From Psammoneis japonica (lineage: Eukaryota): a DNA stretch of 64,000 bases. The DNA lies in contig QPGO01000017.1 of assembly GCA_008632985.1 (NCBI GenBank), positions 496,001-560,000 on the forward strand. The letters run 5' to 3'. The number at the start of each line of letters is the position of its first letter. Position 1 is the stretch's first letter. Shown here piece after piece: positions 1 through 64,000 of this stretch. The notes beneath the pieces were generated by a model, which saw nothing but the letters and a program-made list of their open reading frames with translations, did not search any database and had not been told where the DNA came from. The position numbers were made by a program, and so were the translations under genes.

Positions 1-259
1 CATCAGCTACTACTGATTTGATCTCCACCCACAGCACACAAGTTTTCGAGAACGCGACGTCGATCATGGCCAATGCAAGTCATGGAATACAAAAGATTGT
101 CAAAGAAGCTGTGTCCATGAACTGGGTTCCTGTGCACTTTCAGGGAGCTTAGGGGTCTTTGTTAAGTTTTGGAACTGATGACGTCGAAACGGGTCGCACG
201 ACTTCGCTATACCATAAGTTGAAAGTAGTTGAGTTTTGTACTGTAAGAATATTTGTTTA

Positions 260-1564
260 CTAGCATTCCTCAGCTTGCTGATATTTCTGAACTTGACCGT
301 CGAATCGAGGGCGCTGTTGCTCCCAGTACTGCAACTGAAGTTGTGCTTGTTCCGGGAAAGCCGCACAAACAGACAAATCATCCTCCACTTTCGAGCGCCA
401 ACCGTTCTGGCATTTCTCTGCCACCTGCTGCAGCAGCATGAGGATAACCTCAGGCGTCACAACTGTATCTCCATTAAAGACGTGATCTAGTCGAGATCTT
501 TCTATGTAACCAAAGGATTGGATCAAGTACAAGATGAACGTGCGAGCATGCTGTATCGGAACTGGTAGCGCCAAGAGACGGGATTGTAGCACAAAGTTGC
601 CCCGTAAAAAGACTGCGCAACTAGACAAGGCCTCTAAAAGCGAGTAGTCGCTTACAATCGATGGAACACGAGCACGTAAGACCGAGAAGGGTATAGGCCA
701 ACCTCGATGCATGAATGAGGTTAGCTTCCCACAAAGTAGCGTCACGTCTCCATTGCGAAAATCCGTTTCCTCCATGGCTGATGCCCCAGTCCCCGACCCC
801 GCCGTCACATAATTAAGACTATGGACGTAACTCACACTTTCATCGTTGGTAGGTGGCGACGTGTGGATACTGCTAGTTGTATTTTGTTCGTGTGAAGAGG
901 GGCAAACCACTGACTGTAGCACACGACCGTGGGTCGGAGTGCCAGGCCCATGCACTGCCAGAAACTGCCATTCTTCTCCTTCTTCACTGGCTTTCTTATA
1001 AGCATAGCTGCTCTGTCTTGCCAAAGCCGCTCGTTCGGATTCCTTCTTTTGAAACATCACGGGTTTCTTTTCAAGCTTTTTCGGTTCTTCTTCTTCTTCA
1101 GGAAGGAGCGAATCGCCGGATGCCTCGTCAATATGGCTAAAGTCAGGCCGCATCTGAGATATATGTGACAGCGGAATGAGGTGGAGAGCCTTTTTCTGCG
1201 TGACTGAGGAGATTTCCATTTTCCCCAACGCCATATGCGTCGAAATTGGAATCGTATGACTGGTGTGCGTTCGATGTGACAAGTTTATCTCGTCTGGTAA
1301 GTACGAGCGTTCGTGTGTAGCAGGGATGCCCTGGTCAAGTTCCAGCATTCCGTGCCTTGGCTTGATACGAGCAGCCTGGGGGAGGGAGACCGAGCCGTGC
1401 TGCAGAGGAAACTGAATTAAATGAAACTGAGGCGCCAAGCTTGGAGACAAGTACACATCGATTTCCTCGATAATTTCATCATCATCGTCGAGTTGCACTG
1501 AATCTGAATCCATGGGGATGGGATCATCATTCAAAGGTTCAGTCTTGACTGGTGCACCCATCAT
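260..1564 (-). CDS. POLR3E: DNA-directed RNA polymerase III subunit RPC5 (Sin-like, C37)
   Basis: 434-aa intronless ORF with a Sin_N-type N-terminus (EEIDVYLSPSL..FHLIQFPL, ARIKP, LHLIPLSHISQMRPDFSHID); normal TpA/CpG content. Confidence 0.85.
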   Translation of the reverse strand: MMGAPVKTEPLNDDPIPMDSDSVQLDDDDEIIEEIDVYLSPSLAPQFHLIQFPLQHGSVSLPQAARIKPRHGMLELDQGIPATHERSYLPDEINLSHRTHTSHTIPISTHMALGKMEISSVTQKKALHLIPLSHISQMRPDFSHIDEASGDSLLPEEEEEPKKLEKKPVMFQKKESERAALARQSSYAYKKASEEGEEWQFLAVHGPGTPTHGRVLQSVVCPSSHEQNTTSSIHTSPPTNDESVSYVHSLNYVTAGSGTGASAMEETDFRNGDVTLLCGKLTSFMHRGWPIPFSVLRARVPSIVSDYSLLEALSSCAVFLRGNFVLQSRLLALPVPIQHARTFILYLIQSFGYIERSRLDHVFNGDTVVTPEVILMLLQQVAEKCQNGWRSKVEDDLSVCAAFPEQAQLQLQYWEQQRPRFDGQVQKYQQAEEC

Positions 1565-1789
1565 TAGAAAATACTCTCTAATGTTACGTGTACTTCTCTA
1601 TTGACTGCAGCACGATGGCAGAGATGACGGAAAGTCAATCAAGAGTGCCATTGTGGGGAGTTCCAACTGAGAGTGGGAGGGACAAGTCGTCTTTACGGGC
1701 GGCGGACATACAAAGATCTACCGGTACACGTGCGTCTGTCCATCCGTCCATCCTTGTACCGGTGCTGTAAGAGGAGCTCAAAGCTCTCA

Positions 1790-4700
1790 AAACCATCCTC
1801 GCTCGCGTTCACAGCAAAAAAGATGGCGGTCCGCATCACTGGGCGGGCATGCAACCATGGACAGCAGACAGCAGCAGGGAGATGAACTGAACAACAGCAC
1901 AGGACATCCATGAATGCCAAAAGCAAAAGGCAGGGACACTCACAAAATGGGACGGGGATGCACGAATGCGAGCGCGGGGTTCTTTCCTCCTGCCCCCCCC
2001 AGCCCTGCTTTTTTGCTTGAGACATTTCTGCATTGCAGCAAAAACAGCAAAATGCAGAGTGGCTTTTTAAAAAGCAAGAGACAGTCCAACAAGTCATTGC
2101 CCAGAACTTCCAAAGAGCCAGTCTTTCCCCTTTTTGAGCCAGCTGGGCTTCTGAAATCATTTCCTCTCATTTTGTCAAGAAGGGACACTCTGGAAAGAGA
2201 GCAGATTTTGCACTGAACAAGAACACTCAGCACAGCTGCTGCAGTTGACAGCCTTCAAGAGCATGTCAACATTGCCACATTGGCACAGCCACAAAAAGTG
2301 GGGATGGAAGCAGTGCTTCGGCAGGCAGCAGGCAAGTGTCAGAGCCAACGGCTGCACGCGCTGGCACTGCTCTTCAAGCAACATGTTGCACAAGCACTGG
2401 GGCACTTCTTTTGAGTGGAAGCTCTGTTCCCACATCTCAAATTTTTGGTCACACACAGCTGGCAAACAAGGGTTTTTCTCAAGGGTCAAGCAGTGCTCTT
2501 GTGCCACCCCCACGAACAGCTGCGGGGTCAGGGGTGCCAAGACAGCAGGAAAGACAAGGAGCAAAAAAAGTGTGCCAAGCTGGCAGAACAGGTCAGAGTG
2601 GAAAGTCCAGCAGGTGTTGCAGGCTGCTGCACAATGCATTGAAAAACATGCAAAAAGCCTTGGGATGAGCCACAGCTGCACGATGGCAAAAATCTGCCTC
2701 ACACAAAAGCAACAGATGATGCACAGCACTGCAGCTCTCAAACCCACATGGATCTGGCACCAAATGTGCAGGTGTTGGTGCATTGTTGGTGTTTCCTCCT
2801 CACTTGTGCCCTGGAATGCTGCACTTGGCAACAGTTTGTGCAACAAAGGCTGCATCATTTTGCTTCCATGATGGGCTCAAAGAGGGCCGCAAAGTTGACC
2901 AGGAGCGGGGGCAGAAAAATTGTGCAGACTCCCCCCCCCCTTGTCAACTTGCACAGCCATCCACCACTGCCTTTTTGCTGCAACTCCTGTCAGATCCAAT
3001 GACATGTTGTTTTCCATCAAATGCTTTGTGGGCAGCACACGTGGCTCTCCATGCAAGTGCACATTGTGGGCATCCAAAAGTGCGCGCACAAAGCACAGCC
3101 ATGTTTTGGCAACTGCCAAGTGCCAAGCAATGTCAAGGCTTGTTGCATCACTCAATTGGAAATGGAGCATGCTTTTGTGATCCATTGTGATGATTTTCTC
3201 ACTGCTGCCAAGGCAGCCCTTGTGCGACAATGCTGCTCACTCACCTGCAACAGGGGCACACAACAAGCTCCACAGCACTTTGCAGTGTGTGGTGGTTGCA
3301 CCAACAGCAGAGCTTGTTGTGAGCTGCAACAATCTCTTTTTTTTTTCAACACACCATGCACAACCATTGCAAAAAAGGGAAAAATGCCCCTGACAGATTG
3401 GCTTGTGCCTGTCACAGATTAAACCAAAAATGGGAGTCCACACAGCTGAAACAATGTGCGCCACTTTGCCACTTCTGCATCCAAGCATTTGGAGCAAACA
3501 TTTTGAACAGTCAGGGTTGGGGCTCAGGAGGGTTCAGGGTTTGCTGGGTCTGGGGCCAGAAAGTGAAACTTGCAGCAGAGCTCCACTTTGGGATGATAAA
3601 AAGCAGCAGCCGGTGGCATGTGACTGAGTGAGATTACACACAAAAAAGCAGCCGGTGACAGGACCAAGCCAATCTGTGAGGAGTTCGCACCCCCACAAAA
3701 AAAAACACCAGTGGCTCTTCTTTTTTGTGCTTGTGTGTCACTTGACTTCTTGTTTTTGCAAATTTTCTTTTCTAAATTCCTTTTGCAAAGCTGCTTGTTG
3801 CTTGCCAACCAGCTTGTTTGTGTGACTGCAAAACAAAGGCACTTTGCTGTGTGACAGCCACAGAGCAAGTGGGCAGATTTTTGTTTGCAAGGGTGGTGCC
3901 CAACAGCACCTCCCTTTGCTGGCCATGGCAAATTGTCAAACCTCACACACACACACACACACACACATGATGCCATGTGCCAGCTCTCAGGCAACATCTG
4001 TTGAAGCTTGCATTTTGCAGATTGCACATGAGCCATGGCTGGGGCCTTCTGCCAGCTCTTTGCTGCCAGCCACTGCATCACATCACACCAGCTGCCATCT
4101 AAACCACTGGGGTTTTGACCAGCACAACTCAGGTGAAATGCTGGCTGACACAGGAGTGACCCAGCAGAGAAGGCATGGCTGACAGATTGGATTTTAGAGA
4201 TTTGCATGTTTTTGAGAAATGATGAGTCACACAAAAAGTTCCATCCTTGGCTCAGTGATGAAAGAGGCTGCTGGGCACTGGGGCCCAGCAAGGCAGGCAC
4301 AAGATCTCAAGAGGTGCAAGTGGCTGCAAGAGCAACAAGCTGCAGCTGGCAAGTTTTTGCTGCAGCAGCACCAAAGAGAGCTCCGTTCCTGGCCTGCCCT
4401 TGTTGCTTGGATCTTTTGGTGCAAGGGCTCTGCAAAAGCCAGCACTTGCAACTCTTCAAAATGGAGCCACATGCAGATTTGAAAGGCAAGAGCAAAAGAG
4501 CAGTCTGGCTTCTCTTTGCAAGCCTCATCTGAATGTCTTTGCAGCCCACTTGTGCCCTCCCCCCACCCTGCAAGCCAGAAACTCTCACTCAAGAGCAACA
4601 ACTTGTCAACATTTCAACTTTGTGCACACCTCTGTTTTGCTCAGCTGTTGAGCTGTGCTGTGTGGCTGTCAAACCTGAAGACTCTCCTGGCAGAGCAGTT

Positions 4701-5870
4701 GATGTTCAGCACCATGTAAAGAAGATTGTGCCAAGCACACATGCCAACAAATTCTTGGTCAAACTTTGAGAGATGACGGGTGCACAGAAAACGTGCACAA
4801 GCCAGTTTTGCCAATTGCCCTCATCAAATGGAGGCAGTCAGAAGACATTTTTATCTGGGCTCTTTGTGCAATGTGTGAGGAATCATGTGGAAATTTGTCC
4901 AAAAAAAAACAGCCAGGCGCAATGAGGTGAGCAGAAAGGCACACCAGAGGCTTGAAGAGGCAACAGAAAATGGCTGTGTGTGCAGTTTTCCTGTCAATCT
5001 TTTGCAAAAATGAAAACCACTGCCTTCTTTGAAGACAATCTGTGAGCCACTCAATCACCATGTCATGATCTCTCCCAATCTGTGTGCACATCACCAAACA
5101 AATGCTTGGGTCACCTCAAACTCCGGCCAGTTGCACACTCACCAGCAGCAAGGTTGTCATCCATGCGGGCAGCACAAATCTTGGCAAACCCAGTGCAAGA
5201 AAGCTTTTCAAGCCATGTCCTCCATGTCATCCACCAGAGTCACCACCAACAGCCACAGCTTTGTGAGGAAATGTTGCTTGAAAACAAACCACATGAAGCC
5301 CTTTTTTCTTCATCTGTGCTGGATGGCCTCTGCTGCCAGCACTCTCAGCTTGAGCATTTTAAGCCCATTTGAAAGGATGCCAGACTCCAAGCATCCCAGC
5401 AGCAGTGCCATCGGCAGCCACAGCCACTGGTGGCACCACTTGGGCATTTTTTGGTTCCTGTCAGCAGACAAGTGTTTGATTCCATGCAATCACTTGAACA
5501 ATCTTGACACCTGACTTCTGCAGTTGGTCAACATGAGAGAAGAATTTCTGCTCCCGAATTGGTGCTTGTTGGAAAGCTGTCAAGTCACTTGCCAGCAGTC
5601 CCACAACTCTGTTTGAGTGACAAAGGACAAAGCTGTTGGCTCTTCCACAAAGTGGCAGCCAGGAAATTGATGCAGTCCAACAACAAAATTGGTGGCAACA
5701 ATGCAACTCATGTGTTTGTGTGCCAATGAAAGGAGGATGCCCCAGAAAAGAGTTGATTGGCTCCGAACACTTCACAAAAATGTGGGCACATCCGCACACA
5801 GGATCTTTTCTGTTTGTCCATTGACACGATCCTTTGAACATCTTGACGTGAGATCTTCGAAAGAAAATTA
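1790..5870. other. Degraded TpA- and CpG-depleted block A (unidentified repeat/TE-derived DNA)
   Basis: About 10 TA dinucleotides in ~4 kb by eye, few CG, excess TG/CA; no recognisable intact ORF. Confidence 0.8.
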
Positions 5871-6420
5871 ACATCTACACGTGAAGTTCACATCGAGCAG
5901 AAACAATGTGAGCTTTGGATTTGCCCTTCAGGACCTGGCCAATTTCACGTCTCCCTTTGAACTGACAACAATGCCACCTGCAGTCGAATCTTCCCAGGAC
6001 TCCCGAATTTCCCAAAGGAGGACGCCGCGTGCGTCGCAGCGATCAGAGATAGCCTCGAAGCAGAACTGGATGACGTGAGCGACAAAGTGTCTTCTGAGGC
6101 AATTGCAACCGCGTTTTGGGAAGGTGCTTGGAGTAAAAGCAATGGCACGACAGCATGCCCTGGAAGGGGAAACACAATCCTAAGAAACGCGCGATGCATC
6201 AGTGTAGCTAGCAGATAGACTCTTCAAAGTCGTCTCTGCAGTTGATGCGTCAAAAAGAGCACTAAGTAGGCGACAATGGCAACACTTCTGCTAGAACAAG
6301 TGATCGTGTATGGTATCCCTACCTATCTTTAATCCACAGTGTTGTTCGTACAAACACCAAACGACAAAGACCGTACTCTAACTTCTTCCTTTGTTTCGCA
6401 GCCAACGGTTCAGAACACAT

Positions 6421-7726
6421 TTATCGACAGAGGAACCTGTCCAAGTTCTTTCCATTGTACAGCAGCACCGCACAAACCACGTTCACAATGCCCAGGAAAT
6501 ATATTGTATTCAGAACAGTCCCAAACAACAGCATGCTCAGAACCCCCGTCAAAACAACCGACACTGCGGTGGCATATCCCTTCAAAACGGAGTCTGCATA
6601 TTTCAAAACTGCACCATGGGCAACGGGGGTCGCGCTTTATTGAGAATTTCATGCAGAGAGATGCACAGAATTCCGATAACAAATACATGCCACGTACCTG
6701 CTGCAACCGTCAATCCACCAATGGCACTATTGAAAATACTGAAGAACGCACCATTCGTAAAGTTATGCCAGAGTCCCTGAAGCGCCAAACATCACAAATG
6801 AATTTGAGGACAATACTGCGAGCAGCTGCACGAAGATAGCCAACACAAGTTGCACCCACCTGTGTTCGAATGGCCTCGTAATCCTTGATAAAGGCATAGA
6901 TCCCAATAATCACAAGAGAAACAATCGCAAGCTGTATCTGCATGTACGCCAAAGAATAGTTCTTTCTCGCAACATTGTTGTTTCGTTTCGCCTTGATGAC
7001 CTTTTCCGTATAAACTGATGCAAAGCCCGAACTCATTGCAATCCCCAAAGTTGCAAGAACACCTCGCGTGGCATGGGCATCCATAATTTCTTCCGAGGAC
7101 CCAGCCTTTTGCAAATTACACAACATGACCCCCACAGTCAAGAGAACAAGGGAAATGACCTGTACAATCTTTAGTTTCTTTCTCAAAAACACAGCCGCAA
7201 AGCTCGCCGTAGCCAAAAGTTTTGTCTGAACAAGCACCGAAAACATTGCAGCGTCTAGGTTAGCGAGTGCCACGTACTCCAAGGACATTTGCAAAGAGTA
7301 TGCTGCGGCGGGTACACCCAAGAGGATAGAATTGCGATGATCGTCTTTAAGGAAAGTCCATATGCTCTTTAGAGAGCGCCGATCGACCAAGAGCACGTAG
7401 AGTGTGGACAATACCAATTTGATAACCTCCACGCCAATGACTGCGGCAGACGTGAGGAAATTGGGCTTATCCTTCATCACATATCGCATAAGCAGATTTT
7501 TGGAACAATTCTGAACCGCAAGTAATATCAACACCTTGAGACCAGCCCCTGAGAGAGAGCTCGACCCGCTGGTGCTAGCAGCTTCGGTCGCTGGCTTGAT
7601 GTCGTCATCGCTCTCTGACGCTGTGGAGTTCTGGCGTTGCGAGATGAGCGACCCAGTCTCAGACTCGATATCCTTTCCAGGTGCCTCGACATCGACAGCA
7701 GTAGTAACATTTCGTTGCTCCACCAT
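6421..7726 (-). CDS. Nucleotide-sugar transporter (SLC35A, UDP-galactose/CMP-sialic acid type), 3 exons
   Basis: Motifs VPAAAYSLQMSL, QTKLLATASF, SGFASVYTEKVIK, GGLTVAA, KYADSVLKGYATAVSVVL; GT-AG introns at about 6779-6860 and 6609-6696. Confidence 0.9.
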
Positions 7727-8158
7727 TGCAAAGAGTCGAATCGGCTTGACAATCACGCACGACGTTTAGACAGGCACTTGTACAGGGAACATGGCAGGGA
7801 CGCCTAATGTTGTTACATGTATGTTGTCGACGCAAGGAGCAATGACCATGCACGGCGGCGCGGCGCGGGCGGACCACAGACTCAAGACCGGACCACGACC
7901 GACGCGACCAGGTAGGTACGTACCTACTGTAGGTACGATCGACATGTACCGGTAGGTATCGTACCTCGACCGGACTGTCGCTCGGCGGACCACACCAAAG
8001 GTACAATAGGTGCCGTACCCGTACCGCCCGGTGATCGCGTCGTCATGGATATCGGTGCTATAGGTTCTCCGCTCAATACTCTCTACAAAAACGAAGTGGA
8101 CGGAAGAACAAAACACTTGAATCAGTGATGCTGTGTCCAGGAAACAAAGGCAAAAAGA

Positions 8159-8240
8159 CGACTGCAGCAGGACTCGAACCTACGCGGGAGAACCCCAATC
8201 GATTTCTAGTCGATCGCCTTAACCGCTCGGCCATGCAGTC
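8159..8240 (-). tRNA. tRNA-Ser(AGA)
   Basis: Reverse complement GACTGCATGGCCGAGCGGTTAAGGCGATCGACT-AGA-AATCGATTGGGGTTCTCCCGCGTAGGTTCGAGTCCTGCTGCAGTCG folds as a cloverleaf with long variable arm, has A/B boxes and is followed by a T-run terminator. Confidence 0.95.
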
Positions 8241-8344
8241 GATGTTCCGTAACAATGACAACTTCATTACATGATTGCTAAAAACAAAATAAGACTTTAA
8301 TTTTCTTCTTGTTCCAAACTCTTCCACACTCGAAAGCAACACCT

Positions 8345-8385
8345 GGTGTGGGGGACAAACCCAATCGATTTCCAGTCAATCACGT
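8345..8385 (-). pseudogene. Degenerate partial copy of tRNA-Ser (anticodon/variable arm)
   Basis: gggacaaacccaatcgatttccagtcaatc resembles gggagaaccccaatcgatttctagtcgatc in the intact tRNA; differences include CTAG->CCAG and CGAT->CAAT. Confidence 0.55.
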
Positions 8386-10600
8386 GAAAGGCTGGTTCTC
8401 ATCTCCTTTTCTTTTGAGCTGCCCAGCTGCTCTGAAATTTGTTGACAGCTGACAGAGCAGGGCGGTCTCTGTTTGTGCTGGGTGCACTCGCAGAGAGCAG
8501 CTCTTCCACTTTCTTGCAGCTGTGAGCCCCAATGCCACTGCAACAAGCAGTCAGAGCAGCCTGTGCTTCTTCATGTTGGTCATTTTGTTGTGTTTTGTTT
8601 GCTTCTTTGACCCGCAGCACCTGTGGCCAGCTCGAGAAGCCCGCGGGGCATGCCACCAGAGCTTTTCCCCTGAGCCTCATTGAGGGCTAATTGCTGCCTC
8701 TCTGCGGGTGCATGCCAGAGCAGTGCTCCCATTTTTTTTGCTGCAAGAGCCAAATGTTTGTTTCTGCAACAACGCAGCAAGTGGCCAGGTCAGCTTGCGC
8801 CTCTTCATGATGGTCGTGTTGGTGTTGTGTCTCCTCCTTCTTGTTTGATTTTTCTTTTGCAGCATCTTGGCATTGCTGGCACACAGACACACCTGCCCCA
8901 ATGGGTGCATCAGAGCTTGTCAGCACAGCACAGCATGACACAACACAGCACATTGCCGCATGTGTGCGCGTGTGTGCCAAAAAAACAGCGCACATGTTGT
9001 GCACATTTTGTCATTGTTTGCTGGCGCCCTCATTTTTTCCAAAGAAAATTTGCTTTGTGCGGGTTGCCATTGATCATCATGGGCCATTTTGTGTGGAAGA
9101 TGAGAGATGGAAAATTTGACAAATGAGGCGCATGGTGGATTTGCACCGCGCTTGTTCTCCCACGCAATTCAACGCTCAATGGGGCAAGCATCAACCAGAC
9201 ACTGTGAAGCCGCAAAGCACATGTTTCCTCAAAGCAAGCTGCCTCCATGTTGCAAGCAAAGTTCTGGAAAAGCACTTTGGTGTGAACAAGTGCTCCCAAG
9301 CACTGCTCACCATTCTTCATGCAGTGCAGCATGTTCTTGCAAGGCAGGAAATTGCGGGGCACTGAGCATTGAACAAAGTCAGTTTGTGTCCATGGTTTGC
9401 TTTTTTTTTTGAAAATGCACTTCTGTGCATGTCGTGGCTGTTGCCGTGTGGTGGGAAGTCAGGTGACAGGGCATGAGCACACTCCTGAGCCCTTGTTGCT
9501 TTCTTCATTTCTCTCAGTGCATTTCAGCAAAATGTCCAGAAAGTTCATGTTGTCCAAGAAAGTGGTTGGTGAAATGTTGACAGTGGAAATTGAGTGAGCG
9601 ACATTTTCAAGCTTCTGTTCTTTTTGGCAAGCTTGGCATTTTCGTCGTTTTTGCCAAGTGAAGAGTTTAAAGAGCCCATGCAGAGTGGAAGGTGTGGGAG
9701 ACATGAGGAGAAGCAGGAGGCGCTGAAGCAGCTGCTGGATCAGAGAGAGATGATGGCAAAGGCATGCGGGGAAAGAGATGGCAAAGGGTGGTGGTGGGAC
9801 CACAGCAATGTCAGGAGCACAAAAAGAGTTCTCAAGGCAGTGGCCAATGCACAGAAGAAAGTTGTCAAAGGAAAGCAAGGAGGCAGGAACCTGACAGATG
9901 AAAGGAACGGGGGGGTTTGCTGGGAGCTTGGGGATGCCAGGTCTGGACAGAGTTAAAAAGTGGGGGGTGCGGGGAATGGACGGCAGAGAGAAGGCAGAAG
10001 GTCATCATGGCAACAGAGAAACTTGGAGGGGCTCAGCAACAATTGTTGGAAGAATCAACAGAAGCATTGCTGGCAAGACAGTGGTCGAAGGGAGCGTCAT
10101 CAGCGGGATTGCCAAGAGAACATTTGGTGGGATTGCAGTCGAAGAAAGCATCGTCATCAGCGGGATTGCCAAGAGAACATTCGGTGGGATCATCACAATG
10201 CGAATCATTCGAAAATGTCGCATTGGTCACAATTGATGTTTTGCATGAGGAAAAACACAAAATCATTGCGGGGGCACACACAACGTCATGCGAGAGAGTG
10301 ATTGGAGCTGACAACTTTTCGGGAACTGAATTGAGGTGCTGTCTGATTGACGGCATTGGCCTTCACCATGTGAATCAAAATGCCGTCAATCAGATGGCAT
10401 TTCAATTGATTTCCCGAGAAGTTGACATTCGTGCACGGATGGATGGACAGACTGACAACAATCATTTTTGGTGCTCTCCTGCACAATTTCTACGTGATGA
10501 CTCTCAGGACCCGAGCGATTCTTCCTGCCGCATTGGGAAAAGGTTGTCCACAGCAGAGAAGCAATCAGCAGAGAGAACTGGAAGATGTGAGGTCTGAGAC
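8350..10600. other. Degraded TpA-depleted block B
   Basis: Almost no TA, excess TG/CA; contains a ~55-bp imperfect direct repeat at 10084-10190; no intact ORF identifiable. Confidence 0.75.
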
Positions 10601-10901
10601 TGTGTTGAGGATGCACCGCTGGCTTTTTATCCAGCGGGCATTTTCTCCCCCGTGAGAACACATCTTCATGACGGACGAACGCGCTTGTTGCGCCATAAGA
10701 CGGTAAGAAAGATCTCATGATGGACGGACAGGCAGGATCTTTCAGGATCGTGCGTGCGTGTGTGCGTGCATGCTAAGATTTTCGAGAGGCGCGAGCGATG
10801 TGTGCACGTGCGCACTTCAACTTCCAACCAATTCCAACTTTGCATTTTAGCAAGTTGTTTTTTGAACGCAGCATGGCATCTCCTTTGCAGGCGAGCCCTT
10901 C

Positions 10902-12116
10902 TTGGCGACTCCCGTTCCTGATCCAGACACCGAAAGCCTCTCACTCACCATCTTGTTATGGTTGACGTTGTTGTTGGTGGTGGTAGTTGCGCCCTTCGTG
11001 CTGGGGAGGCTATACCCAGCCAAAGGCGACGAGGTGCCTGTCGCTATCAAGTGGCTGCCGTGGCTCAACATTATGGGACTGATCGTGGCTGGTTTTTGGA
11101 TATCGAGGACGGCCAACAATCTTTTCTCGGCACGATCTGTTTTTGTAGCCCCCTTGTTGACGAACGACGAATGCCGGCTTGTTATTCAACATGGTCACGA
11201 TGCAGCGAAGCGGAACGTTGCCATTTACCCCACCAATACAGAATTCGCAATCTCTCCGCAAGGATGGCACAAGAAACGACACGGGAGCTATCCAACTACC
11301 GATTTGAACTTAGTGACAGACAAATTTACCGATGAGGATCGACGGCACTTGGCAAAGTTATTGCACTTTCGATTAGCCCCGCTGATTCACAGAATTTATG
11401 GTATGGTACCGGCATCTATTCGAGCCAACGACATTTTTCTGGTAAGGTACGACGCTCATGAAGGACAACAGTCCTTGGAGCCTCATACCGATGAATCCCA
11501 CGTCTCCTTCAACGTCTTGCTCAACGAAGACTTTGAAGGCGGCGGAACGCGGTTTCATAACCGACGAAGCGGAGAGTTCTTTGATGTGCACCCTCCCAAG
11601 GGTCACGTATTGCTGAATAATGCCGTCATTCGGCATGAAGGCTTGCCGACAACGAAAGGAACAAGATACATTTTGGTGGGATTTCTCTCGATCGATCGGA
11701 AACGAACCTCGAATGGAGCAGACACTGGTCTGTCCTTGTATGCTTCGTGGCTGTCTATGCCCTGGACACAGGTTCGACTGAAATGGGGCTACGAAGCAAT
11801 AGCACGACGTCGGAGTGGTGAACTGGGGTATCAGCATGAAAAATGGACGGATAGCATCGTCATGTATAAATGGTTTACGGGAATGGCAAACTTGTTTCAA
11901 CATTGGGGAGACCTGTTTGCTCCACATGTCGCGCATTCACTTGTAGAAGACGACAAGGTAAATGCGTATCTGGCAGCAATGGATAAGGCACCACTTTCGC
12001 TATTCAGTCGGGCGAGATGGTTCAGTGGACAACAACTCATGAAAGATGTGAACGGAAATGTCGTGGAAAGGTGGAACACCCGAAGCATGGACAAGGAGGA
12101 TCCCCGAGAGTTATAA
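10902..12116 (+). CDS. 2-oxoglutarate/Fe(II)-dependent oxygenase (PLOD/prolyl-hydroxylase-like domain) with N-terminal transmembrane segments; true start uncertain
   Basis: FLVRY..SLEPHTDESHVSFNVLLNEDFEGGGTRF..HEGLPTTKGTRYILVGF carries the HxD...H facial triad and the 2OG-binding Arg. Confidence 0.85.
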   Translation: MATPVPDPDTESLSLTILLWLTLLLVVVVAPFVLGRLYPAKGDEVPVAIKWLPWLNIMGLIVAGFWISRTANNLFSARSVFVAPLLTNDECRLVIQHGHDAAKRNVAIYPTNTEFAISPQGWHKKRHGSYPTTDLNLVTDKFTDEDRRHLAKLLHFRLAPLIHRIYGMVPASIRANDIFLVRYDAHEGQQSLEPHTDESHVSFNVLLNEDFEGGGTRFHNRRSGEFFDVHPPKGHVLLNNAVIRHEGLPTTKGTRYILVGFLSIDRKRTSNGADTGLSLYASWLSMPWTQVRLKWGYEAIARRRSGELGYQHEKWTDSIVMYKWFTGMANLFQHWGDLFAPHVAHSLVEDDKVNAYLAAMDKAPLSLFSRARWFSGQQLMKDVNGNVVERWNTRSMDKEDPREL

Positions 12117-12210
12117 CCAAAGCGCGACGAAGGCCCTTTCTGTGTTCCTTTTCACTTGATATGCGTCAATGTCACTTCTGGACCTTTGAAATTGTTCAAA
12201 CCTAAGATGG

Positions 12211-12324
12211 AAATGCGGTTGCACAGGGAAACGTGAATCAATACAGGTTAGAGCCCGGCTTAGAACCAAATGCGGTTGCACAGGGAAACGAGAATCAATA
12301 CAGGTTAGAGCCCAGCTTAGAACC
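12211..12324. repeat. 57-bp tandem duplication (2 copies) between convergent genes
   Basis: aaatgcggttgcacagggaaacg(t/a)gaatcaatacaggttagagccc(g/a)gcttagaacc twice, 2 mismatches. Confidence 0.9.
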
Positions 12325-12444
12325 GATCTCAAGACACAAGAAATTTACTTTTACGGCTTTTCTGAATCTCGAACAAGATCTAACCTAAACTCATAAGATA
12401 CTAAGATCGATACCCACGTTCCCGAAGGACACGTCTTCGCGACT

Positions 12445-13131
12445 CTACTTCGAGTTCAGAGGCATTGCTGTCTTCGTCGCCACATATAAATGTACACTTC
12501 CAAAGCAACCAATCTCATCATTTGTGAAATCAAATCCAAATTCCTCAAACAGTTCATCCATATCTCGAATAATGTCGCCAGCTGCCTCACACATCTTCGT
12601 CAGTCGCATGCCGACGCAGTTCCTGCTGAGTGGGTAGTTCACATCTACCATAATCAGACGCCCTTTCATCTTCAAGACGCGCCTCAGTTCTGACATTGCT
12701 CTTTGACTGTCGGGATACCCGGTGAATGCCATTGTGATGACAACGCTATCAAAGTATCCATCTGGGTAAGGCAAATCTTCCACTTTGCCGCGGACAAGCT
12801 TCACGTTGTCGCTACAAATGCCACTTTGTTGAAGATTGCGTTTTGCAATGGAGAGAAGTTTCTCATTCCATTCGACTCCATGTGTCTCATATTTATCAGC
12901 ATACTGTGTAAGAAGATAACCCGTTCCAAACGATACCTCCAGAACACGTGGACCTTCAATGTACGGAAGAACTGCACGGAGCCAATTCTTCCACAAGGGG
13001 CAGATTTTTACACAGCCATCATAGGTTCCAGCAGTTTTTGTGTATGTTGCATTGAACCGATCCGTGAAAGCGGCTTTGTCTACTGGTTCCTCGGAATAAA
13101 CAATGTCGCCGCGAGATTCCTTGTTTCCCAT
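12445..13131 (-). CDS. Class I SAM-dependent methyltransferase (Methyltransf_11/UbiE-like)
   Basis: VLEVSFGTG (motif I), GKVEDLPYPDGYFDSVV, ELRRVLKMKGRLIMVD; likely start MGNKESRG. Confidence 0.88.
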   Translation of the reverse strand: MGNKESRGDIVYSEEPVDKAAFTDRFNATYTKTAGTYDGCVKICPLWKNWLRAVLPYIEGPRVLEVSFGTGYLLTQYADKYETHGVEWNEKLLSIAKRNLQQSGICSDNVKLVRGKVEDLPYPDGYFDSVVITMAFTGYPDSQRAMSELRRVLKMKGRLIMVDVNYPLSRNCVGMRLTKMCEAAGDIIRDMDELFEEFGFDFTNDEIGCFGSVHLYVATKTAMPLNSK

Positions 13132-16100
13132 CTTGTGTGCAGAGTAGAAAGCAGTGAGTGCCGTTGTCACGTGACTGTTATTGCACGCGAAAAATGTGGA
13201 GTTCGCATCCGTTCCTGATTCGTGACAACGCGGGGGAGTGGGCCGAATGCGTTTCGAAACTCCATGAAACTGATTGTTCAGCGACAAACGCTCTAGCTAG
13301 AGAACGGATACAATGCCTCAAGCTAAATGTTGATGATGTCCCATAAAACATAGCGTCGTCCTTCGTTCTGATTTCAAGATTGACGAAATGACCACTTGGT
13401 CGGACGGGTCGGCGGGAATCTTTTTCGCGCCTTTTTTTGACACACAAGCAAGAAAAAGGCGCGCCCATGATGAAAACCCGTGACACGGGCTTCATTCGAC
13501 GGGAGGAATGCCGTAAACAGGCGTCAGATGCCAGTTTCCCAACGTTTTTCTGGTAAAAAAAATTGTAGGAACTGTGTGCAATTTCAAAAAAAAAGAGATG
13601 AGGTTGGATCGAAAAATGTGCTACACTTCGAGCACGTGTTTCAGCTGAAAGCTGAAAGCCCCATCAATGCAATGGCATGCCACCAGATGAACGAGTGCCA
13701 TTGGATGCACCACTGCACAACACTTGTGTGCTGCAGTTTTACTCCAATTGCTGTGCACCACTTGTCTGGATTTGGATTGTTCACTGTGACCAGCGCAGCT
13801 CTTCTTGATGGCTGAAAAAGATGTGTTCGACCGATTCATTTGTCTCGCTCCAGACCGATTGGTGCTTTCCCTTCCCTGATGGTGGCTGGCCTTTTGCAAG
13901 ACAACATCACAATTTTAAATTCAAATTGTGCCATGTCAGAATTGTTGCAAAATTCAAAAATGCACAAGGCTCAAGAAGGCTCTTGCTTGCAGCCATGACA
14001 ACAGCGCACCTTGTTTTGCTCGGATGCCAGCTGCCTGCAGGCCTGTTCCAGCCCCAGGTGATCCGCAGTCCATCAAGCAAGATTTTCTGCACAGTTTTTT
14101 TCAGCACCAAAGAATTTTGTCTCTGCCCAGCAGAGCTTGCACTTTTTGGCTTTTGGCAATGATGATTTTTTTTTTTGATGGACCACACTTGTGATGACAG
14201 TGCATGTCTCCAACAACTGTGGCACACATTTCACCACAGGAAGAACAACATCAGTGTCAGTTTTCATTTGATGTTGTTCCAGCAATGCATTGATCAATGC
14301 CTTCATGCCATCCACATCAAAAACACCCAACACACAACATCAGCCACAATGCAGCACACCGCTGTTGCCGCTCCCCAGCTCCCTCCTCTTTGCCCTTGTG
14401 GTTGCATGGAACCGTCTGTTCCTTTCATTTGAAAGACATGCCATTGTTGCCACAGTGCAATTGCAGCTCCATGCAGTTGCTGTTGTCATGGGTGACACTG
14501 TCTTTTCACAATCTCTTTTTTGGAATTTGGCAAGTTGATTTTGCGTGTTGTTGTTCACGTGAGACACCGCGCTCATGATTTTTCTGGTTGATTCTCACGT
14601 CTCATTTTTTGTTTGTTTTGCAGAGCCAATGGTTTCCAAGTGACAGTTGCCACCATCTTGAACTTGTTTTTGCTTGTTTGCACTGTGATGTGTGCCATTT
14701 GGTGCTGTCAAGCATCTGGAGCTGCCTTGGCGGCTGCCTCTGTTTGTCCACATTGCTTTCATGGTGACTGACTTTGCCCCCTCTCTGGAGTGCATTTGCC
14801 ACACAAGTGGAAATGCAGCTTGTTGCTGTTTGGAGCTGCCAAGCATCTGGAACTGCCCAAGAGGCTGCCTCTGTTCATGCATCTGCATCACTTCTACAGC
14901 AACTGACATTGGCCCCCTCTCTGGAGTGCATTTGTCACGCAAACAGAAGGTTGGGGACAGTGCAATTGCAGTGGACAAGTCAGCCAAAGCAGCCACTGAG
15001 AAAGATCTGGGACTGGCAGATTCTTCTGTTGGTGGCAGTGCCCCTCAAGCAAACAACTCTTTAAGCCAGTTGAACATGTTCTTTTGCATCAAGAGTTTTG
15101 TTGACTCTCTGGAGGCACATTGCCCACTGGCATGTCATTCCAAAACTTGGTGCACTCAACCTGTCCAAGCTTTGTTTGATCCCCAGACATGCCCACAAGG
15201 TCTTGCAGATTTTTGTGCCTTTGCAAACATGGAAGATCACAAAACCCAGAAGGCCTGCCCTCACCTTCTTCATCACAGGAATGGCATCGATGGGCACAAC
15301 AGTGCCAAAACACGAGCCCTGTTCCACAACACTGTTGCCAACTGGTTTTGTCAAGAATTTGGCAGAGAAAATCTGCCACAAACAAAAGCATTTCTCAAGG
15401 AGAAGCACAACAACATGTTGATGTTGGTTGCAGTGCCATCAGGAATGCTGATCAGCAATGCCACAAAGGAGCACAGTGCTGCTGTTTTGATGTGCTGGGT
15501 CAACAAAGGAATCAGTGTGCTTGTTGATTAGCTGCATCCATGTGAAAGACTCTGAGGTTGTGAATGTTCAGATGGGTGATGAGAGAGGTGACAAGAGAGA
15601 GATGATTGCACAGCCCAACTGCAGTGTTTGTTCTCTTTTTGTTGGACTTGTTCAAGCCATTCCCTTTGCCTGTGACAAGAAGTGTGAGGCATGTCTGCAC
15701 TGTCAGAAGTTGATGATGCCTTGTTGCATGGGAGTGATGGGTTTTGAGGACATTGCAGATGAGAAGTCTGAACATTCAAACTTGGCAGAGGTTTGCAAGC
15801 ACTGGGAGTGGGACAAGCTCATGAAAAATTTCAGAGACCACACTGTTGTGCTGTGTGCAAGGAAGATGGTTGCTCCAATGAGCTCTGCACTTGTTTTGAC
15901 ATTGCCTTGTTCCAGCCCAGAGCATGTCCACCTTGCTGATGAGATGTGGTGCAAAGACAAAAAGCATTGGGAGGAACAACCTGATCATTCCAGGCCCTGC
16001 GAAGCACAAAAAATTTGCAATGACAGTGTGGTCAAAATTGATTGCCCAGAAAGGTGCAACCCTGAAATGTTGACCAAAGATCTAAAGAAGACTGCATGGC

Positions 16101-19100
16101 CCCCTTTTGGCAAGATCGTGCATCACAGTTGGTGGCAAATTAAATGCACATCACGTTTTGTTGTGAAACAACTTGCTCCATCATATCTGCAAAAACTGGC
16201 TGTCATGTGAAACACACAACTGTCAGGTGGACAAAAAGTGGCAGCATTGCAAACCACCTGCCCAATGTAAAAAGTTGAAGAAGGCCCATTTTGACAACAA
16301 CAGTGATCATGTTTTTCATGATGTGCACAGCACAAGGGACGATCATGAACAACCAGACAATGACATGGAGAATGATCCCCTGCAATGCCAAATTTCCTGC
16401 CGATGCATGACACAAAGTGCTCATGTGTTGCAGTGGCTGTCATGGTTGCCAGAAGAATTTCCTGCTTGGCCCATGCAACCCCCAAGAGACAATGCCATCC
16501 AAGGCATTGTTTGACATTGTTGCAGGTTGGTGGTGCAACCATGCTTTGCAGGTTCTCATGACTGACAGGGACAGTCAGATTTTTTCCAGCTGTTGGTGCC
16601 TGCCGGATCAGCTGGACAAGTGTTTTCCGCCACAGCATTGCTCCAACTTGGCAAAGGCTGTCACTGACAACAAACACATGTTGCAAGTTCACTTCCCCAA
16701 TGGCCCAAGAAAGAAGGATCATTTCAAGGAGCCGCTGACTCACCTTGCTGATTGGTGCATGGTGGCTCCCCAACTGCAATGGCATTTGTTTTGCAGAAGA
16801 GTGTGTCTCCATTGTTGCTTGTTGACTCATGCTAAAATGGTTGAGGAAATGCTTGAGACAGAGGAGGATGAAATGCAAGAGGCAGACAAAGGAACAAAAT
16901 GAGATGAAATGCAAGAGCAGATGAGGGAACAAAAAGGTTGCAACTGCAAAATGACAACAAAGAGGAGGAGGATCAAGGGCAAGGCATGGATGAATCAACA
17001 GAGGAAGAGGAGGAAGACAAAGAGGAAGAGCAGGAGCAGGGGGGGGACTTGAAGGATGCAGAAGACTTGGCAGTCAGAGACATAAAGGCAGAGAAGAAGG
17101 AGAGGGTGGGAGACATGTGTTGCAAATGCCAGATGGAGCTCATGAAAGCTCCATGACTGGAGTGGAAAATGACAATGATCTCATTGACCTTTGCAGCTCA
17201 AAGCCAAAACCAAGAGCACCTGTGTTTTGTTGGTTGAGCAAAGACAAGCACCACCAACAAGAAAGGGAGATGACTGAGCAAATGCACAATGATGCTCAAG
17301 TCATGTTGTTGCGGGTTGAAAAATTTGTTTGGATTGATCCCAGTTCATGGAGCAGGAATCTGCTGTGGCCTGGCCATTCTGCTGTTCCTCACTTGTTTGG
17401 TTGCTTTGCTGAACAGAACAAGGGAATCATGTTGTGTGAAGAATGGTTTGACCACATGGCCAATGCATTGAATGGCCATCCCATGGAAACATGTGCGGGC
17501 CTTGTTGAATGTGCTAAACACAAACCCAATGTTGCCCAGAAATTGAACTGAAGATGCATCAAGGAGACTGAGCACAAGGTGGGCACAATTTGCAATGCAC
17601 CACAGATTGGAAGACTTGAGAGATTGAGTCAGGAGTAAATGCAAAAACTTCCATGTCTTGTGTGGGGTGCTGATTTTGTTGGTTGCACCCTGCAGGGCAA
17701 CCGTCCAATGCACGTGACCCTTGATTGGGCTGAGTGCAACTTCAAGTTGCAGCTTCCAGATGTTTGCAAAGATTTGAAAGATTGGAAGCCAGAGGAGGGT
17801 TTTTTTGTTTCTTGCCAGAAGGAAATGTGTTGATGTCATTGGATGCCAACTTGCCGGCAAGCAGTCTGCCTGTGAAATTCTTGCAAGGACACAAAGACAG
17901 TTGCTTGTTTTTGTCCCCAGTCAATGTTCTTCATGTTGGCAACCTGGAAATGAGAGATCACATTGCACCTCACATTGGAGCCTCCGCTGATCATGCCACC
18001 ATTTGGAAAAGCAATCATGTGCAAGCAAGACTGACAGCAGTGCAATTGTTGATGCCACTTCATTGTCAAATGCAGCCAAGAGCACATTTGAAGCAAGCTT
18101 GTTCAAGAGGCAAGAAATTTTGTGAAAGAGGAGTTTGCATCAACAGTGGCTGCCACTCACAAGTCAGTGTGCTCTGTTTGTTTGAGTGTCAAAGTTAAAT
18201 CTTGCAGCGCCATTTGCACACCTCCATTGCAAGCAATCCATCTCATTCCATGAAGTGATTGAGAGCTGCAGCACCAACAGTTCCAAGCATCAAGGATGAC
18301 TCATTCTAAGCCCTCACACATTTGAAGCAGCTCACCATGGATTTCAAAGGGGCAAGAGAAACAACAAAATCAGCACCACAACATTCCAGCAAGATGAAGG
18401 CTGCACAAGCTTTGGTGCTGAACATGCTGATGATGTTGAAGTGATTCCAAACATCCCCCCACCCCCAGCAGAAGGGAAGATGTGCCCCACCTCCACAGCA
18501 TGCCAGTTGTTCAGTGAGCACAAGCACAAGGCAAGAAAAAGAGGAGAGAGCTCTTTGAACATTGGTTGTGGAGCAGACATGTTCAAGAGATGTCAAGGCA
18601 GAACTGGTGCAAAATTGTGAAGAAGCATTCTGAGGGCAAGAACACAAGGGAATGGGATGGCAATGGCAGGAAAAAAAAGGACAAAGGCCCCTTGTAGAAG
18701 CACAGCTGATTTTGTTGACTTTGTTGATGGATTCAGACAAGGTGCTGCAATGGGGAACAAAAAAAATTCAGGAAATGCAAATGAGGACACAAGCTGACAG
18801 AGACTCAAAAAAAGGGTGCCACAATCTCAGAATTTTGAAAGCAACCTCCAAGATGACCAACAACTGCAAAACACTGGCAGCTTGCATCGTCCCAACCACC
18901 CTTGCACAACAAGCTGTTGTCAAGTTGGAGGTCTGCAAGGTGACTGAAAAATCCCTTTGAAGCTCAGCTGCTTTCTTGATGGTTGCCACTGCTGCCATGT
19001 TTGAAATTGACAAGCTCTAGACTGGTCACTCACAAGTTGCCAAGCCAACTCAAGGGACACAACAAACCTTTGAATGTGTTGTTGTTGGAGCTTTGAGGCT

Positions 19101-20680
19101 TGACAACTGGTGTGCCTTTAGTTTCGCCATCTTCAAACTCATTGTGTGGCTTGCAAACACACAGTTGTTGCCATTGGCCACTGTTGCTGTGCCAGGCAGG
19201 TGCAGAAGCTAAAAAGTGAGCACAAGACCCACAACTCAAACTGAGCTGCAAAAAAAAACTTGCCACAGCATTGTCCACAATTGTCCGTGCATCTTGCACT
19301 GCAACTTTGTTTGACTGTCCTGTGAAAACAGCCCCTGAACCTGGTGTTCCCACAGTCATTTCTCAATGCTGCAGCAGCCTGCCAGTTTGCCCCTTGTGCT
19401 CTCACAACATTTGCTCTGCCAACAACAGTGGCATCTGTTTTGTCTTGGGAGGTGACAGAGCAATGGCGCAGCTGGAGCAGGATGGCAAAAACACAAGCAT
19501 TTAATCAAAGAGAGCAAGCAGTGCAGCAAGAGCTCTCTGGCTGCACAAGCTGTGGGTCTGATTTACCCAGACCACAACAGTGGATGGCACCATGACATCT
19601 CTGCACATCTCCATTCTCAGACTGAATGATCAAGAGTTGCCCAAGGAAACCTGTCCAAGGGGCATTTCAGTTGTTTGGCTGCAGCCATTGGAGGGTCCAA
19701 CCCCCAAGCAACACCTCAGCAGTTGGGAGGAGGCACCAAGACAACAAACTTTAAAAATTGCTGTGACACCATTTGCCATCCACATCAAGTCAAGCATGAT
19801 TTGTCAGAGGGAACGCCAGTGCCAGAAGATGAAAATGCTTTCGGGTGGCAACATGGCAGCAGTCCTCAGCTGAAGGCCATCGCAACTGAAGAGTCAATGC
19901 AGAAAAATGAGAAGACAAACCTTGCTGCAAACAAGCACTCTGCAAGCCGAAGCATGACTGAACAGTGTGCTGACCTCATGAGGGTTTTTGCTCTCACACA
20001 TGCAGCTGGAATGCAAGAAACTTGCTGCCAAAGAGCTGCCCAACATTGGCCACAAGAAAAATGTGTTCATCATGATGTCTCTTCCATGAGTTGCAGGCAT
20101 CCGTCCAAGTCAATCCACCCAAAGACAAGCTCAATTCTGTGATGGATCTGATCATCTGTGCCCTGGAAATCCAAACCATGTCTGTTGCTCCTGCTCCTGG
20201 TTGTGTTTGTGATGGATCCATTGCCACCTGACTGAGAAATGCTCAAATGGCCAGACTTCAACATGGCTCTTGTGACACTTTAGTGCAAAATCACAGAGCA
20301 AGAAATTGAGCAAAAATCAAGAAGTCCTTCAGTGCAGTTGGGAGCTTTTGTCTGTGTGCATCACTTTGTTGCAGGCAACAAACCAAGGAATGCTGAACAA
20401 AATGGTGCAAAACTCAAGAATGTGAACAAAGGCACGCTGCAATGGCGGAGATGGGAGAGGACAATCTTTTGACATGCACCAAGTTGTTGCTCAATGATTC
20501 TCTCATGTCAAGAGAAAAGATGAACAGAGCAACATCAACTCCACTCCATCTGCCGTTCTTGATGTGACTCTTGCACCAATGAATCAGGAGCCCTGGTGGA
20601 AACACAGCCAAAGGTGATGACCTGTCAGGGGACAACAGCTGAACATCCTCCCCATCAAAGAAGTGATGTTTCCATCCAAA

Positions 20681-20840
20681 TTGCAGACTGCCGGCATCAG
20701 GGACAATCTAACAGACATCCAGGACAGATGACAATCATGCACCAGATGAGAAAGAAAGTGAGATCATTGGATCTCTCAATGCTGTCTGTGCCAGTCTGTC
20801 CAACACAGGGGAGTGTGCTCCCCATCTTGGATGTCTGTCA
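20681..20840 (-). repeat. 3' LTR of Copia #1
   Basis: Aligns with 27527-27696; adjacent polypurine tract on minus strand. Confidence 0.88.
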
Positions 20841-23800
20841 CCCTCCCCTGATGAGCAATGCAACAGTCATCAAGAAAGAAAGAAAACATCCAAAAAGAAA
20901 AAGGACCAGAACAGCAGAACAAAGTGAGGACCAAAAAAATGCCCAAGACTTGATCTGCAAACACAGCAACAATCAACAGCAGTGTCCCATCAAGCGGTGG
21001 GCATGGCGGGAATGAAACATCCAACCCACAGCCTTGGTCAGTGCATCGGCAGGGTCAATGACACCCGGAATGTGTCAAGTGACAATTTTGCCTGCCTCGC
21101 ACCAGTCTTGGATCACAAAATGTTGAGTGTCAATGTGGTGGGAATGCTCCACAGGCACCTTGTCATTGATCATCTGGGTGGCAGAAGAGCTGTCAATGTG
21201 CAAGGGAGTGGGACTGCATTGAGGAAAACCAAGCTCTTTGAGTGCCATCCTAAGATGCAAAGTTTGCTTGGCACCAGCAACAGCTGCAAGAAATTCAGCT
21301 TTTGCAGAACTGGTGGCTGCAATTGTCTGGGTTTGACAATGGCAATCAATCACAGCACCAGCAAGAACATGTGTGCATCCAGCAGCAGAACACTGGCACC
21401 AAAGTTCATTGGCATGGGCCACATCAACAAAGTCAAGAAGTTGGAAATGGCTGTCAGCACAAGGAAAATCAGGAAGAGTTGGATCTGATTCCAGCAACTC
21501 AAAAGTGCAAGGAGGAAGACCTGGATCACATTTTGTCTTCTTGTGTGTCAAGCCCCAATGCTTGGTGCAGTGCAAGCACTTGGCCATGCACTGGAGTGAA
21601 GTACAATGACTCTTATGGGGAGCCTTGGAAAACTTCAACAGAGTCACAACAAGACAGCCAACATCCAATCAACAACACGTGCAGGCAAAAATAAATTCAC
21701 CCAGAACAGACCAACAGGACAAGCCTTGAGATTCTGCCAGTGCGTCATGTTCTGGGGCACCTTCACTGGGGCCTTCAGCAGTGTGCAACTCTGCAATGCT
21801 TTCAACTGGAATGGGTGCAGCCTTGAAGTCACTGTCAGATTCATCAGCAGCAGGTGCATCCCATCCATGAGTTTTGAAGACTCAGTCTAAGTAACTCGCA
21901 CAGTTGATTGTGACAGAATCATCACTCTGGATCACATCAGTGCAATTGAACTCTACAACCAAGCCAAGGTGCTTGAAGGGGGGGGATTCCTCATTCTCCA
22001 TCTGAAGTTCCTTGCCAACATGATCATAGATTGCTTTGGCAATGTCCTCCAAAGGACAAGCAAGGGCAAAATCATTGACCTGATGGAGGAGCAGCACCTT
22101 GGCACCATTGCACGTGCCAGAGCAGATGCACTTGTCATGAGTGGCATTACGGAAAAGAAGCTTTGCATCCATTGGGATTGAATTGACGCACTTCTCCCAC
22201 AGGACGCCTGCTTCAGGATGACCTTGGGGAGCACACTTGAGAGGAAGAACACAGTGACGTGGGACCTTCTTCCCAAAGCGTTCCTCATGCCATGCAGCCC
22301 ATGCATCATCAACAGCAGCACAGACTGGTGTGCAGATGGACCAGGGGAGTGAGCATGGGCATCACGGGCATTGCCGCCAAAAATCCAACAGAACAAGGCA
22401 GCACCAAGTGCAAAAAACATCTTTTCAACAGACCGATCAACACAAGACAAGTGCGTGGAGGTCAGCTCATGTAAAGCCGGCAGAGCAGACTTGGGACCAT
22501 TTCAACACTGCCTTGAACGTCATTGACCATCAGGTTTCACCACACAATCCCAGTGCGGATGCACAACAGCAGCACCTGGAGGTTGTGGTTGCAGAGGACC
22601 ATGCATGCCAAGTGCAAAAAATTGATCTGGCTGTCGGTGTTCACCTTCTTCCCATTCATGCCATGCGCCCAATTTCCAAAGCTTGGATCAGGCAAGTTGA
22701 TCAAGAGCAGCTTCCTCAGGGGTGAGAGAGCAGGAGCCAATGGCATTGAGATGTGCATGAAAGACTTCCGTCGGGATGGACTCTTCCAAAAAATCACACA
22801 TCTTCAAGGGTGAGTTCTGGCACATGTGAATCATCCTCCATGGAATCAGGGTCAAATGGCTCCGCTTCCTCAAATGCTTCATTGAGAGTGTGTGAGTCCA
22901 AACGTCTTTCCAGAGCAAAGGCAATCTCAAAAGTTGATGTGTCATTGTGAAAGACATGTGACAGTGCAGCTTCAGCATCCTTTGGTGTAAACACCTCATG
23001 CTTGTTGATGGAGACAACACAGGCACCCACAAGCTTGTTGCGAGTGGCACAAAGTGAGGAGAACAAAGAAGCTGCAGGACCACGGTGCCTGATCTTGGAT
23101 GCACAGACGCAATCCATCAAAGCACACTGAGAGAAACCAAATCCACAAGCAGGTTCTGTGGGAGGATGTTTCATGGTGCAAGCAACAGTCTTGGCAAAAG
23201 GATTTGATGATGAGGTTAACATGGGAATGGTTGTTTCCTGTGTTTCAGCCAGAAGAAATGGCTGACCATTTTCCACTTGTTGCAAATGGGTGGCATTCGG
23301 AGGGAGTTGATCTGACAACAAGTCATTCATGCCCTCATCACACTGGATGTGCTTGGCTGTTTTTACTTTGTCAGTTGCAGGATCCCACCAAAGGACATTC
23401 TTCAAGGTGTTCGGCAGATGACCAAGGAATGCACCTTTCTTGGAGTTTGTCTTGAATGTGGTGGAGTGAGCAGAAGATTGCTTGGCCCATGCTTGGCATC
23501 CAAAAGTCTTGAGAGCAGCAAAGTCCTCAATCTTCCCAGCAGCAAGGGTGATGGGGGATGCATCTTGATCTTTTGCAGGAGCAGCATTCTTGATGCAGAG
23601 GCAATGGTAAAAAGCACAAGGCCAGAATCGAGTCGGGAGATTGGCGCAAATTAAAATTGCATGAATTGCGTTCTCAACAATCAAATGTGAGCGTTCCACA
23701 GGGCCACATTGGTTGGACGCACCAGCACCAGAAGGACACATGTCATGCTGGAATTCTTGGTCAAAGAGGTTGTGCACTTTGGGCTTTTTGTACAATTCTC

Positions 23801-26800
23801 CACCTTGATCCACAAATGCATGTTTGTCATGACAATTTGGCAAGTGTTGATCCAGGAATTGGCAAAGCCACTTGAGAGGACTGGCTTTGGAGACTCGTGC
23901 AACACCATGGAGCATGCGTGTTTTGTTGTCATGCACAGTGATCCAACACGTTTCACCATTAAAACCAAGACAGTCAGACTTGCGGTCATCGTTCTTGGAA
24001 GCCTGACCAGCAAAAGTAAAGTCCACAGCAAGGCCTTGGCATTGTTGGGTCACCTTTCAGGTCATGTCAGGTCCTGCAGGCATCTTGACTTGCTTGGCCT
24101 GAACACACGTTGGACAAACATCAAGGGCTGGGTTGGCATGCCTGAACTTGGGGACCCCTTTGACATGCTTGTGAGCATTGCACAAGCAATGATTGCTGGG
24201 ATGTCCAAGACGGTGGTGCCAGCGGAGGAGACATTCAGTCTCAACTTTGAGAGAGCAGACCAGAATGGGAGCAGGCAACAGCGGCAAGACTTGTGGGACA
24301 AAATTGAATTGCATGGAGAACAACTCAGCATCTGCCAAGAGAGGTTCTGTTGGAGCTTGTTGAACATTGATGCAGAAGACGGCACACAGGCATGCATCAT
24401 CAATGTTGTCAACTGAGGTTGAGCCAGGCATTGACGGTGCTTGACAGGTGGCAGTCTCAGACAGAGGAATTAGAGGAAGTGTAAAAACCTTTCCATGTCA
24501 GAGAATGACATGGACAACAACCTCTTGGGCATCAGTTGAAGCGGCACACATGCAAGCGCCATTGGCGTGGGTCTTCTTGAGGAGCTCGGAACAAATGGCC
24601 TGAGGCTTAAAACCAGAAGCCCATGCAAAATCGCGTTCATCAATCAAAGTGGACCTCAGACTTGGGTGGCAAAAGGCGCGCACAAGAAGAAAGCCATCAG
24701 CATTCTCTGCTGGTGCTTGCAAGCAACCACAGCCATGAGGAACCATGTCAGATCCTTCAGCAGGGAGCATCTTCAAAGGACAGGGATTGTCCGGTCCAAA
24801 TGGGGTGCAAGCATGAAGAAGGGTCTTGTCGCCTGCACAGGAGACCCAAGCACCAGTGTCAATTTGTGCACGGTGTGTCGTTGAGTCACGGAGAGCACAT
24901 GATTGACAGGGACAATGGGGGCACTCAAGGTTTCAAAGGTTGCAGGTGATTCCATGGGAGGAAAAATTGGAGAGATGCGCGCTGCACTCAATGGCAATGG
25001 GTGTTGACTGGTGGTCATGTCAAGGCACTCAAAGCCATGATCTTGATTGGTGGGCATGGGGACATTGGAGTCTTGTGCAGGGGATTCATGAAGAATGGGT
25101 TCCCTCCCCTGATTGATGCTGTCAGGGTCATCATCTGGAATCATCTGGACATCCAGAGTGCTGGCCTTCATCAAAGTTGAAAGAAGGTTTGCAAATGACA
25201 CATGTGAAAGAGGTTGTTCAGCGGAAGGCAACAAGTCAAGCAGATCCTCTTTCCTGGACACCCTGCTTGCATGGGTTGATTTTGGATTGGGGAGGGATGG
25301 GCGGCATTGTTTGTCCGAACGTGACAATGGCCCCAGGAAAAATCCTTCTTGGGCTTCTCAGACTTGAGTGCATCTTGAGCATGCTGATCACGTTGAAGGA
25401 ATTGGGAGAATCGGATGAGGTGGGTGCGTGGGCACTCAGCATCACTCAACACAGGGCACTCGTGGAATGAGTGACCATCACCACAGACGACACAAGGACA
25501 GGTCTGTGCTGTGGCAGGTGATGACTTAATCCTGTGGACACAAGCCTTGTAAATGCCATGCAATGCCTGCACTTCATCATCCGGAGGACCATCCACAGCA
25601 GCAAGTTCATTCACAAAGCACTCCACAGCATCCACGGGTGCTTCTGCAGGAGGGGGATTGGTTTCTGTCAGAGTCTCCTCTACAACTGAGGGTGGATCAG
25701 ATGGCTCATCTTCAGGTGGGAAGTCGAGACCTCGAACAGGAGCTGCAAGAGAAGGATTGGCCGGGTTCTGATTGTGGAGATGACGTGGAGGGTGCTTGGG
25801 AGCATTCTTGATGCAAAGAGCAGGACCATCCAGTTCCTTGAGGATTGTGCCAATGGTCTCAACAATCTTCTTCTGAGAGAACTTGTGTTGCTTGTTCTTG
25901 TCTTCTCAAGCATCCACTGTTTTACAGTGCAGACACTCTCCACAGCAGGCATTGCCAAGAAAAATGTCTGGCTCACCAGGGTCATCAAGAGAAGCATTGA
26001 CATTGGAGACAATCACCTGTGGCTGGAGGAAGTCCCTGAAGAGAGCACAGTGGCTAAGAATCGTGAGATTGTTTTGGTGTGGGCAGCTCTTGATCAATTC
26101 ACACTGACACTTTGTCCAAATTGGCAGGACATCAAAAAGGATCATCTTGATGGCAGCGCATCCATCTCCATGGCACTGGCAAACAATGTCAGGATGCTTG
26201 GAGTTGGCTGGAAAAATCCCAACCTTCTGGATGCACTGGAAGACAGTCAACTTCATCTGATCAAGTGGCACTCGCATCTGAAGTTGCAGGTCATCTGCAG
26301 GATCATTGCCACTTGTGAAGCCCCAATTTCCACCATCCTTGATAAAACACCATAGAGGGTGCATGTGTGTGCCACAAGCCGAGGCTTGTTGGGTTGCAGC
26401 AGCACACCATGCATGGATTCCTTGAGGAGAGATGTCATCACAAGTGAGGGAATCACAAAGAAAAGACTTGGGATCCCAGTCAGTGCAATGGATGAAGAGA
26501 GAACCATCAGTGAGCATGAGACGCTCTGCACCATCTTCGTGACAAAGATTTCCAGACTTGTGGGGTGCTGGTGACTTCCCCAACACTGCTTTGCCTGCAT
26601 CCTTGCATTGATGGCAAGCTGGCACATCCTTTGGAAGTCCTTTTGGATCAAAGGTGCACATGGCACTGGTTGCTGTCAAGGCAGAAGCCATGGCAGTGGC
26701 AGTCATGGCAGGAGACGGTGCAGAAGGAGCAGTCCTCGTCAATGCATTGGCCATGGCTTGCTCAAACTGTTTTGGACCAGGCAAATGAGCGGCCAAGGCT

Positions 26801-27526
26801 TTTGCAAAGTCTTCAGGAGCAGCGCCGGTGGCAGTGGCCGATGGAGTTGCAGGACTTGGGGCAGGCGTTGAGTTTGGGTGTGGAGTGTCAGAGATGTCAT
26901 CCCAACAATCACAACACTGAAAACCAGGACGAAAATGGAGACAAACAGTCCCGACATTCCGAGATTGCTTTGATCATGGTCTTCTAAAGATTGGCAAGAT
27001 TCAAGCAAATCTGAGAATCATGAGGAGCAGCCACAAAGAGAGAAGCCTTGTCTGTGAGTGGTCCAATGCACACAAGATCTTTGGGGTCAGCGCAGCTTGG
27101 GGAATGATGAGGTCCTGAACAATCTTGTGACGGAGAGTTACAAGAGCATTGCTCTTGAGGCCTTGAGGAGCAAATCCATCCAGAAGATCTTCAGGAGCAG
27201 GGATCTTGTCCAAATGAAGGGCATTCAGGAAACAGTGTGCATCGGGTGAGCGATCATGTGGGTTGAACTCAACCAGTGTTGACTTGATCATGGTCAAATC
27301 AAAACGGTGTTTTGGGTTTTGTTCACCATGGCTGCACTGGAAAAAATTAAATTCCTGCACAGAGCTCTTGCATGTGTTCTATGGTGGTCATTTGATCACA
27401 AATCGAGAGGCGAAGAAATGGCTGTGACAATGATGATTTCAACGAAGAAAAATTGCCAAACCACACGGTGGGCGTTGCGGTGAAGCAGCACAGAGGAAGA
27501 CAAACAGCGCACTGCTGCTCACAACC

Positions 27527-27696
27527 TTGCAAACTGCCGGCATCAGGGACAATCTAACAGACATCTAGGACAGATGACAATCATGTGCTAGATGAGAAAG
27601 AAAGTGAGCAAAAGAGAGATCATCAGATCTCTCAATGCTGTCTGTGCCAGTCTGTCCGACACAGGGGAGTGTGCTCCCCGTCTCGGATGTCTGCCA
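27527..27696 (-). repeat. 5' LTR of Copia #1
   Basis: Aligns with 20681-20840, with a 10-bp insertion. Confidence 0.88.
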
Positions 27697-28732
27697 CCAA
27701 AAACATCAACCTTGTTGTTCCTGGGCATGTTGATCACCTTGCATCACCACATCCATGCCTTTTCCTTGACCACCAACTGAGGACTGCATTCCATGACCCT
27801 GCACATTGGCATCACTCTGCTGGTCGCACGGCGGGCAAGGCAAAACTTCAGCAGAGTGGTGGCGATGGCTGTGCTTGGAGGGCATGCAAAGAAGCATTTG
27901 GCCTCAAAGCAACTCTCTAACTCTCTTTTGAATGTGAGCATTTCTCATTTTTGGAAATTGATGAGACCTCTTCTGCTGCAAGCTCTTGTCTGTTTTGTGA
28001 TCGAGAGAACATGGGTGGTTCTTCATGAGACCGGGCAAGAAGGCAGCCCATCAAACAATGTGGGGAGCAGTGTTTGGAACACAGGGCCAAGCCTGTGAAC
28101 AAAGAAAAGGGCATGTGTGAAGTTTGCTCTGGCAAAGGCAGCAAGTGTGTCAAACACAAAATTTGAGAAGGGTCTTTTGAGCGGCCGAAACTTTCTTGAA
28201 GACGCGCATCTGGTGATGGTGTTTTTGACTGGAGCAACAGCACTCTTGAAAATGAAAAGTCAGCCGTGAGCCATGAGACTCAACAGCATGGAATGCAAAT
28301 TGTGGAGCTGTGCAGACATGGCAACCCCATGTTTGATGACCTTCTCTTTCAAGAGAAACTCTGGGAAGCAAGAGGGACAAACAAAAAATGCACACACAGC
28401 AGGAGACGATGGCTGCAGAGTGGCTGGCTCACCTCACTCATCTCATTCAACAGTGCTCAAAATGAGCAGGATCAACAATGGGCAATTGAAATGAATGAGC
28501 TAGATGGGTTGGCGAGTGAAGTGGAAAAATGGGACAGCGAGCTGGCCCAAATCCATGTCTGAGCACAACAACATGAAAACGCAACGTGTCTGTCCTGGCA
28601 TGCTTCGAGTGCATCATCATCATGGTGTTTTCCAGCAAAACAGGAGAATTGACAACTGACACCACTTTGCAAATGGCACTCTACAGTGAGCCCAGCTGGT
28701 GAAGCAGCTCTGCCACACCAGCAGAGAGAGAA

Positions 28733-29008
28733 TGACAGGATTTGAACAGGATTTGGGTGCGCGCGAAATGTCGCACGCTGTTCAGTTTACCGCACACAGT
28801 TTTGTGTGCTTTAGTTCCGCGTGCTCGTGCGCGATGTAGTTTGCTTTCGAGCCACAAGGCTCACAAGAACAATGACAGTGGCCCGATTGTGTCGACTTGC
28901 ACGTCTTTCGGCTCCTGTGACGGTCTCTGAGCGGAGACTCATCTGCCATTTAGACAGCAGTGAGGAGTTGTTGTTTGAGTTCTTGCCATTTGCCTTCAAT
29001 TTCTGTCA
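28733..29008 (+). repeat. 5' LTR of Copia #2
   Basis: 276 bp, TG...CA ends, colinear with 35531-35806. Confidence 0.95.
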
Positions 29009-29942
29009 GGTTGACAGTCTTGCTCATTGTCAACCCATTGAGCAACCGCCATCGTCGTTGTTGATTTACCGACGATGCTGTTTCAATTCTGCGTGGACCT
29101 CCGTGTGTGTTCTACATGCATCGGCAAGTCTGCACGCATTCAACACCACCAGGCATCGGCAGGAATTTAACGTCACCGTCAAGTCTCCTTGCCGCTGCAT
29201 GTCTGGATTGATTGCACTGCCTTTTGTTGCTGGAAACACACATTCAACGGTTGTGTCCAAGTCTGTCCTTGATCCTCATCCCTTGACGTGCCCATTCAAT
29301 GGTCAACGGTCAAGAACCCCACATGTGCAAGGATCTTCGTCGCTGAAGACATGTGTGTGTCTACATCTTCACGGCCAAGAACTTGTGCCCACTCTTTGGA
29401 CTGCGGCTTTGCTGCCACTCTACAAGCACGCCAAGTCCATTGCACCTGATCTGCCCCAGACTGCTGGTGCTCTGCAGTTCCACCAGGTCCACAAGGACAA
29501 CTGTGAGAGCAAGCAGCCGTGATTGCAGCCTGCGTTGGGGCGAGGGTGTTTTTCCCGCGTTTGTTCGTTCGTCGCCTGACGCCTGCGTCAACTGGCCAGC
29601 CTGATCGGGAAATCCAACCGACATGAAATGAGAACGGTTCGGGGGTCTTGTCTGCCTCTAGTCAGCTTGCCTGCAGGGGTTTACAACCCGCCACTCCGCT
29701 CGCAAGCAACCCAAAGCGCCGCTGGCTGCAGGTTCGGACGTGCCGGCACAACTCCACGGACCGGATGGGAAGTTTAGCACTTGACAACGAACGGGACAGC
29801 ATGGCCCGGCGACTTCTGATTTTAAGATAGTTCAAGATTTCAAGTCAAGTCTGTTTCAAGTCAAGTCCATTCTCACCCAAGTTTCAGGTCTGCCTTCGCG
29901 TCCCAACCAGAATCGCTTGTTCTGGCACCGCTTTTGCCTGTC

Positions 29943-32900
29943 ATGGTTCTCACTCGTCAGCAACAAACCGATGGTTTTGAGCACGTTGTTGGAACCGTGC
30001 TTGCCCAAGGTGCTGGAAGCCCTCTTCGTTTGGCTTTGACCCATGACGGCACGGACTCGCACCAAGAACTGTTCACGTTCATGCCGTCCCAAATCGACTC
30101 ACTTGAGTGCGACAACGGCACTGATGTGGTCCCTTTGCCACGCGGTTGTAAGAACATGTTAGCAGCTCTGGTCAGTCTGTACATTGTCAAAGCACACAAA
30201 GGTCTCGACGTTGCCAATGACTCCTCGTTGTTCGCGCATGAGGAGTTCCTTGCCTGCCGCCTCAGCCCTGACTGCATGTCTTCTGTGTCCGTCGGCAGCT
30301 CGCCCCTCGCACCTCCGCATGTCACCAACCCGACCAAGGCACGCGACCCTGTGCGAGACTTCAAGCGAGGCATCAAGCGTGACCCCACTGCTTTCACGGC
30401 TCTCAAATCCGACAAGCAGTGGCACACTTGGCACACCTCACTTGTGGCACAAGCCCATGCCCAAGACGTCGAGTGCGTTCTAGACTCGTCGTACAAACCG
30501 ACCAGCCCCGAAGACAAACTGCTCTTTGCTGAACAGCAAAAGTGCATGTTTGCCGTCTTCGAACGCATCCTTCTCACCGACAAGGGCAAAAACACCCAGA
30601 CCGTCTGCCGCGCCTTGTCCGAGCATGCGCTCGCCTCCACCCGCGCTTCCATCAAGTCCTCCACCTTGCTCACGCACCTTGCCACCGCATGTCTTGGTGA
30701 TGGCACTTGGAAAGGTCCGACCCACGGGTTCATCCTTCATTGGCAAGATCAGTTGCGCAAGCACGAGGCACTCATCCCGGCCAGTGACCACTTCTCTGAA
30801 GGGCAGAAGCGCGTCATGCTCGAGAATGCCATGCATCCTGTCGAGGAACTCCGCGCCGTCAAGAACCAAGCTGATCAGCATCGCACACAGAGTGGCAAGA
30901 GCCTCACATGTGATCAACATTGTGGCTTGCTCCTCTCCGCGGCGGCTCAATGTGACAGCACGTTTCAACCCAAGACGACACCTCGAGCTCCCCGACGTGC
31001 CACACACGCACACAACGTCCACTCCGAGGAACCATCCAATGATGTGTTCTACGACATCGACAGCAACATTGACGTCCTTCAGGCCAACGCTGCCTGCACC
31101 CGCGGTCCCAGCCTCACCGGTGACCAATGGAATCGTCTCCCTCCCGACCACCAATGGATTTGGGATTTGTTGCCCCATTCCTCCAAGGCGATCATCCTTG
31201 AGCATTCTCGTCCGCCTCCCTGCAACCCGCGTGCCAGCAACTGCCATGAGTCCGTTGCGGTCAACCTTCACGACCAACGACTTGGGAGTGACGGTGATGT
31301 CAACTTGTCCAACACGACTCCTGCTGACTTTGGTGACCCTGCTCCAAATGTGGGTGCCGCTTCAAACAATCCCATTCTGGCACACCTCACCAAGTGCAAG
31401 CCACTGCCACCCGGTGATCTGCAGCGCCTGTTGTCTCCCAACCAAGCCCCCAATGCCAGTCGACCAGGCCCATCCGCCGCTCCCTCTACCTCGCCTGCTC
31501 CCGCAGATGACATGGAACTCAACGGCCGCACTTGCCACCGCGTCAACAACCACAATGTCATTTGCTCTGCCTCCGCTCATCGCTCCACATGCACTGGTGC
31601 TCTAGTCGATCGTGGAGCCAACGGCAGCATTGCTGGCGACAACGTTCGCGTCATTGCACGCACCTCTTGCCAAGTCGACGTTCAGGGCATTGACGACCAT
31701 CAATTGGTGGACATCCCCATTGTCACCGCTGGCGCCATCATTGAGACACAGCGTGGTCCCGTCATTGCCATCCTCCATCAGTGCGCGCACACAGGAAAGG
31801 GCAAGACCATTCATTCCTGTGGCCAACTCGAATGGCACAAACATGATGTCAACGATCGATCTGTCAAGGTGCCCAATGGCTTGCAACGTGTCGCCACCCC
31901 TGATGGCTGTGTCACCCCAATTGACATCAAGGGCGGCCTGCCTCATGTTGCCATGTGTCCCCACACTGACGCCGAATGGGACACCCTGCCCCATGTCATC
32001 CTTGCCGGTGATGACACTTGGGATCCTTCCATCCTCGATCACTCTCTCACTGACAACAACCAGCGGCACGACACGATCTCTGACCTGCAGGACGATCCCA
32101 CTGCCAACCTGTTTGACGAATGCGGCAACTGCTGTCACCGTGTTGTTGTCAACAAGGCCATCATGTCCGCCTCCTTGTCTGCCGATCACGCGTCCGTCCT
32201 CGATGACTGCCTCATTCCGAATGACGACGTGTTCTACAAGTGTCATCCACATGCGATTGACCGCAAGGACGACGACACACCGCCCCGGAGCGCACTGTGC
32301 AGCCCAAGGACCCCCCCTGCGAGTCTCTTCGGCCTCACTTTGGTTTCCAACCTGCCGATGCAGTTCGTCGTACTTTCGACTGCACCGCGCAGTGCGCCCG
32401 CATGCCTGCTGGCACACACCTTGGGAAGGCCCACAAATCGCCCAACCCCGCCCTTAATGTGCACCGCCGCAACGAGCCTGTCGCCACTGACACCGTTCAT
32501 GCTGACACCCCGGCCATCGACTCTGGTTGCACCAGCGCCCAACTGTTTGTTGGCACCGAGTCTACCGTCACTGATGTCTGCGGCACCAAAACAGACAAAG
32601 AGTTTGTCAACACACTCAAGGATCAGATCCTTGAGTGTGGTGCTCCATCCAAACTCATTGGCGACTGTGCTCAAGTTGAGATCAGCAACAAGGTGCTCGG
32701 GATCCTGCGAGCCCTCTTTGTCTCCAGCTGGCAAAGTGAGCCTCACCAGCAACACCAAAACTTTGCCGAACGTCAACACCAGACCGTGAAGCGCATGGCG
32801 AACACAGTCATGGACCGTTTCGGTTTGCCCGCCCACACATGGCTGCTCGCGCTCATGTGCGTGTGTTTCATCCTCAACCATGCAGCCTCCCCACGTCTCC

Positions 32901-35520
32901 ACTGGCGCACGCCCCTCGAGACTCTCACTGGCTCCACCCCGGACATCAGCCCATTGCTCCGCTTTCACTGGTGGGAACCCGTGTGCTGCCACCTCGATGA
33001 CTCCGATTGGCTGTCCGAATCCCGTGAGTTGCGTGGACGCTTTGTTGGCATTGCTGAGCACGTCGGCCACCAGATGACCTTCAAGATTCTCTCTGACGAC
33101 ACTCAGAAGATCCTCTGCTGGTCCAACGTACGATCCGCTGCCACCAATCCTGCCGCTTGAAACCTGCGTCTTGATCCTCCTGATGGGGAGCCACCTGAAC
33201 CCATCATCAAATCTCGCCATGATGACAACCCCGTCGATTCACCCAATGGGGAGATCAGGACACCCAAGATGCCAGTTTTCGACCCGCCAGACATCATCGG
33301 ACGCACCTTCCTCATGCAGCCACAAGAGGACGGACAATGCCACAGAGCTCGCATCGTCAAGGCCGTTGAAGACCACAAATGGAAAGTGAACGGCAACCCC
33401 GAGCTCACTGAGTTCGTCTGCTCTGTCAACAACGACGAATGCGAGGAAGTCCTGGCATGCAACGGCATCATGAATCACATTGAGCAAGAAGACGAAGACA
33501 CTGCTGTTTGGAAATTTCGACGCATTGTGTCACACGAAGGACCTCTGAAGCCTCATGACCCAACCTGGAAAGGCTCAAGCTACAACATCATGCTTGAATG
33601 GGAAAGTGGGGAGATCACGTCCAAGCCTCTTGCCATCATCGCCAAGGACGACCCTGTCACCTGTGCCATCTGTGCACGAGAGAACGGACTTCTCGACACT
33701 GATGGCTGGAAGCGGTTCCACACCATCGCGAGACGCCAGAAGAAGCCATTTCGCATGGCCAACCAAGCCAAGCTTTGCTCCTTCCGCACTGCACCTCGCT
33801 GCAAGTGCGGATGCGAAGTCCCCCAGAACTGCAAACATGCCATGTCACTGGACGAACGCAACGGCAACCGCAAATGGGGAGACGCAACTAATCTTGAGAT
33901 GGACCAACTCGATGAGTGCAAAGTCTTTCATGACTGCGGGCCCTCCGAGTCTTCCACTCCTCCTGCGGGACACAAGAAGATCCGAGTGCACCTGGTGCAC
34001 GACGTGAAACACGACGGCCGCCACAAGGCCTGACTCTTAGCCGATGGGCACCTCACAGATGCACCCATCAACAGTGTCCACTCCAGAGCAGTCTCCCTCC
34101 GTGGCCTTCGGCTGATGATTTTCCTGGCCAAACTCAACGAGTTGGAGACATGGGCTGCCGACATTGGCAATGCCTGCCTTGAAGCCACCAACAAGGAGAA
34201 ACTGCACATCGTGGCTGGACCCGAATTTGGCAAACTCGAAGGCCACATTCTTGTCATCCACAAGGCCCTGTGTGGACTGCGCAGCTCCGGCCTCCGCTGG
34301 CACAAGCGCTTTGCCGACTGCCTGCGAGCTGAAGGTTTCTTCCCCTGTCACACCAAACCCGACATTTGGATGTGCAGGAACGGCGACCACTGCGAACACA
34401 TCGCCGTTCATGTGGATGACGACCTTGCCATTGCCATGAAGGACCCTCAATCTTTTGTCGACACTCTCACAGAAAAGTGCAAGTTCAAGCTCAAGGGTGC
34501 GGGACCGATTGAGTTCCATCTGGGCTGTGACTTTTCCCGGGATCCTGACGGCACCTTGTGCCTGTCCCCGCGCAAGTGCATTGAACGCATGGCCGACAGC
34601 TGCACATGACTTTTTGGGGAGAAACCTGCCACCAACATCCTGTCACCTCTGGAGAAGGGTGACCACCCCGAACTGGACACTTCCGAACTGCTTGGGCCCA
34701 ATGGCATTCAACAGTTCCAGTCTCTTGTTGGTTCACTCCAATGGGCAGTGTCCCTTGGTCTAGTTGACATTGCCATGGCCGTCATGTCACTCTCTAGTTT
34801 CTGAGCTGCGCCCCGTCAAGGCCACTTGGATCATGCCAAATGCGTCTGTGGGTGCCTCTCCAAGATGTGACACGGTGCTCTCCGCGTTCGCACGGAAGAG
34901 CCCGACCATTGGATCTCCCTGCTCCGGCCCATGAATGGATGCATTCCATGTGCGGTGAAGCAGAAGAGATGATCCCGAAGGACGCTCCACCGCCCCTTGG
35001 CAAGTTCGTCACTGCCACCCACTGCGTCGATGCAAACTTGTGCCATTGCATGCTCACCGGATGCTCTGTCATGGGAATGCTCCACTTCCTCAACAAATTC
35101 CTGGCTGATTGGTTCTCCAAGAAGCAAGCCACCGTGGAGACTGCGACCTGCGGGTCTGAATTTGTTGCCGCAAGGACTTGTGTCGAGCAGATTGTCGACC
35201 TGCGCATCACCCTGCGCCACCTCGGCGTCCCGATCCGTGACGTCAGTTGCATGTTTGGTGACAACAAGTCGGTTGTAGACAGTGCCACCATCCCGCACTC
35301 CAAGCCACACAAGCGACACACCGCACTGTCGTTCCACCGTGTGCGTGAGGCAATTGCCTCTGGTCACCTTGAGCTCCACTTCATCGAAGGCTCCCGCAAC
35401 CCTGCTGACATTCTCAGCAAGCATTGGGGTCACTCCCAAATCTGGGACCTTCTCCGCCCCCTCATGTTCTGGAACTTCATTCCATCCGAAGTCGAATCTG
35501 TTTCTGTGACTCCTCAAGCA
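29943..35520 (+). pseudogene. gag-pol polyprotein of Copia #2, disrupted
   Basis: ORF pieces 29934-32789, 32297-33160, 33269-34033, 34115-34609, 34840-35583; frameshifts plus TGA stops at inferred CGA(Arg) positions (34031, 34607, 34802); Tyr nearly absent. Confidence 0.92.
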
Positions 35521-35530
35521 AACTGGGGAG

Positions 35531-35806
35531 TGACAGGATTTGAACAGGATTTGGGTGCACGCGAAATGTCGCGCGCTGTTTAGCCCACTGCGCACAGTTT
35601 TGTGTGCTTCAGTTCCGCACGCTCGCACGCGATGTAGTTTGCTTTCGAGCCACAAGGCTCACAAGAATGACAACAGTGGCCCGATCACACCAACTTGCAC
35701 GTCTTTCAGCTCCTGTGACGGTCTCTGAGCGGAGACTCATCTGCTGTTTAGACAGCAGCAAGGAGTTGTTGTTTGAATTCTTGCCATTTGCCTTCAATTT
35801 CTGTCA
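35531..35806 (+). repeat. 3' LTR of Copia #2
   Basis: 276 bp, colinear with 28733-29008. Confidence 0.95.
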
Positions 35807-36307
35807 GAGAGGGGGGGCCTCCAGCATTCACATGGGATGTGTGTGAGGTGTGAGTGATGAGTGACGACATCATCAAACACAATGCCGCAGGTTCCCAATG
35901 GGGGAGGGCAGGGGCTGTGTTCATGTTCATGGGAAGATGCACATGTGTGGCATTAAAAGCAAGTGACGAATGTTGTGCTCAGTGCACAATGTCTCATGTT
36001 TGAGGATGCTTCTGCTGCTGTCAGCATTTGTTGATGTGATGAATTTAAAGTCAATGAAGACACAAATGACATCAATTTGTCAGGTGCAAAGCACAGCACA
36101 ACTGACAAATTTTCGCCAGGAGACGACTCCATCACAAAAATCGCAGAACCCAGCGTGTCTCATGCACGTTGTTCTTGTTCTCATCTTGCTCGGAATCGTT
36201 TCAAGAGCCACGAACTTCCAAATCAGACAACTGCTGTTAGCATCGTAGGCACCAACAGCAATGTGCCAGCGAGGAATGACAGAAGTGGCTGAGATTTTTG
36301 ACAGAAA

Positions 36308-39300
36308 ATGGTGGTGCTAAATTTGTTGGTGCAACCGAAACCAGGCTACACGCATCCAAAGAAACTCCAACGTATTCAAGTGGACACTTCAGAACGAGTC
36401 AAAGATGTTGTCTCTAAACTCAAGCTTGAAAAGAAAGGAACTCACTTTCATGCGAATGGAGGTGAACTTCCCTTGAATTCTTCGATTGCCTCTCACAATG
36501 TTCAAGATGGAAGTGTCCTCGAGACTTGCAACTGTCCAGTCTTGTTGGCTGTCTTACCATCGGTTCTAAAAGATTTCAACGAGGTAGAAAAACTGCCAAA
36601 ACTGACGATTGAGGAGAAGAGTCAGTTCGCCCGCTTTTGGATGATGCACTTTTGCATCCGTGGCCAAACAGATGGTCACCCAATGACATCAAGTCCCGGA
36701 TCATCTGTTTGGCAACCATCAAGAAAGTGATTCAACGCGATGGTCGATTTGAAGTGGAAGCAATTCCTCACTGTCAAGATCTGCATTCCCTCTCTGAGTT
36801 CATGAAAACTGCATGGAACCGTGTCAATGCTGCACCCACCAGTCCAGATGGAACTCCGAGATGCCGAGGTGGTCACAACACAATGGCACACATTGTCAAA
36901 CCAACTTCTCGAAACCGAAATGGACAGCCAACTGCTTGTTGGGAGTTGCTGCAAAACAAACTGGACAAATGCCATCTTGTGGCAAGTCAGCTTGGCCCCA
37001 ATGAGGATGCCATCGAAGAATTTCTCAAGCAGGATTCGGCTGGACATGGCACACCATCTGCTGCGTCTCAATCCCCTTCTAGAATGAGACGCACTGCCGG
37101 AGAAGTGGCAACGCCCAGTGCAATGCGGCCACGCCAAAAGCTGGCGATGGCTCCATCACCAGGGCGAAGGCAGTCGACATCTGTCCAGTGCATTGGGTGC
37201 ATCGCTCAAGCAGAGTGTGCATGTTTGGCAGGCTGCCCCTTTCACAAGCAATTTTGTTGTGCCATGTGCTTTGTTGGCAATCACCCTCCCTTCCAACGCA
37301 ATCACGAAAATGTCCCACTCACCGATCGGAGAGTCAAACCACTCTTGAAGGAACAAAATCGCAGACCCTGCATCCCAGATTGTGCCTCGGGGGCACTCTC
37401 CATTCTACAAATTTTGCACCAATGTTCGAATCGCATGGACACAAACTTGCGGGAGTGCAGTCTGGCAGAAAGTCATCTCAAAAAGCTTGCTCAAGAAAAG
37501 TGTCGATCAAATCTCTACGACAGTCAGGCCCGTGGACGAACCGCCTTTGCGTGCGTGGAATCTCTGACAGACAAAGGATTTCTCCGCAAAGAACTCATCC
37601 CTGGATCGCGTGAAGCCAAATTCAGTCTGCTGCCTCCAGGAGAAACCATGGGGAAACAATGCTGTGAATTCGACCAAGTGCCACAGCGCATGCTTTTTAC
37701 TCAACCAATGCAGACAGAAAGGAATCAAGTCTGCAGTGGCCAGCATCATGCAATTCGATTGATCATCGACAACCGTGAAGATGCCACAGACGAGGACGTT
37801 TGGACTCAATGCATGTGTTTGACTACAAATTTTTAAAATGATCAATGAGACGACACTCGAAATTTAAAAAAAATCTCTGTTCACATGAGAGACAAATTTT
37901 CAACATGCAGCAACTTAAATTTATAAATTTTTGTCATTGTGTGTGTTTGCAATCATTGTCTAAAATGTGTGTGCTGTTCACAGAGATGCAAAACCAACAG
38001 TGCCGTTTTACACAAACTGCAGAGTTGAAGGGACGAACACATTTTGAATGTGACAGTGTCCCTTGTGTTAAAATTTTAAATTTTTTTTGAAATGAAAGAG
38101 ACGACATTTGACCATCCTTCGCGATGAAGCAGACTCGTTTCGTCGCACACACTTTGTTTCTCATAAATTTCGTTGCACAACGAATCCCCTTTTTCTTTCT
38201 CACCACCTGCCGGTTGGTGGCACTCCTTTGTTCAAGGACTGAAAGCAAAGATGGTTAGAAAAGTCAAGGGCAATTTGGTGGTTGAGGCTGCAGTCGTTCT
38301 GAGTTCTTGCTTTCAGGTGAAATCCGTTGTTGAGTTGGTCGAAAACAAACATAAAACTGCACACGAATGTTGTTGCTGATTGAGCCACTGTCTTGCTGTT
38401 TGGTTGTAAGGTGTCCCAAATCTGATGTCTTCTTCTAAAGTTGTCCCAAGAGCTGCTGGCTTGGGCATTGGGCTGGCTTTGTCACTGCTTTGGTGGTTCA
38501 CAACTACAGTCACGCTGTGTTCTTGCCTTTGAGTGAGATCCGTTGTGAAAACTGGTTGGAAACAACTGCGGAACTTCAAAGATTTTAAGAAATGGGTGTG
38601 CATGGCATTCCATGGCACGGCGACGCTCCAAGGCCCCGATGGCCAGGTGAACAACAACCAGATTTAGTGTTTGAGAAACCGAAAGCACCCTTCAAGTTCA
38701 AACCAGAAAATGTGAAAAGATGTGGATTGCTTTCTAAAAAGTGGAAGACAGAATCTGTTGACAGATTGGAAGCATCGGAAGCTGGTGCTCATGTGTCATG
38801 GGACAGACACAGCAAACCGCACTGTCAAATTGCTCGTTGTGATCATGGGAAACTTGACAAACTGGCGAAAGAACAAGGTGTTCCTGCAAACAGAATGAAG
38901 GGAACGTACATTGACCCTGGCAAGTTTGCACACATTGACCATGAAAGTGATTTTTGGCAAGATTGTTTTGCACCTCATTTGTCCAAGTTGGATGTCAAGG
39001 GATTGGTTGATGACATGTTGAAGTCTCATTCGGAAGACACTGGTGACCGCCTCAGGGGCAATGTCACTGCAGGCGGTGGATGTGCTTCACAAAACATGCG
39101 GTTGGGTGAAGAAGGAGCAACAGAACCTCAAGTCACTAAGGGGCTTGGGAAAGAGCACGCAGAAACAATGTGTTGCATGTCTGACATGCTTTGTGATTGG
39201 GTCGAGACAAGAACATTTCAAGCGAACAACAAGAGTTGCCAGCTGGGGAATGTCTCTTTGTGATTCAAAATGAAAATGGTGAGGAAAAAGTGCCACCCAC

Positions 39301-42131
39301 AGTTGTGGAACGAAAGTCTTGGAGTGATTTGGCCGATTCGGTCAGTGATTGCGGGCGCAGAAAAAAGCGACTTGACTGCGTTCGCATCGGGGGAGAAAGT
39401 TCATGCGAAGGTGGTTGCCAACTCTGTCGAATGAAACACAGTGGATGCAAAAGAATTTTGTTTGTCATTGAGGGTGCGCGTTGTCTTCAACGTGACAACG
39501 ACCAAAAATGTGATGCTGTGGAGCGTTGCCAATGCTGCAAGGAACTGGCGCAGCATCATGGATCAGGACTCGTTCAAGAAACTCTCGAAGGCACGCTTCG
39601 AACCTTGCAAATCAATCACAACTGCTTGGTTTTGTTTGCAAGAGGATGCAATGAAACGATCGATGTGCTCTTCATCATGCGCGAAATGCTGGCCGCGTCA
39701 ACCGATCGAGAGCCTTCACTGTCCTGTGATCAATGTTGTGCGAATGCTCGACGGCGCATTGTTCCAGAAAGTGACCCCTGTCACCACCCGCCTCTCATGA
39801 GAGGAAAGCTTCAGATTCACCAAGCGGAGAGTTTCCTCAGAAGAATGTGCCTTGGTCAACTTCGTGAATTCCAAAATGCAATTCACCACAACACTGATTC
39901 TTTGCCAGCCCCCAATCACAGCATCAACGAGGAAATTATCGAGATTGATGAAGAAACGCCCCAGAAACGCCCAAGGACAAATTTGTCAAGTGCAAAATCT
40001 GTTCAAGAAGTCACACTCTGTGACGACACCTCAAGCAATGACAGTGAGAGCGTCGTGGATCTGTTGAACGACTCCCAGGATGAGATTGAACTTTTGGAAG
40101 ATGGCGGGTGGAGCAAAGCCAAAGCGGCAGTGAAGAATCCGCTACAGAGATTTCAGGAGTGACGCCAGCAAGGTCTGGAAAGCAGCGTGCCAAGATCTCT
40201 TAGAAGCAGAAAGTCAACAGTTTGAACAAAGTGTTGAGAAGTGGCTTGAACAGCTGGGTTGGCACGAAGATGACGAGTGCCCTGTTGTGCCCAGAAACAT
40301 GATTTTGTTTTGGTGTGTTCATTTGCAACTGAGTGGAAATGCCATTGTTCAAATGGTTCGAACCTCAGCAGAGCTGGAAAGTTTCTAGGCAAAGTGGGGG
40401 TGCGCATCCAATGATGCGCTGTCAACAACACCCAGAGTCACGCAACGAGTTGGGTTGCTGGAACAAAGGCCAAGCGCAGCGAATCCCCCAACGAATCGAA
40501 CACCTGCGGCTGCCGCAAGTGGACGCACAGGCATTGAATCACATGGAACAGCTCAACGCACTTCTGCAACTCCAGCTCGACAGGCTCTTGACTTCCAAGT
40601 GTCCCAGAGCTGCATGATCTGTGAAATGGAAATGAGGGGACACGATCAATTTGAGACATCCTGCCATCATGTCTTTCATCTAGAATGCACCGTGAGTTGG
40701 GTTGAGGGGACTGCTGCTCGAAAATGTCCTCGCTGCAGCGCTGATGGAATTGGTCTCCCCAAACGAGCAAGGCCACCTGCAGCATGCATGCAGACAAAAG
40801 GTCATTTTTGTCACGCCCTTTGTGACATTTAAAGGCTGCAACACGTCGCCGTGATGCATCAACTCTTGTCAGTGGCTGCACATTGCACTCCTCCCCATGT
40901 GTCACGCGTCCATGCGGCTCTTTACCAACGTGCACTGAAAAACGGTTTTGGCAGAACAGTGTGGGCATGTGCGAAGGAACACGCAGAACTGCACAGAGTT
41001 TTGCGCGTTCGACAGTGATCAACGTTGCTGCAGACAACTCCCACTCAGGGTTTCGAACCCCTGGCCTCCTGCCTGATGGTTGCGATGAACCACTCCGCTG
41101 TGAATTCACAATGCAGCATGCATGCAAACAAAAGGTTGTTTTTGTCACGCCCTTTGTGACATTTAAAGGCTGTAACACGTCGCCGTGGTGCATTGACTCT
41201 TGCCAGCAGCTGTGCATTGCACACCACAAATTCCCAGGGGACAAGGCCCAATTGGACAGAGATCGGCACTGGCACAGGCAACTCCTTCCAAAGCATCGAA
41301 GCCTTCCATTCCGTGCAGGGAGAACGACTGCGCTCAAGTGGCCCAAGAGGCCCGTCTTCATCGCTTTGAACAGTCTGGTGAGATGCGCTGCAATTCTGGA
41401 GCAGCAACGGATCGAACCAGTGGCTCGCCTCGACGTGCCTCGAAACGAACCTGGAAATGTCCAAAGCACACCTTCGAAAATGGCATCATCATGGACACAT
41501 GTGAAATGTGTGAACAGCCAAAGCCAAATGCCGCTGTTTGGAGATGCGAAGAGTGCACTTTTGAAAACCTTGCAAGCACCTCAAACTGCAGCATGTGCAC
41601 TGCTGTCAATCCATTCTTCATCTGCCCCGAAACGGTTGACTCTCAAACATCATTTGCCACAGTTCCAGTGGCGAGAGGTTTGAATGAAGATCCGGTTGCC
41701 TCCGATTGTGGAAGAAACATTGCCCCGACAGTGCCACCAGCAATCTCATCAGGTCAAGGTCCAATGCCTCTGAGGAAAGTTGCCTGTGGCGCGCGCAGAC
41801 GTCAGGGCCACAATCGAACATCGGCGACCGCCGAAAACTGCCCTGCATTCAATCTGCATTCAATCATCCTAGCGAAATTGCCAGGCACCAGCAAAAACGA
41901 GCTCAAGCAGAGGAGCAAGCCAGACAGAAATGTGCAGATGCAACCCGATTTGCCACCGAAACAAATGATGCCCTAGAACGAAACAATGCTCTTCAAATGG
42001 AAATGCAGCGAATGTTGCAGCATTCGATCAGGCAAGACGAAGAGCTCAAGAGGATGCAGGCGGAAGAAGTCAAACGAAAGCAGAAAGCCGCTGAACAAGC
42101 AGAAAAGCGCGCACGATGTCTTGCAGATTGA
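36308..42131 (+). pseudogene. MUS81-like (ERCC4/XPF family) structure-specific endonuclease pseudogene with extra domains, split by an insertion
   Basis: Ubiquitin-like N-terminus; Mus81 winged-helix-like segment (RPCIPDCASGALSILQIL..LAQEKC..TAFACVESLTDKGFL); RLIIDNRE; ERCC4 core ELPAGE..VVERKSWSDLADSVSDCG..FVIEG; RING (CMICE..CHHVFHLECTVSW..CPRC); two RanBP2 zinc fingers (WKCPKHTFEN..CEMC, WRCEECTFEN..CSMC); several frameshifts. Confidence 0.75.
37795..39200. mobile_element. Insertion interrupting the ERCC4 domain (probable transposon fragment with AT-rich end)
   Basis: Unrelated sequence between the DNRE motif (~37770) and ELPAGE (~39230); A/T-run-rich segment 37800-38200 and foreign ORF fragment 38592-39263; no TIR/TSD identified. 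Confidence 0.45.
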
Positions 42132-42149
42132 AGCCGCCCACTGGGGCCC

Positions 42150-43270
42150 CACAGACATTTTCAAGTCAAGTTTCTCATGTTGACGACTCTCGCCTTGGTG
42201 CGGTGGCTTGTGTTCAAGGATTCGACTTCGAAGTTCCTCGATTCTCTCGGTGCCCTCCGAGTCCTCAATGTTTGAAAATGCTTCGACAACCAAGTCGAAA
42301 GTGACTTTGGTTGGCTTTTGATCTCGATCACCAGCAAGATGCTGCAAACACACAGTGAGGAGTTGGTTGGCCGCCTGGCTGTTTGTCACTGGACGTCCGA
42401 ATCTGATGCTGCAGCTGCTGCAGATGTCATGCAGGCCTTGATTGTTGCTGTGCAACTCACAGCATTTGGTTTGGCACCAAGATGCCCACCAACCAAGAAC
42501 AAACTGGTCATTCTGCACAAAATTTCGTCTGCATTGCGCCCCGATTCGACACTCTTCGAGTTTGCATGAGCGTTGACACGTGTTGAGCACGAAATGACGT
42601 CTGGCCACAATGACTCATTGTTCCATCATTTTGAGCAGTTGCGTCACTTGGTCTGCATTGTTCTCTCTTAGGAAATGCATTTGAGCATGCATTGTAAACG
42701 AATGTGTTCGGCTTGACGTTTTCATGCCCCATCTGGTGACTCTGTGCATTTCCTGAAGAATTCGGGCTGCTTTGTCAGTGGACTCAGGGTCGCTGCAACT
42801 CTTCCATTCTCAAGAGGAGCCTTGCAGCATGATCTGCACAGTTCGCTTCATGGCTTCTTGCCATTGAGTTGATCACCAAGTTAAATTTCCTGGCGTCTGG
42901 CTTCAACTCAGGGTCTTTTGACTCCAAATGGGCTTCCCAAAGTCTCTCCATTGTCTTCTCAGTGCATTTGTGAGCATCTTTGGATGAAGATCTGACCCAT
43001 GGTGTGATTGCTGAGTTGCAAGCAATGTAATTTGGCTGCACAAATGCACAGTCCTCAAGATCCAATTTGTTGCCAACATCTTCTTCACTCTCTGATGATT
43101 CAGATGACAGCTGAGCAACCCAGTCTAAGAGAGCTTCGGCCTTTTCTGTGGCATCTGGCTGCCAACTTTGCACCCAAGCATTGATGAAAGCATTGAATGT
43201 GAAAACATTTGGATGAATCTCTAACTCCAAACCCATTTGGATGTCTTGAAGCTTCTTCAGAAGCATTTCC
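42150..43270 (-). pseudogene. Pentatricopeptide-repeat (PPR) protein fragment, decayed
   Basis: PPR-like motifs PNVFTFNAFINAWVQS, PNYIACNSAITPWVRS, PDARKFNLVINSMARS, PNTFVYNACSNA, PDVISCSTRVNAHANS spread over several frames. Confidence 0.8.
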
Positions 43271-43308
43271 TTGATTTTGGCCGCTGGGTGCTTCTGGACG
43301 TGTTTCGA

Positions 43309-44128
43309 GCCTCAGTTTTGACAGCGCACTTTGACTGTTGGGATGCCCAGCAAATGCCATTGTGATGACAATGCTGTCAAAGCAGCCACTTGAATGTAAG
43401 GCAAATCTTCCACTTTGCCATGGACAAGCTTCACATTGCCACAGCAAGTGCCACGTTGTTGAAGATTGCATCTTGCAATGGAAACAAGTTTCTCACTTCG
43501 CTTGACTCCACGTGTCTCATGTTTGTCAGCATGCTGTGCAAGAAGATCCCCATTCCAAACAACACCTCTAGAACAGGTGGACCTCCAATGGGCAGATTTT
43601 CATGCAGCCATCACAGGTTCCAGCAGTTTTTGTGTGTGTTGTGTTGAGCTGATCTGCAAAAGAGGCTTTGTCTGCTGGGCTCCTCGGAACAAACAATGTC
43701 GCTGCAAGATTCCTTGTTTCCCATCATGTGCTCTCTCTCTCTCTCTCTGGCTCTAGAGCTAGAGAGAGAGAGAGTGGAAAGTGGTGAGTGTTGTTGTCTC
43801 ACATTTGCTGCTTTCAGGCCAAGAATGTGGAGTTCGCATCTGCTCTCGATCAGTGACAACGCAGGGGGGTGAGGCGAGTTCGTTTCGAACTTCGTGAAAC
43901 TGATTGTTCAGTGAAAAATGCTTGAACTGATGCAATGCCTCAAGCTAAGTTTTGATGATGCCCCATAACATAGCGTCGTCCTCCATTCTGATTGACAAAA
44001 TGAAAATGAAATGACGCAACGGGAACTCCAAACTGGCGGATGAACTTGGTCGGACGGGTCGCAGGAAACTTTTTCGCGCCATTTCTGACACGAAAAAGGC
44101 GCGCATGACAACCCGTGACACGGGCTTC
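43309..44128 (-). pseudogene. Decayed direct duplicate of the methyltransferase 5' part and its upstream region (paralogous to 12681-13493)
   Basis: Colinear alignment by eye; translates to MGNKESCSDIVCSEEP and GCFDSIVITMAFAGHPNSQSALSKLR versus MGNKESRGDIVYSEEP and GYFDSVVITMAFTGYPDSQRAMSELR. Confidence 0.93.
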
Positions 44129-44219
44129 GCTTTTCGATCAACTTGAAACTCATCCCACAAAGAAAAAGAGAGAAAAGGAAAAAGATACACGAGATTCAAC
44201 AGCGTACAGTAGAACGAAA

Positions 44220-44624
44220 ATGACGGAGCTACACGGACACGGCGACCCCTTGTTGTCGGTTGCTATGAAAGACAATGTGATCTTGAAGGCGAAAGAGGAC
44301 GCGACGACGGGCCAGGTGGTGGATCACTCAGCCGGAGGACACGGTGATCCCCTCTTTCAGGAGGCTCTGGGGCGCTCTCCACCGAAAGCGCCCTTGCATA
44401 AGGAGTTTGAAGGACATGGTGATCCACTCATGGAGGAAGTCGAGAAGACGTGGGAGGGGATCCCTGCAGAGAAGAAGAACTTGAATCATCACGATGTGGT
44501 GCACACCGAGTTTCAAAGCCACGGCGATCCTTTATTGAAGGAGCATTGCAAGCCTGCCGAGAACTATCCTCGCGACAAGGCCGCTGAAAAGCCGCCAAAT
44601 TGGAGGAGTGTATTCGGATTCTAG
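44220..44624 (+). CDS. Small hypothetical protein (134 aa) with four (G/S)HGDPL repeats
   Basis: ATG at 44220, normal composition; GHGDPLL, GHGDPLF, GHGDPLM, SHGDPLL. Confidence 0.75.
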   Translation: MTELHGHGDPLLSVAMKDNVILKAKEDATTGQVVDHSAGGHGDPLFQEALGRSPPKAPLHKEFEGHGDPLMEEVEKTWEGIPAEKKNLNHHDVVHTEFQSHGDPLLKEHCKPAENYPRDKAAEKPPNWRSVFGF

Positions 44625-45213
44625 CAGCTCAAGTACAGTTTGAGGGCATGATGTGATTTAGTTGAGGAAACGTTTATCCAAGTAGAGTGACAGAAGGATT
44701 CCATTGTTTAGAAACACAAGCTGAATAGTCACACTTATTTTGCTTTTCGCTCAATCCTAAAATGAACTTGTGAGCTGACTTTCAGTTTCGCGTAGAGTTC
44801 CTCTTGGTTCCACCGCCTGAAGCTACCAGAACTTGCGGAATGTTTGCAGATCCGCCATCGGGACCACCACTGCCTTGCTCAACCCTTCCTAGTGAATTTA
44901 TACTCTGTTTCGAGATCTGTGCCAATGTTCCGAGACAAACATAAATCAAGGCGGTATAGATCCTGTCAGAGCAGAGTCGTTGTTTCGTGCGCCGGAAGCA
45001 CCTCGCTGTCCCCTCGTCACCGAATCATGCGCAAGGTCAGACAGGCATGTTGTCGCAGTTCGGCAGTACAACAACTACAACTGGAAAAGACAATCCGTAT
45101 AATTAAGGCTCAGATCACTAGAGTAAAATAGTTAAATCCTTCCTCACGAGCGCCAAACCATGTGTGCAGCCACGGCAAAGCACACGAAACGCAGCCAAGC
45201 ACACAGACACATT

Positions 45214-45831
45214 CTAACGGTAACGCTTGAGACGCTGCGTGTTGCGACGAAGCCAGGCAGCACGGTAACTTCCTCCGATAATTCCATTGGCACGGTGTCC
45301 ACGCTTGCGGAGACCACGAGACTTGCGTCCAGCACTGGTAAGTCCACGGCATTCGCGGTGCTTGTGCACCGGGTTGACAATCCAGTTGATGCGTGGGTCG
45401 TTGCGGATCTTTTGATGAGAAGGATCCACCAAAATGATTTCGTAGTACTTCATGGTAGCATCTTGGTTAATCCAGTACGAGTTAAGGACGCGAAGGTTGG
45501 CGTATTGACGTCCCACCTTCTCTTCAGCTACACTCTGCAAATTACGTTCAAACTTGAGTTGGTTAATACCCTGGTGCTTGGGCTTACCCCAGACCATACC
45601 ACGGTGGTTCTGGCGCTTGCGTCCTCCGCGGCGAACACCGACACGGACAACAACATATCCCTGCTTGGCCTTGTATCCCAAGCGGTGGGCCTTGTCGGTA
45701 CGGGTGGGACGGTGAAGACGCACCATCTTGGGGCGCTGACGGTACTCCCACGCACGGACGCGGAACAAGAATCGGAGAGCATCCGATTGCTTGTGGCGCC
45801 AAAGCTCCTCCATATACTTGTAGCCTCCCAT
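45214..45831 (-). CDS. RPL15: 60S ribosomal protein L15 (eL15)
   Basis: [57 protein letters not shown]. Confidence 0.98.
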
Positions 45832-46621
45832 GATTTATGAGTTCTAAAGTATAACAATGGCAAACAAAAGCACAAGGTCAGAATGATTGACGCGATGAGA
45901 GAGCATCACTTTTTCCATCCAACAACGGGTCATGAGCAGCGTCTTCCGAAACAAAAATTGTGCCGATTCCGCTTCTGCATCCCACTGTCTCGCACACATG
46001 CTTTCAGAGGGACATTCTTCTAGCTTCTCGTGGTCAAAGTTCAAACGATCATTCCTCTGCTGTGACTGCCGACGGCGTTTCATCATCGTCATGTTGCTAC
46101 GTACCGCTTGAGAAATTGTCTCAAGTCTGTGGGGTGCTGCGGTGCTGCGGTACAATGTTTTTATACGAAGGCTACATACGTTACTTTCTACACAGGATCC
46201 TGGTACTGAGTTGTACCACTTACTAAATTGAAACCTACGTATCGCAGTACCAGGCTTCACGTAGGTGACCGCCTGCTCAGTGATCCCGCCGGCATCATCT
46301 TGTTGCACGTCGCGTTGTTTCGCAAGAAGGTATGACAACAACCATGGCGAATGTCAAAGTCATTCTGCGTCTTTTGTCCTTCACATACTGATACGATCGA
46401 TAATGATGTGTTTACGAGAGTTCTTTGCTTTGATAGTGCCTGAAAAGAGGACCGACACGTCGTACACCGTTTTTGCAGACCATGGTGGCTGTCGTCGTGG
46501 TTGTTCGACGGACTGGTTGCCAGACGGCCTATGGAATCGAAAAATAAAGAGCACAACCCGCGCCTTTTTCTCACGATTGTCATTGTTTTCCTTGTTGACT
46601 TAGTTCAAGTTTTGATTCAAA

Positions 46622-47068
46622 ATGGTTCAAGTTTCCGACTCCCTCGTTTGGGAGCTTACTAAGAAGAACACCAGCTTTATGAGGAAGGTAAATGGCCGCA
46701 CCAAGCGCTCGGGATGTGTCAAGTTTTCGACCGAAAAGGGAAACGTCAAGAACCTTTCTCTCTTCAAGTACTCAGGTCTCGCCAACAGCAAGGCTGTCGA
46801 TGTTGTTTGCGCAGACGACAACACCGCTGAGCTCATTATCAAAACTGCCTCCAAGGCACACTCCTACCCGAAAAAGGGACAAGCCACCATTCCCGTCAAC
46901 AAGCACTTTCGTCGGGTGGAAAAGACCATCAAGTCGCAAGCGATTGATAACTACTACCGTCCTGATTTGAAAGATGCCGTTCTTGCCAAGTACACCAAGG
47001 TTTACCAAGCCAACAGAATTGCCAAGGGAACGAAGAAGCCTGTGCCGGTCAAGAAGGGACGTAACTAA
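46622..47068 (+). CDS. RPL28: 60S ribosomal protein L28 (eL28)
   Basis: SDSLVWELTKKNTSFMRK..FSTEKGNVKNLSLFKYSGLANSK..YYRPDLK. Confidence 0.93.
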   Translation: MVQVSDSLVWELTKKNTSFMRKVNGRTKRSGCVKFSTEKGNVKNLSLFKYSGLANSKAVDVVCADDNTAELIIKTASKAHSYPKKGQATIPVNKHFRRVEKTIKSQAIDNYYRPDLKDAVLAKYTKVYQANRIAKGTKKPVPVKKGRN

Positions 47069-47649
47069 ACAAAACACGATATGTTATCGACCACAGAGTC
47101 TTTGCTACTCTTTTCACTTTTTCGGATTTGTACGCCTGAGTAGGTTGACTGGATTTTTGTGTTTAAGCCCATACCAATATAGACTAGTGCATTGGCCTCT
47201 ACCAGGTATGGCAAATCTACTTGCTAGCGAACAAGGCTTGGACCTCGCCGGTCGCAGCAATAGTAGTTCATCGTTCGTCGACACTCGGGAGGTCAGAAAC
47301 TGCAATCGCACAAAGACTCAAGGACATCGTAAGCGGGAGAGAGAAAGCACTGTAGAGTGTGAACTGGTCGAGACGAAGAAGCTCTAGTAGAGCGTTTTTC
47401 TGATCCACAAATCATCTTAAAGCTAAACCAAGGGGACTGCAAATAAGGATGCTGCGAACCGCCTGCATGCTACTACCCCGCGGAATCATAAGCACCTTTA
47501 AGATGTTAACTTAATATTTACTTCACTAGAGCTTTGATGAAAATAGCTCTTACACGGCTGGGCTACACTGCCGCATTAGACAACCATGGTTCCCATGCAC
47601 TTCAACAAACATATTCCAAAACCATACACCAAGCTGATGCCAATAACGG

Positions 47650-49912
47650 CTAACCATAAAAGAACGTCGTCGTCCCCGTTCCGAGAATTGACGTACGCGA
47701 ATACTTTCGGTCGTCCTTCATTTTCAGGTACTGGCTGTAGATAAACCTCATGTTAAGCAAAATCTCTTCGAGATTCTCGGGAGAAAGCTCCTTCTCTTCC
47801 GTGATAACTGGAAAAGCCGACATGATCATCTGCTTCATAATGATGGGATTCGTGTACGCAAAGTATCCCTTGTCTTGAAGATAGTCGGCAAACCACTGAC
47901 CAAGCTCTTTGTAGATCTCATCTTCCACTTCCGGATCGACTTTGAGAGACTTGTTGGCTTTTTCGCATATCTCGGGCAAATCTTCGGGGTTTTTGACAAT
48001 GCCCGCGAGAGACCGCTCCGTGTTGCTTTTCTGATAGCGAAACGCCTCGAGGGCTTCGCGACGAAACGTGCCCATATTCTGCTTGTCCTCCTCGTACGGG
48101 CGTACGTGCATGACGAGGTATTGCTCACCTGTTTCTTGACGTTTCCTGTTGATCTCCTGCAACGCATCCTGGGCAACAAAACTGCCACGAAGTGCCTTCT
48201 CAACAACGTCCTTGTCTTCTCCGGGCAACGCTTTGTAGCCAGCCTCCACCTTCTTGGCGCAGGACCAAATCCGGGTCGACACATGAGCGGAGCGTTGACC
48301 ACAGCAGCGCACATACTAATTGCAAATCCACACCAAATTGCGGCGAAGTTCCTGCTTCATCCGCCATGATGCCGAGAACCCACGGGGCAAAGGCGGTTCC
48401 AAGGTTCATAAAAGTACTGTTGAGCCCCTGAACGTATCCACGCTTCTCGCGAGGACTGATCATGTCTAACATGGGCTTGTCGATAACTGACTGAAGACTG
48501 TCGTGGGGAAACCCAAGTACATGACAAGAATAAAGCCAACCATGACCCCAGTGGATGCAGTTGGTACTGTGCCGAGTATCAACAAGATTACAGTCACAAT
48601 ACCAGTACAGACATTGCCCATAACGCAAGCGGCTGCCGCGCCAATCTTCTGGTAAACCCAAGGAGTTACCATGGCGGTAGGAATGACAACAAGAGCTACC
48701 AAGACTGAAAGCCACTTGTAACCGTTGAGAGAAAGCAAAGGATTTTCTTCAAAGTCGGCGTAGAATCGATCGAACATGAGCGGGGACAAGCACAAGGGGA
48801 ACAAGCCAGCACTGCCGATGTTATCGAGCAAAGCGCCAATGATAATGTTCCACAGGCAGCACCGGTCAATCTCCTTGGGCCCGGTGTCTTCTTCTTCTTC
48901 TTCCGACAGGACACCGGCCTGATCAGTCGTCATAACCTTGATATCTCCAGGTTCCACCAAAAAATAGAACATAAGCGTTCCTGCTAAACACATCATGGCT
49001 GCACCAACCCAGAGGGGCGCAAAAAGCCCAGTCGACGCCATCAAAATAGCAATGATACCACCTCCGGACTGGAAGGAAACACATGGTGAATGAAAGAAAG
49101 CAAGCATTAGTGTCACCCGTTCGTTCAAGCTCACAACTAAGCTCCAAGGAGTCAAATTCGAAATTCGTACTAACCTGTCCAACAACAAAGCAAGTTACAA
49201 TCAAACCAAACTCATACTGTTTCTCTTCATTTGTGCGAAAGACATCGCCAACTGTGCGGTGGCAACAACACCAAAAATGTCAGAATCCGAGCCTTTGCAG
49301 AATACCTGAACAACACGTACACATACCATAAGCCAAGGCCACAGGAAGCGATCCGGACACAAGCCCGTTTCCGAAACTGGCCATGCAGAAGCCCCAAAAG
49401 GAATTTCGTAAAAGCCACTTCGCGATACTTCCAATGGCCGACCCAAACATACTAACAAGTAGAACCGGTTTACGGCCTATCTTGTCTGAAAGTCGGCCAG
49501 AGTACAAGCCCGCAATGGCGATACCCAACAACGCAAACATGGGCATTGCATAGGTTGCAGTGCTGAAATCGAAGGGACTTGTGCTCGAAAACGAATCAGG
49601 ATCGGCGCCCGGAGTAACCATAATGGGATAATTCGGTTGCAGAATGGTGGAGTTCATGGCATCGGCGAAGATGCCGAATTTCAGAACGAGCAAACTGTGC
49701 TTGAGAACTTTTTCACTCGACACAAGTTGCTGATAGCGGGCGAGCGGAGAGTTGAAGTTGAATCGACCAATCTTCATTGACGACATCATTGATGATTCAA
49801 CATCCATGGCCTCACCACCCTTTCCGGCTTCGACATCTGACATTTTGACATCTTCCTCATGGACCTCTACGGACTGGCTTGCTTTCTTGCTCTCGTCGGC
49901 GGGAGAAGACAT
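47650..49912 (-). CDS. Major facilitator superfamily transporter, multi-exon, with soluble C-terminal extension; exon boundaries approximate
   Basis: MFS motif A GRLSDKIGRKPVLL; hydrophobic helices across ORFs 49280-49912, 48466-49188, 48200-48715 and 47650-48312; pieces do not join in one frame, so introns (or an indel) are needed. Confidence 0.8.
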
Positions 49913-50399
49913 GCTGCTGTTTGTCTTTTATGATGCTGACCAAAACGCGCATGAACAATGAACAGCAAATTAGTGGCAATCGACAAACAACAACACTAAG
50001 GGGCAACAAATGGAGACGTGGGAGTAACACTGGATGGATCCTGAAGGACGAAGAATGGATGAGACAGCGATTTTGAGTACCTACCTACGAGTATATACAA
50101 TGTTACCGCAGCACGCTGCACAGGGCCCTGCAAAAAAGCAATGCCAAGATGTGGTGTTGTTTCGATTGTCGAACAGTGGTTGTTGTTGGGACTACGAACG
50201 TCGACATTATTTGACATCTCTCTTTTACGAATTTGAATAATTGCCCGCAAAAGCAAGACGATTTCCGGGAATAATCGAGGTTGTCTGTCTTCTGTCTCCG
50301 AGTCACTCACGTTCGAGTCACGAGTCAACACGTTAAAACAATTTGGTGCACACTTATGATTCCCACAAGTGAACAGCTGTTTGAGCATCTGTTCTCGCT

Positions 50400-53300
50400 G
50401 CACCTTCCGTTGAGAGTGCTGTTAGTGAACATTGTTGGCTGTGTGTTGATCTGTTGGAAAATGCTCAGTTGTGGTTGCCACGGCGCCGTTTGAAGAATTT
50501 TGAGTCTGAGCTGAGGAGCAAAAATTTGGGTCTGAGCAATTTTCTCCACAAGAACAAGATTCAGCATGCTCAGATCTCCTCAGAAGCAGCTCACAATGTG
50601 CATGCTGCAGCTGGCTTGCTCTGTGGGCTCTGTCACACAAGTGCAGCAGTGCTTTGACTGGCTGCATTTCGGGTCGTGTGTTTCGAGAGCCGCTGGAGTC
50701 GTTGTTGGCCCTGAGTGGAACAGCCTCTCTGCTGGCATTTGAGCACAATCATTCAACTGCTGTGCACATGCAGCTCTTCATAAATTGTGCTGGACATGCA
50801 CTTGAATTTGTGCAAAATCCCACAATGACGCAACTCCATTTCTGCGACGACAGGTGGAGATGCGTGCCACCCAAGCTGGTGCACATTGTGAAAGACATGA
50901 AAGAGGGAATCCTCTTCACTTCCTTGGTGATTTTTGTCAACTTGTCTGAGTTTCACAAACCAAAAAAACAGTGAAAGCATCAGTTTGTCAATTGCTGCAA
51001 GCTGCATGCTCCCATGTCATGATGCCTCTGATCTCTTGTGCCTTTCCCACAGCTTTTTTTGTTGGCATGTGTGGAGTTCTGGGCTTTGTTGGTGCCTTCC
51101 TGCAATGGCATCATTGTTGCCAGCATGTGCTGCTTGGAGCATCTTGTGTTTTTGTGCTGTTTTGTGTGGCGGCAATGTGTCTTTTGTGCCATGAACCCAA
51201 GCCAGTTAGCCCAGTGATATGGCTCACATCATTTTGCAATCATTCATTTTTTCAAAGCCTTTCATCACATGTGTTTTGGAAGGTTCAAATCATTTGAAAA
51301 ACTTGAGTGAGACATTTGATGATGTGTTTTGTTTGTGAGCTCTCACTCATTTGGGAGCAGCTGGATGTCAGCACAGCAGCTTCCAGATGAGCCACAGGGG
51401 TGCTGCACCAGCTGCAGCACCTTCTGCCAAAAAGTTTTTTTCCTTCCTGACAAGTGGTTGCCTGTGCCAGTGCAGTTGTGTGCTGTTGCAGCCCCATGTC
51501 ATCTTGTCCCCAGCAGGTTGATTCAGACTTGAGCTTTCAAACTTCAGAGTGAAGTGGCCCCACCGCCAGTCCAATTACACAGAGCCAACAAACCAAAAAG
51601 AAGCAATGGCAGGCCAAGGGCGCTGGTGGTCTTTGGTGGGTCCCAGGTGACGCTTTAAGAACTGTGGTCAAGCAGTGAAAGCAGGCTGGCATTGTGCAGT
51701 TGTGGCACCTTGTCACATCCTCTCAGCCAGCAGCACACTTCTTCAAACTCCCAACTCATGAGCAAATGGACCCTGCATGATCATGGTGCCAGCCAACCCA
51801 AAAGCAGCAATGTGGGAGAACTGGCAGTCTCTGGTGGACCCTGCACAACATTTTGAGAGCCATGTTTGAGCATTGCAAGGTTGATTTTGTGGTGTTGTGG
51901 CCGCATGTCACCTCATCCCTGACAAGTGCAGACTTGAGTTTCCAAACTCCTCCAGAGCAAAAAGACCCCACGACAGTGTCAACGTGTCTGGTGGAGCCCA
52001 AGCAACAGAACTGTGGCTGAGCACTGCAGGGTTGATCTTGTGGTTTTGTGGCCCCATGTCACCTTGTCCCCAACAGCAGCAGCAGCAGCAGAAGACAACT
52101 TGCAACAGTTTCCAAACATCAGAAGAGGAGTGAAAGGGCCCCACAACAGCACCAACCAAACTGACAACAGCAAGCTGAGGATGATGCTGGTGGCAGTGTC
52201 CAGTGGGCCCCAGATGGCACTTTGAGAAGTTTGGTTGAGCATTGCAAGGTTTGGATCTTGTGGCATTGTGGCCCCATGTCACCTTGTCCCCAACAGCAAA
52301 AGACCTGAATTTTTCCAAACTCCAGAGTGAAGGGCACCATGACAGTGCCAGCCAACCTGACAACAGCCAGCGGAGGACACTGGCAGTCTCTGGTGCCCCC
52401 AGGTGACACTTCTTTGAGAACTTTGGTTGGGCATTGCAAGATTGATTTTGTGGTGTTGTGAACCCTTGTCGTCTTGTTCCTGACAGAAGCAGACTTGCGA
52501 ACTTCCAAATTCACAAGCAAAAGAACCCCATGAGAGTGCCAGCCAACCTGACAACAGCCAGCTTGGGGACCACCGGTGGTCTCTGGTGGGCCCCAGGTGA
52601 CACTTCAAGAGTGCCAGTGGCTTGGCATCGCAAGATTGATTTTGTGGCATTGTGGCCCCATGTGTCACCTTGTCCCCAACAGCAGCAGACCACCCTTGAA
52701 TTCCCAAACTCCAAAGTGAAAGGACCCCATGAGATTGCCAACAAACCTGGCAAACAGCCAGCTGATGGCACTGGTGGCATCCAGTGGTGGGGCCCACAAG
52801 ACAGTTTGGGAGCTGTTGCTGAGCATTAAAAGGTTGATCTTGTGGTGTTGTGACCCCATGTCACCTTGTCCCCAACAGCAGAAGACTTGAATTTTTCCAA
52901 ACTCCAGAGTGAAAGCACCCCTTGACAGTGCCAGCCAACCTGACAACAGCTGGCTGAGGGCACTGGCAGTCTCTGGTGGGCCCCATGGGACACTTGAAAA
53001 ACTGTTGTTGCTGGGCATTGAAAGGTTGATCTTGTGGTGTTGTGGCCCTTGACAGGAGCAGCCTTGAATTTCTTCCAAACTTCAGAGCAAAAAGACCCCA
53101 TGAGAGTGCCAGCCAACCTGACAACAGCCAGCTGAGGACAGCAGTGGTCTTTGGTGGACCCCAGGCAACAATTTGAGAACTGTGTTTGAGTGTTGCAGGG
53201 TTGATCTTGTGGCATTGTGGCCCCATGTTACCTTGTGCCTGGCAAGAGCAGACTTAAAGAACTCCCAAACTCCAGAGTGAAAGGACCCCATGAGAGTGCC

Positions 53301-56300
53301 AGCCAACCTCACAACAGCCAGCTGAGGACAGCAGTGGTCTTTGGTGGACCCCAGGCAACAACTTGAGAACTGTGTTTGAGCATTGCAGGGTTGATCTTGT
53401 GGCATTGTGGCCCCATGTCACCTTGCACCTTACAAGAGCAGACTTAAAGAACTCCCAAACTCCAGAGTGAAAGGACCCCATGACAGTGCCAACCAACCTC
53501 CAAAATGACAACAGCCAGCTGAGGGCACTGGTGGTCTCTGGCGGGCCCCAGGGGATGCTTTGAGAACTGTGGCAGAGCATTGCAAGGTTGATCTTGTGTG
53601 GTGTTTTGGCCCCATGTCACCTTGTCCCCAACAGCAGGAGCAGACTTGAGTTTCCAAACTCCAGAGTGAAAGGACCCCATGACAGTGCCAGCCAACCTGC
53701 CAAAACTGCAAACTGAGGGCATTTGGTCTCCGGTGGGTGTCTGACGACAAGTCAAGAACCACATTTGAGCATTGCAAGGTCCACCTTGTGGTGTTGTGCT
53801 CCCATGTCATCTTGACCTCAACAGGCAGCAGCAGACTTGAATTTCCAAGCTCCAGAGTGAAAGCACCTCATGACAACTCCAACCAACCCAACAACAGCAA
53901 GCTGAGGGCATTGGTGGTCTCTGGTGGACCCCACCAGGTGACATGTCAAGAACCACATTTGAGCATTGCAAGGCTGGTTTTGTGGTGTTGTGACCCCTTG
54001 TCACCTTGTGGTCCCTGACAAGAGCAGACTTGAAGCTCCAAACTCATGAGTGAAAGCACCTCATGCATGAGAGTTTCTGCAAACCTGACAACAGCGGGCT
54101 GAAAACCTGGGTTTTTCAAACTCCAGGGTGAAGGGCACCACAACAGTGCCAGCTGACCTGACAACAGCCAGCGGAGGACACTGGCAGTCTCTGGCGCCCC
54201 CCAGGTGACACTTCTTTGAGAACTTTGGTTGAGCATTGCAAGATTAATTTTGTGGTGTTGTGAACCCTTGTCACCTTGTTCCTGACAGGAGCAGACTTGA
54301 ACTTCCAAATTTGTGAGTGAAAAGACCCTGTGAGAGTGCCAGCCAACCTGACAACAGCCAGCTGAGGGAACCGCTGGTTGTTTCTGGTGGTCCCCAGGTG
54401 ACACTTGTTTTAAGAAGAACCCCAGTGGCTGAGCACTGCAAGATTGATTGTGTGGTGTTGTGGCCCCATGTCACCTTGTCTCCAACAGCAGCAGACCACT
54501 TAAATTTCCAATCTCCAGAGTGAAAGGACCCCATGACAGTGCCAGCTGGTGCCAACCAACCTGGCAACAGCCAGCTGATGGCACGGGCCATCTCTGGTTG
54601 GCCCCAGGTGACACTTTGAGAAATGTGGTTGTGATTGAGCATTGCAAGGTTGATCTTGTGGTGTTGTGGCCCTGTGTCACCTGCTTGTTCCAAACAGCAG
54701 TTTCCAAACAAACTGAGCTCCACACTCCAGAGTGCAAGGACCCCAGTCCATGCTGGTGCCAACCAACCCAAAACACCACAGTTTTTGCATGATTGGAAGG
54801 TGCACTTTTCAGTCCAGGCAATTCAAGATTTGGTGGCTTGCTGGTCCAACAGCATTAAGATGCAATTCCAGACAACAGGATGCAATGGCATGCTGCCATC
54901 ACAAAGGCATGATTTGTGGGTGAGTGGGACAAGGCAATGGCTCATTTAATGGTTTGACTGCTGAGTGGCAGTGGGTGAGCAAAACTTCAAAAAGCAGTGC
55001 ACTGAAAATGCAAGAGACATGGAGTTGTTTTGCAGCAAAGCAGCTGGCAGCCACATTTGAGAAACAAGTTTCTCTTTGTTGGAAGCAATGAAGAATCACA
55101 ACAAAAAGCAGGTGAGCCATTCTCCATTTCATCCTTGTCCAAAGTTCAAGCAAGAATTAATCTCATGGGAGCATTGGCTGGGAGGTGAGTCACAAATGTG
55201 AGCTGTGAGCTTCATTGGTTGTGTGCCGGCCACACAATTTTTGGAGGCTCACAGCCTTGCCAAGCTTTCCTGCTGTGAGTTGTTGAGAGTGAGTTTTTGA
55301 GGCCAATTTCATTGAGACAACACAGTTGTTGCAATGTTGCACCAATCATCATCTGCTTTGACTTTTGCACAAAGTCTCAATGTCAAACAAGATCTGCTTT
55401 GACCTTTGCACAAAGTCTCAAAACGTCAAACAACAGCTTCTGTGACCAAAGCCTTGGTTGCAACTGTTGCTCATGGAGCCTGGGTCCTGGTGTTGGGTGT
55501 GCAAAGAATGCTCGCCTTCCTCTCTGACAAGCAAATTGGCACTAGAGAGACAATCATGGCACCCAAACAACCCTCCGCATCCTTTCGCAAGAGACAAAAC
55601 TTGCACACACAGACCAACAAGGAAGAGCTGCACAGTGCCAGCAGAGAGAAACCCACTGCCACAGTTGAAACAGCCAGAGTGCAGTGTGCAAGCATGGACA
55701 AAAAAGAAAAAAGAGCACAAAATCAAGTGGCAGCCATGTCAGCCCAGATGATGTCTTGGCATCCCAAAAAGTGTTTGCAGCACATTTGTTGTCAACTGAC
55801 AGCTTTGAACAAGCGGTGTTGAGCAAAGTGCAGAATTTGATTGATGCACACTGAGGTCTGGGTTGATGTTTTGTTTTGTCAAAAATTGTGATGTGATGAC
55901 AAGGCCAAGAGTTGGTTAATGAGCATTTGTGGCAACAGGTCCAAAAGGAGAGTCTTTTCATTGTTGTCAGACATGCAATGAGGACACAGTGGGTTGCAAC
56001 AGGGGTGCACCATTGTCTTGTGCACAAACAGCAAGGATTGCAGGCAGCTGAGTTGTGTGGTGCCAGATGCAACAAAGAGAGACAAATGCAGCAGAAACAC
56101 AAAAAAGCAGTGGGCAACCCATTTTTTGAAGCTCTTCCCATCAAATGAGTCAACTCCAAACAAGATGCTGTGCCACAAAACAAAACATTGCAAACCTGCC
56201 ACCATTGGAAAAATCAGCTGTCAGCCCAAATGATGACTTTGGAGGTGCCAGATTTGTGGCTGAAAATGAGCCAAAGTCCAAATTTTATTTAGAATTTATG

Positions 56301-58350
56301 TTGAGATTTTTGAAAAAAATTGTGGCACCTGTGAAGAGCAGTGCAATCACACGTTCAAAAATTTTCATTTCCTGTCCATGATGAAGCACAAGAACACATT
56401 GCAGATGTGTGCCGCTGCTGCAAGACCTTTTCCAGCCAGAGCTGTGCTGCCTTGGTTTTGTCAATGTGTCTCTCTGCTTTTGGTCCCTCAGCTGTGATTC
56501 TCTGTCATCACCTCCTCTCCTGGTGCTCCAAGCTTGCAACAAGAGGTCCTTTTTACGTGCACCTGTGCCAGCCATCAGCAGACACCATGAAGCATGTGGG
56601 CAAGTGGAAAAAGCTCTGCTGAGAGGCTGACAAAAAGCAGGTTGGCAATTCTGGCACTCTGAACATGCCCCTTGCCCTGCTGCTCCTTTGCTGCATGGCC
56701 CAGCAGCCAGCTGCTCTTCCCATGCCCTGTGATTGACACCACCTTTTGTCTTGCCCCACACTGCTCCTCTGCTGCTGCCACCACTCAGTCAGACCCATCA
56801 GCTGTTTTGGCCACCAGGGTTCTTTCTAGATTGCCTCAACTCCCAAGAAGGCATTCACAGCATTTGTTGGCAGGTCCTTCAAAATCACGCATGCCAATGA
56901 ATCAAGCCCCACTTCCCAATTGTGGTTCATCAGAAATGTCCAGCCAATCCAGCAACACAAGGCTTGCAATGCTGCAAAAGCAGACATGCCATGCTCTTGG
57001 TTGTGAACAAGAGAGCACCTTCAAAGGATCAACAGTTTTGCACACAATCAACAGCTTGATCCTTGTCTGTCCTTGTCAACACCCAACCAATCCCCAAGAA
57101 CACAAGAAATGGCCTGGCACATGCAAGTGCACTCCAAAAAACAGCTGGCAACAGCAAAAACAGAAAGAAAGCCAACCAGCACTTGCAATTCTAAGAGCAT
57201 TGCAATTGCTCACCTCATGTTGCATTCACTGTGAGCGTCTCATCCCTGGGGGGTTGAGATTTGACGAGAGCACAATGAGATCCATGTGCCTTCCATCTGG
57301 TCATTTCAAGTGCCCCAGATTCTCTGTCACAGATGCCTTGTCAAATTGACTCATTTCTCATTGCTGCTGTCCAGACATTGACACTTTCATTCATGGCAAT
57401 TTGATCCTAAAACATCATTGTCAATTGGTGCTGTTGTCTTTGCCATCTGATTGTTCATTGGAAAATGACTGTTCATGAACATTTTCCAGCTCCCCACCAC
57501 AAAAAGCACTTGAAATTGACTTTTTGAAATTTGCCTTGCCACGGCTCAGAAGGATCAGCTGCTTCCTCTGACATTGTCATTGCTGAAATGTTCAAGAACA
57601 TCAATGATGTTTTTCCTCTCATTGGCTTGTTGAACGAAGGAAGTGAAAAATGGCAGCATTTTGTGCTTTGCTTGCCAAGAAACAAACATGCCAAGCTGAC
57701 AACTTCTCTGCTGGTGTTTTCTGTTAGGGGTTGCTGTCTTGTCTTACAATGAAAAGCTGTCACAAAAACCAACACTCTTTTAAACAAGAAAGATTGGAGC
57801 ATGAGACGATGTGCCATCACAGCTGAGAGTGGCGCCAAGATGTGAGACAAATTGTGAGAGACATGGAGCAATGGCTTGAAGAACAGAGAGACAAAAAGCA
57901 ATGGAGTGACAACAGCATGGAGTGACAGCACATGCAACATAATGTCAAACATTGCTGGGCAGAAAGCCAGCATCATCAGAACCACATGGCCAAAGCATGT
58001 CGTGCCAGCTGACAAACAAACAAATCAATTGTTGGCATGCTCCAGCCAATGAACAACAACAATCAAAGATTGCTTGGGTCTGGTGCACAGAAATGAGCTG
58101 TGTTTTGTTCATTTTTGTTTCCCACTTTGCCAGTGTTTGACCAGCTGTGAACACACAAAAACCCGCGGCAACTGCACTGGGAACAGCCAATGCAATGTGA
58201 GACCAAATTTCCGCAAGAGTGGTTCCTGCAATGCCGATTTGGTTGCCGACATTTGGTTGCCTGTAAAAAGCCATTCATTCACAATGAAAGAGCAGCCAAC
58301 AAGAGAGAGGCAGGTTTCTGCGTGCTCATGAACCGCTCAAGACCTGGGCT
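50400..58350. other. Degraded TpA/CpG-depleted block D
   Basis: Very few TA or CG, strong TG/CA excess; contains the tandem array. Confidence 0.8.
51450..54780. repeat. Diverged tandem array, ~190-200-bp unit, about 15-17 copies
   Basis: Recurrent gagcattgcaaggttgatcttgtggtgttgtggccccatgtcaccttgtccccaacagcag..ccaaactccagagtgaaaggaccccatgacagtgccagccaacctgacaacagccagctgag near 51868, 52237, 52430, 52624, 52821, 53013, 53188, 53378, 53575, 53767, 53961, 54231, 54431, 54637. Confidence 0.92.
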
Positions 58351-58833
58351 GGTCGCCCTGGACACCGCACTGTACCGTTAGATGGGCAAGCTCGCCTTCA
58401 GGCGTTGCTTTGCGTTGATTGATTGATGAGGATTCCTTGGTTGCGGTTCGCACACACGATTCAAAAGAAACATTTGATTATATATCCTTCGTCATTGTAT
58501 AAAACGAACGGATTATCAAAATTCTCTTTGGCCAATACTAGATTCAATATATTTATAAATTTGAATAGTATATTGGAATATATTTATTAATACTTTCTAA
58601 TTATTATTAGGATCAAAATTATCGAATTTTCTTCACTTTTTGTGTAATCCCGCAGCAACACGACCGATCCACATGAAAAGCACATGTTATTCAAATCCTT
58701 CCTTTTTCAGCACACCCCTCGCTCTCACGTGTCGATAAAACACGGCGTGTACCAATCTGTTCGTTGTGTCCCAACGGTCTGAAAGAACAACCAAAGTCGC
58801 TGTTCAAATTCGGGATCGATCGGGGCAGAGGCA

Positions 58834-60100
58834 ATGACGACGAGTGCGCTGTCAGTTCCGGTGTCACCGTTATCTCAAGCTGCCATGAACGACGAGTGGA
58901 GACAGCATGGAAAAGCAAGACGGATGGCGGCCGTGGAAGAAGACGTAAACCGCTGTGGAGCTTCCTTTCCTGTGAATCCGAAATGCGACGTTCATCACTA
59001 CTTTGAGATATCGGATCGAGTAAGTTCGAGACGGCTTGTCCAATCGCATTGCTTCAGAAGTAGTCCTCTAGAGCTTGGTCATGCTTTCCGTGCTGGAGTC
59101 GACACTTGCTGTGTCGCTTCCTACGTGTTCGTGCATACACTAAACTGGGTTGCGCCTTTTACCTTCTTAGGTTTTCAAGCAATTTCGAGGACTGTGTACG
59201 AGTCGACGAGACCTGGATCAAATCTATGTCATGGGTTGTCGACTAGAGCGCTTCATTTCCGAGTCTCTCCCAAAGCATCCCGAATATTCTTCCATAGAAT
59301 CTTCTGTAACGGCTCTTCGAGAGAAAATGCAAAATAGACTGAAATGGATTCGAGAGAGACTGGAGCTCATTGCGTTGCGTATCGATGAAGAAGAACTAAA
59401 TAAGCATATACTAAAAGATCTCGAATCGGAGGCCGACCCTTGCTTCAAGGAAGCGACGGCAGAAACATCGTCCGACACGAGCGAGACGCAAGAATCCTTT
59501 CTGGACGATTCTACTTTTGAGAAGGAAGCCACAGACAACTCGGACGAGAATCACGAGTGGGAAAGCTTCTCGGGCTGGACATCTAATGTCTCTTTGGTGG
59601 AAAACACTTGGTACGATGCCGATGGAGTCTCTTTCGACGGAAGTGCAACTTTGAAATCTGATTCACGCATTTCTGAAAGCATCAGCTTTGTACAAGAGTC
59701 TCCAGAACGACAACCGCTTCCATGTGACTCACCGAGTATTACCGAGTACTATGTGTCCGCATCGTCGTCGGATGAGGAATCGTCCGTGGATGATCACGAA
59801 ACATCGTTTCTGGACGAGATTGCGACGCAGGAGGTAGAATACGAACACGATTCCGAAGCAGTAGATAGCTGGGCGCAGGAAGTCGAAAGCTGTGCTCGGT
59901 TGTCATCATCTGTATCGGGACCTCACGAGGATGCTGCAAGGGCTACTTTTCATGCCATTATGAATAATCTTTCTCTGATTGACAAAGGCGCGGAATCTAA
60001 TGGTTTAGAAGACAGCGAGAAACGACAACAAGGTGGAACATGGGGTAAAGCCGATCGTGTCTCTGTCGCTGTAGCGGGTGCACCGCAAGTCAACATGTAG
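58834..60100 (+). CDS. Protein with N-terminal USP8-dimerisation/MIT-like domain (AMSH-N-like) and acidic low-complexity tail; intron ~59020-59170
   Basis: Spliced reading HYFEISDR/VFKQFRGL..LDQIYVMGCRLERFISESLPKHPEY; GTAAGT...TTAG intron. Confidence 0.65.
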
Positions 60101-60475
60101 GCTTGGGTCAATATACCTATACATGGGCTGGTTTATGCAGCGTGGGATTGGGTAACCTCCGCCAAAGCCAGATATGGATAGCAGGGAAGGTGTTGTTCGT
60201 CAAAATGGTCAAGGTGACAGTATACAACATTTTTTGAATCTGTATATGAAATAGATTCCATTTAGAAAAATATACAACACATTAGTTTCCTTTCAATCAT
60301 TGCAATTGAAGCTGCGGTACTTCCAACATTGCAAGTGAATCGGTCTGCAACAGGTGCACTACTTCTGCGTTCAATGCAAATGCTTAAAGACAAAAAGTAG
60401 AAAAACTCAAGTTGTACTGTACCACGTCAAGTCTTGGTGACAAAATGGACTTCATTGATAATCACGAAAGCCAAG

Positions 60476-61348
60476 CTAGGATAACACTCCGCCCAAGGAC
60501 AGCGAATAAGGTATCTTCGTTTCACTTCCTCGAATCGTTGCCACAAAGTCGTGCCCCCCTGATTCACGAGTACGATCAACAGTCTCCAACCGCACTTGAT
60601 GAGAAATTAATTTCTCGTATCCTCCAGGAATCCAGTTGTTGTTGTTTGCACAAGTTATCACCAGGAAAACGTTGCAATCTTTTATTAATCTCGTCAATTG
60701 ACGGACGATTTCGCTGCGTTCCACACTGTCACTGGTGTCTGAAAGAAATCCATCCCATAGAACCAGAGTTGGATGATCTGTAATGGTCGACAACTTCAAT
60801 CGCAGCGCTTCAAGCGTGGAAACCCATCCCATGCAAGGGAGACCTCCAGAGAAAACAATGTGGATCCTATCCAAGCATGACGACATGTGACTGTCTAAAT
60901 TGTCGTGTGCAATGTCCTCGTGGTTTCGCAAGAGAATCGATCGAACAGTACAAGCAAGTTGAGCTCCCACCAAGTCTTGGTTCCCGTCTATAATCACCGC
61001 TTGAGGCAACGCGGATGACGACGTGGTCGAGCTAGAACGAAATCGAGAAGGATGCGTATCCACCACGAACCGAGCCGCCATGGTGACTAGAGTCAATGTC
61101 TTTCCGGTTCTCTCATTGCCTCGAATCTCAATCATTGTTTCTGATACGTATCTCTGCTTGAGAGCAGCATCGATAAAGCTGACACCCGTGTTTGGTCGAC
61201 GTACGAAGGACCATGCTGCCGATGATGGATCGCGAACGACAGCCTCTTGAGCCTGTTGTTGAATCGATCGCTGCAACCACTCGTATGCAGTTTCGCTCCA
61301 ATCTGTCAACTGATTATCATCTGTAGCGCCTTCAACGACTATTGACAT
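60476..61348 (-). CDS. RAD51 paralog, XRCC2-like
   Basis: ETAYEWL, TGVSFIDAAL, Walker A region IEIRGNERTGKT, Walker B-like LVLWDG; RecA-fold ORF of ~290 aa. Confidence 0.7.
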   Translation of the reverse strand: MSIVVEGATDDNQLTDWSETAYEWLQRSIQQQAQEAVVRDPSSAAWSFVRRPNTGVSFIDAALKQRYVSETMIEIRGNERTGKTLTLVTMAARFVVDTHPSRFRSSSTTSSSALPQAVIIDGNQDLVGAQLACTVRSILLRNHEDIAHDNLDSHMSSCLDRIHIVFSGGLPCMGWVSTLEALRLKLSTITDHPTLVLWDGFLSDTSDSVERSEIVRQLTRLIKDCNVFLVITCANNNNWIPGGYEKLISHQVRLETVDRTRESGGHDFVATIRGSETKIPYSLSLGGVLS

Positions 61349-61899
61349 GTTTGCTTGAGTGTAAACACGACTTTCTTGATTCTTGAGTGTCTCTTGCCAG
61401 TCCACAAACAACGGCGTTGATCATGGTGTGAAACTTTTTGCGCTTGTCTGGCCGCCGCAGACATTTTCGAAACGAAAATCGGCGGGAAAAAATCCTTACA
61501 TGTATATTTTGTTTCTTTTGCGAGCGTTGAGAGGATTAAAACATTCAAGCATGAATACACACATTCGTCACATGAGGAGCGAGGAGCCAGAACAACACAA
61601 AATGACGATAATCTTCGTTCGTCGCTGCGACCTACTTCATTCCGTCGTCCCACACCCTGCTGTTAGTCTCATTGTGTTATAGGGCCCTAGGAGTTTATTG
61701 GTGTACGTCATTGGAAGTGCTAAATTCATTCGGAAAAATAGGATTCAAACTCCAACTCGTTGCGAGCTCGATCTGTTGTCTGTTCTCGCATGATTCGTGC
61801 CGTCACGACTCGTGACAACGTCGCAGTCACAGCTACCGTACTTCTGTTTGGTTTCTCATATTTTTTCGTCTGCTATGATTATATCCTAAGCACAGTATC

Positions 61900-62808
61900 A
61901 TGCCATCTTTGGAAGAATTTCGAGAGAGCTTCTCAACAGCCTCGTCAAGAACTTTGGACAGAGCGAAATCAGCAATGGGAATCGAACCAAAAGAGAGCGA
62001 CGCCGCGTCTGATATGCTTGAGGAGTTATCGGAGTACTGCCCAAAACTTACCTTTCAACAGGTGAGTGTTTTAAAAAGGTAATGGCTACTGTTACAGTCG
62101 GATCCTTTTTCATCGGATGATTGATGTCTTGCGCTCTATTGCTCACTTCTTCGTTCATATTTGGTGAAAAGAGACTGATTGGGTTCGCTTCGTGCTTTGG
62201 ATTGGGATGTATGTATTCGTTTGCTTTCAACCTGCTCGTTTTTCTGATTATAGCGTTCCTCATCCTTTCTTTCGTTATTGTTGCTGTTGTTGTCCCTCGT
62301 GTTCTGTACAAACAGATTTAATAACATTCACGTCCTTTAGCTTCTTCATTGAGCTGGTCGAGGGGGATCCCATTCCGTTTGTTAGCGTATACACCATGGG
62401 GAATGTGTTGGCGCTGCTTTCTTCCATGTTCCTTGTCGGGCCAAAGCGACAATTCAAGTACGTTCAATTGATGCGGAATAACTGCAGAACTCGTTTGCAT
62501 TCTTTTCTTGAGTTGGAGCTCACGTTTCTTTTGATGCAATGCACAGAAACATGTTTGACAAAAAGAGAAAGTGGACTTCTGTGATTTATCTGTCGTGTCT
62601 TTTTGTCACTCTGGTTGTCATTTTCATTCCACTGCCAACGGGGCTAAAGTTGTTTCTCATGCTAGTCTTGCTCATTGCACAATTCTGCGCAAGCGTGTGG
62701 TACTCTCTGTCATATATCCCCTATGGTCGACGGACAGCTGCATCATGCCTCAAGAAAGCTGTGGGACTCGATGGATATGATAATGTCAGTAATAACGAGG
62801 TGGTTTGA
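61900..62808 (+). CDS. SFT2: Vesicle transport protein SFT2 (Got1/Sft2 family), 4 exons
   Basis: LTFQQ/RLIGFASCFGLG, YTMGNVLALLSSMFLVGPKRQFK/NMFDKKR, WYSLSYIPYGR; GT-AG introns. Confidence 0.92.
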
Positions 62809-63180
62809 TTCATTGATCGCACGCTCCTAAACGTCGTCTGCTGACTCTACCTGTGCCTGGTTTGGAGTGAGTTCCGCCCGGCAAAAGTATCTTGCAACGA
62901 CGGCTTGATGTTTGAGGTGAATACATCTTGGCCCTTGTCTTCCATTGTAGTCTATCGTTTATCCATAGCGATGACAAAGCAAAGTCGCCAAGGAGCGGAC
63001 TAAAAATGAGCGGATGCATGACGGACAATGAACTCAGGTGCGCGCAGCTAGCTAGGTGACAGTTTTCGCGCGATAAAAATCCCGGAATCTGGATTTGCGG
63101 ATCCCAGATCCCAGATCTTTTCGTCGTCAGACGCAATCACAATGATGTTCTGACACCTGACACGTTGTCGTGGACGAGGG

Positions 63181-64000
63181 ATGCACATACTCTTCATGGT
63201 ATCAGCTGCTCCGCTGCCCTCGTTTATGAGATTCGGACTGCTGCTTTTCAGTTTTCTGGTATTTGGAACGAACGATACAATGGCTTTCCGCCTCCCAAAC
63301 AGCTTTACGACGTTTGCTCGTTTCGCCACGAAAAAGACCAAGTACTTGGCCACGAGAACGCCCAGAATAGCTGGTACAGGTATGTACTCGGAATTTCCAC
63401 CTCGAGATACGAGAAATACAAATCTTTTAACGAGGCATGCGTCGGGTGACAAGCATAATGAGGTTCATGGCGTACAACGAAACGAAGAAACGAGCGACGC
63501 CTTAGAAGCGCCTGTGTCGAGAGCCGGGTTCTTTGGCAATCTCATTCCCGTTGCCATGGCGCCTTTGGGTGTCGTCTTTGGAGTTGTTGCGCTAGGCTTG
63601 GGCCTACTTTATGCGAAACAAGATAATTTGTTGTACATACCTGGTGAGTGCTGCGGGCCAAGGTGCAAAAAAGAACGAGCCGAGATCTTGGTCTCATCAT
63701 GTTGTCTCCCTGCGATCGATTACATACGTTCTTCAATGTACGGTACTATTGTTTTCAACAGAAATCGGAGGCCTTACTCGAGACAATAACAATAACCCCC
63801 CAGGATATCGAAGCCCTGCCGAATACAAGTCTTTACGATTTGAGACTCATTACATCGAATCCAAAGATGGTGTTTCGATTCACTCTTGGTTGTTGTTGCA
63901 ACCAAGAAAGGCGCCAACCATTATTTTCTTTCACGGAAACGCCGGAAATATTGGAATTCGAATCCCGAACGCCGTTGAAATGTACGAGAACCTGGGTGCC
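63181..64000 (+). CDS. BEM46/ABHD13-family alpha/beta hydrolase, 5' part (runs off the window; start uncertain; intron ~63643-63760)
   Basis: TM helix then LYAKQDNLLYIP/EIGG..SKDGVSIHSWLL..PTIIFFHGNAGNIGIRIPNA. Confidence 0.88.

What the first reader, a model, noticed from the sequence alone, without database searches (positions are those of the whole stretch)
13600..43935. Repeat-targeted A-to-G hypermutation at TpA: a candidate 'reverse RIP' genome-defence system
Seen: TE-rich blocks have lost almost every TA (about 10 in the 4 kb of block A and roughly 20 in the 5.6-kb gag-pol of Copia #2, by eye), while neighbouring genes have several per 60-bp line. Lost sites reappear as TG or CA. Conserved tyrosines of Copia motifs read Cys (TAY->TGY) or His (TAY->CAY): YDVKHDG->HDVKHDG, GNAYL->GNACL, KALYGL->KALCGL, YVDD->HVDD, TATYGSEF->TATCGSEF, LRYLG->LRHLG. 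Apparent Leu->Pro (CTA->CCA, HSKPHKRH) fits too. A->G and T->C occur on the same strand, so both DNA strands were hit. Established: fungal RIP is C->T at CpA and creates TpA; 5mC deamination removes CpG; ADAR editing or RT-stage hypermutation acts on one strand. None explains this pattern. Inference: a chromatin- or repeat-directed mutator acts on genomic adenines in a TA context. Candidates are a TadA/ADAT-like DNA adenine deaminase (TadA-derived editors prefer TA) or pol eta-type error-prone synthesis (WA->WG signature). I know of no described system like this but could not search the literature.
Basis: partly seen in the sequence, partly recalled or inferred. Interest (0 to 1): 0.97.

Follow-up and report, generated by a model that had tools for sequence, protein, structure and literature searches.

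The report
TpA-to-TpG/CpA hypermutation of silenced diatom DNA
In this diatom-like genome, blocks of dead transposons, satellite DNA and even a trapped ordinary gene have had almost every TA step rewritten to TG or CA after insertion, a genome-defence-like mutation process so far reported only once, in an unrelated alga.

Summary
Four sharply bounded blocks (43.7 kb of the 64 kb) hold 197 TA (O/E 0.07), against 754 in 19.6 kb of gene DNA (O/E 0.57). TG and CA rise to O/E 1.7.

The direction is shown three ways:
- A gene fragment duplicated into a block lost 19 of 20 TA, 16 of them to TG or CA.
- The two LTRs of one Copia differ by 7 TG/CA double mismatches (0 of 10,000 shuffles reach this).
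- All 28 conserved Tyr of its pol now read otherwise: 19 Cys, 7 His, 1 Trp, 1 Phe.

So the change is post-insertion, at DNA level and on both strands. It is regional rather than repeat-triggered: DNA at single-copy depth and an ERCC4-nuclease gene inside a block are hit, while the outside copy of the duplication is untouched.

Contigs built from exact 31-letter words at about 65x depth reproduce the sequence. Related Copia copies in metagenomes span TA O/E 1.15 to 0.01 with the same spectrum (124/255 versus 79/1210, p = 3e-54) and a T[A]Y preference.

A 2026 preprint reports TpA-only A:T>G:C hypermutation in Bigelowiella natans. This is a new, saturated case in a diatom. The enzyme is unknown.

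The parts
1950..5800 (.). TA-poor, CpG-poor block 1 (unclassified degenerate DNA)
   Evidence: 10 TA in 3.85 kb; CG O/E 0.07-0.24. None of the 36 ORFs tested in or at the edge of this block has a Pfam hit.
8450..10350 (.). TA-poor block 2
   Evidence: 3 TA in 1.9 kb. A tRNA-Ser gene (8157-8241) lies just outside its left edge.
12678..13493 (-). Unmutated copy of an 816-bp duplication (3' part and flank of the intact methyltransferase gene 12445-13296). It serves as the ancestor proxy.
   Evidence: normal TA and CG density; lies just outside block 3.
13650..43930 (.).
   Evidence: The edges are sharp at 200-bp resolution.
20681..27698 (-). Degenerate Copia element #1 with LTRs 20681-20842 and 27527-27698
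   Evidence: Pfam gag_pre-integrs (24060-24497) and SH3_retrovirus (within 22797-24056). tblastn hit at 20988-21710. LTRs are 151/162 identical, with 2 CA/TG doubles, 2 TA<->TG/CA, 3 CG<->TG/CA and 2 other transitions.
28730..35807 (+). Copia element #2: LTRs 28730-29009 and 35528-35807; gag-pol 29943-35499 in three frames (shifts near 32290 and 34910)
   Evidence: RVT_2 at 34034-34606. The 1881-aa relative P0124 aligns end to end. 0 of 28 conserved Tyr are kept. LTRs are 250/280 identical with 7 CA/TG double mismatches. Summed word depth is hundreds- to thousands-fold above the single-copy level. CG O/E is 0.8-0.9 although TA O/E is 0.06-0.11.
36613..40159 (+). Cellular-type ERCC4-nuclease gene at single-copy depth, in two ORFs (N-terminal part 36613-37833, ERCC4 domain 39197-40159). 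Hit by the same mutation.
   Evidence: Pfam ERCC4, E 8.5e-15. Relatives P0285 and P0286. Of 8 Tyr of P0285 aligned to the ERCC4 part, 0 are kept: 5 Cys, 2 Phe, 1 Thr (my count on the alignment). The ORF has 0 Tyr in 321 aa. The N-terminal part shows Tyr>Cys/His, with one Tyr kept. Word depth is 63-70.
40389..40829 (+). RING-finger ORF inside the block
   Evidence: Pfam zf-RING_2 / zf-C3HC4, E about 1e-5.
43306..43940 (-). Mutated part of the second copy of the 816-bp duplication (methyltransferase pseudogene fragment)
   Evidence: Of 20 TA in the gene copy, 1 is kept, 10 became TG and 6 CA. Of 36 CG, 8 are kept, 11 became TG and 10 CA. The homology runs on to 44128, where 2/2 TA and 10/13 CG are kept.
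50450..58150 (.). TA-poor, CpG-poor block 4, holding a ~190-bp satellite at about 51476-54775
   Evidence: 14 units were aligned; 12 adjacent-column pairs are split between TG (>=2 units) and CA (>=2 units).

Best explanation
Silenced chromosomal domains are subject to a DNA-level mutation process. These domains hold dead Copia retrotransposons, satellite DNA and whatever lies trapped between them. The genome belongs to a diatom or close relative. The process converts the A:T pair of TpA steps to G:C, so that TA becomes TG or CA.

Shown:
- It acts after integration, on both strands, site by site and cumulatively until TA is nearly gone.
- It prefers T[A]Y over T[A]R, which is equivalent to R[T]A on the other strand.
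- It runs far faster than CpG decay.
- It stops at sharp domain borders rather than at the ends of repeats.

Inferred:
- Targeting follows heterochromatin or methylated domains. CpG decay ends at the same border.
- The chemistry is enzymatic deamination of adenine to hypoxanthine, read as G at replication, by a TadA/ADAT-like or other deaminase. This is the same kind of process reported for Bigelowiella natans.

Consequences:
- Tyr codons become Cys or His. TATA- and AATAAA-type signals are erased.
- Almost no new stop codons arise, so dead elements keep long open frames.

The confidence given is for the shown part, the regional post-insertion TpA-specific A:T>G:C hypermutation. For adenine deamination as the chemistry I would give about 0.5. 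For chromatin-domain targeting I would give about 0.65.
For: Depletion. TA O/E is 0.07 in 43.7 kb of blocks against 0.57 in gene DNA, with TG and CA O/E at 1.7.

Direction and context.
- In the paralogue pair, 16 of 20 TA became TG or CA. A>G counted on both strands is 17/38 at TA against 27/266 elsewhere, p = 9e-7.
- In the metagenome family, L036 versus L079 shows 128 TA with 0 kept, 61 to CA and 56 to TG. A>G is 124/255 at TA against 79/1210 elsewhere, p = 3e-54. The control pair L035/L036 gives 19/218 against 80/1109, p = 0.48.

Post-insertion and independent per copy.
- The Copia #2 LTRs carry 7 CA/TG double mismatches. The mean in column shuffles is 0.46, and 0 of 10,000 shuffles reach 7.
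- The LTRs also carry 3 TA<->TG/CA differences.

Both strands, not processive. TG and CA outcomes, and kept versus lost TA, are interspersed. For kept versus lost, 14 of 15 copies give p >= 0.26 and the lowest is 0.032. For TG versus CA, the lowest p is 0.085.

Cumulative. Copies of one family keep 107, 97, 62, 56, 43, 10 and 2 of about 130 ancestral TA.

Motif.
- Survival of TA in the window is ATAC 0.004, ATAT 0.017 and GTAC 0.037, against CTAG 0.28 and TTAA 0.69.
- T[A]Y beats T[A]R in 6 of 6 partly mutated copies, with odds ratios 2.4-4.9.

Regional. A gene at single-copy depth is hit. One copy of the duplication is spared and the border lies inside the homology.

Native state. Intact relatives have Tyr at 3.6%, the YVDD motif, TA O/E 0.9-1.15 and ORFs of 1895-1977 aa.

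Not an assembly artefact. Contigs of 6965, 2683 and 1632 bp at word depth about 65 match with 7, 7 and 3 differences.

Precedent. The B. natans mutation-accumulation lines.
Against: - No enzyme, modified base or chromatin mark was or could be examined. No whole genome is held and no RNA run is listed.
- Adenine deamination cannot be told from a lesion on the paired thymine by sequence alone.
- The runs laid are probably the sample the window came from, so they are not an independent isolate.
- For Copia #2, the 40 best-supported differences between the window copy and the other copies are mostly CpG sites. Much of its TA loss may therefore be shared by copies, or convergent because of the T[A]Y bias. 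276 further rows were not shown.
- 'Single copy' means no other copy at 90% likeness or more.
- The hosts of the metagenome contigs are unknown.
- Ongoing activity was not measured. Only its accumulated result is seen.
Confidence: 0.85

Rival explanations
1. Same regional TpA hypermutation, but the primary lesion is on the thymine. A TET/JBP-type dioxygenase oxidises T in R[T]A steps of silenced DNA to 5hmU or 5-formyluracil, which mispairs with G and gives T>C.
For: The A:T pair that changes is the same, so every sequence result fits equally well when read as R[T]A. TET/JBP thymine hydroxylases that mark repeats and silence transposons exist in another protist group, the dinoflagellates (PMC11572971; abstract and passages read). 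That 5-formyluracil mispairs with G, and that dinoflagellate 5hmU favours TpA, are recalled and come from no call.
Against: No TET/JBP gene or modified base was examined. The 2OG-Fe(II) oxygenase gene next to block 3 matches prolyl-hydroxylase-type Pfam families (2OG-FeII_Oxy_3), not Tet_JBP. 5hmU itself is usually read as T (recalled).
Confidence: 0.17
2. Error-prone repair synthesis (pol eta-type, WA>WG) recruited to heterochromatin, rather than a base-modifying enzyme.
For: The regional restriction could reflect patch repair after 5mC deamination, since CpG decay shares the border at about 43940.
Against: AA is not raised: 10/93, against TA 17/38, CA 12/91 and GA 5/82. In the metagenome pair AA is 21/382 against TA 124/255. 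Copia #2 has lost its TA (O/E 0.06-0.11) while keeping CpG (O/E 0.8-0.9), so TA loss does not depend on CpG repair events. Neither mutated sites nor strands are clustered.
Confidence: 0.05
3. RNA-level A-to-I editing (ADAR-like) or RT-stage hypermutation of retrotransposon transcripts, fixed by reverse transcription.
For: A>G with a 5' U preference is the ADAR signature (as discussed in the B. natans preprint). Most of the recognisable DNA in the blocks is retrotransposon.
Against: The two LTRs of one element, identical at integration, differ by 7 CA/TG doubles. Both strands are hit equally: 56 TG against 61 CA. Satellite DNA, inter-element DNA, a gene at single-copy depth and a gene-fragment duplicate are hit. 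The 3' preference is Y, not the G that ADARs favour (the ADAR preference is recalled).
Confidence: 0.02
4. The TA poverty is native. These families and sequences evolved or were selected to avoid TA, and no hypermutation took place.
For: Most of the 40 best-supported differences between the window's Copia #2 and the other copies are at CpG, not at TA-derived sites. This would fit a TA-poor founder of that family.
Against: A catalytic YVDD reads HVDD and 0 of 28 conserved Tyr remain. The LTRs carried at least 13 TA per 280 bp at insertion. The duplicated gene fragment lost its TA only inside the block. Relatives at 85-91% nucleotide identity range from TA O/E 0.67 to 0.01.
Confidence: 0.02
5. 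Sequencing or base-calling artefact at modified bases in heterochromatin.
For: Systematic transition errors at methylated motifs are known for some long-read base-callers (recalled).
Against: Contigs built from exact 31-letter words at depth about 63-67 reproduce 41166-48000, 35781-38462 and 39172-40803 with 7, 7 and 3 differences. The same signature is present in metagenome assemblies from other projects: 5 of 80 loci have TA O/E below 0.2 and 33 of 80 below 0.5 (my count). Copies are graded and differ in outcome site by site.
Confidence: 0.02

Closest known systems
TpA-specific A:T>G:C hypermutation of integrated viral DNA in Bigelowiella natans (Mettrop et al., bioRxiv 10.64898/2026.01.13.699255; abstract, Results and Discussion read)
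   Same: The changes are confined to TpA, giving TpG or CpA according to strand. The process is regional and GC-ward. The long-term footprint is TpA-poor, CpA+TpG-rich clusters enriched in reverse-transcriptase and DDE domains. The enzyme is unknown, with an ADAT2-like deaminase proposed.
   Different: - Host: a diatom-like stramenopile, not a chlorarachniophyte.
- Targets: LTR retrotransposons, satellite DNA and a trapped cellular-type gene, rather than an integrated giant virus and virophage.
- Extent: depletion here is near saturation (O/E 0.07, against 0.45 for their NCLDV region).
- A T[A]Y preference and a co-bounded CpG decay are seen here. I did not find them in the text I read, and their supplementary mutation table could not be opened.
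- Here only the accumulated footprint is seen, not de novo mutations.
Repeat-induced point mutation (RIP) of ascomycete fungi
   Same: Dinucleotide-specific transition hypermutation that kills transposons in the genome. Both strands are hit. It spills over into neighbouring single-copy genes. It leaves compositionally distinct blocks.
   Different: - RIP is C>T at CpA and creates TpA. Here TpA is destroyed and CpA/TpG is created.
- RIP is triggered by duplication and hits both copies. Here one copy of an 816-bp duplication is untouched and the border lies inside the homology.
- RIP acts in bursts. Here copies are graded.
5-methylcytosine deamination (CpG decay) in methylated transposons
   Same: It also yields TG/CA and is present in the same blocks. 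CG O/E is 0.04-0.35 in three blocks, and 21 of 36 CG became TG or CA in the pseudogene copy. It shares the border at about 43940.
   Different: It acts on CG, not TA, and is much slower here. Copia #2 keeps CG O/E at 0.8-0.9 after losing its TA.
ADAR hyper-editing / APOBEC editing of retroelements
   Same: Deaminase-type, context-dependent transitions that disable mobile elements.
   Different: Those act on RNA or on single-stranded replication intermediates, on one strand, before integration. APOBEC gives C>T. Here the changes are post-integration, symmetric between strands and not limited to retroelements.
TadA / ADAT2-ADAT3 tRNA adenosine deaminases and TadA-derived adenine base editors
   Same: They deaminate an A that follows U/T (U33-A34). 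The bacterial TadA substrate is UAC, which matches T[A]C (recalled, no call).
   Different: The natural substrates are tRNA loops. No natural DNA adenine deaminase acting on chromatin domains has been identified, and no such gene could be examined here.

Membership tests
TpA-specific A:T>G:C regional hypermutation (B. natans type) | Excess changes are A>G / T>C | tested here: met
   L036>L079: T>C 106 and A>G 101, against C>T 51, G>A 40 and 58 transversions. In the paralogue pair the four transitions are near equal (24/23/20/17) because CpG decay adds C>T.
TpA-specific A:T>G:C regional hypermutation (B. natans type) | The excess is confined to the TpA context and yields TpG or CpA | tested here: met
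   17/38 against 27/266. 124/255 against 79/1210, p = 3e-54. 117 of 128 TA became TG or CA.
TpA-specific A:T>G:C regional hypermutation (B. natans type) | Restricted to particular chromosomal regions, with the rest of the genome normal | tested here: met
   Four blocks with edges sharp at 200-bp resolution. TA is 4.5 per kb inside and 38.5 per kb outside. Only this 64-kb window could be examined.
TpA-specific A:T>G:C regional hypermutation (B. natans type) | Targets are foreign or mobile DNA | tested here: inconclusive
   Copia elements and satellite DNA are hit. So are an ERCC4-nuclease gene at single-copy depth and a fragment of a host gene.
TpA-specific A:T>G:C regional hypermutation (B. 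natans type) | De novo mutations at an elevated rate in living lines | not testable with these tools
   Needs mutation-accumulation lines or pedigrees. Only graded copies suggest a cumulative process.
Fungal RIP | C>T at CpA, creating TpA | tested here: not met
   TA is destroyed. C>T at CA is 7/91, no higher than at CC 4/51 or CT 8/62.
Fungal RIP | Triggered by duplication; both copies are mutated over the homologous stretch | tested here: not met
   The left copy, 12678-13493, is unmutated. In the right copy the mutated zone ends at about 43940 although the homology runs to 44128.
ADAR / RT-stage editing of retroelements | Changes arise before integration, on one strand, in retroelements only | tested here: not met
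   LTR-LTR differences. TG 56 against CA 61. Satellite DNA, a gene and a pseudogene are hit.
CpG decay by 5mC deamination | CG>TG/CA with CpG depletion | tested here: met
   It is present as a second, separable process: 21/70 against 19/204, p = 1e-4. It does not account for the TA loss. Cytosine methylation itself was not measured.
Pol eta-type WA>WG mutagenesis | A>G raised at both TA and AA | tested here: not met
   AA 10/93 and 21/382, against TA 17/38 and 124/255.
Copia (Ty1/copia) LTR retrotransposon, for elements #1 and #2 | LTRs flanking gag-protease-integrase-RT-RNase H in that order, with an RVT_2 domain | tested here: met
   LTR pairs. RVT_2, gag_pre-integrs and SH3_retrovirus. End-to-end alignment to 1379-1881-aa Copia polyproteins. 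Both copies are dead, with frame shifts and HVDD in place of YVDD.

The most novel reading that the evidence does not exclude
Diatoms and chlorarachniophytes, and possibly the SAR lineages more widely, share a dedicated enzyme-based genome defence guided by heterochromatin. This would be a natural DNA adenine deaminase, or a thymine-modifying enzyme, with T[A]Y (equivalently R[T]A) specificity. It progressively erases TpA from silenced transposons, satellites and integrated viruses. It would be the A:T-directed counterpart of fungal RIP and a natural 'adenine base editor' acting on chromatin. Its footprint is common in environmental algal DNA.
Probability: 0.4. Interest if true: 0.92.

Novelty: new member of a known kind. 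Interest (0 to 1): 0.78.

Why it matters
Directed hypermutation as a defence against mobile DNA is known for C>T (RIP, APOBEC). An A:T>G:C counterpart has been reported only once, in a 2026 preprint on one chlorarachniophyte, and its enzyme is unknown.

- Finding the same TpA signature at saturation in a diatom-like genome, and in many environmental Copia copies, would show it is not a curiosity of one species.
- It ties the process to silenced transposon-rich domains rather than only to integrated viruses.
- It adds a trinucleotide preference, T[A]Y, that any candidate enzyme must explain.
- It opens comparative genomics and genetics in transformable diatoms as a route to the enzyme, which could be a natural DNA adenine editor.

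There are practical consequences as well:
- TA-free DNA keeps long spurious ORFs, because only TGA stops remain.
- LTR-divergence dating is inflated.
- Tyr>Cys/His changes can mislead annotation of transposons and of trapped genes.

Tried and rejected
- Whole genome: none is held. No genome-wide scan and no search for deaminase or TET/JBP genes was possible.
- rDNA origin of the high-copy 28.7-35.8 kb element: rejected. Rfam finds only one tRNA in the window.
- Pfam on 217 stop-to-stop ORFs of the blocks (150, 67; 327 were listed, and the second batch was cut by hand to the longer ones). There were few hits, because the elements are too degraded. Blocks 1, 2 and 4 and 13.6-20.6 kb remain unclassified.
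- Atlas look-up of RPC5 gave no usable taxonomy.
- PDB sequence search with the ERCC4 ORF gave 0 hits.
- RNA evidence: no RNA holder is listed, so nothing can be said on expression.
- Earlier findings of this scan: nothing on this genome, its look-alikes or this signature. One phage note on local TpA depletion is unrelated.
It was repeated with the single RT protein.
- Copy-number estimate of Copia #2 from summed depth: not used as a number, because the tool warns against it.
- Clustering of mutated sites or of strands (as expected of a processive single-strand enzyme): looked for and not found.
- Effect of the base at -2: no clear effect.
- A stably modified base read as G (inosine left in the DNA) was considered and rejected. 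The two strands would then disagree in reads, whereas exact-word contigs at full depth agree.
- GC-biased gene conversion was considered and rejected because the excess is TA-specific.
- Literature searches found TpA>TpG/CpA hypermutation only in the B. natans preprint and nothing for diatoms. The library lacks most subscription journals.
Whether B. natans shows the T[A]Y preference is therefore unknown to me.


Full report
**1. The observation**

In 1-kb windows, TA observed/expected falls to 0.02-0.19 in four blocks, while TG and CA rise to 1.4-2.2. Between the blocks TA O/E is 0.45-0.76. At 200-bp resolution the edges are abrupt. The blocks lie at about 1950-5800, 8450-10350, 13650-43930 and 50450-58150.

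Pooled values:

| Region | Length | TA count | TA O/E | TG O/E | CA O/E | CG O/E |
|---|---|---|---|---|---|---|
| Blocks | 43,734 bp | 197 | 0.07 | 1.73 | 1.66 | 0.39 |
| Gene DNA between them | 19,604 bp | 754 | 0.57 | 1.17 | 1.16 | 1.03 |

Every quoted peptide motif is at 33998-35319 on the + strand.

CpG is also nearly gone from three of the blocks (O/E 0.04-0.35). It is close to normal (0.6-0.9) in 29-43 kb.

**2. What lies in the blocks**

- Block 3 holds a degenerate Copia on the minus strand, 20681-27698. Its LTRs are 20681-20842 and 27527-27698, and it matches gag_pre-integrs and SH3_retrovirus.
- It also holds a second Copia on the plus strand, 28730-35807, with 280-bp LTRs and RVT_2 at 34034-34606. 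A search of 1.84 billion representatives with that RT piece gave 6784 relatives. The 1881-aa polyprotein P0124 aligns from 29943 to 35499 in three frames.
- From 35.8 to 43.9 kb the DNA is at single-copy word depth, 63-70, except for a short repeat at 40.2-41.4 kb.
- That stretch encodes a cellular-type nuclease gene in two ORFs: the N-terminal part at 36613-37833 and the ERCC4 domain at 39197-40159. It also holds a RING-finger ORF and a fragment of the methyltransferase gene.
- Block 4 holds a satellite of about 190 bp.
- The flanking genes are ordinary: RPC5, a nucleotide-sugar transporter, a tRNA-Ser, a 2OG-Fe(II) oxygenase and a methyltransferase.
- The transporter's 120 best relatives are 52-76% identical. 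Every one that carries an organism name is from a diatom (Asterionellopsis, Attheya, Nitzschia, Fistulifera, Cylindrotheca and others). The window therefore comes from a diatom or a close relative. This rests on one gene.

**3. The loss of TA is a mutation**

*Natural experiment.* An 816-bp stretch of the intact methyltransferase gene and its flank (12678-13493, just outside block 3) is duplicated at 43306-44128, across the right edge of block 3. The gene copy serves as the ancestor proxy. Inside the block:
- Of 20 TA, 1 is kept, 10 became TG, 6 became CA and 3 changed otherwise.
- Of 36 CG, 8 are kept, 11 became TG and 10 became CA.

Counted per adenine on both strands:
- A>G is 17/38 after T, against 27/266 after A, C or G (Fisher p = 9e-7).
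- C>T is 21/70 before G, against 19/204 elsewhere (p = 1e-4).

Beyond about 43940 the homology continues, but 2/2 TA and 10/13 CG are kept.

*LTR pairs.* The two LTRs of Copia #2 were identical at integration. They are now 250/280 identical. The 30 differing positions are:
- 7 adjacent CA/TG double mismatches;
- 6 CG<->TG/CA;
- 3 TA<->TG/CA;
- 3 other transitions;
- 2 other doubles.

Column shuffles give a mean of 0.46 CA/TG doubles, and 0 of 10,000 reach 7. A TG facing a CA is what two independent hits on one ancestral TA leave behind. CpG is largely intact in this element, so TA is the likely ancestor at those sites. With the TA still shared, the LTR carried at least 13 TA per 280 bp at insertion, which is a normal density. 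Copia #1 shows the same on a smaller scale.

*Protein level.* At 493 sites conserved in 5-8 full-length relatives, none of 28 Tyr survives: 19 Cys, 7 His, 1 Trp, 1 Phe. Gly, Ala, Trp and His are kept at 98-100%. Arg is kept at 27/37, with losses typical of CpG decay. The eight relatives used have 3.5-5.3% Tyr and 0.7-1.8% Cys.

**4. Artefact check**

One sample (runs X1-X3, kept as contigs built from exact 31-letter words) holds the stretch. Contigs of 6965, 2683 and 1632 bp at word depth about 63-67 cover 41166-48000, 35781-38462 and 39172-40803. They differ at 7, 7 and 3 letters.

This is probably the sample the window was assembled from. It therefore tests the base calls, not another isolate. 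Independent support comes from other projects' assemblies (section 5).

The same call shows summed depth of 35,000-196,000 over 30-36 kb, so Copia #2 belongs to a very abundant family. The tool warns that this figure is not a copy number.

Of the 40 best-supported differences between the window copy and the other copies, most are CpG in the others against TG/CA here. Only about three involve TA-derived sites, and 276 further rows were not shown. How much of this family's TA loss is shared between copies therefore remains open.

**5. The same process in related elements elsewhere**

Among the 150 best RT relatives, three have no Tyr at all (P0131, P0176, P0241). Several others have 0.7-2% Tyr with 3.6-6% Cys. 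They come from ENA and JGI metagenome assemblies. They show different outcomes at the same site: YVDD reads HVDD, CVDD or QVDD, and KALYGL reads KALCGL or KALHGL.

A scan of metagenome contigs with the window's RT found 166 relatives, of which 80 loci were kept. Their TA O/E runs from 1.15 to 0.01. By my count, 33 of 80 lie below 0.5 and 5 of 80 below 0.2. CA/TG rises as TA falls.

Intact-looking members (L003-L005, 99.6-99.8% identical to each other) have TA O/E 0.97, ORFs of 1895-1977 aa, 3.6% Tyr and YVDD.

One family at 85-91% nucleotide identity spans the whole range. For L036 (TA O/E 0.67) against L079 (0.01), 2413/2769 positions are identical:
- Of 128 TA in L036, 0 are kept, 61 are CA and 56 are TG.
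- A>G on both strands is 124/255 at TA, against 79/1210 elsewhere (p = 3e-54).
- The control pair of two TA-rich copies gives 19/218 against 80/1109 (p = 0.48).

The hosts of these contigs are unknown.

**6. Mode of action**

Across 132 inferred ancestral TA sites, copies keep 107, 97, 70, 62, 61, 59, 56, 53, 51, 48, 43, 41, 26, 19, 10 and 2 TA. The loss is therefore cumulative, not all-or-none.

Kept and lost sites, and TG and CA outcomes, are interspersed:
- Runs test for kept versus lost: the lowest p is 0.032 in one of 15 copies, and the rest are at least 0.26.
- Runs test for TG versus CA: the lowest p is 0.085.

There is no sign of a processive enzyme working along one strand, and there is no strand bias.

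The 3' neighbour matters:
- In the window, TA survival relative to gene DNA is 0.004-0.054 for ATAC, ATAT, ATAG, GTAC and ATAA. It is 0.12-0.30 for CTAC, GTAA, CTAG and CTAA, and 0.69 for TTAA.
- In six of six partly mutated copies, T[A]Y is hit more than T[A]R, with odds ratios 2.4-4.9. For example, L061 shows TAC 35/79 and TAT 33/78 against TAA 6/42 and TAG 7/56. The copies share ancestry, so these six are not independent.
- This preference explains why Tyr (TAY) turns to Cys more often than to His.
- Read on the other strand, the motif is R[T]A.

The process is much faster than CpG decay, since Copia #2 has lost its TA and kept its CpG. It also outruns background change by at least tens of fold. 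Non-TA A>G is 6.5% where TA loss is complete.

**7. What is targeted**

Targeting is not by repeats as such:
- The ERCC4 gene at single-copy depth has 0 Tyr in 321 aa.
- Of 8 Tyr of its relative P0285 aligned there, 5 are Cys, 2 Phe and 1 Thr.
- Its N-terminal ORF shows Tyr>Cys/His, with one Tyr kept.
- One copy of the 816-bp duplication is untouched. The mutated zone in the other copy ends inside the homology, at the same place where CpG decay ends.
- The blocks run unbroken across different elements, the DNA between them and a satellite.

The simplest reading (an inference) is that the process follows a silenced, cytosine-methylated chromatin domain. Trapped genes would then suffer collateral damage, much as RIP leaks into neighbouring genes. 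A variant that cannot be excluded is that the lesion arises everywhere and is repaired only in active chromatin. 'Single copy' here means that no other copy is at 90% likeness or more.

**8. Mechanism**

The chemistry cannot be read from sequence.

- *Adenine deamination to hypoxanthine* by a deaminase that likes T[A]Y is my first choice. The 5' T and 3' C match the U33-A34-C35 loop that TadA edits (recalled). The B. natans authors point to an ADAT2 homologue.
- *Oxidation of the paired thymine* by a TET/JBP-type enzyme is a serious rival. Such enzymes mark repeats and silence transposons in dinoflagellates (PMC11572971, passages read).
- *Pol eta-type synthesis* fits poorly, because AA is not raised.
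- *RNA editing or RT-stage mutation* is excluded by the LTR differences, the strand symmetry and the non-retroelement targets.

**9. Known or new**

Full-text searches for TpA depletion or hypermutation, with and without 'diatom', returned one relevant paper. This is Mettrop et al., bioRxiv 2026 (10.64898/2026.01.13.699255). I read its abstract, Results and Discussion.

What it reports in mutation-accumulation lines of Bigelowiella natans:
- 230 of 231 mutations in an integrated giant virus and a virophage were A>G/T>C.
- All of these fell on TpA.
- The rates were about 1000-fold above background.
- The genome holds 124 TpA-poor, CpA+TpG-rich clusters, and reverse-transcriptase and DDE domains are enriched among TpA-poor genes.

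What is new here:
- the host lineage;
- the main targets (LTR retrotransposons, satellite DNA, a trapped gene);
- saturation of the depletion;
- the shared border with CpG decay;
- the T[A]Y preference;
- the breadth in environmental DNA.

The library does not hold most subscription journals, so an earlier report elsewhere cannot be excluded.

**10. Verdict**

- Observation: confirmed.
- Interpretation: partly supported. The mutation and its context are right. 'Repeat-targeted' and 'undescribed' are not.
- Novelty: a new member of a very recently described kind, with an unknown enzyme.
- Interest: 0.78.

Noticed in passing
12678-13493 and 43306-44128: The 816-bp direct duplication of the methyltransferase gene's 3' part and flank brackets the whole 30-kb block 3. 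The island may have grown inside, or been created with, a local duplication. The right copy also carries an inserted (CT/GA)n run at about 43723-43780.
   Followed up: partly
29826-33238: TA-free DNA has lost its TAA and TAG stops. As a result many overlapping ORFs of more than 250 aa lie in several frames on both strands. Most of them are spurious. This is a hazard for gene callers.
   Followed up: partly
8157-8241: A tRNA-Ser(AGA) gene sits within about 200 bp of the left edge of TA-poor block 2. tRNA genes act as heterochromatin barriers in some organisms (recalled).
   Followed up: no
10866-12116: A 2OG-Fe(II) oxygenase gene lies beside the hypermutated island. Pfam places it with prolyl-hydroxylase-type families (2OG-FeII_Oxy_3), not Tet_JBP, so the position is probably a coincidence.
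   Followed up: partly
36613-40159: The ERCC4-domain nuclease has only two detectable relatives of similar length among 5.8 billion clustered proteins. It is an unusually rare family. Its two ORFs are separated by about 1.36 kb, which may be an intron, an insertion or decay.
   Followed up: partly
40217-41418: A short, very high-depth repeat (summed word depth 7,500-56,000) lies inside the otherwise single-copy stretch. It has internal 114-bp direct repeats at 40778-40891 and 41112-41225, 89% identical.
   Followed up: no
12211-12324: A 57-bp unit is duplicated in tandem at 96% identity in normal (TA-bearing) DNA just downstream of the oxygenase ORF.
   Followed up: no
L003, L004, L005 (whole loci): Three metagenome contigs carry 99.6-99.8% identical intact Copia copies with ORFs of 1895-1977 aa and normal TA. 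They look like recently active elements of the same broad lineage.
   Followed up: partly
L078 and L079 against L036, L035: Within one family in environmental assemblies, CG O/E differs little (0.61 against 0.75) while TA O/E goes from 0.67 to 0.01. The TpA process therefore runs largely independently of CpG decay there as well.
   Followed up: partly

Follow-up and report, generated by a model that had tools for sequence, protein, structure and literature searches.

The 7,074-bp element at 28733-35806 (+ strand) of the window, by which we mean the whole 64-kb stretch of DNA analysed here, is very probably a dead, degenerate Ty1/copia retrotransposon in a diatom-like nuclear genome that was hit after its integration by two context-dependent transition processes. 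The faster one would turn TpA into TpG or CpA, that is, A into G on either strand of the palindromic TpA step, and appears to be near saturation, with approximately 85-90% of the TpA sites lost. The slower one would turn CpG into TpG or CpA, with about 25% lost per copy. Most sites at which the two LTRs carry TG and CA reciprocally would then be ancestral TpA steps that were struck on opposite strands in the two copies. TpA would be erased in repeat, intergenic and pseudogene DNA, with the neighbouring host genes spared, silent sites included; because it is regional and spares genes, such an erasure would resemble a genome-defence hypermutation.

Structure of the element

A repeat search and a MAFFT alignment give an ungapped pair of direct repeats with 89% identity (28730-29009 and 35528-35807). 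It contains the two LTRs of 276 nt each, 28733..29008 (5' LTR, TGACAG...CTGTCA) and 35531..35806 (3' LTR), both on the + strand. They are 89.5% identical over the 276 nt, align with no gaps and have the ends TG...CA, as in Ty1/copia. Direct reading of the + strand shows a 5-bp target-site duplication, GAGAA on the left (28728..28732) and GAGAG on the right (35807..35811), in which 4/5 bases match and the sole mismatch is an A/G transition.

Frameshifts and TGA stops interrupt the frame of the internal region (29009..35530, +). The observed to expected ratio (o/e) of this region is 0.09 for TpA and 0.79 for CpG; the element as a whole has 0.09-0.10 and 0.79-0.80, respectively. Along the + strand we find the motif LVDRGANG in frame 2 (31602..31625), which we take to be aspartic-protease-like, then an integrase-core-like stretch in frame 1 (32480..32761), the C-terminal part of the integrase together with the reverse transcriptase (32876..34886, read through five in-frame stops, all of them TGA), and a stretch in frame 3 (35017..35430) that is, judging by its position and our own recognition, presumably RNase H-like. 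Pfam matches the reverse transcriptase only (RVT_2, copia-type, PF07727, 33962..34552, E=5.4e-16); protease-like and RNase H-like stretches have no such match, and their placement, like that of the integrase, relies on reading the translation and on the alignment of homologues. The catalytic YVDD of the reverse transcriptase reads HVDD (34409-34420). Pfam rve was not detected in the integrase-like stretch, which runs on into a region where 120 copia-type proteins can be aligned with 50-62% identity. An integrase located 5' of the reverse transcriptase is the copia gene order. For the region 32876-34886 there are 1031 homologues, the best one with 62% identity, and PF07727 is carried by each of the 120 that are listed. 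A purine-rich tract ending in GGGGAG (35516..35530, +) abuts the 3' LTR; from its sequence it is polypurine-tract-like and may have had that function. The sole tRNA gene of the window is a tRNA-Ser(AGA).

Differences between the two LTRs

The LTRs differ at 29 of 276 nt, and all 29 differences are transitions (30/30 over 280 aligned nt). Most of them (25/29) sit inside YR steps, and the 132 non-YR positions hold 4. At seven sites one LTR has TG and the other CA; in coordinates of the first base in the 5' LTR these are 28828, 28870, 28873, 28888, 28890, 28947 and 28961, spanning 28828..28962. The 5' LTR has TG at five of them and CA at two, the 3' LTR CA at five and TG at two. When 29 random transitions were placed on the 5' LTR in 20,000 trials, the mean number of reciprocal TG/CA sites was 0.54 and the maximum 5, so that 0/20,000 trials reached the observed 7; pairs of adjacent differences number 12, compared with a mean of 2.9 in the same null. 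All seven sites listed in the original prediction are present. It had also named one site with a TA in one copy (gcttTAgtt/gcttCAgtt), which is present at 28812, and had omitted two more TA/CA sites, 28783 and 28788. In addition to these three TA/CA steps, two TA/TA steps survive in the LTRs.

The mutations took place after integration, as had been proposed: this is one element with a matching target-site duplication, and its LTRs differ by transitions only. They hit both strands, since TG and CA outcomes are both present in each LTR. It was also correct that dating by LTR divergence overestimates the age, the K2P distance between the LTRs being 0.118 over all sites and 0.031 outside the YR steps, a difference of about 3.8-fold.

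At eight further sites, likewise absent from the original list, CG is kept in one LTR and decayed in the other (to CA at 6, to TG at 2), and 13 CpG are kept in both copies, which gives a per-copy CpG loss of 0.235. With CpG decay alone we would expect 0.62 reciprocal sites, compared to the 7 observed (Poisson P=3.9e-6). The ancestral LTR would need a CpG o/e of 2.0 if all seven sites had come from CpG, and a TpA o/e of 1.19 if all had come from TA. CpG had been set aside as a source; on indirect evidence this holds for the reciprocal sites, where its part is probably minor, but its role was underplayed, as CpG decay gives 8/29 of the LTR differences. Among the reciprocal sites, 28828 lies within a CpG run (CGTGCG in one copy, CGCACG in the other) and may well be CpG-derived. 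Altogether, about one of the seven sites may come from CpG and about one may have started as TG or CA and changed twice; we estimate that the other 5-6 of the 7 go back to a TpA that mutated on one strand in the 5' LTR and on the other strand in the 3' LTR.

Other copies of the family

The family is abundant: 12,454 of 657,387 contigs (run X1, assembled contigs of one sample) match the element at a likeness of at least 80%. Variant places in these copies are dominated by transitions (A>G 116, T>C 162, C>T 118 and G>A 118), with each transversion seen 6-14 times. Where the element has TG or CA, other copies have TA at at least 13 sites (12 single-base rows and the pair 28879/28880), with shares of 0.14-0.66; CG is found in 7 rows, with shares of 0.79-1.00, among the 40 of 605 variant rows listed. 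At the seven reciprocal sites the pieces of other copies listed (40 of 605 variant rows and loose ends) have TG or CA, and one has TT; among the rows and pieces listed that cover these sites we found neither TA nor CG. The expectation that family copies would carry TA is borne out at sites elsewhere in the element, but at the seven reciprocal sites the listed pieces do not display it, and for these an ancestral TA is supported indirectly, by sequence comparison.

At three internal sites the other copies have the opposite state to that of the element: in every other copy matched there at 30762-3 (12 contigs) and at 32208-9 (17 contigs), and in 72% at 29252-3. This is not predicted by an independent decay of TA in each copy; it needs either an amplification of copies that were already mutated or two-step flips.

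Direction of change

As an outgroup for the region 32876-34886 we used 120 intact homologues (of 1031). Tyrosine makes up 1/670 residues of the element in this region and 4.18% in the homologues. Cysteine (4.48% vs 1.28%) and histidine (5.22% vs 3.53%) are more frequent in the element, and arginine is unchanged (5.82% vs 6.13%). The 21 conserved Tyr columns now read C (14), H (4), W (1), F (1) and Y (1); that is, 18-19/21 conserved TAY codons have become TGY, CAY or TGG, and the loss of TA in the coding region amounts to about 88%. Arginine is retained in 19 of its 27 conserved columns, and TGN or CAY has taken its place in 7. Other conserved residues are mostly kept (L 35/36, G 35/36, S 17/17, H 11/11, W 8/8). 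Together with the 0.62 sites expected from CpG alone, the contrast between Tyr and Arg codons agrees with the earlier view that TA, and not CG, was the main ancestral state.

The outcome in the Tyr codons is skewed, with 15 TG and 4 CA (two-sided p ~0.02 by our own binomial arithmetic), and this could be a hint of a strand-biased component. The skew is not shared by the gene copy described below (TG:CA 9:6) or by the environmental protein P0103 (11:15).

The same direction of change is seen in a methyltransferase gene and its decayed copy. The 18 TA steps of the gene read TA 3, TG 9 and CA 6 in the copy, and its 42 CG steps read CG 18, TG 12 and CA 12. There are 15 changes from TA to TG/CA, as opposed to the reverse change to TA at 1 of 104 gene TG/CA steps, and 24 changes from CG to TG/CA, as opposed to 5 reverse ones; TG/CA swaps affect 6 of the 104 steps. 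A 190-bp satellite (14 monomers, 31 YR columns) has TA 3, CG 8, TG 222 and CA 175, and in 5 of these columns TG and CA are each found in 3 or more monomers. As neither the gene duplicate nor the satellite passes through RNA, the decay is independent of reverse transcription. From the Tyr and Arg codons and the gene duplicate we calculate that TA is lost roughly 2-7 times faster than CpG.

Compartments of the window

We divided the window into 128 bins of 500 bp and pooled the dinucleotide o/e of similar bins. The genic bins (17 kb) have a TpA o/e of 0.60 and a CpG o/e of 1.01. In silent compartment A (26.5 kb) the values are 0.06 for TpA, 0.16 for CpG, 1.80 for TG and 1.79 for CA, and in silent compartment B (19 kb of bins) 0.11 for TpA and 0.71 for CpG; the depletion of CpG in silent DNA comes with a gain of TpG and CpA. 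The element lies in a stretch of compartment B (27501..43500 on the bin map) in which TpA is lost and CpG is mostly kept. Across the affected DNA the o/e of TG and CA is 1.46-1.80. TpA-depleted bins number 91/128 (71%), and the boundaries are sharp, with intermediate values in 3/128 bins.

Within the window, the loss of TpA is confined to non-genic regions. Six host genes have a TpA o/e of 0.47-0.79, contain 2.3-5.3% Tyr and have TA across codon boundaries, although they adjoin DNA with a TpA o/e of 0.02-0.1; at silent codon-boundary positions we count 23 TA in RPC5, 17 in a sugar transporter and 12 in eL15. All seven detected genes are uninterrupted ORFs. The named homologues of RPC5 (8/8, among 120 listed) are from diatoms, at 37-45% identity. 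Because the window splits sharply into genic and silent DNA, and in the light of the LTRs and the other copies, we conclude that the process is regional, acts on DNA and on both strands, and does so after integration.

Alternative explanations

All the reciprocal sites could be decayed CpG, with methylated C deaminated in the top strand of one LTR and the bottom strand of its counterpart, in which case no TpA process would be needed. CpG decay does occur at eight LTR sites, in 7/27 conserved Arg codons, at 24/42 CG steps of the gene duplicate and, given its CpG run, potentially at 28828, and a two-class model with a hypermutable subset of CpG is possible if one judges by the LTRs alone. We nevertheless find this very unlikely, as the homogeneous model falls far short of seven sites and requires the ancestral CpG o/e of 2.0 mentioned above. 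It also leaves unexplained how an element with a CpG o/e of 0.79-0.80 can have a TpA o/e of 0.09-0.10, and why 18-19/21 Tyr codons and 15/18 TA steps of the gene have changed. Some reciprocal sites could, on the other hand, have begun as TG or CA, become TA or CG by an ordinary transition and ended in the opposite stable state. TA and CG are both unstable here, swaps are seen at 6/104 gene steps and among the satellite monomers, and by our own rough arithmetic about 0.8 such sites are expected in the LTR pair; but with a background as slow as 4/132 non-YR positions these flips cannot yield seven, and we consider this reading unlikely. It is even less likely that the LTRs are not sisters and that recombination or gene conversion has imported polymorphism of the family. 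There would be many partners for this among the 12,454 contigs, and several of the TG/CA states are common to other copies; the target-site duplication, however, has 4/5 matching bases and a transition as its mismatch, as for a single insertion, and the LTRs align gap-free. Imported polymorphism would have the same character of TA and CG decay, so that the mechanism would stand and only the claim on timing would weaken.

The changes could also precede integration, either through ADAR-like A-to-I editing of RNA, which prefers a 5' U, or through errors of a deaminase or polymerase in reverse transcription. The excess of TGY (15) over CAY (4) in the Tyr codons would fit A>G on the sense strand, and with some sites common to all other copies a part of the load may come from mutated sources. 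But changes made before integration cannot make the LTRs differ, because one template gives both. Ratios of TG to CA of 5:2 and 2:5 require that each LTR was hit on either strand, DNA with no RNA intermediate (a gene duplicate, a satellite and intergenic DNA) has decayed in the same way, and a reverse transcriptase with HVDD that lacks nearly all its conserved Tyr could hardly have copied the element. The original prediction had argued against RNA editing and reverse-transcription error, and we agree that this origin is extremely unlikely. Equally unlikely is a uniform, neutral loss of TpA in the whole genome, with genes looking normal through selection on codons that contain TA. TpA is somewhat low in genic DNA, too (0.60), but the genes keep TA at silent codon boundaries next to DNA that is almost devoid of it, and the change occurs sharply at the scale of 500 bp. 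Moreover, a young element with about 3% of non-YR divergence has lost about 88% of its TA, a rate that would empty the silent sites of genes.

A possible mechanism and its implications

For the TpA loss we propose that adenine is deaminated enzymatically to inosine, which is read as G, and that the deaminase would prefer a 5' T. The targeted DNA is probably silenced chromatin, and the decay of CpG presumably reflects cytosine methylation. It may even be, although we lean slightly against it, that diatoms and perhaps many protists of the SAR group run an adenine-directed counterpart of RIP through a DNA adenine deaminase that is specific for a 5' T and apparently spares TAA. Such a deaminase would be aimed at silenced repeats and foreign DNA, would remove TpA at several times the rate of methylated-CpG decay, would kill retrotransposons by turning their Tyr codons into Cys or His, and could have shaped the bulk of the genome outside genes. 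An unrelated environmental copia element (P0103) bears the same scar; if the reading is true, this and the rhizarian Bigelowiella natans would make the defence system old and widespread.

The LTR pairs are identical at time zero; they therefore separate post-integration from inherited change, permit estimates of rates and constitute a natural clock experiment. In genomes of this kind LTR-based dating is inflated, and similarity searches under-detect transposons: in this element, Pfam missed the integrase, the protease and the RNase H. The erasure of TAA and TAG also leaves many spurious ORFs without stops. Some diatoms can be manipulated genetically, which would allow a search for the putative enzyme by knockout.

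Comparison with known systems

In fungi, RIP changes C to T mostly at CpA, and because of this it creates TpA and depletes CpA and TpG. It shares with the process described here the post-integration transitions on both strands, the repeated or foreign targets, the sharp bounds, the inactivation of transposons and the distortion of both dinucleotide content and LTR dating. The direction is opposite: here TpA is destroyed (0.06-0.11) and TpG and CpA are created (1.5-1.8). We reject fungal RIP itself on the basis of the TpA values and of TG and CA at 1.46-1.80 in the affected DNA, and because the host proteins are diatom-like, not fungal.

The decay of methylated CpG is known in vertebrates, plants and methylated transposons. 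It leads from CG to TG or CA on either strand, like the slower, second process here, which would have brought the CpG o/e down to 0.16 in the older compartment A; it is unable to remove TpA. ADAR hyperedits double-stranded RNA derived from repeats, and TadA/ADAT are tRNA adenosine deaminases, the wobble A34 of the tRNA being preceded by U33. As in our case, A becomes I, which is read as G, and a U or T before the edited A is preferred. However, the substrates of these enzymes are RNA, whereas the changes here became permanent in both strands of the DNA once it had integrated, and they also affect DNA not known to be transcribed. APOBEC3 edits the minus-strand DNA of retroviruses, where C to U on one strand appears as G>A in the plus strand. 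This, too, is a context-specific, deaminase-driven hypermutation of retroelements, but one that acts during reverse transcription on a single strand, whereas the changes here are A>G, affect both strands and follow integration.

A DNA process that converts TpA to TG or CA in silent repeats has been described once so far, in a different alga. Mettrop et al. (2026; bioRxiv 10.64898/2026.01.13.699255) demonstrated by experiment that integrated viral DNA of the chlorarachniophyte B. natans is hypermutated specifically at TpA; in mutation-accumulation lines, 230/231 mutations in the hypermutable regions, in integrated viral DNA, were A>G or T>C, each of them at TpA. There, as here, TpA is converted to TpG or CpA in nuclear DNA and in particular regions only, and the TpA-poor clusters, rich in CpA and TpG, are reported to be enriched for reverse-transcriptase and transposase domains (bioRxiv 10.64898/2026.01.13.699255). 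The Discussion of the same preprint names ADAR and TadA/ADAT as candidate enzymes, and in a term search its main text has no mention of LTR, retrotransposon or CpG. In contrast, the host here is diatom-like by its RPC5 homologues, with 7/7 detected genes uninterrupted, the targets are an LTR retrotransposon, a satellite, a gene duplicate and intergenic DNA, and CpG decay accompanies the loss of TpA. The extent is also far larger, with 91/128 bins depleted, compared with the 124 clusters in ~95 Mb given for B. natans, where the TpA frequency outside the viral regions is normal (6%) (bioRxiv 10.64898/2026.01.13.699255). Mutations were counted there in culture lines, while we read them from comparisons of sequences. 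With our observations, TpA-directed DNA hypermutation would be known not only from one chlorarachniophyte but also from a diatom-like lineage and, in the window, would go beyond two viral inserts to affect 71% of the 500-bp bins. By analogy, the TpA process would behave like a mirror image of fungal RIP that bears the signature known from B. natans.

The element and its LTR pair

A repeat search and MAFFT alignment returned a single ungapped direct-repeat pair (28730-29009 and 35528-35807, 89% identity), within which we placed the 5' LTR at 28733-29008 and the 3' LTR at 35531-35806. Each LTR has 276 nt and runs from TGACAG to CTGTCA, and the pair is flanked by a target-site duplication, GAGAA on the left and GAGAG on the right. 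Between the LTRs lies decayed copia-type coding sequence, the parts of which are spread over three different frames: a reverse transcriptase domain (RVT_2, 33962-34552, Pfam E = 5.4e-16), a protease-like motif at 31602, an integrase-like stretch 5' of the reverse transcriptase and an RNase H-like stretch 3' of it. For the integrase-reverse transcriptase (INT-RT) part, the database contains 1031 homologues, the closest at 62% identity. No second copy of the element or of its LTR was found within the window, and no same-family copy in the protein database, where near-length matches reach at most 62% identity and shorter ones 67%. All five stops in the pol frame are TGA. Note that TAA and TAG have been erased in the silent DNA, that is, in the TpA-depleted compartments of the window, and that non-genic stop-to-stop ORFs of 150-990 aa are therefore plentiful on both strands; an example is a 987-aa ORF at 29826-32789 without a Pfam match.

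The two LTRs differ at 29 positions, each time by a transition. At seven sites the states are reciprocal, with TG in one LTR and CA at the same position in the other, and these sites are exactly those listed in the original prediction; in the 5' LTR, five of them are TG and two are CA. When 29 random transitions were simulated on the LTR, a mean of 0.54 reciprocal sites arose and seven were reached in none of 20,000 trials; the observation is thus confirmed and lies far outside chance expectation. The predicted TA/CA site was found as well, together with two further TA/CA sites and, outside the original list, eight sites with CG in one LTR and CA or TG in the other. The LTRs still contain five TA-bearing steps, which fits poorly with a near-complete loss of TA. 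Furthermore, a TTTA run of the 5' LTR (28786-28788), also seen in a third copy, is CCCA in the 3' LTR (35584-35586); here three T>C changes stand side by side, the last of them at a TpA, and it looks as though the hits had spread along the A run of the opposite strand.

Direction of change

According to each of three independent outgroups, TA changed to TG or CA. For one of them, the INT-RT translation of the element, with stops written as X, was aligned with 120 intact homologues. Among 670 residues of the element there is one tyrosine, compared with a Tyr content of 4.18% for the homologues; Cys and His are more frequent, and Arg is at the same level. At the 21 homologue-conserved Tyr columns the element has Cys (14), His (4), Trp (1), Phe (1) and Tyr (1), and at the 27 conserved Arg columns 19 are retained and seven have become TGN or CAY. 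The remaining conserved residues are mostly preserved, and the catalytic YVDD is now HVDD. Fifteen Tyr codons went to TG and four to CA; this skew fits less well and is not shared by the decayed gene copy that is our next outgroup (9:6) or by an environmental relative (11:15).

This second outgroup is a methyltransferase gene (12.4-13.3 kb) with its decayed copy (43.3-44.1 kb), of which 12679-13494 and 43307-44129 provide an internal gene/pseudogene control for direction. The 18 TA steps of the gene appear in the copy as TA (3), TG (9) and CA (6), a loss of 83%; its 42 CG steps appear as CG (18), TG (12) and CA (12), a loss of 57%. The reverse change, from TG or CA in the gene to TA in the copy, is seen at 1 of 104 steps.

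The third outgroup consists of contigs of one public run aligned to the element, 12,454 of which fit with a likeness of at least 80%. The variant places among these contigs are overwhelmingly transitions. Among the 40 of 605 rows listed, other copies have TA where the element has TG or CA at 13 sites, with shares of 0.14-0.66, and CG at seven sites, with shares of 0.79-1.00; the LTR variants among these rows are a single pair, 28879/28880. This is the pattern expected from a decay of TA that is fast and separate in every copy, with a slow decay of CpG. At three internal sites of the element, the opposite stable state is the one found in all or most of the other copies, so either already mutated copies were amplified or flips took place.

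Ancestral state of the reciprocal sites

The original prediction held that the reciprocal sites descend from TA and not from CG. A CpG ancestor can be assessed from the LTRs themselves, where both copies retain 13 CpG and one copy alone retains a further eight, giving a per-copy loss of 0.235 and about 22 ancestral CpG. At this rate 0.62 CpG-derived reciprocal sites are expected versus the seven seen (Poisson P = 3.9e-6). Deriving all seven from CpG would imply an ancestral CpG observed/expected ratio (o/e) of 2.0, and deriving them from TpA an ancestral TpA o/e of 1.19. By rough arithmetic, seven reciprocal sites at a TA loss of about 0.88 need some 18-27 ancestral TA steps, and about 0.8 site is expected from two-step flips, in which an ancestral TG or CA passes to the other stable state via an unstable TA or CG. 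Since CpG decay and two-step flips account for so few, we assign, by estimate, five to six of the seven sites to ancestral TpA. The few pieces of other copies that span the seven sites carry TG, CA and once TT; at three nearby non-reciprocal sites, a third copy has TA, CG and CG, matching expectation. TA ancestry is thus supported indirectly, by several independent lines, namely the CpG model and the three outgroups, rather than by family copies at the seven sites.

Timing, strand and LTR dating

Both LTRs of a retroelement are copies of one template. Differences between them therefore post-date integration, barring LTR exchange, which is disfavoured because the target-site duplication matches. 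Mutation after integration, as had been claimed, is borne out by this match and by the restriction of the differences to transitions. TG results from A>G on the plus strand and CA from the same change on the minus strand; each LTR carries both outcomes, in accordance with the claimed action on both strands. The argument against RNA editing or reverse-transcription error holds too: as both strands of the LTRs are hit and a satellite without any reverse-transcription step is affected, these are excluded as the main source. The Kimura distance (K2P) between the LTRs falls from 0.118 to 0.031 when only the 132 positions outside YR steps (TA, CG, TG and CA dinucleotides) are counted, and three of the four differences outside such steps directly adjoin a mutated one. 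Raw LTR dating is hence inflated, as predicted, and at least 3.8-fold too old.

Regional compartments

Over the whole window the o/e is 0.23 for TpA, 0.58 for CpG and 1.5-1.6 for TG and CA. In 500-bp bins we see three states, with 3 of 128 bins intermediate. Genic DNA (17 kb) has a TpA o/e of 0.60, CpG of 1.01 and TG/CA of 1.16/1.16; one silent compartment ('A', 26.5 kb) has 0.06, 0.16 and 1.80/1.79, and the other ('B', 19 kb), which contains the element, has 0.11, 0.71 and 1.60/1.46, respectively.

The six host genes (RPC5, a nucleotide-sugar transporter, a 2OG oxygenase, the methyltransferase, eL15 and an MFS transporter) are uninterrupted ORFs with a TpA o/e of 0.47-0.79, 2.3-5.3% Tyr and TA retained across codon boundaries, and the loss of TpA is therefore regional. 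A uniform TpA bias masked by selection is ruled out by the TA kept across codon boundaries. For RPC5, all eight named homologues among the 120 matches listed are from diatoms (37-45% identity), and the best unnamed match has 58%; eL15 scores best with plant chains, not fungal ones. The named RPC5 homologues point to a diatom host, a placement that neither a protein atlas nor the ranking of eL15 against PDB chains had resolved. A tRNA-Ser(AGA) gene lies at 8157-8241 on the minus strand, in a genic island adjoining silent DNA.

Where TA remains in silent DNA, its most frequent context is TTAA (TA at about 5% of the YR steps with these flanks), and none is left as ATAC/GTAT, in both cases at small counts. 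This suggests that the process spares TA followed by A, which would be a poor target.

Other decayed sequences

An ORF with an ERCC4 nuclease domain (39197-40162, plus strand, Pfam E = 8.5e-15) lies in a silent compartment. Its TpA o/e is 0.03, Cys makes up 6.2% and Tyr is absent, which gives it the look of a host-type gene, or of a duplicate of such a gene, that was hypermutated. A six-frame Pfam search of 35.8-44.2 kb found nothing beyond this domain and a weak RING match. An older copia-like remnant on the minus strand (about 20681-27698, SH3_retrovirus match at 22794-24056) sits in a compartment depleted of both TpA and CpG. Its LTR-like pair (20681-20842 and 27527-27698) has 11 differences, all transitions. 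Of its conserved residues, the remnant retains none of seven Tyr and one of 15 Arg, at an overall divergence too high for a clean count.

The satellite is a tandem array at about 51500-54700 with a period of 190 bp (389 bp as a dimer), nearly without TA and CG. In 31 YR columns of 14 monomers (408 cells) we counted TA 3, CG 8, TG 222 and CA 175. The monomers differ by TG/CA swaps, giving mixed TG/CA columns; being saturated, the array informs on TG/CA polymorphism, not on the ancestral state.

An environmental copia protein of 821 aa from a JGI source (P0103), 55% identical to the protein of the element, bears the same scar: the 36 Tyr of an 82%-identical normal relative (L001/L002 comparison) are kept at 7 positions and replaced by His at 15 and Cys at 11, and there are also 10 Ile-to-Val changes. 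The process is therefore present in other elements or organisms. Two further proteins, P0176 and P0216, look similar in this respect. Eight metagenome loci around relatives of P0103, searched for another hypermutated element that has LTRs, contained none; TpA is normal (0.47-0.70) in all eight, which were used as outgroup.

Mechanism and comparison with known systems

The context, the direction, the action on both strands, the timing after integration and the regional confinement are all shown by the present analysis. An enzyme preferring a 5' T may deaminate adenine in DNA, probably directed at silenced chromatin, and decay of methylated CpG could be a slower companion process.

Fungal RIP is the mirror image of this process: its C>T changes create TpA, whereas TpA is destroyed here. 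A full-text literature search, with most subscription journals outside its coverage, returned for TpA-targeted hypermutation only a preprint on Bigelowiella natans, and nothing for diatoms. According to the main text of that preprint, two integrated viral regions gained 231 mutations, of which 230 are A>G or T>C changes that all lie at TpA, the hypermutation is confined to some culture lines, and an ADAT2-like deaminase is put forward as the candidate enzyme; the same main text mentions neither LTRs nor retrotransposons nor CpG (bioRxiv 10.64898/2026.01.13.699255). The window does not come from B. natans, as the RPC5 and eL15 matches, the uninterrupted ORFs and a TpA loss far more extensive than described there indicate; its targets are different as well. 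The type of phenomenon has thus been known since 2026, and the window adds to it a new lineage, new targets and a much larger extent.

Follow-up and report, generated by a model that had tools for sequence, protein, structure and literature searches.

A dead Ty1/copia-type LTR retrotransposon of the diatom Psammoneis japonica, Copia #2, very likely inserted with normal TpA content and then lost nearly all of it in situ, through a process that acts on DNA and changes TA to TG or CA. The element lies within a stretch of 64,000 nucleotides (assembly GCA_008632985.1, contig QPGO01000017.1, positions 496,001 to 560,000 of the forward strand), hereafter the window. Two-state segmentation on TpA density delimits four TpA-depleted domains that make up 72% of the window (45.9 kb), with a TpA O/E of 0.05–0.08 and a CpA/TpG O/E of 1.5–1.9; by dinucleotide composition, the gene islands between them have a TpA O/E of 0.54–0.68 and a CpG O/E of 0.88–1.10:

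1769..6133, TpA- and CpG-depleted domain (TpA 0.047, CpG 0.21)
8299..10956, TpA-depleted domain (TpA 0.053, CpG 0.52)
13352..44185, largest TpA-depleted domain, 30.8 kb (TpA O/E 0.084)
50356..58372, TpA- and CpG-depleted domain (TpA 0.059, CpG 0.13), with a 190-bp satellite inside it at about 51.4–54.8 kb

The roughly 10-fold deficit, extending across 45.9 kb with abrupt edges at gene borders, excludes chance as its source. Blocks 2000–5900, 13600–20680 and 50500–57900 are poor in both dinucleotides (TpA 0.047–0.058, CpG 0.10–0.14). Besides Copia #2, the largest domain contains the first, second and fourth of the following features; the third served as outgroup:

20681..27698, minus strand, Copia #1, another copia element, of an older or different lineage (LTRs 20681–20842 and 27527–27698; Pfam SH3_retrovirus in 22794–24056, minus strand)
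36308..42128, plus strand, single-copy ERCC4/RING pseudogene; the host-type protein it derives from has about 1350 aa
12445..13296, minus strand, intact methyltransferase gene (Methyltransf_11), the unmutated paralogue
43306..44128, strand unassigned, decayed methyltransferase duplicate spanning a domain border at about 43.93–43.97 kb

Structure and decay of Copia #2

Copia #2 belongs to a family of roughly 800–2000 copies, with a summed contig depth of 49,000–156,000 against about 65 in single-copy DNA. Its target-site duplication, GAGAA/GAGAG, matches at four of five bases, and 43 homologous polyproteins of 1800–2000 aa align across 29943–35487 by tblastn:

28733..35806, plus strand, Copia #2 (LTR pair, Pfam RVT_2, polyprotein homologues)
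28733..29008, plus strand, 5′ LTR, 276 bp, TG...CA, with GAGAA just upstream
29943..32225, plus strand, polyprotein N-terminal part, frame 0 (tblastn of the 43 homologues)
32297..34909, plus strand, polyprotein middle part with reverse transcriptase (RT; RVT_2), frame 2, HVDD at 34409–34420
34912..35487, plus strand, polyprotein C-terminal part, frame 1, past the frameshift, 192 codons and 0 Tyr
35531..35806, plus strand, 3′ LTR, 276 bp, followed by GAGAG

By position, the N-terminal part, which gave no Pfam hit, is the putative gag/protease side and the C-terminal part the putative RNase H side. The sequence-only reading had noted long ORFs, but these are no mark of intactness: in the true frame, the middle part carries in-frame TGA codons at 33158, 34031, 34607, 34802 and 34868, one frameshift falls between 32225 and 32297, and a second lies near 34910. 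Both frameshifts and the stops at 33158 and 34868 had been overlooked. For the three stops it did list, that reading proposed CGA→TGA changes, an origin in CpG decay that is well supported at 34031 and 34802 (all 43 homologues have Arg at both places) and only plausible at 34607 (Arg in 17 of 43, Gln in 14 of 43).

Across the element (28730–35807, 7078 bp) there are 36 TpA (O/E 0.105) and 436 CpG (O/E 0.80) at a GC content of 55.9%, bearing out its description as CpG-rich yet TpA-poor; CA (1.43) and TG (1.62) are both elevated, which we count as a sign that both strands were hit.

Loss of tyrosine codons

The 1824 codons that align to homologues hold 4 Tyr, 102 His and 74 Cys, against 69.7 Tyr expected at the homologues' 3.8%; the 761 codons of the N-terminal part contribute 3 Tyr, 43 His and 27 Cys. 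At 55 columns with consensus Tyr among the 43 full-length homologues, Copia #2 has Cys 30 times, His 18, Phe 4, Trp 1 and Tyr 2, and the excess of Cys (TGY) over His (CAY) is not significant (p = 0.11). An earlier count of four Tyr in the "gag-PR ORF" holds for a 987-aa stop-to-stop ORF (29826–32786), but beyond about 32297 the 3′ part of that ORF no longer follows the true frame. Two further ORFs had been called Tyr-free: this is true of a 261-aa ORF (34798–35580), but a 290-aa ORF (33161–34030) has one Tyr. A 191-aa RT ORF has none.

Ten RT columns have Tyr in 55% or more of 120 homologues, and in the window every one of them reads CAY (4) or TGY (6). The proposed YVDD→HVDD change proved correct: codon 34409–34411 is CAT where 86% of the 120 homologues have Tyr, and it reads TAT in four contigs of other copies from the same genome. 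Over 958 conserved columns with 186 differences, single TA→TG/CA changes account for 60, CG→TG/CA for 33 and other transitions for 15; the direction of change is TA→TG/CA. Among 120 RT fragments from public data the extent of Tyr→His/Cys replacement ranges by degrees from 0 to 13 of 14 columns; whether His or Cys appears varies from copy to copy. With 48 of 55 conserved Tyr changed to Cys or His and YVDD to HVDD, inactivation came through missense change and not new stops, as had been suggested, since no stop codon can arise from an A→G or T→C change.

TpA was lost after insertion

Comparison of the two LTRs places the erasure of Copia #2 after insertion. The YR columns of the pair comprise 7 CA/TG, 3 CA/TA, 2 TA/TA, 13 CG/CG and 8 with CG against TG or CA, and the seven TG-versus-CA doublets compare with 0.62 predicted from CpG decay alone (P = 4e-6). 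The maximum-likelihood estimate of N_TA at insertion is 16.0, the same as the 16.0 expected from composition for 276 bp; the loss per LTR, t, is put at 0.785 for TpA against 0.235 for CpG (hazard ratio about 5.7), an estimate from a single 276-bp pair with a wide support interval for t of 0.57–0.91. In six LTR pairs of related elements, taken as controls, there are 0–1 doublets, and 3–56 TA/TA columns are retained. At 29803 and 34213 the family majority is TA and the window TG. The copies were not natively TA-free, given about 16 TpA in the LTR at insertion and TAT in the YVDD codon of other copies.

Parts of the family comparison could nonetheless be read as a family that was TpA-poor before it amplified, either natively TA-free or descended from a master copy erased and then mobilised in trans. 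Nearly all family depth (about 93–100%) shares TG at 30762/3 and 33244/5, where the window has CA, and this counts against our preferred explanation because wholly independent random erasure in each copy should leave a mixture; part of the erasure may predate amplification, or the family may have subfamily structure. Of 330 variable places 40 were listed, and the 36 listed differences inside the element include 12 with window TG/CA against family CG and just 2 with window TG against family TA. We nevertheless regard a TpA-poor founder as quite improbable: it conflicts with the TpA at insertion and the discordant doublets of the LTR pair and with the TAT retained elsewhere, and a protein with HVDD and 4 Tyr in 1824 codons is incompatible with an autonomous master. 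The 11,355 contigs over the 7 kb are mostly 90–99% alike, and transitions make up 275 of 310 variable places when these are tallied by kind of change, indicating heavy transition polymorphism between copies.

TpA and CpG are lost through separate processes

In Copia #2, CpG decay is independent of the TpA process and several times slower, which upholds the claim of two separable processes with TpA well ahead; both end at the same domain borders. The accompanying idea of a clock fits poorly. Neutral LTR divergence at non-YR columns is similar in Copia #1 (7/91) and Copia #2 (9/141), yet CpG O/E is 0.27 and 0.80, so methylation history or native content, instead of age, may explain how much CpG is retained. 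Copia #1 itself is poor in both TA and CG, as reported (TpA O/E 0.081). In a second family, recovered from metagenomes, the copy with the smallest neutral divergence (L061, 1.1%) has the largest TpA loss. The expectation that TpA collapses before CpG holds in Copia #2 but not as a general order: among 80 related loci of other organisms, six have CpG ≤0.24 with TpA of 0.49–0.64, making "TpA first" lineage-specific. The notion of an enzymatic burst would fit L061 and the episodic activity reported for Bigelowiella natans.

A single clock, in which TpA falls as a side effect of CpG methylation through error-prone, Pol eta-like repair of 5mC-deamination mismatches at WA motifs, would account for the oldest blocks, which are without both dinucleotides, and for the one border in the methyltransferase duplicate at which both losses stop. 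We consider it very unlikely. TpA in Copia #2 is at its floor while about 76% of LTR CpGs are intact, the six loci just described lost CpG and kept TpA, and ApA is unaffected (A→G of 0.0285 at AA against 0.027–0.037 at GA and CA), which does not fit the WA motif of a Pol eta-like polymerase.

Erasure extends across domains

DNA other than retrotransposons was erased as well. The ERCC4/RING pseudogene consists of an N-terminal region, ERCC4, RING and a RanBP zinc ribbon in 5–6 frame pieces, with insertions at about 37.8–39.2 kb and 40.78–41.23 kb; its contig depth of about 65 is that of single-copy DNA, and its 15 consensus-Tyr columns read Cys 6, His 3, Phe 4 and Tyr 2. The satellite is polymorphic TG/CA at 21 of 32 YR columns across 14 units. 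In the methyltransferase duplicate, polarised by the paralogous stretch at 12678–13493, 15 of 18 ancestral TpA left of the border turned into TG/CA and 2 survive, while 20 of the 35 CpG there turned into TG/CA and 8 survive; 11 of 15 CpG survive to the right of the border. In the direction count for the gene/pseudogene pair, ancestral TpA gave TG 9 times and CA 6 times and remained TA 3 times, with just one change in the reverse direction. The duplicate was erased solely inside the border with the paralogue at 12445..13296 untouched. Erasure of this duplicate and of the single-copy pseudogene demonstrates that the process acts on DNA, on both strands and domain-wide.

Much of the erased DNA is repeated, namely the copia family, the 190-bp satellite and the gene duplicate, as would be the case under RIP-like targeting triggered by homology between copies and not by the chromatin state of a domain; diatoms also have DNMT4 proteins related to fungal RID, described as without established function (PMC9998398). 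We judge such a trigger unlikely. The ERCC4/RING pseudogene and most of 35.8–43.9 kb are single-copy at ≥90% likeness (depth 63–70) with a TpA O/E of about 0.1. Of the two methyltransferase copies just one carries the mutations, and its mutated tract ends within the duplicated stretch, at the domain border. A hypermutated NCLDV region of B. natans is likewise reported as single-copy (10.64898/2026.01.13.699255). These points only weaken the homology trigger, because selection could purge mutated functional copies and old repeats may exceed 90% divergence.

Sequence context of the change

TpA survival relative to gene islands depends on flanking bases, being 0.76 for TTAA, 0.30 for CTAA, 0.28 for CTAG, 0.20 for GTAA and 0.13 for CTAC, and lowest for ATAA (0.05), GTAC (0.036), ATAG (0.026), ATAT (0.016) and ATAC (0.004). 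A 3′-neighbour rule predicts the TG or CA product in 116 of 164 polarised events (p = 1e-7), and the preference on the mutated strand is TAT > TAC > TAG/TAA, with TAY favoured; TTAA is almost immune, as both of its adenines sit in the poorest context. Strand coordination between neighbouring events is absent. The metagenome family shows a half-way stage of the same process: in its six copies, whose events are not all independent because the copies share ancestry, A→G is 0.227 at TpA and 0.027–0.037 at other A (TAT 0.36, TAC 0.30, TAA 0.15, TAG 0.09), and C→T is 0.171 at CpG and 0.023–0.038 elsewhere.

An A→G change with a 5′ U/T neighbour, with retroelements as chief targets, could also come from A-to-I editing of retrotransposon RNA by an ADAR- or ADAT-like enzyme before reverse transcription, inherited by new copies. 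The LTR and pseudogene data contradict this, and we hold it to be exceedingly unlikely: the strands are about equally affected, the two LTRs of one copy differ at doublets, erasure also reached the satellite, intergenic DNA and two pseudogenes that are not retroelements, and the 3′ preference of T>C>G>A is opposite to that of ADAR, which prefers a 3′ G.

We give almost no credence to a sequencing or assembly artefact, such as the misreading, as G or C, of a modified base in silenced DNA. The sequence recurs in independent contigs at about 65x, and contigs of a public DNA run match the TpA-free single-copy stretch with 0–7 differences per contig over up to 7 kb; the run has an unrecorded library type and may derive from the assembly's source sample, and it argues against an assembler artefact better than against one of chemistry. 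The same Tyr→His/Cys pattern appears in proteins and contigs of many unrelated public assemblies, and the LTR and pseudogene differences behave like fixed substitutions.

A candidate mechanism

Under the preferred explanation, a Ty1/copia-type element inserted with normal TpA content and 5′-TA-3′ then changed in place to TG or CA, by A→G on either strand. The targets are whole silenced or repeat domains with sharp borders beside genes; gene islands are spared, and LTR elements, satellite, decayed gene duplicate and single-copy pseudogene are struck alike. The element was killed through Tyr→Cys/His missense, with CpG (5mC) decay proceeding separately and more slowly to supply CGA→TGA stops. The sequences themselves show which way the change runs, that it followed insertion, that it struck both strands within domain limits and under a context rule, and that it did not depend on CpG decay. 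Beyond this, the pattern suggests that the process is episodic, that chromatin state guides it and that its agent is a targeted enzyme, most simply a candidate TadA/ADAT-type DNA adenine deaminase, in line with the proposal for B. natans. In UACG, wild-type TadA targets the adenine that follows U, making a 5′ T a natural preference of the enzyme fold, and the laboratory adenine base editors that produce A→G in DNA derive from TadA; for the diatom, a natural TadA/ADAT-derived DNA editor is a candidate only. The 3′ T preference counts against an ADAT-like agent, as natural ADAT tRNA substrates have G, C or A at position 35.

Relation to known systems

The closest precedent comes from Bigelowiella natans, in which integrated NCLDV and virophage DNA undergoes TpA hypermutation (Mettrop et al. 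2026, bioRxiv 10.64898/2026.01.13.699255); the preprint reports de novo TpA→TpG/CpA at ~6e-7 per site per generation in integrated viral regions, with mutations in 11 of 15 mutation-accumulation lines. Our literature search found no report of TpA hypermutation in diatoms, and the word "diatoms" has no occurrence in the preprint text available. Both systems change A:T to G:C exclusively at TpA, giving TpG or CpA by strand, and both are limited to certain silent or foreign nuclear regions. The activity is not constitutive in B. natans and probably not in the diatom, and its proposed source is deamination of adenine. What remains over time is a loss of TpA and a gain of CpA+TpG, in windows that cluster and are enriched for RT and DDE domains. 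B. natans is a rhizarian, whereas the host of Copia #2 is a stramenopile, and depletion in the diatom is much deeper (O/E 0.05–0.1 against Rho 0.45). Targets in the diatom are LTR retrotransposons, satellite and cellular pseudogenes over 72% of the window, in contrast to integrated viral DNA. New mutations were measured directly in B. natans; the diatom process is known from sequence traces alone. The diatom analysis adds the flanking-base rule (TAY preferred, TTAA spared), the finding that neighbouring events are uncoordinated in strand, and a comparison with CpG decay, all of which lie outside the preprint's main text ("context" and "trinucleotide" have no occurrences there).

RIP in ascomycete fungi is likewise an in-place transition hypermutation of repeated or foreign DNA with a dinucleotide signature and no excision. 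It changes C to T mainly at CpA, creating TpA and lowering GC (PMC2621366). The diatom process, in contrast, destroys TpA, creates CpA/TpG and raises GC. RIP also produces stop codons and hits both copies of a duplicate, whereas the diatom process cannot make stops and left one duplicate copy untouched.

Diatom transposable elements carry CpG methylation, through DNMT5a in Phaeodactylum according to Hoguin et al. 2023 (PMC9998398), and 5mC decay shares with TpA erasure its DNA class, domain border and TpG/CpA products. This decay yields the CpG-poor blocks and the CGA→TGA stops; it differs in that it cannot remove TpA, has claimed 24% against about 80% per LTR, and occurs without TpA loss in related elements of other organisms. 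APOBEC and ADAR reportedly edit retroelements in animals, as Knisbacher and Levanon are said to have described in 2015 (PMC4866542), and this too is deaminase-type hypermutation fossilised in LTR elements. Such editing acts on cDNA or RNA in the replication cycle and is strand-asymmetric, whereas the diatom change is post-integration, falls on both strands and includes non-retroelement DNA.

TpA-depleted domains and gene islands in the window

Copia #2 (28733–35806, plus strand), a dead Ty1/copia-type LTR retrotransposon, and the TpA-poor domains of the window show DNA-level, post-insertion, TpA-specific A:T→G:C hypermutation whose reach is limited to repeat or putatively silenced domains. Per-kb dinucleotide statistics over the window and a two-state segmentation by TpA density resolve four depleted domains that sum to 45.9 kb (72% of the window):

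1769–6133, TpA-depleted domain
8299–10956, TpA-depleted domain
13352–44185, TpA-depleted domain
50356–58372, TpA-depleted domain

Inside these domains the observed/expected ratio (O/E) is 0.047–0.084 for TpA and 1.45–1.89 for CpA and TpG, whereas the five gene islands have normal values (TpA O/E 0.57–0.70, CpG O/E 0.90–1.15). The borders are sharp and lie ~50–200 bp or less from coding sequences, delimiting putatively silent or foreign regions in otherwise normal DNA. CpG is uneven within the depleted DNA, with an O/E of 0.10–0.14 in three blocks, 0.27 in Copia #1 (20681–27698, minus strand; the other copia element), 0.63 across 35808–43900 and 0.80 in Copia #2. These values bear out the statement of a sequence-only reading that Copia #1 and blocks A and D lack both dinucleotides, and no block of the window pairs low CpG with normal TpA.

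Genes in the window are poor in introns, and the best matches of the RPC5 gene (260–1597, minus strand; 37–58% identity) come from raphid pennate diatoms (Bacillariaceae, Epithemia, Nitzschia, Cylindrotheca, Seminavis). A 2OG-Fe(II) oxygenase gene at 10866–12116 was considered as a base-modifying enzyme and set aside: its only matches are to general profiles of the superfamily (2OG-FeII_Oxy_3 and 2OG-FeII_Oxy), with no TET/JBP family match reported by Pfam. A 57-bp tandem duplication (12211–12324, 96% identical) lies just 3′ of its ORF.

Tyrosine codons of Copia #2 are converted to cysteine and histidine

The element is bounded by two LTRs:

28733–29008, plus strand, Copia #2 LTR, 276 bp, TG...CA ends
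35531–35806, plus strand, Copia #2 LTR, 276 bp, TG...CA ends, 89% identical to the first

Flanking GAGAA and GAGAG form a 5-bp target-site duplication, as for Ty1/copia elements, and the copia-type reverse transcriptase (RT) domain RVT_2 is detected by Pfam at E 2.7e-13 in 34034–34606 and, with the frame read through, at 1.4e-16. Many colinear polyproteins of 1800–2000 aa, on contigs of ~7 kb, occur in public data, and these homologues align to Copia #2 at 29943–32225, 32297–34909 and 34912–35487, each in a different frame. Colinearity with the ~1900-aa polyproteins, our one guide to gene order, suggests a PR-INT-RT-RNH arrangement. Pfam finds neither rve nor protease nor RNase H in the Copia #2 pieces or in the intact homologues P0242 and P0253, where RVT_2 is again the sole domain, and 20 further ORFs of depleted blocks are equally negative for integrase, protease and RNase H; the labels 'integrase' and 'RNase H' that the sequence-only reading gave to two pieces are thus positional, with no Pfam support.

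Copia #2 retains 36 TpA in 7078 bp at a GC content of 56%, with CA and TG both elevated, and holds 4 tyrosines in 1824 aligned codons against 69.7 expected. Its gag-PR ORF had been described as holding 4 tyrosines and two further pieces as holding none; the ORFs of 987, 191 and 261 aa do hold 4, 0 and 0 Tyr, but the one of 290 aa holds 1. At all 10 RT columns where ≥55% of 120 homologous fragments have Tyr, the window reads His (CAY, 4) or Cys (TGY, 6), and the proposed change of the RT motif YVDD to HVDD is confirmed at 34409–34420. Among 55 consensus-Tyr columns of 43 full-length homologues, the window has Cys at 30, His at 18, Phe at 4, Trp at 1 and Tyr at 2, with no significant sense-strand bias (Cys versus His, p = 0.11). 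Conversion of 48 of the 55 conserved Tyr codons to TGY or CAY is the TA to TG/CA change seen in Bigelowiella natans, and supports the earlier suggestion that the element was killed by missense change. Because Tyr codons are erased, domain searches fail on affected elements.

Across 958 conserved columns, 772 are the same as in the homologues and 186 are changed. Single TA to TG/CA changes account for 60 of the latter (41 TG, 19 CA), including cross-codon cases such as Thr to Ala or Ile to Val following T; the others are CG to TG/CA (33), other transitions (15) and changes that are not single transitions (78). The same polarisation was dropped for Copia #1, in which just 57/183 positions are identical to conserved columns of the Copia #2 family.

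Decay of 5-methylcytosine is evident alongside, in the CpG O/E of 0.10–0.27 in old blocks, the 33 CG to TG/CA amino-acid changes and Arg to stop changes at 34031 and 34802; it explains the CpG loss only, and not the TpA loss. The sequence-only reading had traced the in-frame TGA stops of Copia #2 to CGA codons, and the homologues have Arg in 43/43 (34031), 17/43 (34607) and 43/43 (34802), so that the derivation is firm at the outer two sites and less so at the middle one; TGA at 33158 and 34868 and two frameshifts had been missed. TAA and TAG make up 48 of 342 stop trinucleotides in the element and TGA is increased, with total stop density going from ~68 to 48 per kb, too small a fall for the long off-frame ORFs to be explained by TAA and TAG loss alone.

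TpA loss outpaces CpG decay between the two LTRs

Reverse transcription gives a newly integrated element two identical LTRs. We therefore estimated post-insertion loss from the YR-dinucleotide columns between the two Copia #2 LTRs, with a maximum-likelihood fit for TpA.

YR-dinucleotide columns between the two Copia #2 LTRs
Like pairs: TG/TG 23; CA/CA 16; CG/CG 13; TA/TA 2
Unlike pairs: CG versus TG or CA 8; TA versus CA 3; TG versus CA doublets 7

A doublet requires that one ancestral CG or TA decayed in both LTRs in opposite directions. The CpG classes give a CpG loss of c = 0.235 per LTR, from which only 0.62 doublets are expected, against 7 seen (P(≥7) = 4e-6). The TpA fit returns 16.0 ancestral sites per LTR, exactly the expectation from LTR base composition, and a TpA loss of 0.785 per LTR (support 0.57–0.91). 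As 9/141 non-YR columns differ, the TpA hazard is ~48x neutral divergence and 5.7x the CpG hazard. Six control LTR pairs from related metagenome elements (92–99.6% identical) keep 3–56 TA/TA columns and have 0–1 doublets. These data show that TpA hypermutation is separable from CpG decay. The notion of two clocks put forward earlier thus holds insofar as there are two separable processes with TpA loss the faster (0.785 versus 0.235 per LTR); a clock as such, or an enzymatic burst, goes further than has been demonstrated.

Other copies of the family point in two directions. The YVDD Tyr codon is still TAT in other copies of the same genome, at the loose end of 4 contigs at 34421, and at 29803 and 34213 the window has TG where the family majority has TA. 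At 30762/3 and 33244/5, among the 40 of 330 variable places displayed, the window has CA and nearly all family depth has TG, a near-uniformity that counts against purely independent erasure; some erasure may therefore have preceded family amplification, or the family may have subfamily structure.

Flanking bases govern TpA survival and product

TpA survival in depleted DNA relative to gene islands depends strongly on the flanks.

TpA survival by flanking context
TTAA 0.76; CTAA 0.30; CTAG 0.28; GTAA 0.20; CTAC 0.13
ATAA 0.05; GTAC 0.036; ATAG 0.026; ATAT 0.016; ATAC 0.004

Survivals match a multiplicative model, fitted by hand calculation, in which the base 3′ of each adenine sets the risk of that adenine (T > C > G > A). 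Survival alone fits a mirror rule on the −2 base equally, and the TG or CA product separates the two: the 3′-neighbour rule predicts it correctly in 116/164 polarised events (p = 1e-7), comprising 95/133 in a metagenome family and 21/31 at Tyr codons. Runs tests for strand-coordinated tracts on 48 Tyr outcomes and six family copies gave z of −1.3 to +1.7 with no clustering, and hence no sign of long single-strand tracts.

Deamination of adenine in DNA by a sequence-specific enzyme would be the simplest chemistry. The same outcome would follow from a G-pairing lesion on the T of R-T-A. The data do not support a Pol eta-type WA signature, as A to G change at ApA is at background. ADAR enzymes have a 3′-neighbour preference opposite to the order T > C > G > A, so an ADAR-like preference is likewise not supported. 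ADAR-type RNA editing fixed by retrotransposition also disagrees with the data, since both strands are hit, the LTRs differ mutually and non-retroelement DNA is hit.

Related metagenome elements include a family midway through erasure

The comparison drew on a selection of elements: 80 related metagenome loci and a six-copy family in addition to the window's two LTR pairs. The proportion of Tyr columns that read His or Cys forms a gradient across 120 RT fragments, from 0–20% in ~104 fragments to 13/14 (P0170), 10/11 (P0191 and P0182), 8/10 (P0154) and 8/11 (P0195), and the choice of His or Cys varies between copies. Among the 80 loci, 62 have TpA O/E of at least 0.55 and 9 combine TpA 0.13–0.45 with CpG 0.60–1.02. 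Six others (L038, L020, L017, L028, L052, L029) have CpG O/E 0.10–0.24 with near-normal TpA (0.49–0.64), and the hosts of these six apparently undergo CpG decay but lack the TpA process. The proposed order, TpA before CpG, therefore holds in lineages that have the TpA process and fails for these 6/80.

L061, L067, L074, L076, L077 and L080 are one copia family, 85–93% identical, from two related metagenome samples, and are midway through erasure (TpA O/E 0.26–0.45, CpG 0.60–0.75), a ready data set on the TpA process in a second organism. TG or CA polymorphism is present at 58/69 TpA-bearing sites. A to G change reaches 0.227 at TpA against 0.027–0.037 at other A, graded by 3′ neighbour (TAT 0.36, TAC 0.30, TAA 0.15, TAG 0.09), and C to T change reaches 0.171 at CpG against 0.023–0.038 elsewhere; these counts overstate independence because events are partly shared by descent. 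L061 has the lowest private divergence (1.1%) and keeps the most CpG (0.76) but the least TpA (0.34), compared with 0.65 of TpA kept in L076 (Fisher p = 0.0035). TpA loss is therefore out of step with neutral time, a pattern that fits episodic activity.

Erasure reaches a pseudogene, a gene duplicate and a satellite

TpA erasure reaches beyond retroelements and beyond repeats; the features concerned, with the intact paralogue for comparison, are:

36308–42128, plus strand, ERCC4/RING pseudogene, single-copy by depth, 5–6 frame pieces with two insertions
12678–13493, methyltransferase gene, intact copy
43306–44128, methyltransferase gene, decayed copy, ~71% identical to the intact copy including the upstream region
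51400–54800, satellite, 190-bp unit, 389-bp higher-order period, ~14–17 units, without TpA and CpG

The parent protein of the pseudogene is ~1350 aa long and comprises an N-terminal region, an ERCC4 nuclease, a RING and a RanBP zinc ribbon. Its 15 consensus-Tyr columns now read Cys (6), Phe (4), His (3) and Tyr (2), and the 78 changes at 355 conserved columns include 13 TA to TG/CA and 11 CG to TG/CA. A PDB sequence search with the ERCC4 ORF of the pseudogene returned no match. The protein family is rare, with 57 representative clusters in 1.8 billion proteins. In the satellite, 21/32 YR columns are TG/CA polymorphic among 14 units.

The intact methyltransferase copy sits in a gene island and the decayed copy lies half within a depleted domain, straddling its border and so placing it to ~40 bp. 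Where the gene copy has TpA, the decayed copy reads TG (9), CA (6) or TA (3), and the reverse (decayed TpA, gene CA) occurs once. Left of ~43.95 kb, 15/18 TpA and 20/35 CpG of the decayed copy have become TG/CA; right of it, 11/15 CpG are kept and, of two TpA sites, one is kept and one altered, though not to TG/CA. TpA and CpG decay thus halt at the same border, within the duplicated tract.

This arrangement bears on the trigger. Fungal RIP changes C to T at CpA, gains TpA and loses GC, and the window shows the opposite (TpA O/E 0.05–0.1, CpA/TpG 1.5–1.9). RIP also mutates both duplicate copies, whereas here the mutated tract ends inside the duplicate and the copy at 12.4–13.5 kb is clean, with the caveat of selection on a functional copy. 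We favour targeting by chromatin domain over homology, since erasure extends to single-copy DNA, and since one paralogue has stayed untouched, so that being duplicated is not in itself enough; selection and old divergence leave some room for a RIP-like, homology-based trigger as the less probable alternative.

Relation to known systems

We file the process in the window with a very recently described TpA hypermutation, to which it adds new constraints on mechanism. The main text of a preprint on mutation-accumulation lines of B. natans (bioRxiv 10.64898/2026.01.13.699255) reports that two integrated viral regions took 231 of the 302 new mutations in the nuclear genome, that 230 of these 231 were A to G or T to C, all 230 on TpA, and that the rate was ~6e-7 with mutations in only 11/15 lines. 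Elsewhere in that genome, TpA-poor, CpA/TpG-rich clusters are enriched in RT and DDE domains, and an ADAT2 homologue is the proposed enzyme candidate (10.64898/2026.01.13.699255). The TpA signature is the same in the window, which differs in belonging to a diatom, in near-complete erasure and in its victims, LTR retrotransposons, a satellite and cellular pseudogenes rather than integrated viral regions. The preprint's main text does not mention diatoms, flanking context or retrotransposons (10.64898/2026.01.13.699255), and our search of the literature on diatoms, algae and genome defence found no published report of TpA erasure in diatoms. The finding is thereby extended from one rhizarian alga to stramenopiles and retrotransposons. 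Any candidate enzyme would have to account for TAY preference, TTAA immunity, both strands being hit without strand-coordinated tracts, borders common with CpG decay and copy-number independence.

Diatoms are major primary producers whose transposon control is known only in outline, through CpG methylation by DNMT5a. A TpA-specific, GC-raising hypermutation over 72% of the window would constitute a second, irreversible layer of genome defence and would strongly shape genome composition. Taken jointly, the data raise the possibility, which we put forward tentatively and hold as rather less than probable, that some diatoms have a natural chromatin-guided DNA adenine editor (a deaminase or equivalent) for 5′-TAY-3′ in double-stranded silenced DNA, which, within a short evolutionary time, turns nearly all TpA in transposons, satellites and trapped genes into TpG or CpA. 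Such an editor would be a RIP-like defence of opposite chemistry, common to chlorarachniophytes and possibly old within SAR, operating beside but independently of CpG methylation. Low TpA O/E with CpA/TpG gain offers a practical marker for the phylogenetic profiling of algal genomes in search of the gene behind the process. Hoguin et al. 2023 (PMC9998398) describe diatom DNMT4, which is related to RID, as a protein of unknown function.

Copy number and sequence authenticity

Three public sequencing runs of one sample, from one study, match the window, and no run listed as RNA does. Contigs of run X1, at depth 63–69, span the single-copy TpA-free stretch at 35.8–46 kb and depart from it at few positions: 7 in 2683 bp, 3 in 1632 bp, and 3 in the 4835 bp that a 6965-bp contig shares with the stretch. 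This is limited support for the sequence, because the run is perhaps the source sample and is of unrecorded library type. The same erasure pattern recurs across many public assemblies that are unrelated. Coverage by run X2, of the same sample, is limited to the 44.2–46 kb gene island (44170–46000) and a repeat and leaves out the depleted domain; if X2, whose kind is not on record, is an RNA library, this would fit transcriptional silence of the domain.

Summed depth over Copia #2 is 49,000–156,000, corresponding to roughly 800–2000 copies at ≥90% likeness. Across 11,355 aligned contigs, variable places by kind of change comprise 275 transitions (A>G 67, T>C 89, C>T 59, G>A 60) and 35 transversions. 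A ~450-bp element inside the ERCC4/RING pseudogene (40778–41225), with 114-bp direct terminal repeats at 40778–40891 and 41112–41225 that are 88.6% identical, has a summed depth of ~64,000 and is therefore very high-copy; one contig connects the Copia #2 LTR end (29009) with 40778.

Follow-up and report, generated by a model that had tools for sequence, protein, structure and literature searches.

Region-confined TpA and CpG transition hypermutation of a methyltransferase gene duplicate in the diatom Psammoneis japonica

When a segment of DNA is duplicated and only one of its copies is hypermutated, does mutation follow the pairing of homologous copies or the place in which a copy lies? The question is raised by a methyltransferase segment that occurs twice in a 64,000-nucleotide stretch of the diatom Psammoneis japonica (GenBank assembly GCA_008632985.1, contig QPGO01000017.1, positions 496,001 to 560,000; here, the window). 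An earlier note, made from the letters of the window, had read one copy as decayed by TA to TG/CA changes and had suggested that targeting appears to follow chromatin domain. C-to-T targeted hypermutation is well established as a genome defence, through RIP in fungi and APOBEC in animals. For TpA-aimed A:T-to-G:C hypermutation there is one earlier report, a 2026 preprint on a single alga, which gives no mechanism in its available text; it is the closest known case. There, mutation-accumulation lines of the chlorarachniophyte Bigelowiella natans acquired A>G/T>C changes at TpA only, at ~1000 times the background rate and nowhere but in two integrated viral regions (Mettrop et al., 10.64898/2026.01.13.699255). 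No report of TpA-directed mutation in a diatom was found in a literature search whose coverage excluded most subscription journals.

TA-purged blocks and the duplicated segment

Four blocks of the window are purged of TA. The first (1768..6050) holds TA at 0.048 and CG at 0.20 of expectation. The second (8298..10491; TA 0.028) begins 57 bp from a tRNA-Ser gene (8157-8241). The third is a 30-kb block (13916..43946), whose left edge falls between 13740 and 13916; it contains 154 TA in 30,031 bp (0.082 of expectation; CG 0.48), with gaps without TA reaching 979 bp. The fourth (50423..58264; TA 0.058, CG 0.116) includes a 190-bp satellite at 51475-54772. Together the blocks span 44,350 bp and contain 201 TA against 2806 expected (0.072), whereas the 19,650 bp outside them show TA at 0.565 and CG at 1.02 of expectation. 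TA loss is uniform between blocks (0.03-0.08 in each) and even across 30 kb of unrelated sequence. CG, in contrast, varies from 0.12 to 0.48 between blocks and reaches 0.84 in 2-kb bins, which suggests that the two losses are separate processes. The GC fraction is 0.496 in the blocks versus 0.478 outside. Tyrosine makes up 0.12% of residues in in-block frames versus 2.51% outside, and six of the 79 in-block frames gave a Pfam match, none of them to a viral family.

The 30-kb block is bracketed by the two copies of the methyltransferase segment, A and B. Beside its left edge lies an intact class I SAM methyltransferase gene of the UbiE/Methyltransf_11 type (12445..13131, minus strand), an open frame of 229 codons that serves as the unmutated reference. 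Its product matches Pfam Methyltransf_11 (E=2e-17), its closest homologs are bacterial-type proteins of ~213 aa with 60-68% identity, and the gene has TA at 0.51 and CG at 0.94 of expectation. Copy A, the ~816-bp duplicated segment (12678..13493), comprises ~151 N-terminal codons of this gene and 362 bp of upstream DNA; by the alignment and the block map it stays outside the block, 250-420 bp from its left edge. Copy B (43306-44128) is homologous to it on the same strand. The alignment thus bears out the homologous pair described earlier, in which 12681-13493 had been called the functional copy. The homology holds from 12678 onwards; the intact coding sequence, however, occupies 12445-13131 (minus strand), with 13132-13493 belonging to the DNA upstream of it.

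Copy B is divided by the right border of the block. Its in-block part (43306..43935, minus strand) is a truncated, frameshifted methyltransferase pseudogene with ~215 bp of upstream DNA, stripped of TA (0.07-0.14 of expectation) and of most CG. The frame is cut off after about codon 151; it lacks 37 bp of copy A (12961-12997), and another 37 bp, a CT/GA palindrome, are inserted at B 43734-43770. The remaining tail (43936..44128) is homologous to copy A at 89.6% identity and free of hypermutation.

Direction, specificity and boundary of the mutation

The 589 aligned bases of the in-block part contain 105 mismatches, 79 of which are transitions. One of the 18 TA steps of copy A is kept here, nine have become TG, six CA and two something else, so that 15 of the 17 lost steps fit the TA to TG/CA change proposed earlier. 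The individual substitutions quoted at that time, including cat-A-ttt-A-tcagcat-A-ctgtg-T-a (~12890-12912 vs 43518-43540), are all found in the alignment. CpG to TpG/CpA changes, also noticed before, accompany them: among 36 CG steps eight are kept, 11 read TG, 10 CA and seven otherwise, that is, 28 are lost and 21 of these went to TG or CA. Counted per base, those in TA steps were hit far more often than other A/T bases (19/37 vs 35/274; odds ratio 7.2, P=3e-7), and those in CG steps more often than other C/G bases (28/72 vs 23/206; P=8e-7). The outcome that would have refuted the earlier note, TA sites substituted no more often than the rest of the A/T sites, is thus not what the alignment shows. 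Divergence at non-target bases is 12.1% in the in-block part versus 10.7% in the tail. Only four TA are left in the 630 bp: one retained, one new and two within the inserted palindrome.

Both strands were hit, since the outcomes in copy B are 20 TG and 16 CA. These show no significant strand clustering (17 runs vs 18.8 expected, P=0.32), and a processive single-strand enzyme therefore gets no support. A sense-strand bias was considered on the polarised Tyr codons of both decayed genes, where the sense strand reads TG in 7 cases and CA in 4, and was dropped; odds ratios for strand bias are confounded by base-composition skews of the Copia elements in the block.

With no homolog closer than 60-68% identity, the direction of change was polarised at the protein level; the comparison used 40 outgroup homologs and covers coding replacement sites only. 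At the 42 replaced codons copy A is nearer to the outgroups in 33 and copy B in 4, with 5 ties. Of the eight gap-free Tyr codons (TAY), seven are TGY or CAY in copy B, at positions where 25-100% of the outgroups have Tyr. Similarly, Ser67 (TCG) and Thr70 (ACG), both invariant in the outgroups, have become TTG and ATG. As the outgroups side with copy A, TG and CA are the derived states at both TA and CG, which is the direction that the earlier note had assigned. Its claim that only the copy inside the block is mutated holds too: copy A is the one that the outgroups resemble, and its TA and CG contents are normal. Selection may contribute to the sparing of the coding part of copy A, lineages with a damaged essential copy being lost.

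The right boundary of the hypermutated domain falls inside the duplicated segment: TA is last converted at 43931 and first retained at 43946. The next open frame has its ATG (~44222) ~280 bp downstream of this boundary. Over the 193 bases of the tail both TA and 10 of 13 CG are kept. In-block part and tail differ in the retention of TA and CG combined (Fisher P=9e-6), a value that draws most of its weight from CG, as the tail has only two aligned TA. The tail has retained them despite 10.4% divergence from copy A, a level which argues that it is not strongly constrained. The left edge of block 2 is likewise abrupt: TA steps follow one another at 8-30 bp as far as 8298, after which none occurs until 8688 (390 bp).

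The mutation is not limited to the methyltransferase duplicate. A Copia-type LTR retrotransposon in the 30-kb block (28730..35807, plus strand; LTRs 28730-29009 and 35528-35807) has 30 differences over the 280 bp of its LTR pair, all of them transitions and 25 in YR steps, including seven adjacent CA-versus-TG double differences; the translation of its RVT_2 region (34034-34606) is without Tyr. In a second Copia-type element (20681..27698, minus strand), which carries gag_pre-integrs and integrase SH3 domains, the terminal repeats (20681-20842 and 27527-27698) show 11 differences, again all transitions, with two CA/TG doubles. In the 190-bp satellite, CA/TG accounts for 8 of the 12 bimorphic sites with a double difference, and at one of these TA is still present in two monomers. 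As the LTR pairs diverged after insertion and the satellite is bimorphic for CA and TG, mutation occurred in place.

The view that host-gene duplicates are hit is borne out by copy B and, further, by a decayed copy of a diatom ERCC4-RING-zf-RanBP gene family (~1370 aa) in the same block (36308..42128, plus strand). It is full-length by tblastn (residues 1-1371) but broken into the frames 2,1,2,3,1,3 and interrupted by an in-frame stop and by an insert of 1.4 kb. Its 321-aa ERCC4 frame contains no Tyr, and all four conserved Tyr columns read Cys (TGY). In family relatives elsewhere, TA amounts to 0.49-0.77 of expectation. A metagenome scan with the family alignment gave 22 loci, in which 0 of 248 1-kb windows had TA below 0.2 of expectation and the TA-free gaps reached 200 bp at most; these loci (two identical, six matching the zinc-knuckle only) are short and gene-centred, and as such uninformative on the transposon islands of other diatoms.

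Candidate mechanisms

We consider it likely that the best explanation is an in-place transition hypermutation at TpA, targeted to a domain and not triggered by homology pairing, together with a separable CpG decay. Accordingly worded as a model, 43306-43935 would be part of a truncated nuclear methyltransferase gene duplicate within a transposon island of a raphid diatom, and after the duplication the island DNA would have been hypermutated in place by region-confined transitions. At TpA, A:T would change to G:C, with TpG or CpA as the product depending on the strand hit; a separate second process would convert CpG to TpG/CpA, as expected of methylated cytosine. Any content of the island, whether retrotransposon, satellite or decayed gene, would be affected, and the process would end within ~15 bp. 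Because it covers any island content and stops at a border that bears no relation to where the duplicated segment begins or ends, its target would be a genomic domain, probably silent methylated chromatin, and not a pair of homologous copies. Within this model, the data themselves show in which direction the changes ran, that TpA and CpG were the steps affected, that both strands were hit in place, that the border is sharp and that the copy outside was spared; that the domain is heterochromatin is probable. The net outcome would be irreversible inactivation, in which neither a Tyr codon nor TAA/TAG can remain. The earlier note had preferred domain targeting over homology pairing, and the spared tail, the spared copy A and the even TA loss over 30 kb are all consistent with that preference.

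How TpA would be changed is a more tentative matter. One possibility, by analogy with what has been proposed for B. natans, is enzymatic adenine deamination in DNA, in which A becomes inosine and is read as G; we rank it first among the candidate chemistries considered here, though we would not rely on it. Under a different chemistry in the same targeted domain, a TET/JBP-type dioxygenase would oxidise thymine at TpA to 5-hydroxymethyl- or 5-formyl-uracil, whose mispairing with G yields T to C. In double-stranded DNA such a T>C change is indistinguishable from A>G on the opposite strand. Further, among YR steps only TA and CG are self-complementary, and thymine is 5-methyluracil, so that one 5-methylpyrimidine-directed enzyme could in principle act on both; the uncoupling of TA and CG loss between blocks speaks against a single enzyme, and thymine oxidation appears unlikely.

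Somewhat less probable still is a RIP-like, homology-triggered mutation with leakage, in which repeated transposons are recognised and neighbours, including copy B, are hit by spill. The blocks do hold repeats, namely the two Copia elements, the satellite and, at 40672-41339, a repeat whose k-mer depth is near 56,000 versus ~63 elsewhere, and some diatoms have DNMT4 enzymes, which are relatives of RID, a factor in fungal RIP (PMC9998398). However, RIP affects both copies (PMC2621366), whereas the duplicated pair is asymmetric, with copy A untouched and the homologous tail of copy B spared. TA loss is also even over the 30 kb, including the ERCC4-RING region, most of which lies at about single-copy depth (63-67), raised only at 38334-39335 and 40672-41339. 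The hypermutated NCLDV region of B. natans, too, is single copy (10.64898/2026.01.13.699255).

It is very improbable that no targeting is involved, and that a genome-wide bias towards TA and CG loss is offset by selection in genes, the blocks being neutral DNA at equilibrium. The layout of the window would fit this, as blocks occupy most of the intergenic space and normal composition is found in genes with 170-800 bp of flank. Yet non-coding DNA outside the blocks retains 0.22-1.06 of the expected TA and 0.85-1.3 of the expected CG, the diverged tail of copy B retains both, and borders such as that at 8298 are abrupt.

ADAR-like A-to-I editing of retroelement RNA, fixed in DNA through reverse transcription, is scarcely credible, even though ADARs prefer a 5' U (10.64898/2026.01.13.699255) and the block contains two retrotransposons. 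It is contradicted by the equal marking of both strands, by the hits in satellite, promoter DNA and a gene duplicate that was not retroposed, by LTR divergence that arose after insertion, and by a border that falls within one contiguous duplicated segment.

A read-derived contig of 6965 bp (k-mer depth 63) matches 41166-48000 with seven letters different and covers block, copy B and border; the run behind it is probably the assembly's own sample and hence not independent. Compared with the window it shows no excess of in-block variants, the differences being three in-block and four out-of-block. A second sequencing run, of unrecorded library type, covers only the non-block stretch 44170-48000 and part of the repeat (40883-41105). 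Systematic miscalls at modified bases are possible in some long-read chemistries, and an assembly or base-calling artefact from modified heterochromatin bases is nonetheless hardly conceivable here, given that the read-derived contig reproduces the block, copy B and its border, that block DNA has indels, frameshifts and ~12% ordinary divergence, and that clean TG or CA states are unexpected from a symmetric miscall.

Known systems and significance

The mutation described here resembles that of B. natans in several respects: only TpA is hit by A:T to G:C changes, giving TpG or CpA by strand (15/17 here); it occupies discrete regions of DNA that is probably silent or, at least in part, foreign (here 0.072 of expected TA in blocks vs 0.565 outside); no repeat partner appears to be needed; and long-term TA depletion comes with a gain of CA and TG. 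Differences are also apparent. The host is a diatom, a stramenopile, whereas B. natans is a rhizarian. TA is at 0.03-0.08 of expectation over 44 kb, compared with 0.45 in the NCLDV region of B. natans, where the cutoff for clusters was 0.43. Retrotransposons, a satellite and decayed cellular genes are hit in place of viral regions. CpG decay accompanies TA loss here and goes unmentioned in the available text of the B. natans report. New mutations were seen there in mutation-accumulation lines, whereas nothing in the window points to present activity (all B. natans values from 10.64898/2026.01.13.699255).

Fungal RIP is likewise transition-only and dinucleotide-specific, inactivates transposons irreversibly and destroys gene duplicates as well. 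However, the C-to-T changes of RIP fall mainly on CpA, which becomes TpA, and so create TA and lower GC, whereas here TA is destroyed and GC unchanged; and RIP mutates both duplicates, whereas here only the island copy is hit (33 vs 4 codons). RIP further depends on a RID-type cytosine methyltransferase and on a premeiotic stage. ADAR (A-to-I) and APOBEC (C-to-U) editing in animals similarly use hypermutation as defence. The substrates of these enzymes are RNA or single-stranded replication intermediates, and one strand bears the marks, unlike in the present process, which reaches resident double-stranded chromosomal DNA of any origin and marks both. The CG to TG/CA component, restricted to transposon islands (CG 0.12-0.48 vs 1.02), is like the CpG decay of cytosine-methylated transposons; methylated TEs and DNMT4/RID-like genes are on record in diatoms, the latter in some (PMC9998398). 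Such decay leaves the TA loss unexplained, and CG loss varies four-fold between blocks where TA loss is uniform.

The window presents the saturated end-state of TpA hypermutation in a diatom. It adds a polarised before/after pair, proof that mutation occurred in place, and a ~15-bp border inside one duplicated segment, and it gives evidence that a sequence is hit because of where it lies and not because it is repeated or foreign. Diatoms are a major phytoplankton group for which genetic tools exist. A wider proposal, to which we give slightly less than even credence, is that diatoms possess a defence by DNA base editing, guided to domains, which removes TpA, and with it all Tyr codons, from silenced islands; that this is the same system as in the chlorarachniophyte, old in the SAR supergroup, and independent of CpG methylation decay; and that its site preference is such that RTAY is hit hardest while YTAR and above all TTAA are spared. 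If true, this extended preference (RTAY vs YTAR/TTAA) could identify the enzyme; the motif may already be on record in the mutation contexts of the B. natans preprint. Islands free of TA encode no tyrosine and, as TGA is the sole stop left, contain long false open reading frames. In practice, they will mislead gene callers and the dating of transposons by LTR divergence.

TA-poor blocks in diatom nuclear DNA

The window comes from the nuclear genome of a raphid pennate diatom. Its genes are compact and for the most part single open frames; Pfam identifies an RNA polymerase III RPC5 gene at 260-1597, whose best named relatives (Epithemia, Bacillariaceae, Cylindrotheca, Nitzschia and Seminavis) are 37-42% identical, other matches reaching 58%. 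Using 2-kb odds ratios and a map of TA-free gaps, four TA-poor blocks were delimited at about 1768-6050, 8298-10491, 13916-43946 (30 kb) and 50423-58264. Over their 44,350 bp in total, TA occurs 201 times against 2806 expected from base composition (0.072), with CG at 0.39, TG at 1.73 and CA at 1.66 of expectation. In the 19,650 bp outside, the corresponding ratios are 0.565, 1.02, 1.19 and 1.16. GC content is nearly equal in the two compartments (0.496 in blocks, 0.478 outside) because the AT-to-GC change at TA balances the GC-to-AT change at CG. Tyrosine falls to 0.12% of in-block conceptual translations versus 2.51% outside, while Cys, His, Gln and Trp are raised, and the many long open frames of the blocks arise because TGA is the sole remaining stop.

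The two depleted dinucleotides are distributed differently. The TA ratio is even among the four blocks (0.03-0.08), whereas that of CG spans 0.12-0.48 per block and 0.06-0.84 per 2-kb bin. CG stands at 0.66-0.84 of expectation at 28001-36000, the interval of a GC-rich Copia element (GC 0.51-0.58), and at 0.06-0.13 at 14001-22000 and 52001-58000; TA is at 0.02-0.13 in all three intervals alike. As TA loss is uniform and CG loss variable, they were treated as two separate processes. Non-coding spacers outside the blocks keep both TA (0.22-1.06 of expectation) and CG (0.85-1.3), which rules out a mutational bias that acts throughout the genome and is hidden by selection.

Pattern and direction of change in a duplicated gene

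The eighth-best match in a self-BLAST of the window pairs an intact methyltransferase segment (copy A, 12678-13493) with a decayed duplicate on the same strand (copy B, 43306-44128, by local alignment). Copy A comprises 362 bp of upstream DNA together with the first ~151 codons of an intact class I SAM methyltransferase gene of 229 codons (12445-13131, minus strand; Methyltransf_11 in Pfam, E=2e-17). This gene is 60-68% identical to bacterial-type UbiE-like proteins of ~213 aa, with all named matches bacterial, and was probably acquired by an old gene transfer from bacteria; as it shows no hypermutation, being of foreign descent does not by itself trigger the process. The pseudogene, copy B, ends after about codon 151. 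It lacks 37 bp of copy A (12961-12997), carries several small indels, and has gained 37 bp at 43734-43770, in which a short CTAGAGCTAG palindrome is flanked by (CT)n and (GA)n runs; this insertion accounts for two of the four TA that remain in the decayed, in-block part of the copy. A marginal PPR-repeat open frame (42787-43311, minus strand; E=2e-4, failing the Pfam cutoff) adjoins the truncation point.

The in-block part of copy B (43306-43935) differs from copy A at 105 of 589 aligned bases, 79 of the mismatches being transitions, and all substitution examples quoted in the earlier note recur in this alignment. Among 18 TA steps of copy A, 1 is kept, 9 became TG, 6 CA and 2 other; among 36 CG steps, 8 are kept, 11 became TG, 10 CA and 7 other. 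The remaining fourteen dinucleotides are 53-88% kept. TA bases are hit well in excess of other A/T (19/37 versus 35/274 changed; odds ratio 7.2, P=3e-7), as are CG bases relative to other C/G (28/72 versus 23/206; P=8e-7), a specificity far beyond chance. The outcome that the earlier note named as refuting its reading, TA substituted no more often than other A/T, is therefore not what the alignment shows. Both strands are affected (20 TG and 16 CA outcomes), with no significant strand clustering of these outcomes in copy B (P=0.32).

Because the nearest homologs, at 60-68% identity, are too distant for site-by-site DNA polarisation, direction was read codon by codon with 40 bacterial-type homologous proteins as outgroups. 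The 137 gap-free codons comprise 81 identical, 14 synonymously different and 42 replaced; at the latter, the outgroups agree better with copy A in 33, with copy B in 4, and tie in 5. Tyrosine is the cleanest probe, since TAY is its only codon type. Seven of the eight gap-free tyrosine codons of copy A (12, 30, 37, 77, 81, 126 and 139, with Tyr in 25-100% of outgroups) read TGT/TGC (Cys) or CAT/CAC (His) in copy B, including codons 30 and 37, where Tyr is invariant among outgroups; the eighth, codon 122, is the sole surviving TA step among the 18. Similarly, Ser67 (TCG to TTG) and Thr70 (ACG to ATG), both invariant among outgroups and located in the SAM-binding glycine-rich stretch, are replaced in copy B. 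The comparison thus identifies TG/CA as the derived state at both TA and CG, and copy A as the conserved one. This outgroup comparison, a check that the earlier note had proposed, supports both its direction, TA to TG/CA, and its claim that only the in-block copy is damaged.

Resident targets and sharp borders

Only 6 of the 79 long in-block frames have Pfam matches. One Copia-type element (minus strand; terminal repeats 20681-20842 and 27527-27698) carries gag_pre-integrs and integrase SH3 matches at 22797-24497, and a second (plus strand; LTRs 28730-29009 and 35528-35807) carries RVT_2 at 34034-34606. Translation of the RVT_2 frame includes ..NACLEA.., ..ALCGL.. and ..HIAVHVDDD.., places at which Ty1/Copia reverse transcriptases presumably have tyrosine. 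The LTRs of one element are identical at insertion. Those of the second element now differ at 30 of 280 positions, all transitions (15 A/G, 15 C/T), 25 of them in YR steps, among which are 7 adjacent CA-versus-TG doubles, 6 CA/CG, 2 CG/TG and 3 CA/TA. Such doubles are expected when a single ancestral TA (or CG) has been converted independently in the two LTRs. The terminal repeats of the first element show 11 differences, all transitions, with 2 doubles. Further, a 190-bp satellite at 51475-54772 (~16-17 monomers, 389-bp higher-order period) has monomers with a similarity of only 66-82%, mainly as a result of CA/TG alternation. Across 16 monomers, 12 pairs of adjacent columns showed two alternative dinucleotides, unlike at both positions and each present in at least three monomers; 8 of these were CA/TG, out of 72 possible pair types, and at one of them TA persists in two monomers. 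Conversion took place in resident DNA, in place.

The ERCC4 nuclease and RING finger matches belong to one gene, of which tblastn with six family members (residues 1-1371) traces a decayed full-length copy at 36308-42128, broken over frames 2,1,2,3,1,3 and disrupted by a 1.4-kb insertion and one in-frame stop. Its 321-aa ERCC4 frame lacks tyrosine: all four columns with Tyr in at least 60% of 28 homologs are Cys (TGT/TGC), and most other conserved residues are retained. Polarised separately by these homologs, this second and apparently cellular-type gene underwent the conversion seen in copy B, in line with the earlier claim that host-gene duplicates are hit. TA is normal (0.49-0.77) in the relatives at 22 metagenome loci, where none of the 248 1-kb windows falls below 0.2. 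The family (ERCC4 nuclease-RING-zf-RanBP-zinc-knuckle, ~1370 aa) is conserved in diatoms, and its members often lie on metagenome contigs of 5-9 kb. The pseudogene is interrupted by a very high-copy repeat (40672-41339; k-mer depth ~56,000 versus ~63 in the flanks), copies of which differ by many transition variants.

Copies A and B are direct repeats flanking the entire 30-kb block (13916-43946), copy A ending 250-420 bp outside its left edge and copy B spanning the right; this suggests an 816-bp tandem duplication, afterwards separated by nested insertions. The right border falls within copy B, between the last converted TA (43931) and the first retained one (43946), ~280 bp upstream of the next open frame's ATG (about 44222). 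In the 193 homologous bases of the tail (43936-44128), 2/2 TA and 10/13 CG are kept, while non-target divergence from copy A matches that of the in-block part (14/131 and 58/480). The two parts differ by Fisher test for TA (P=0.016), CG (P=8e-4) and both combined (P=9e-6). Other borders lie 170-800 bp from coding sequences. The left edge of block 2 is razor-sharp, TA occurring every 8-30 bp until 8298 and next at 8688 (390 bp without), and a tRNA-Ser(AGA) gene (8157-8241) lies 57 bp away; tRNA genes are heterochromatin barriers in other eukaryotes. Assembly or consensus error is excluded by a read-derived contig of 6965 bp (k-mer depth 63) covering copy B and the right border, which matches 41166-48000 except for 1 gap and 7 mismatched letters; it is not an independent biological replication, as the run is probably from the assembly's own sample.

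Mechanism and relation to known systems

A transition process specific for TpA thus operates on both strands, acts on resident chromosomal DNA whatever its origin and is limited by position; CpG decay accompanies it and is separable from it. A border cutting through a duplicated segment is consistent with the earlier proposal of targeting by domain rather than homology. Because diatom transposons are CpG-methylated in a DNMT5a-dependent manner, according to PMC9998398, we infer the domain to be silent, cytosine-methylated chromatin.

The process resembles fungal RIP in purpose, in that transposons and stray gene copies are inactivated irreversibly and by transitions only. However, both testable defining features of RIP, its mutation direction and damage to both copies, fail here. 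The only precedent for a TpA-directed process comes from Bigelowiella natans, in a preprint of 2026 (10.64898/2026.01.13.699255). Of 231 new mutations that it reports in two integrated viral regions, 230 were A>G or T>C, always at TpA; the rate was about 6e-7 per site per generation, and an ADAT2-like DNA adenine deaminase is proposed. Both sequence features of that process, as described there, that could be compared are found in the window. It differs in its diatom host lineage, in a signature near saturation, in its targets (retrotransposons, satellite and decayed genes versus viral inserts) and in being accompanied by CpG decay, of which the preprint's main text makes no mention. No diatom report of TpA-directed mutation was found in the full texts searched, which exclude most subscription journals.

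As to the chemistry, DNA adenine deamination, as proposed for B. natans, would be the leading candidate, although we hold it tentatively and at rather less than even odds; its chief rival is the oxidation of thymine at TpA. Surviving TA in all four blocks, compared with TA outside, is strongly biased by context. YTAR is enriched (TTAA 6.1-fold, TTAG 2.6, CTAA 2.5, CTAG 2.4) and RTAY nearly extinct (ATAC 0 left, GTAT 0.07, ATAT 0.14, GTAC 0.32), which suggests that RTAY is the preferred site. This context bias is a new detail from this window, and may reflect the extended recognition site of a putative enzyme.
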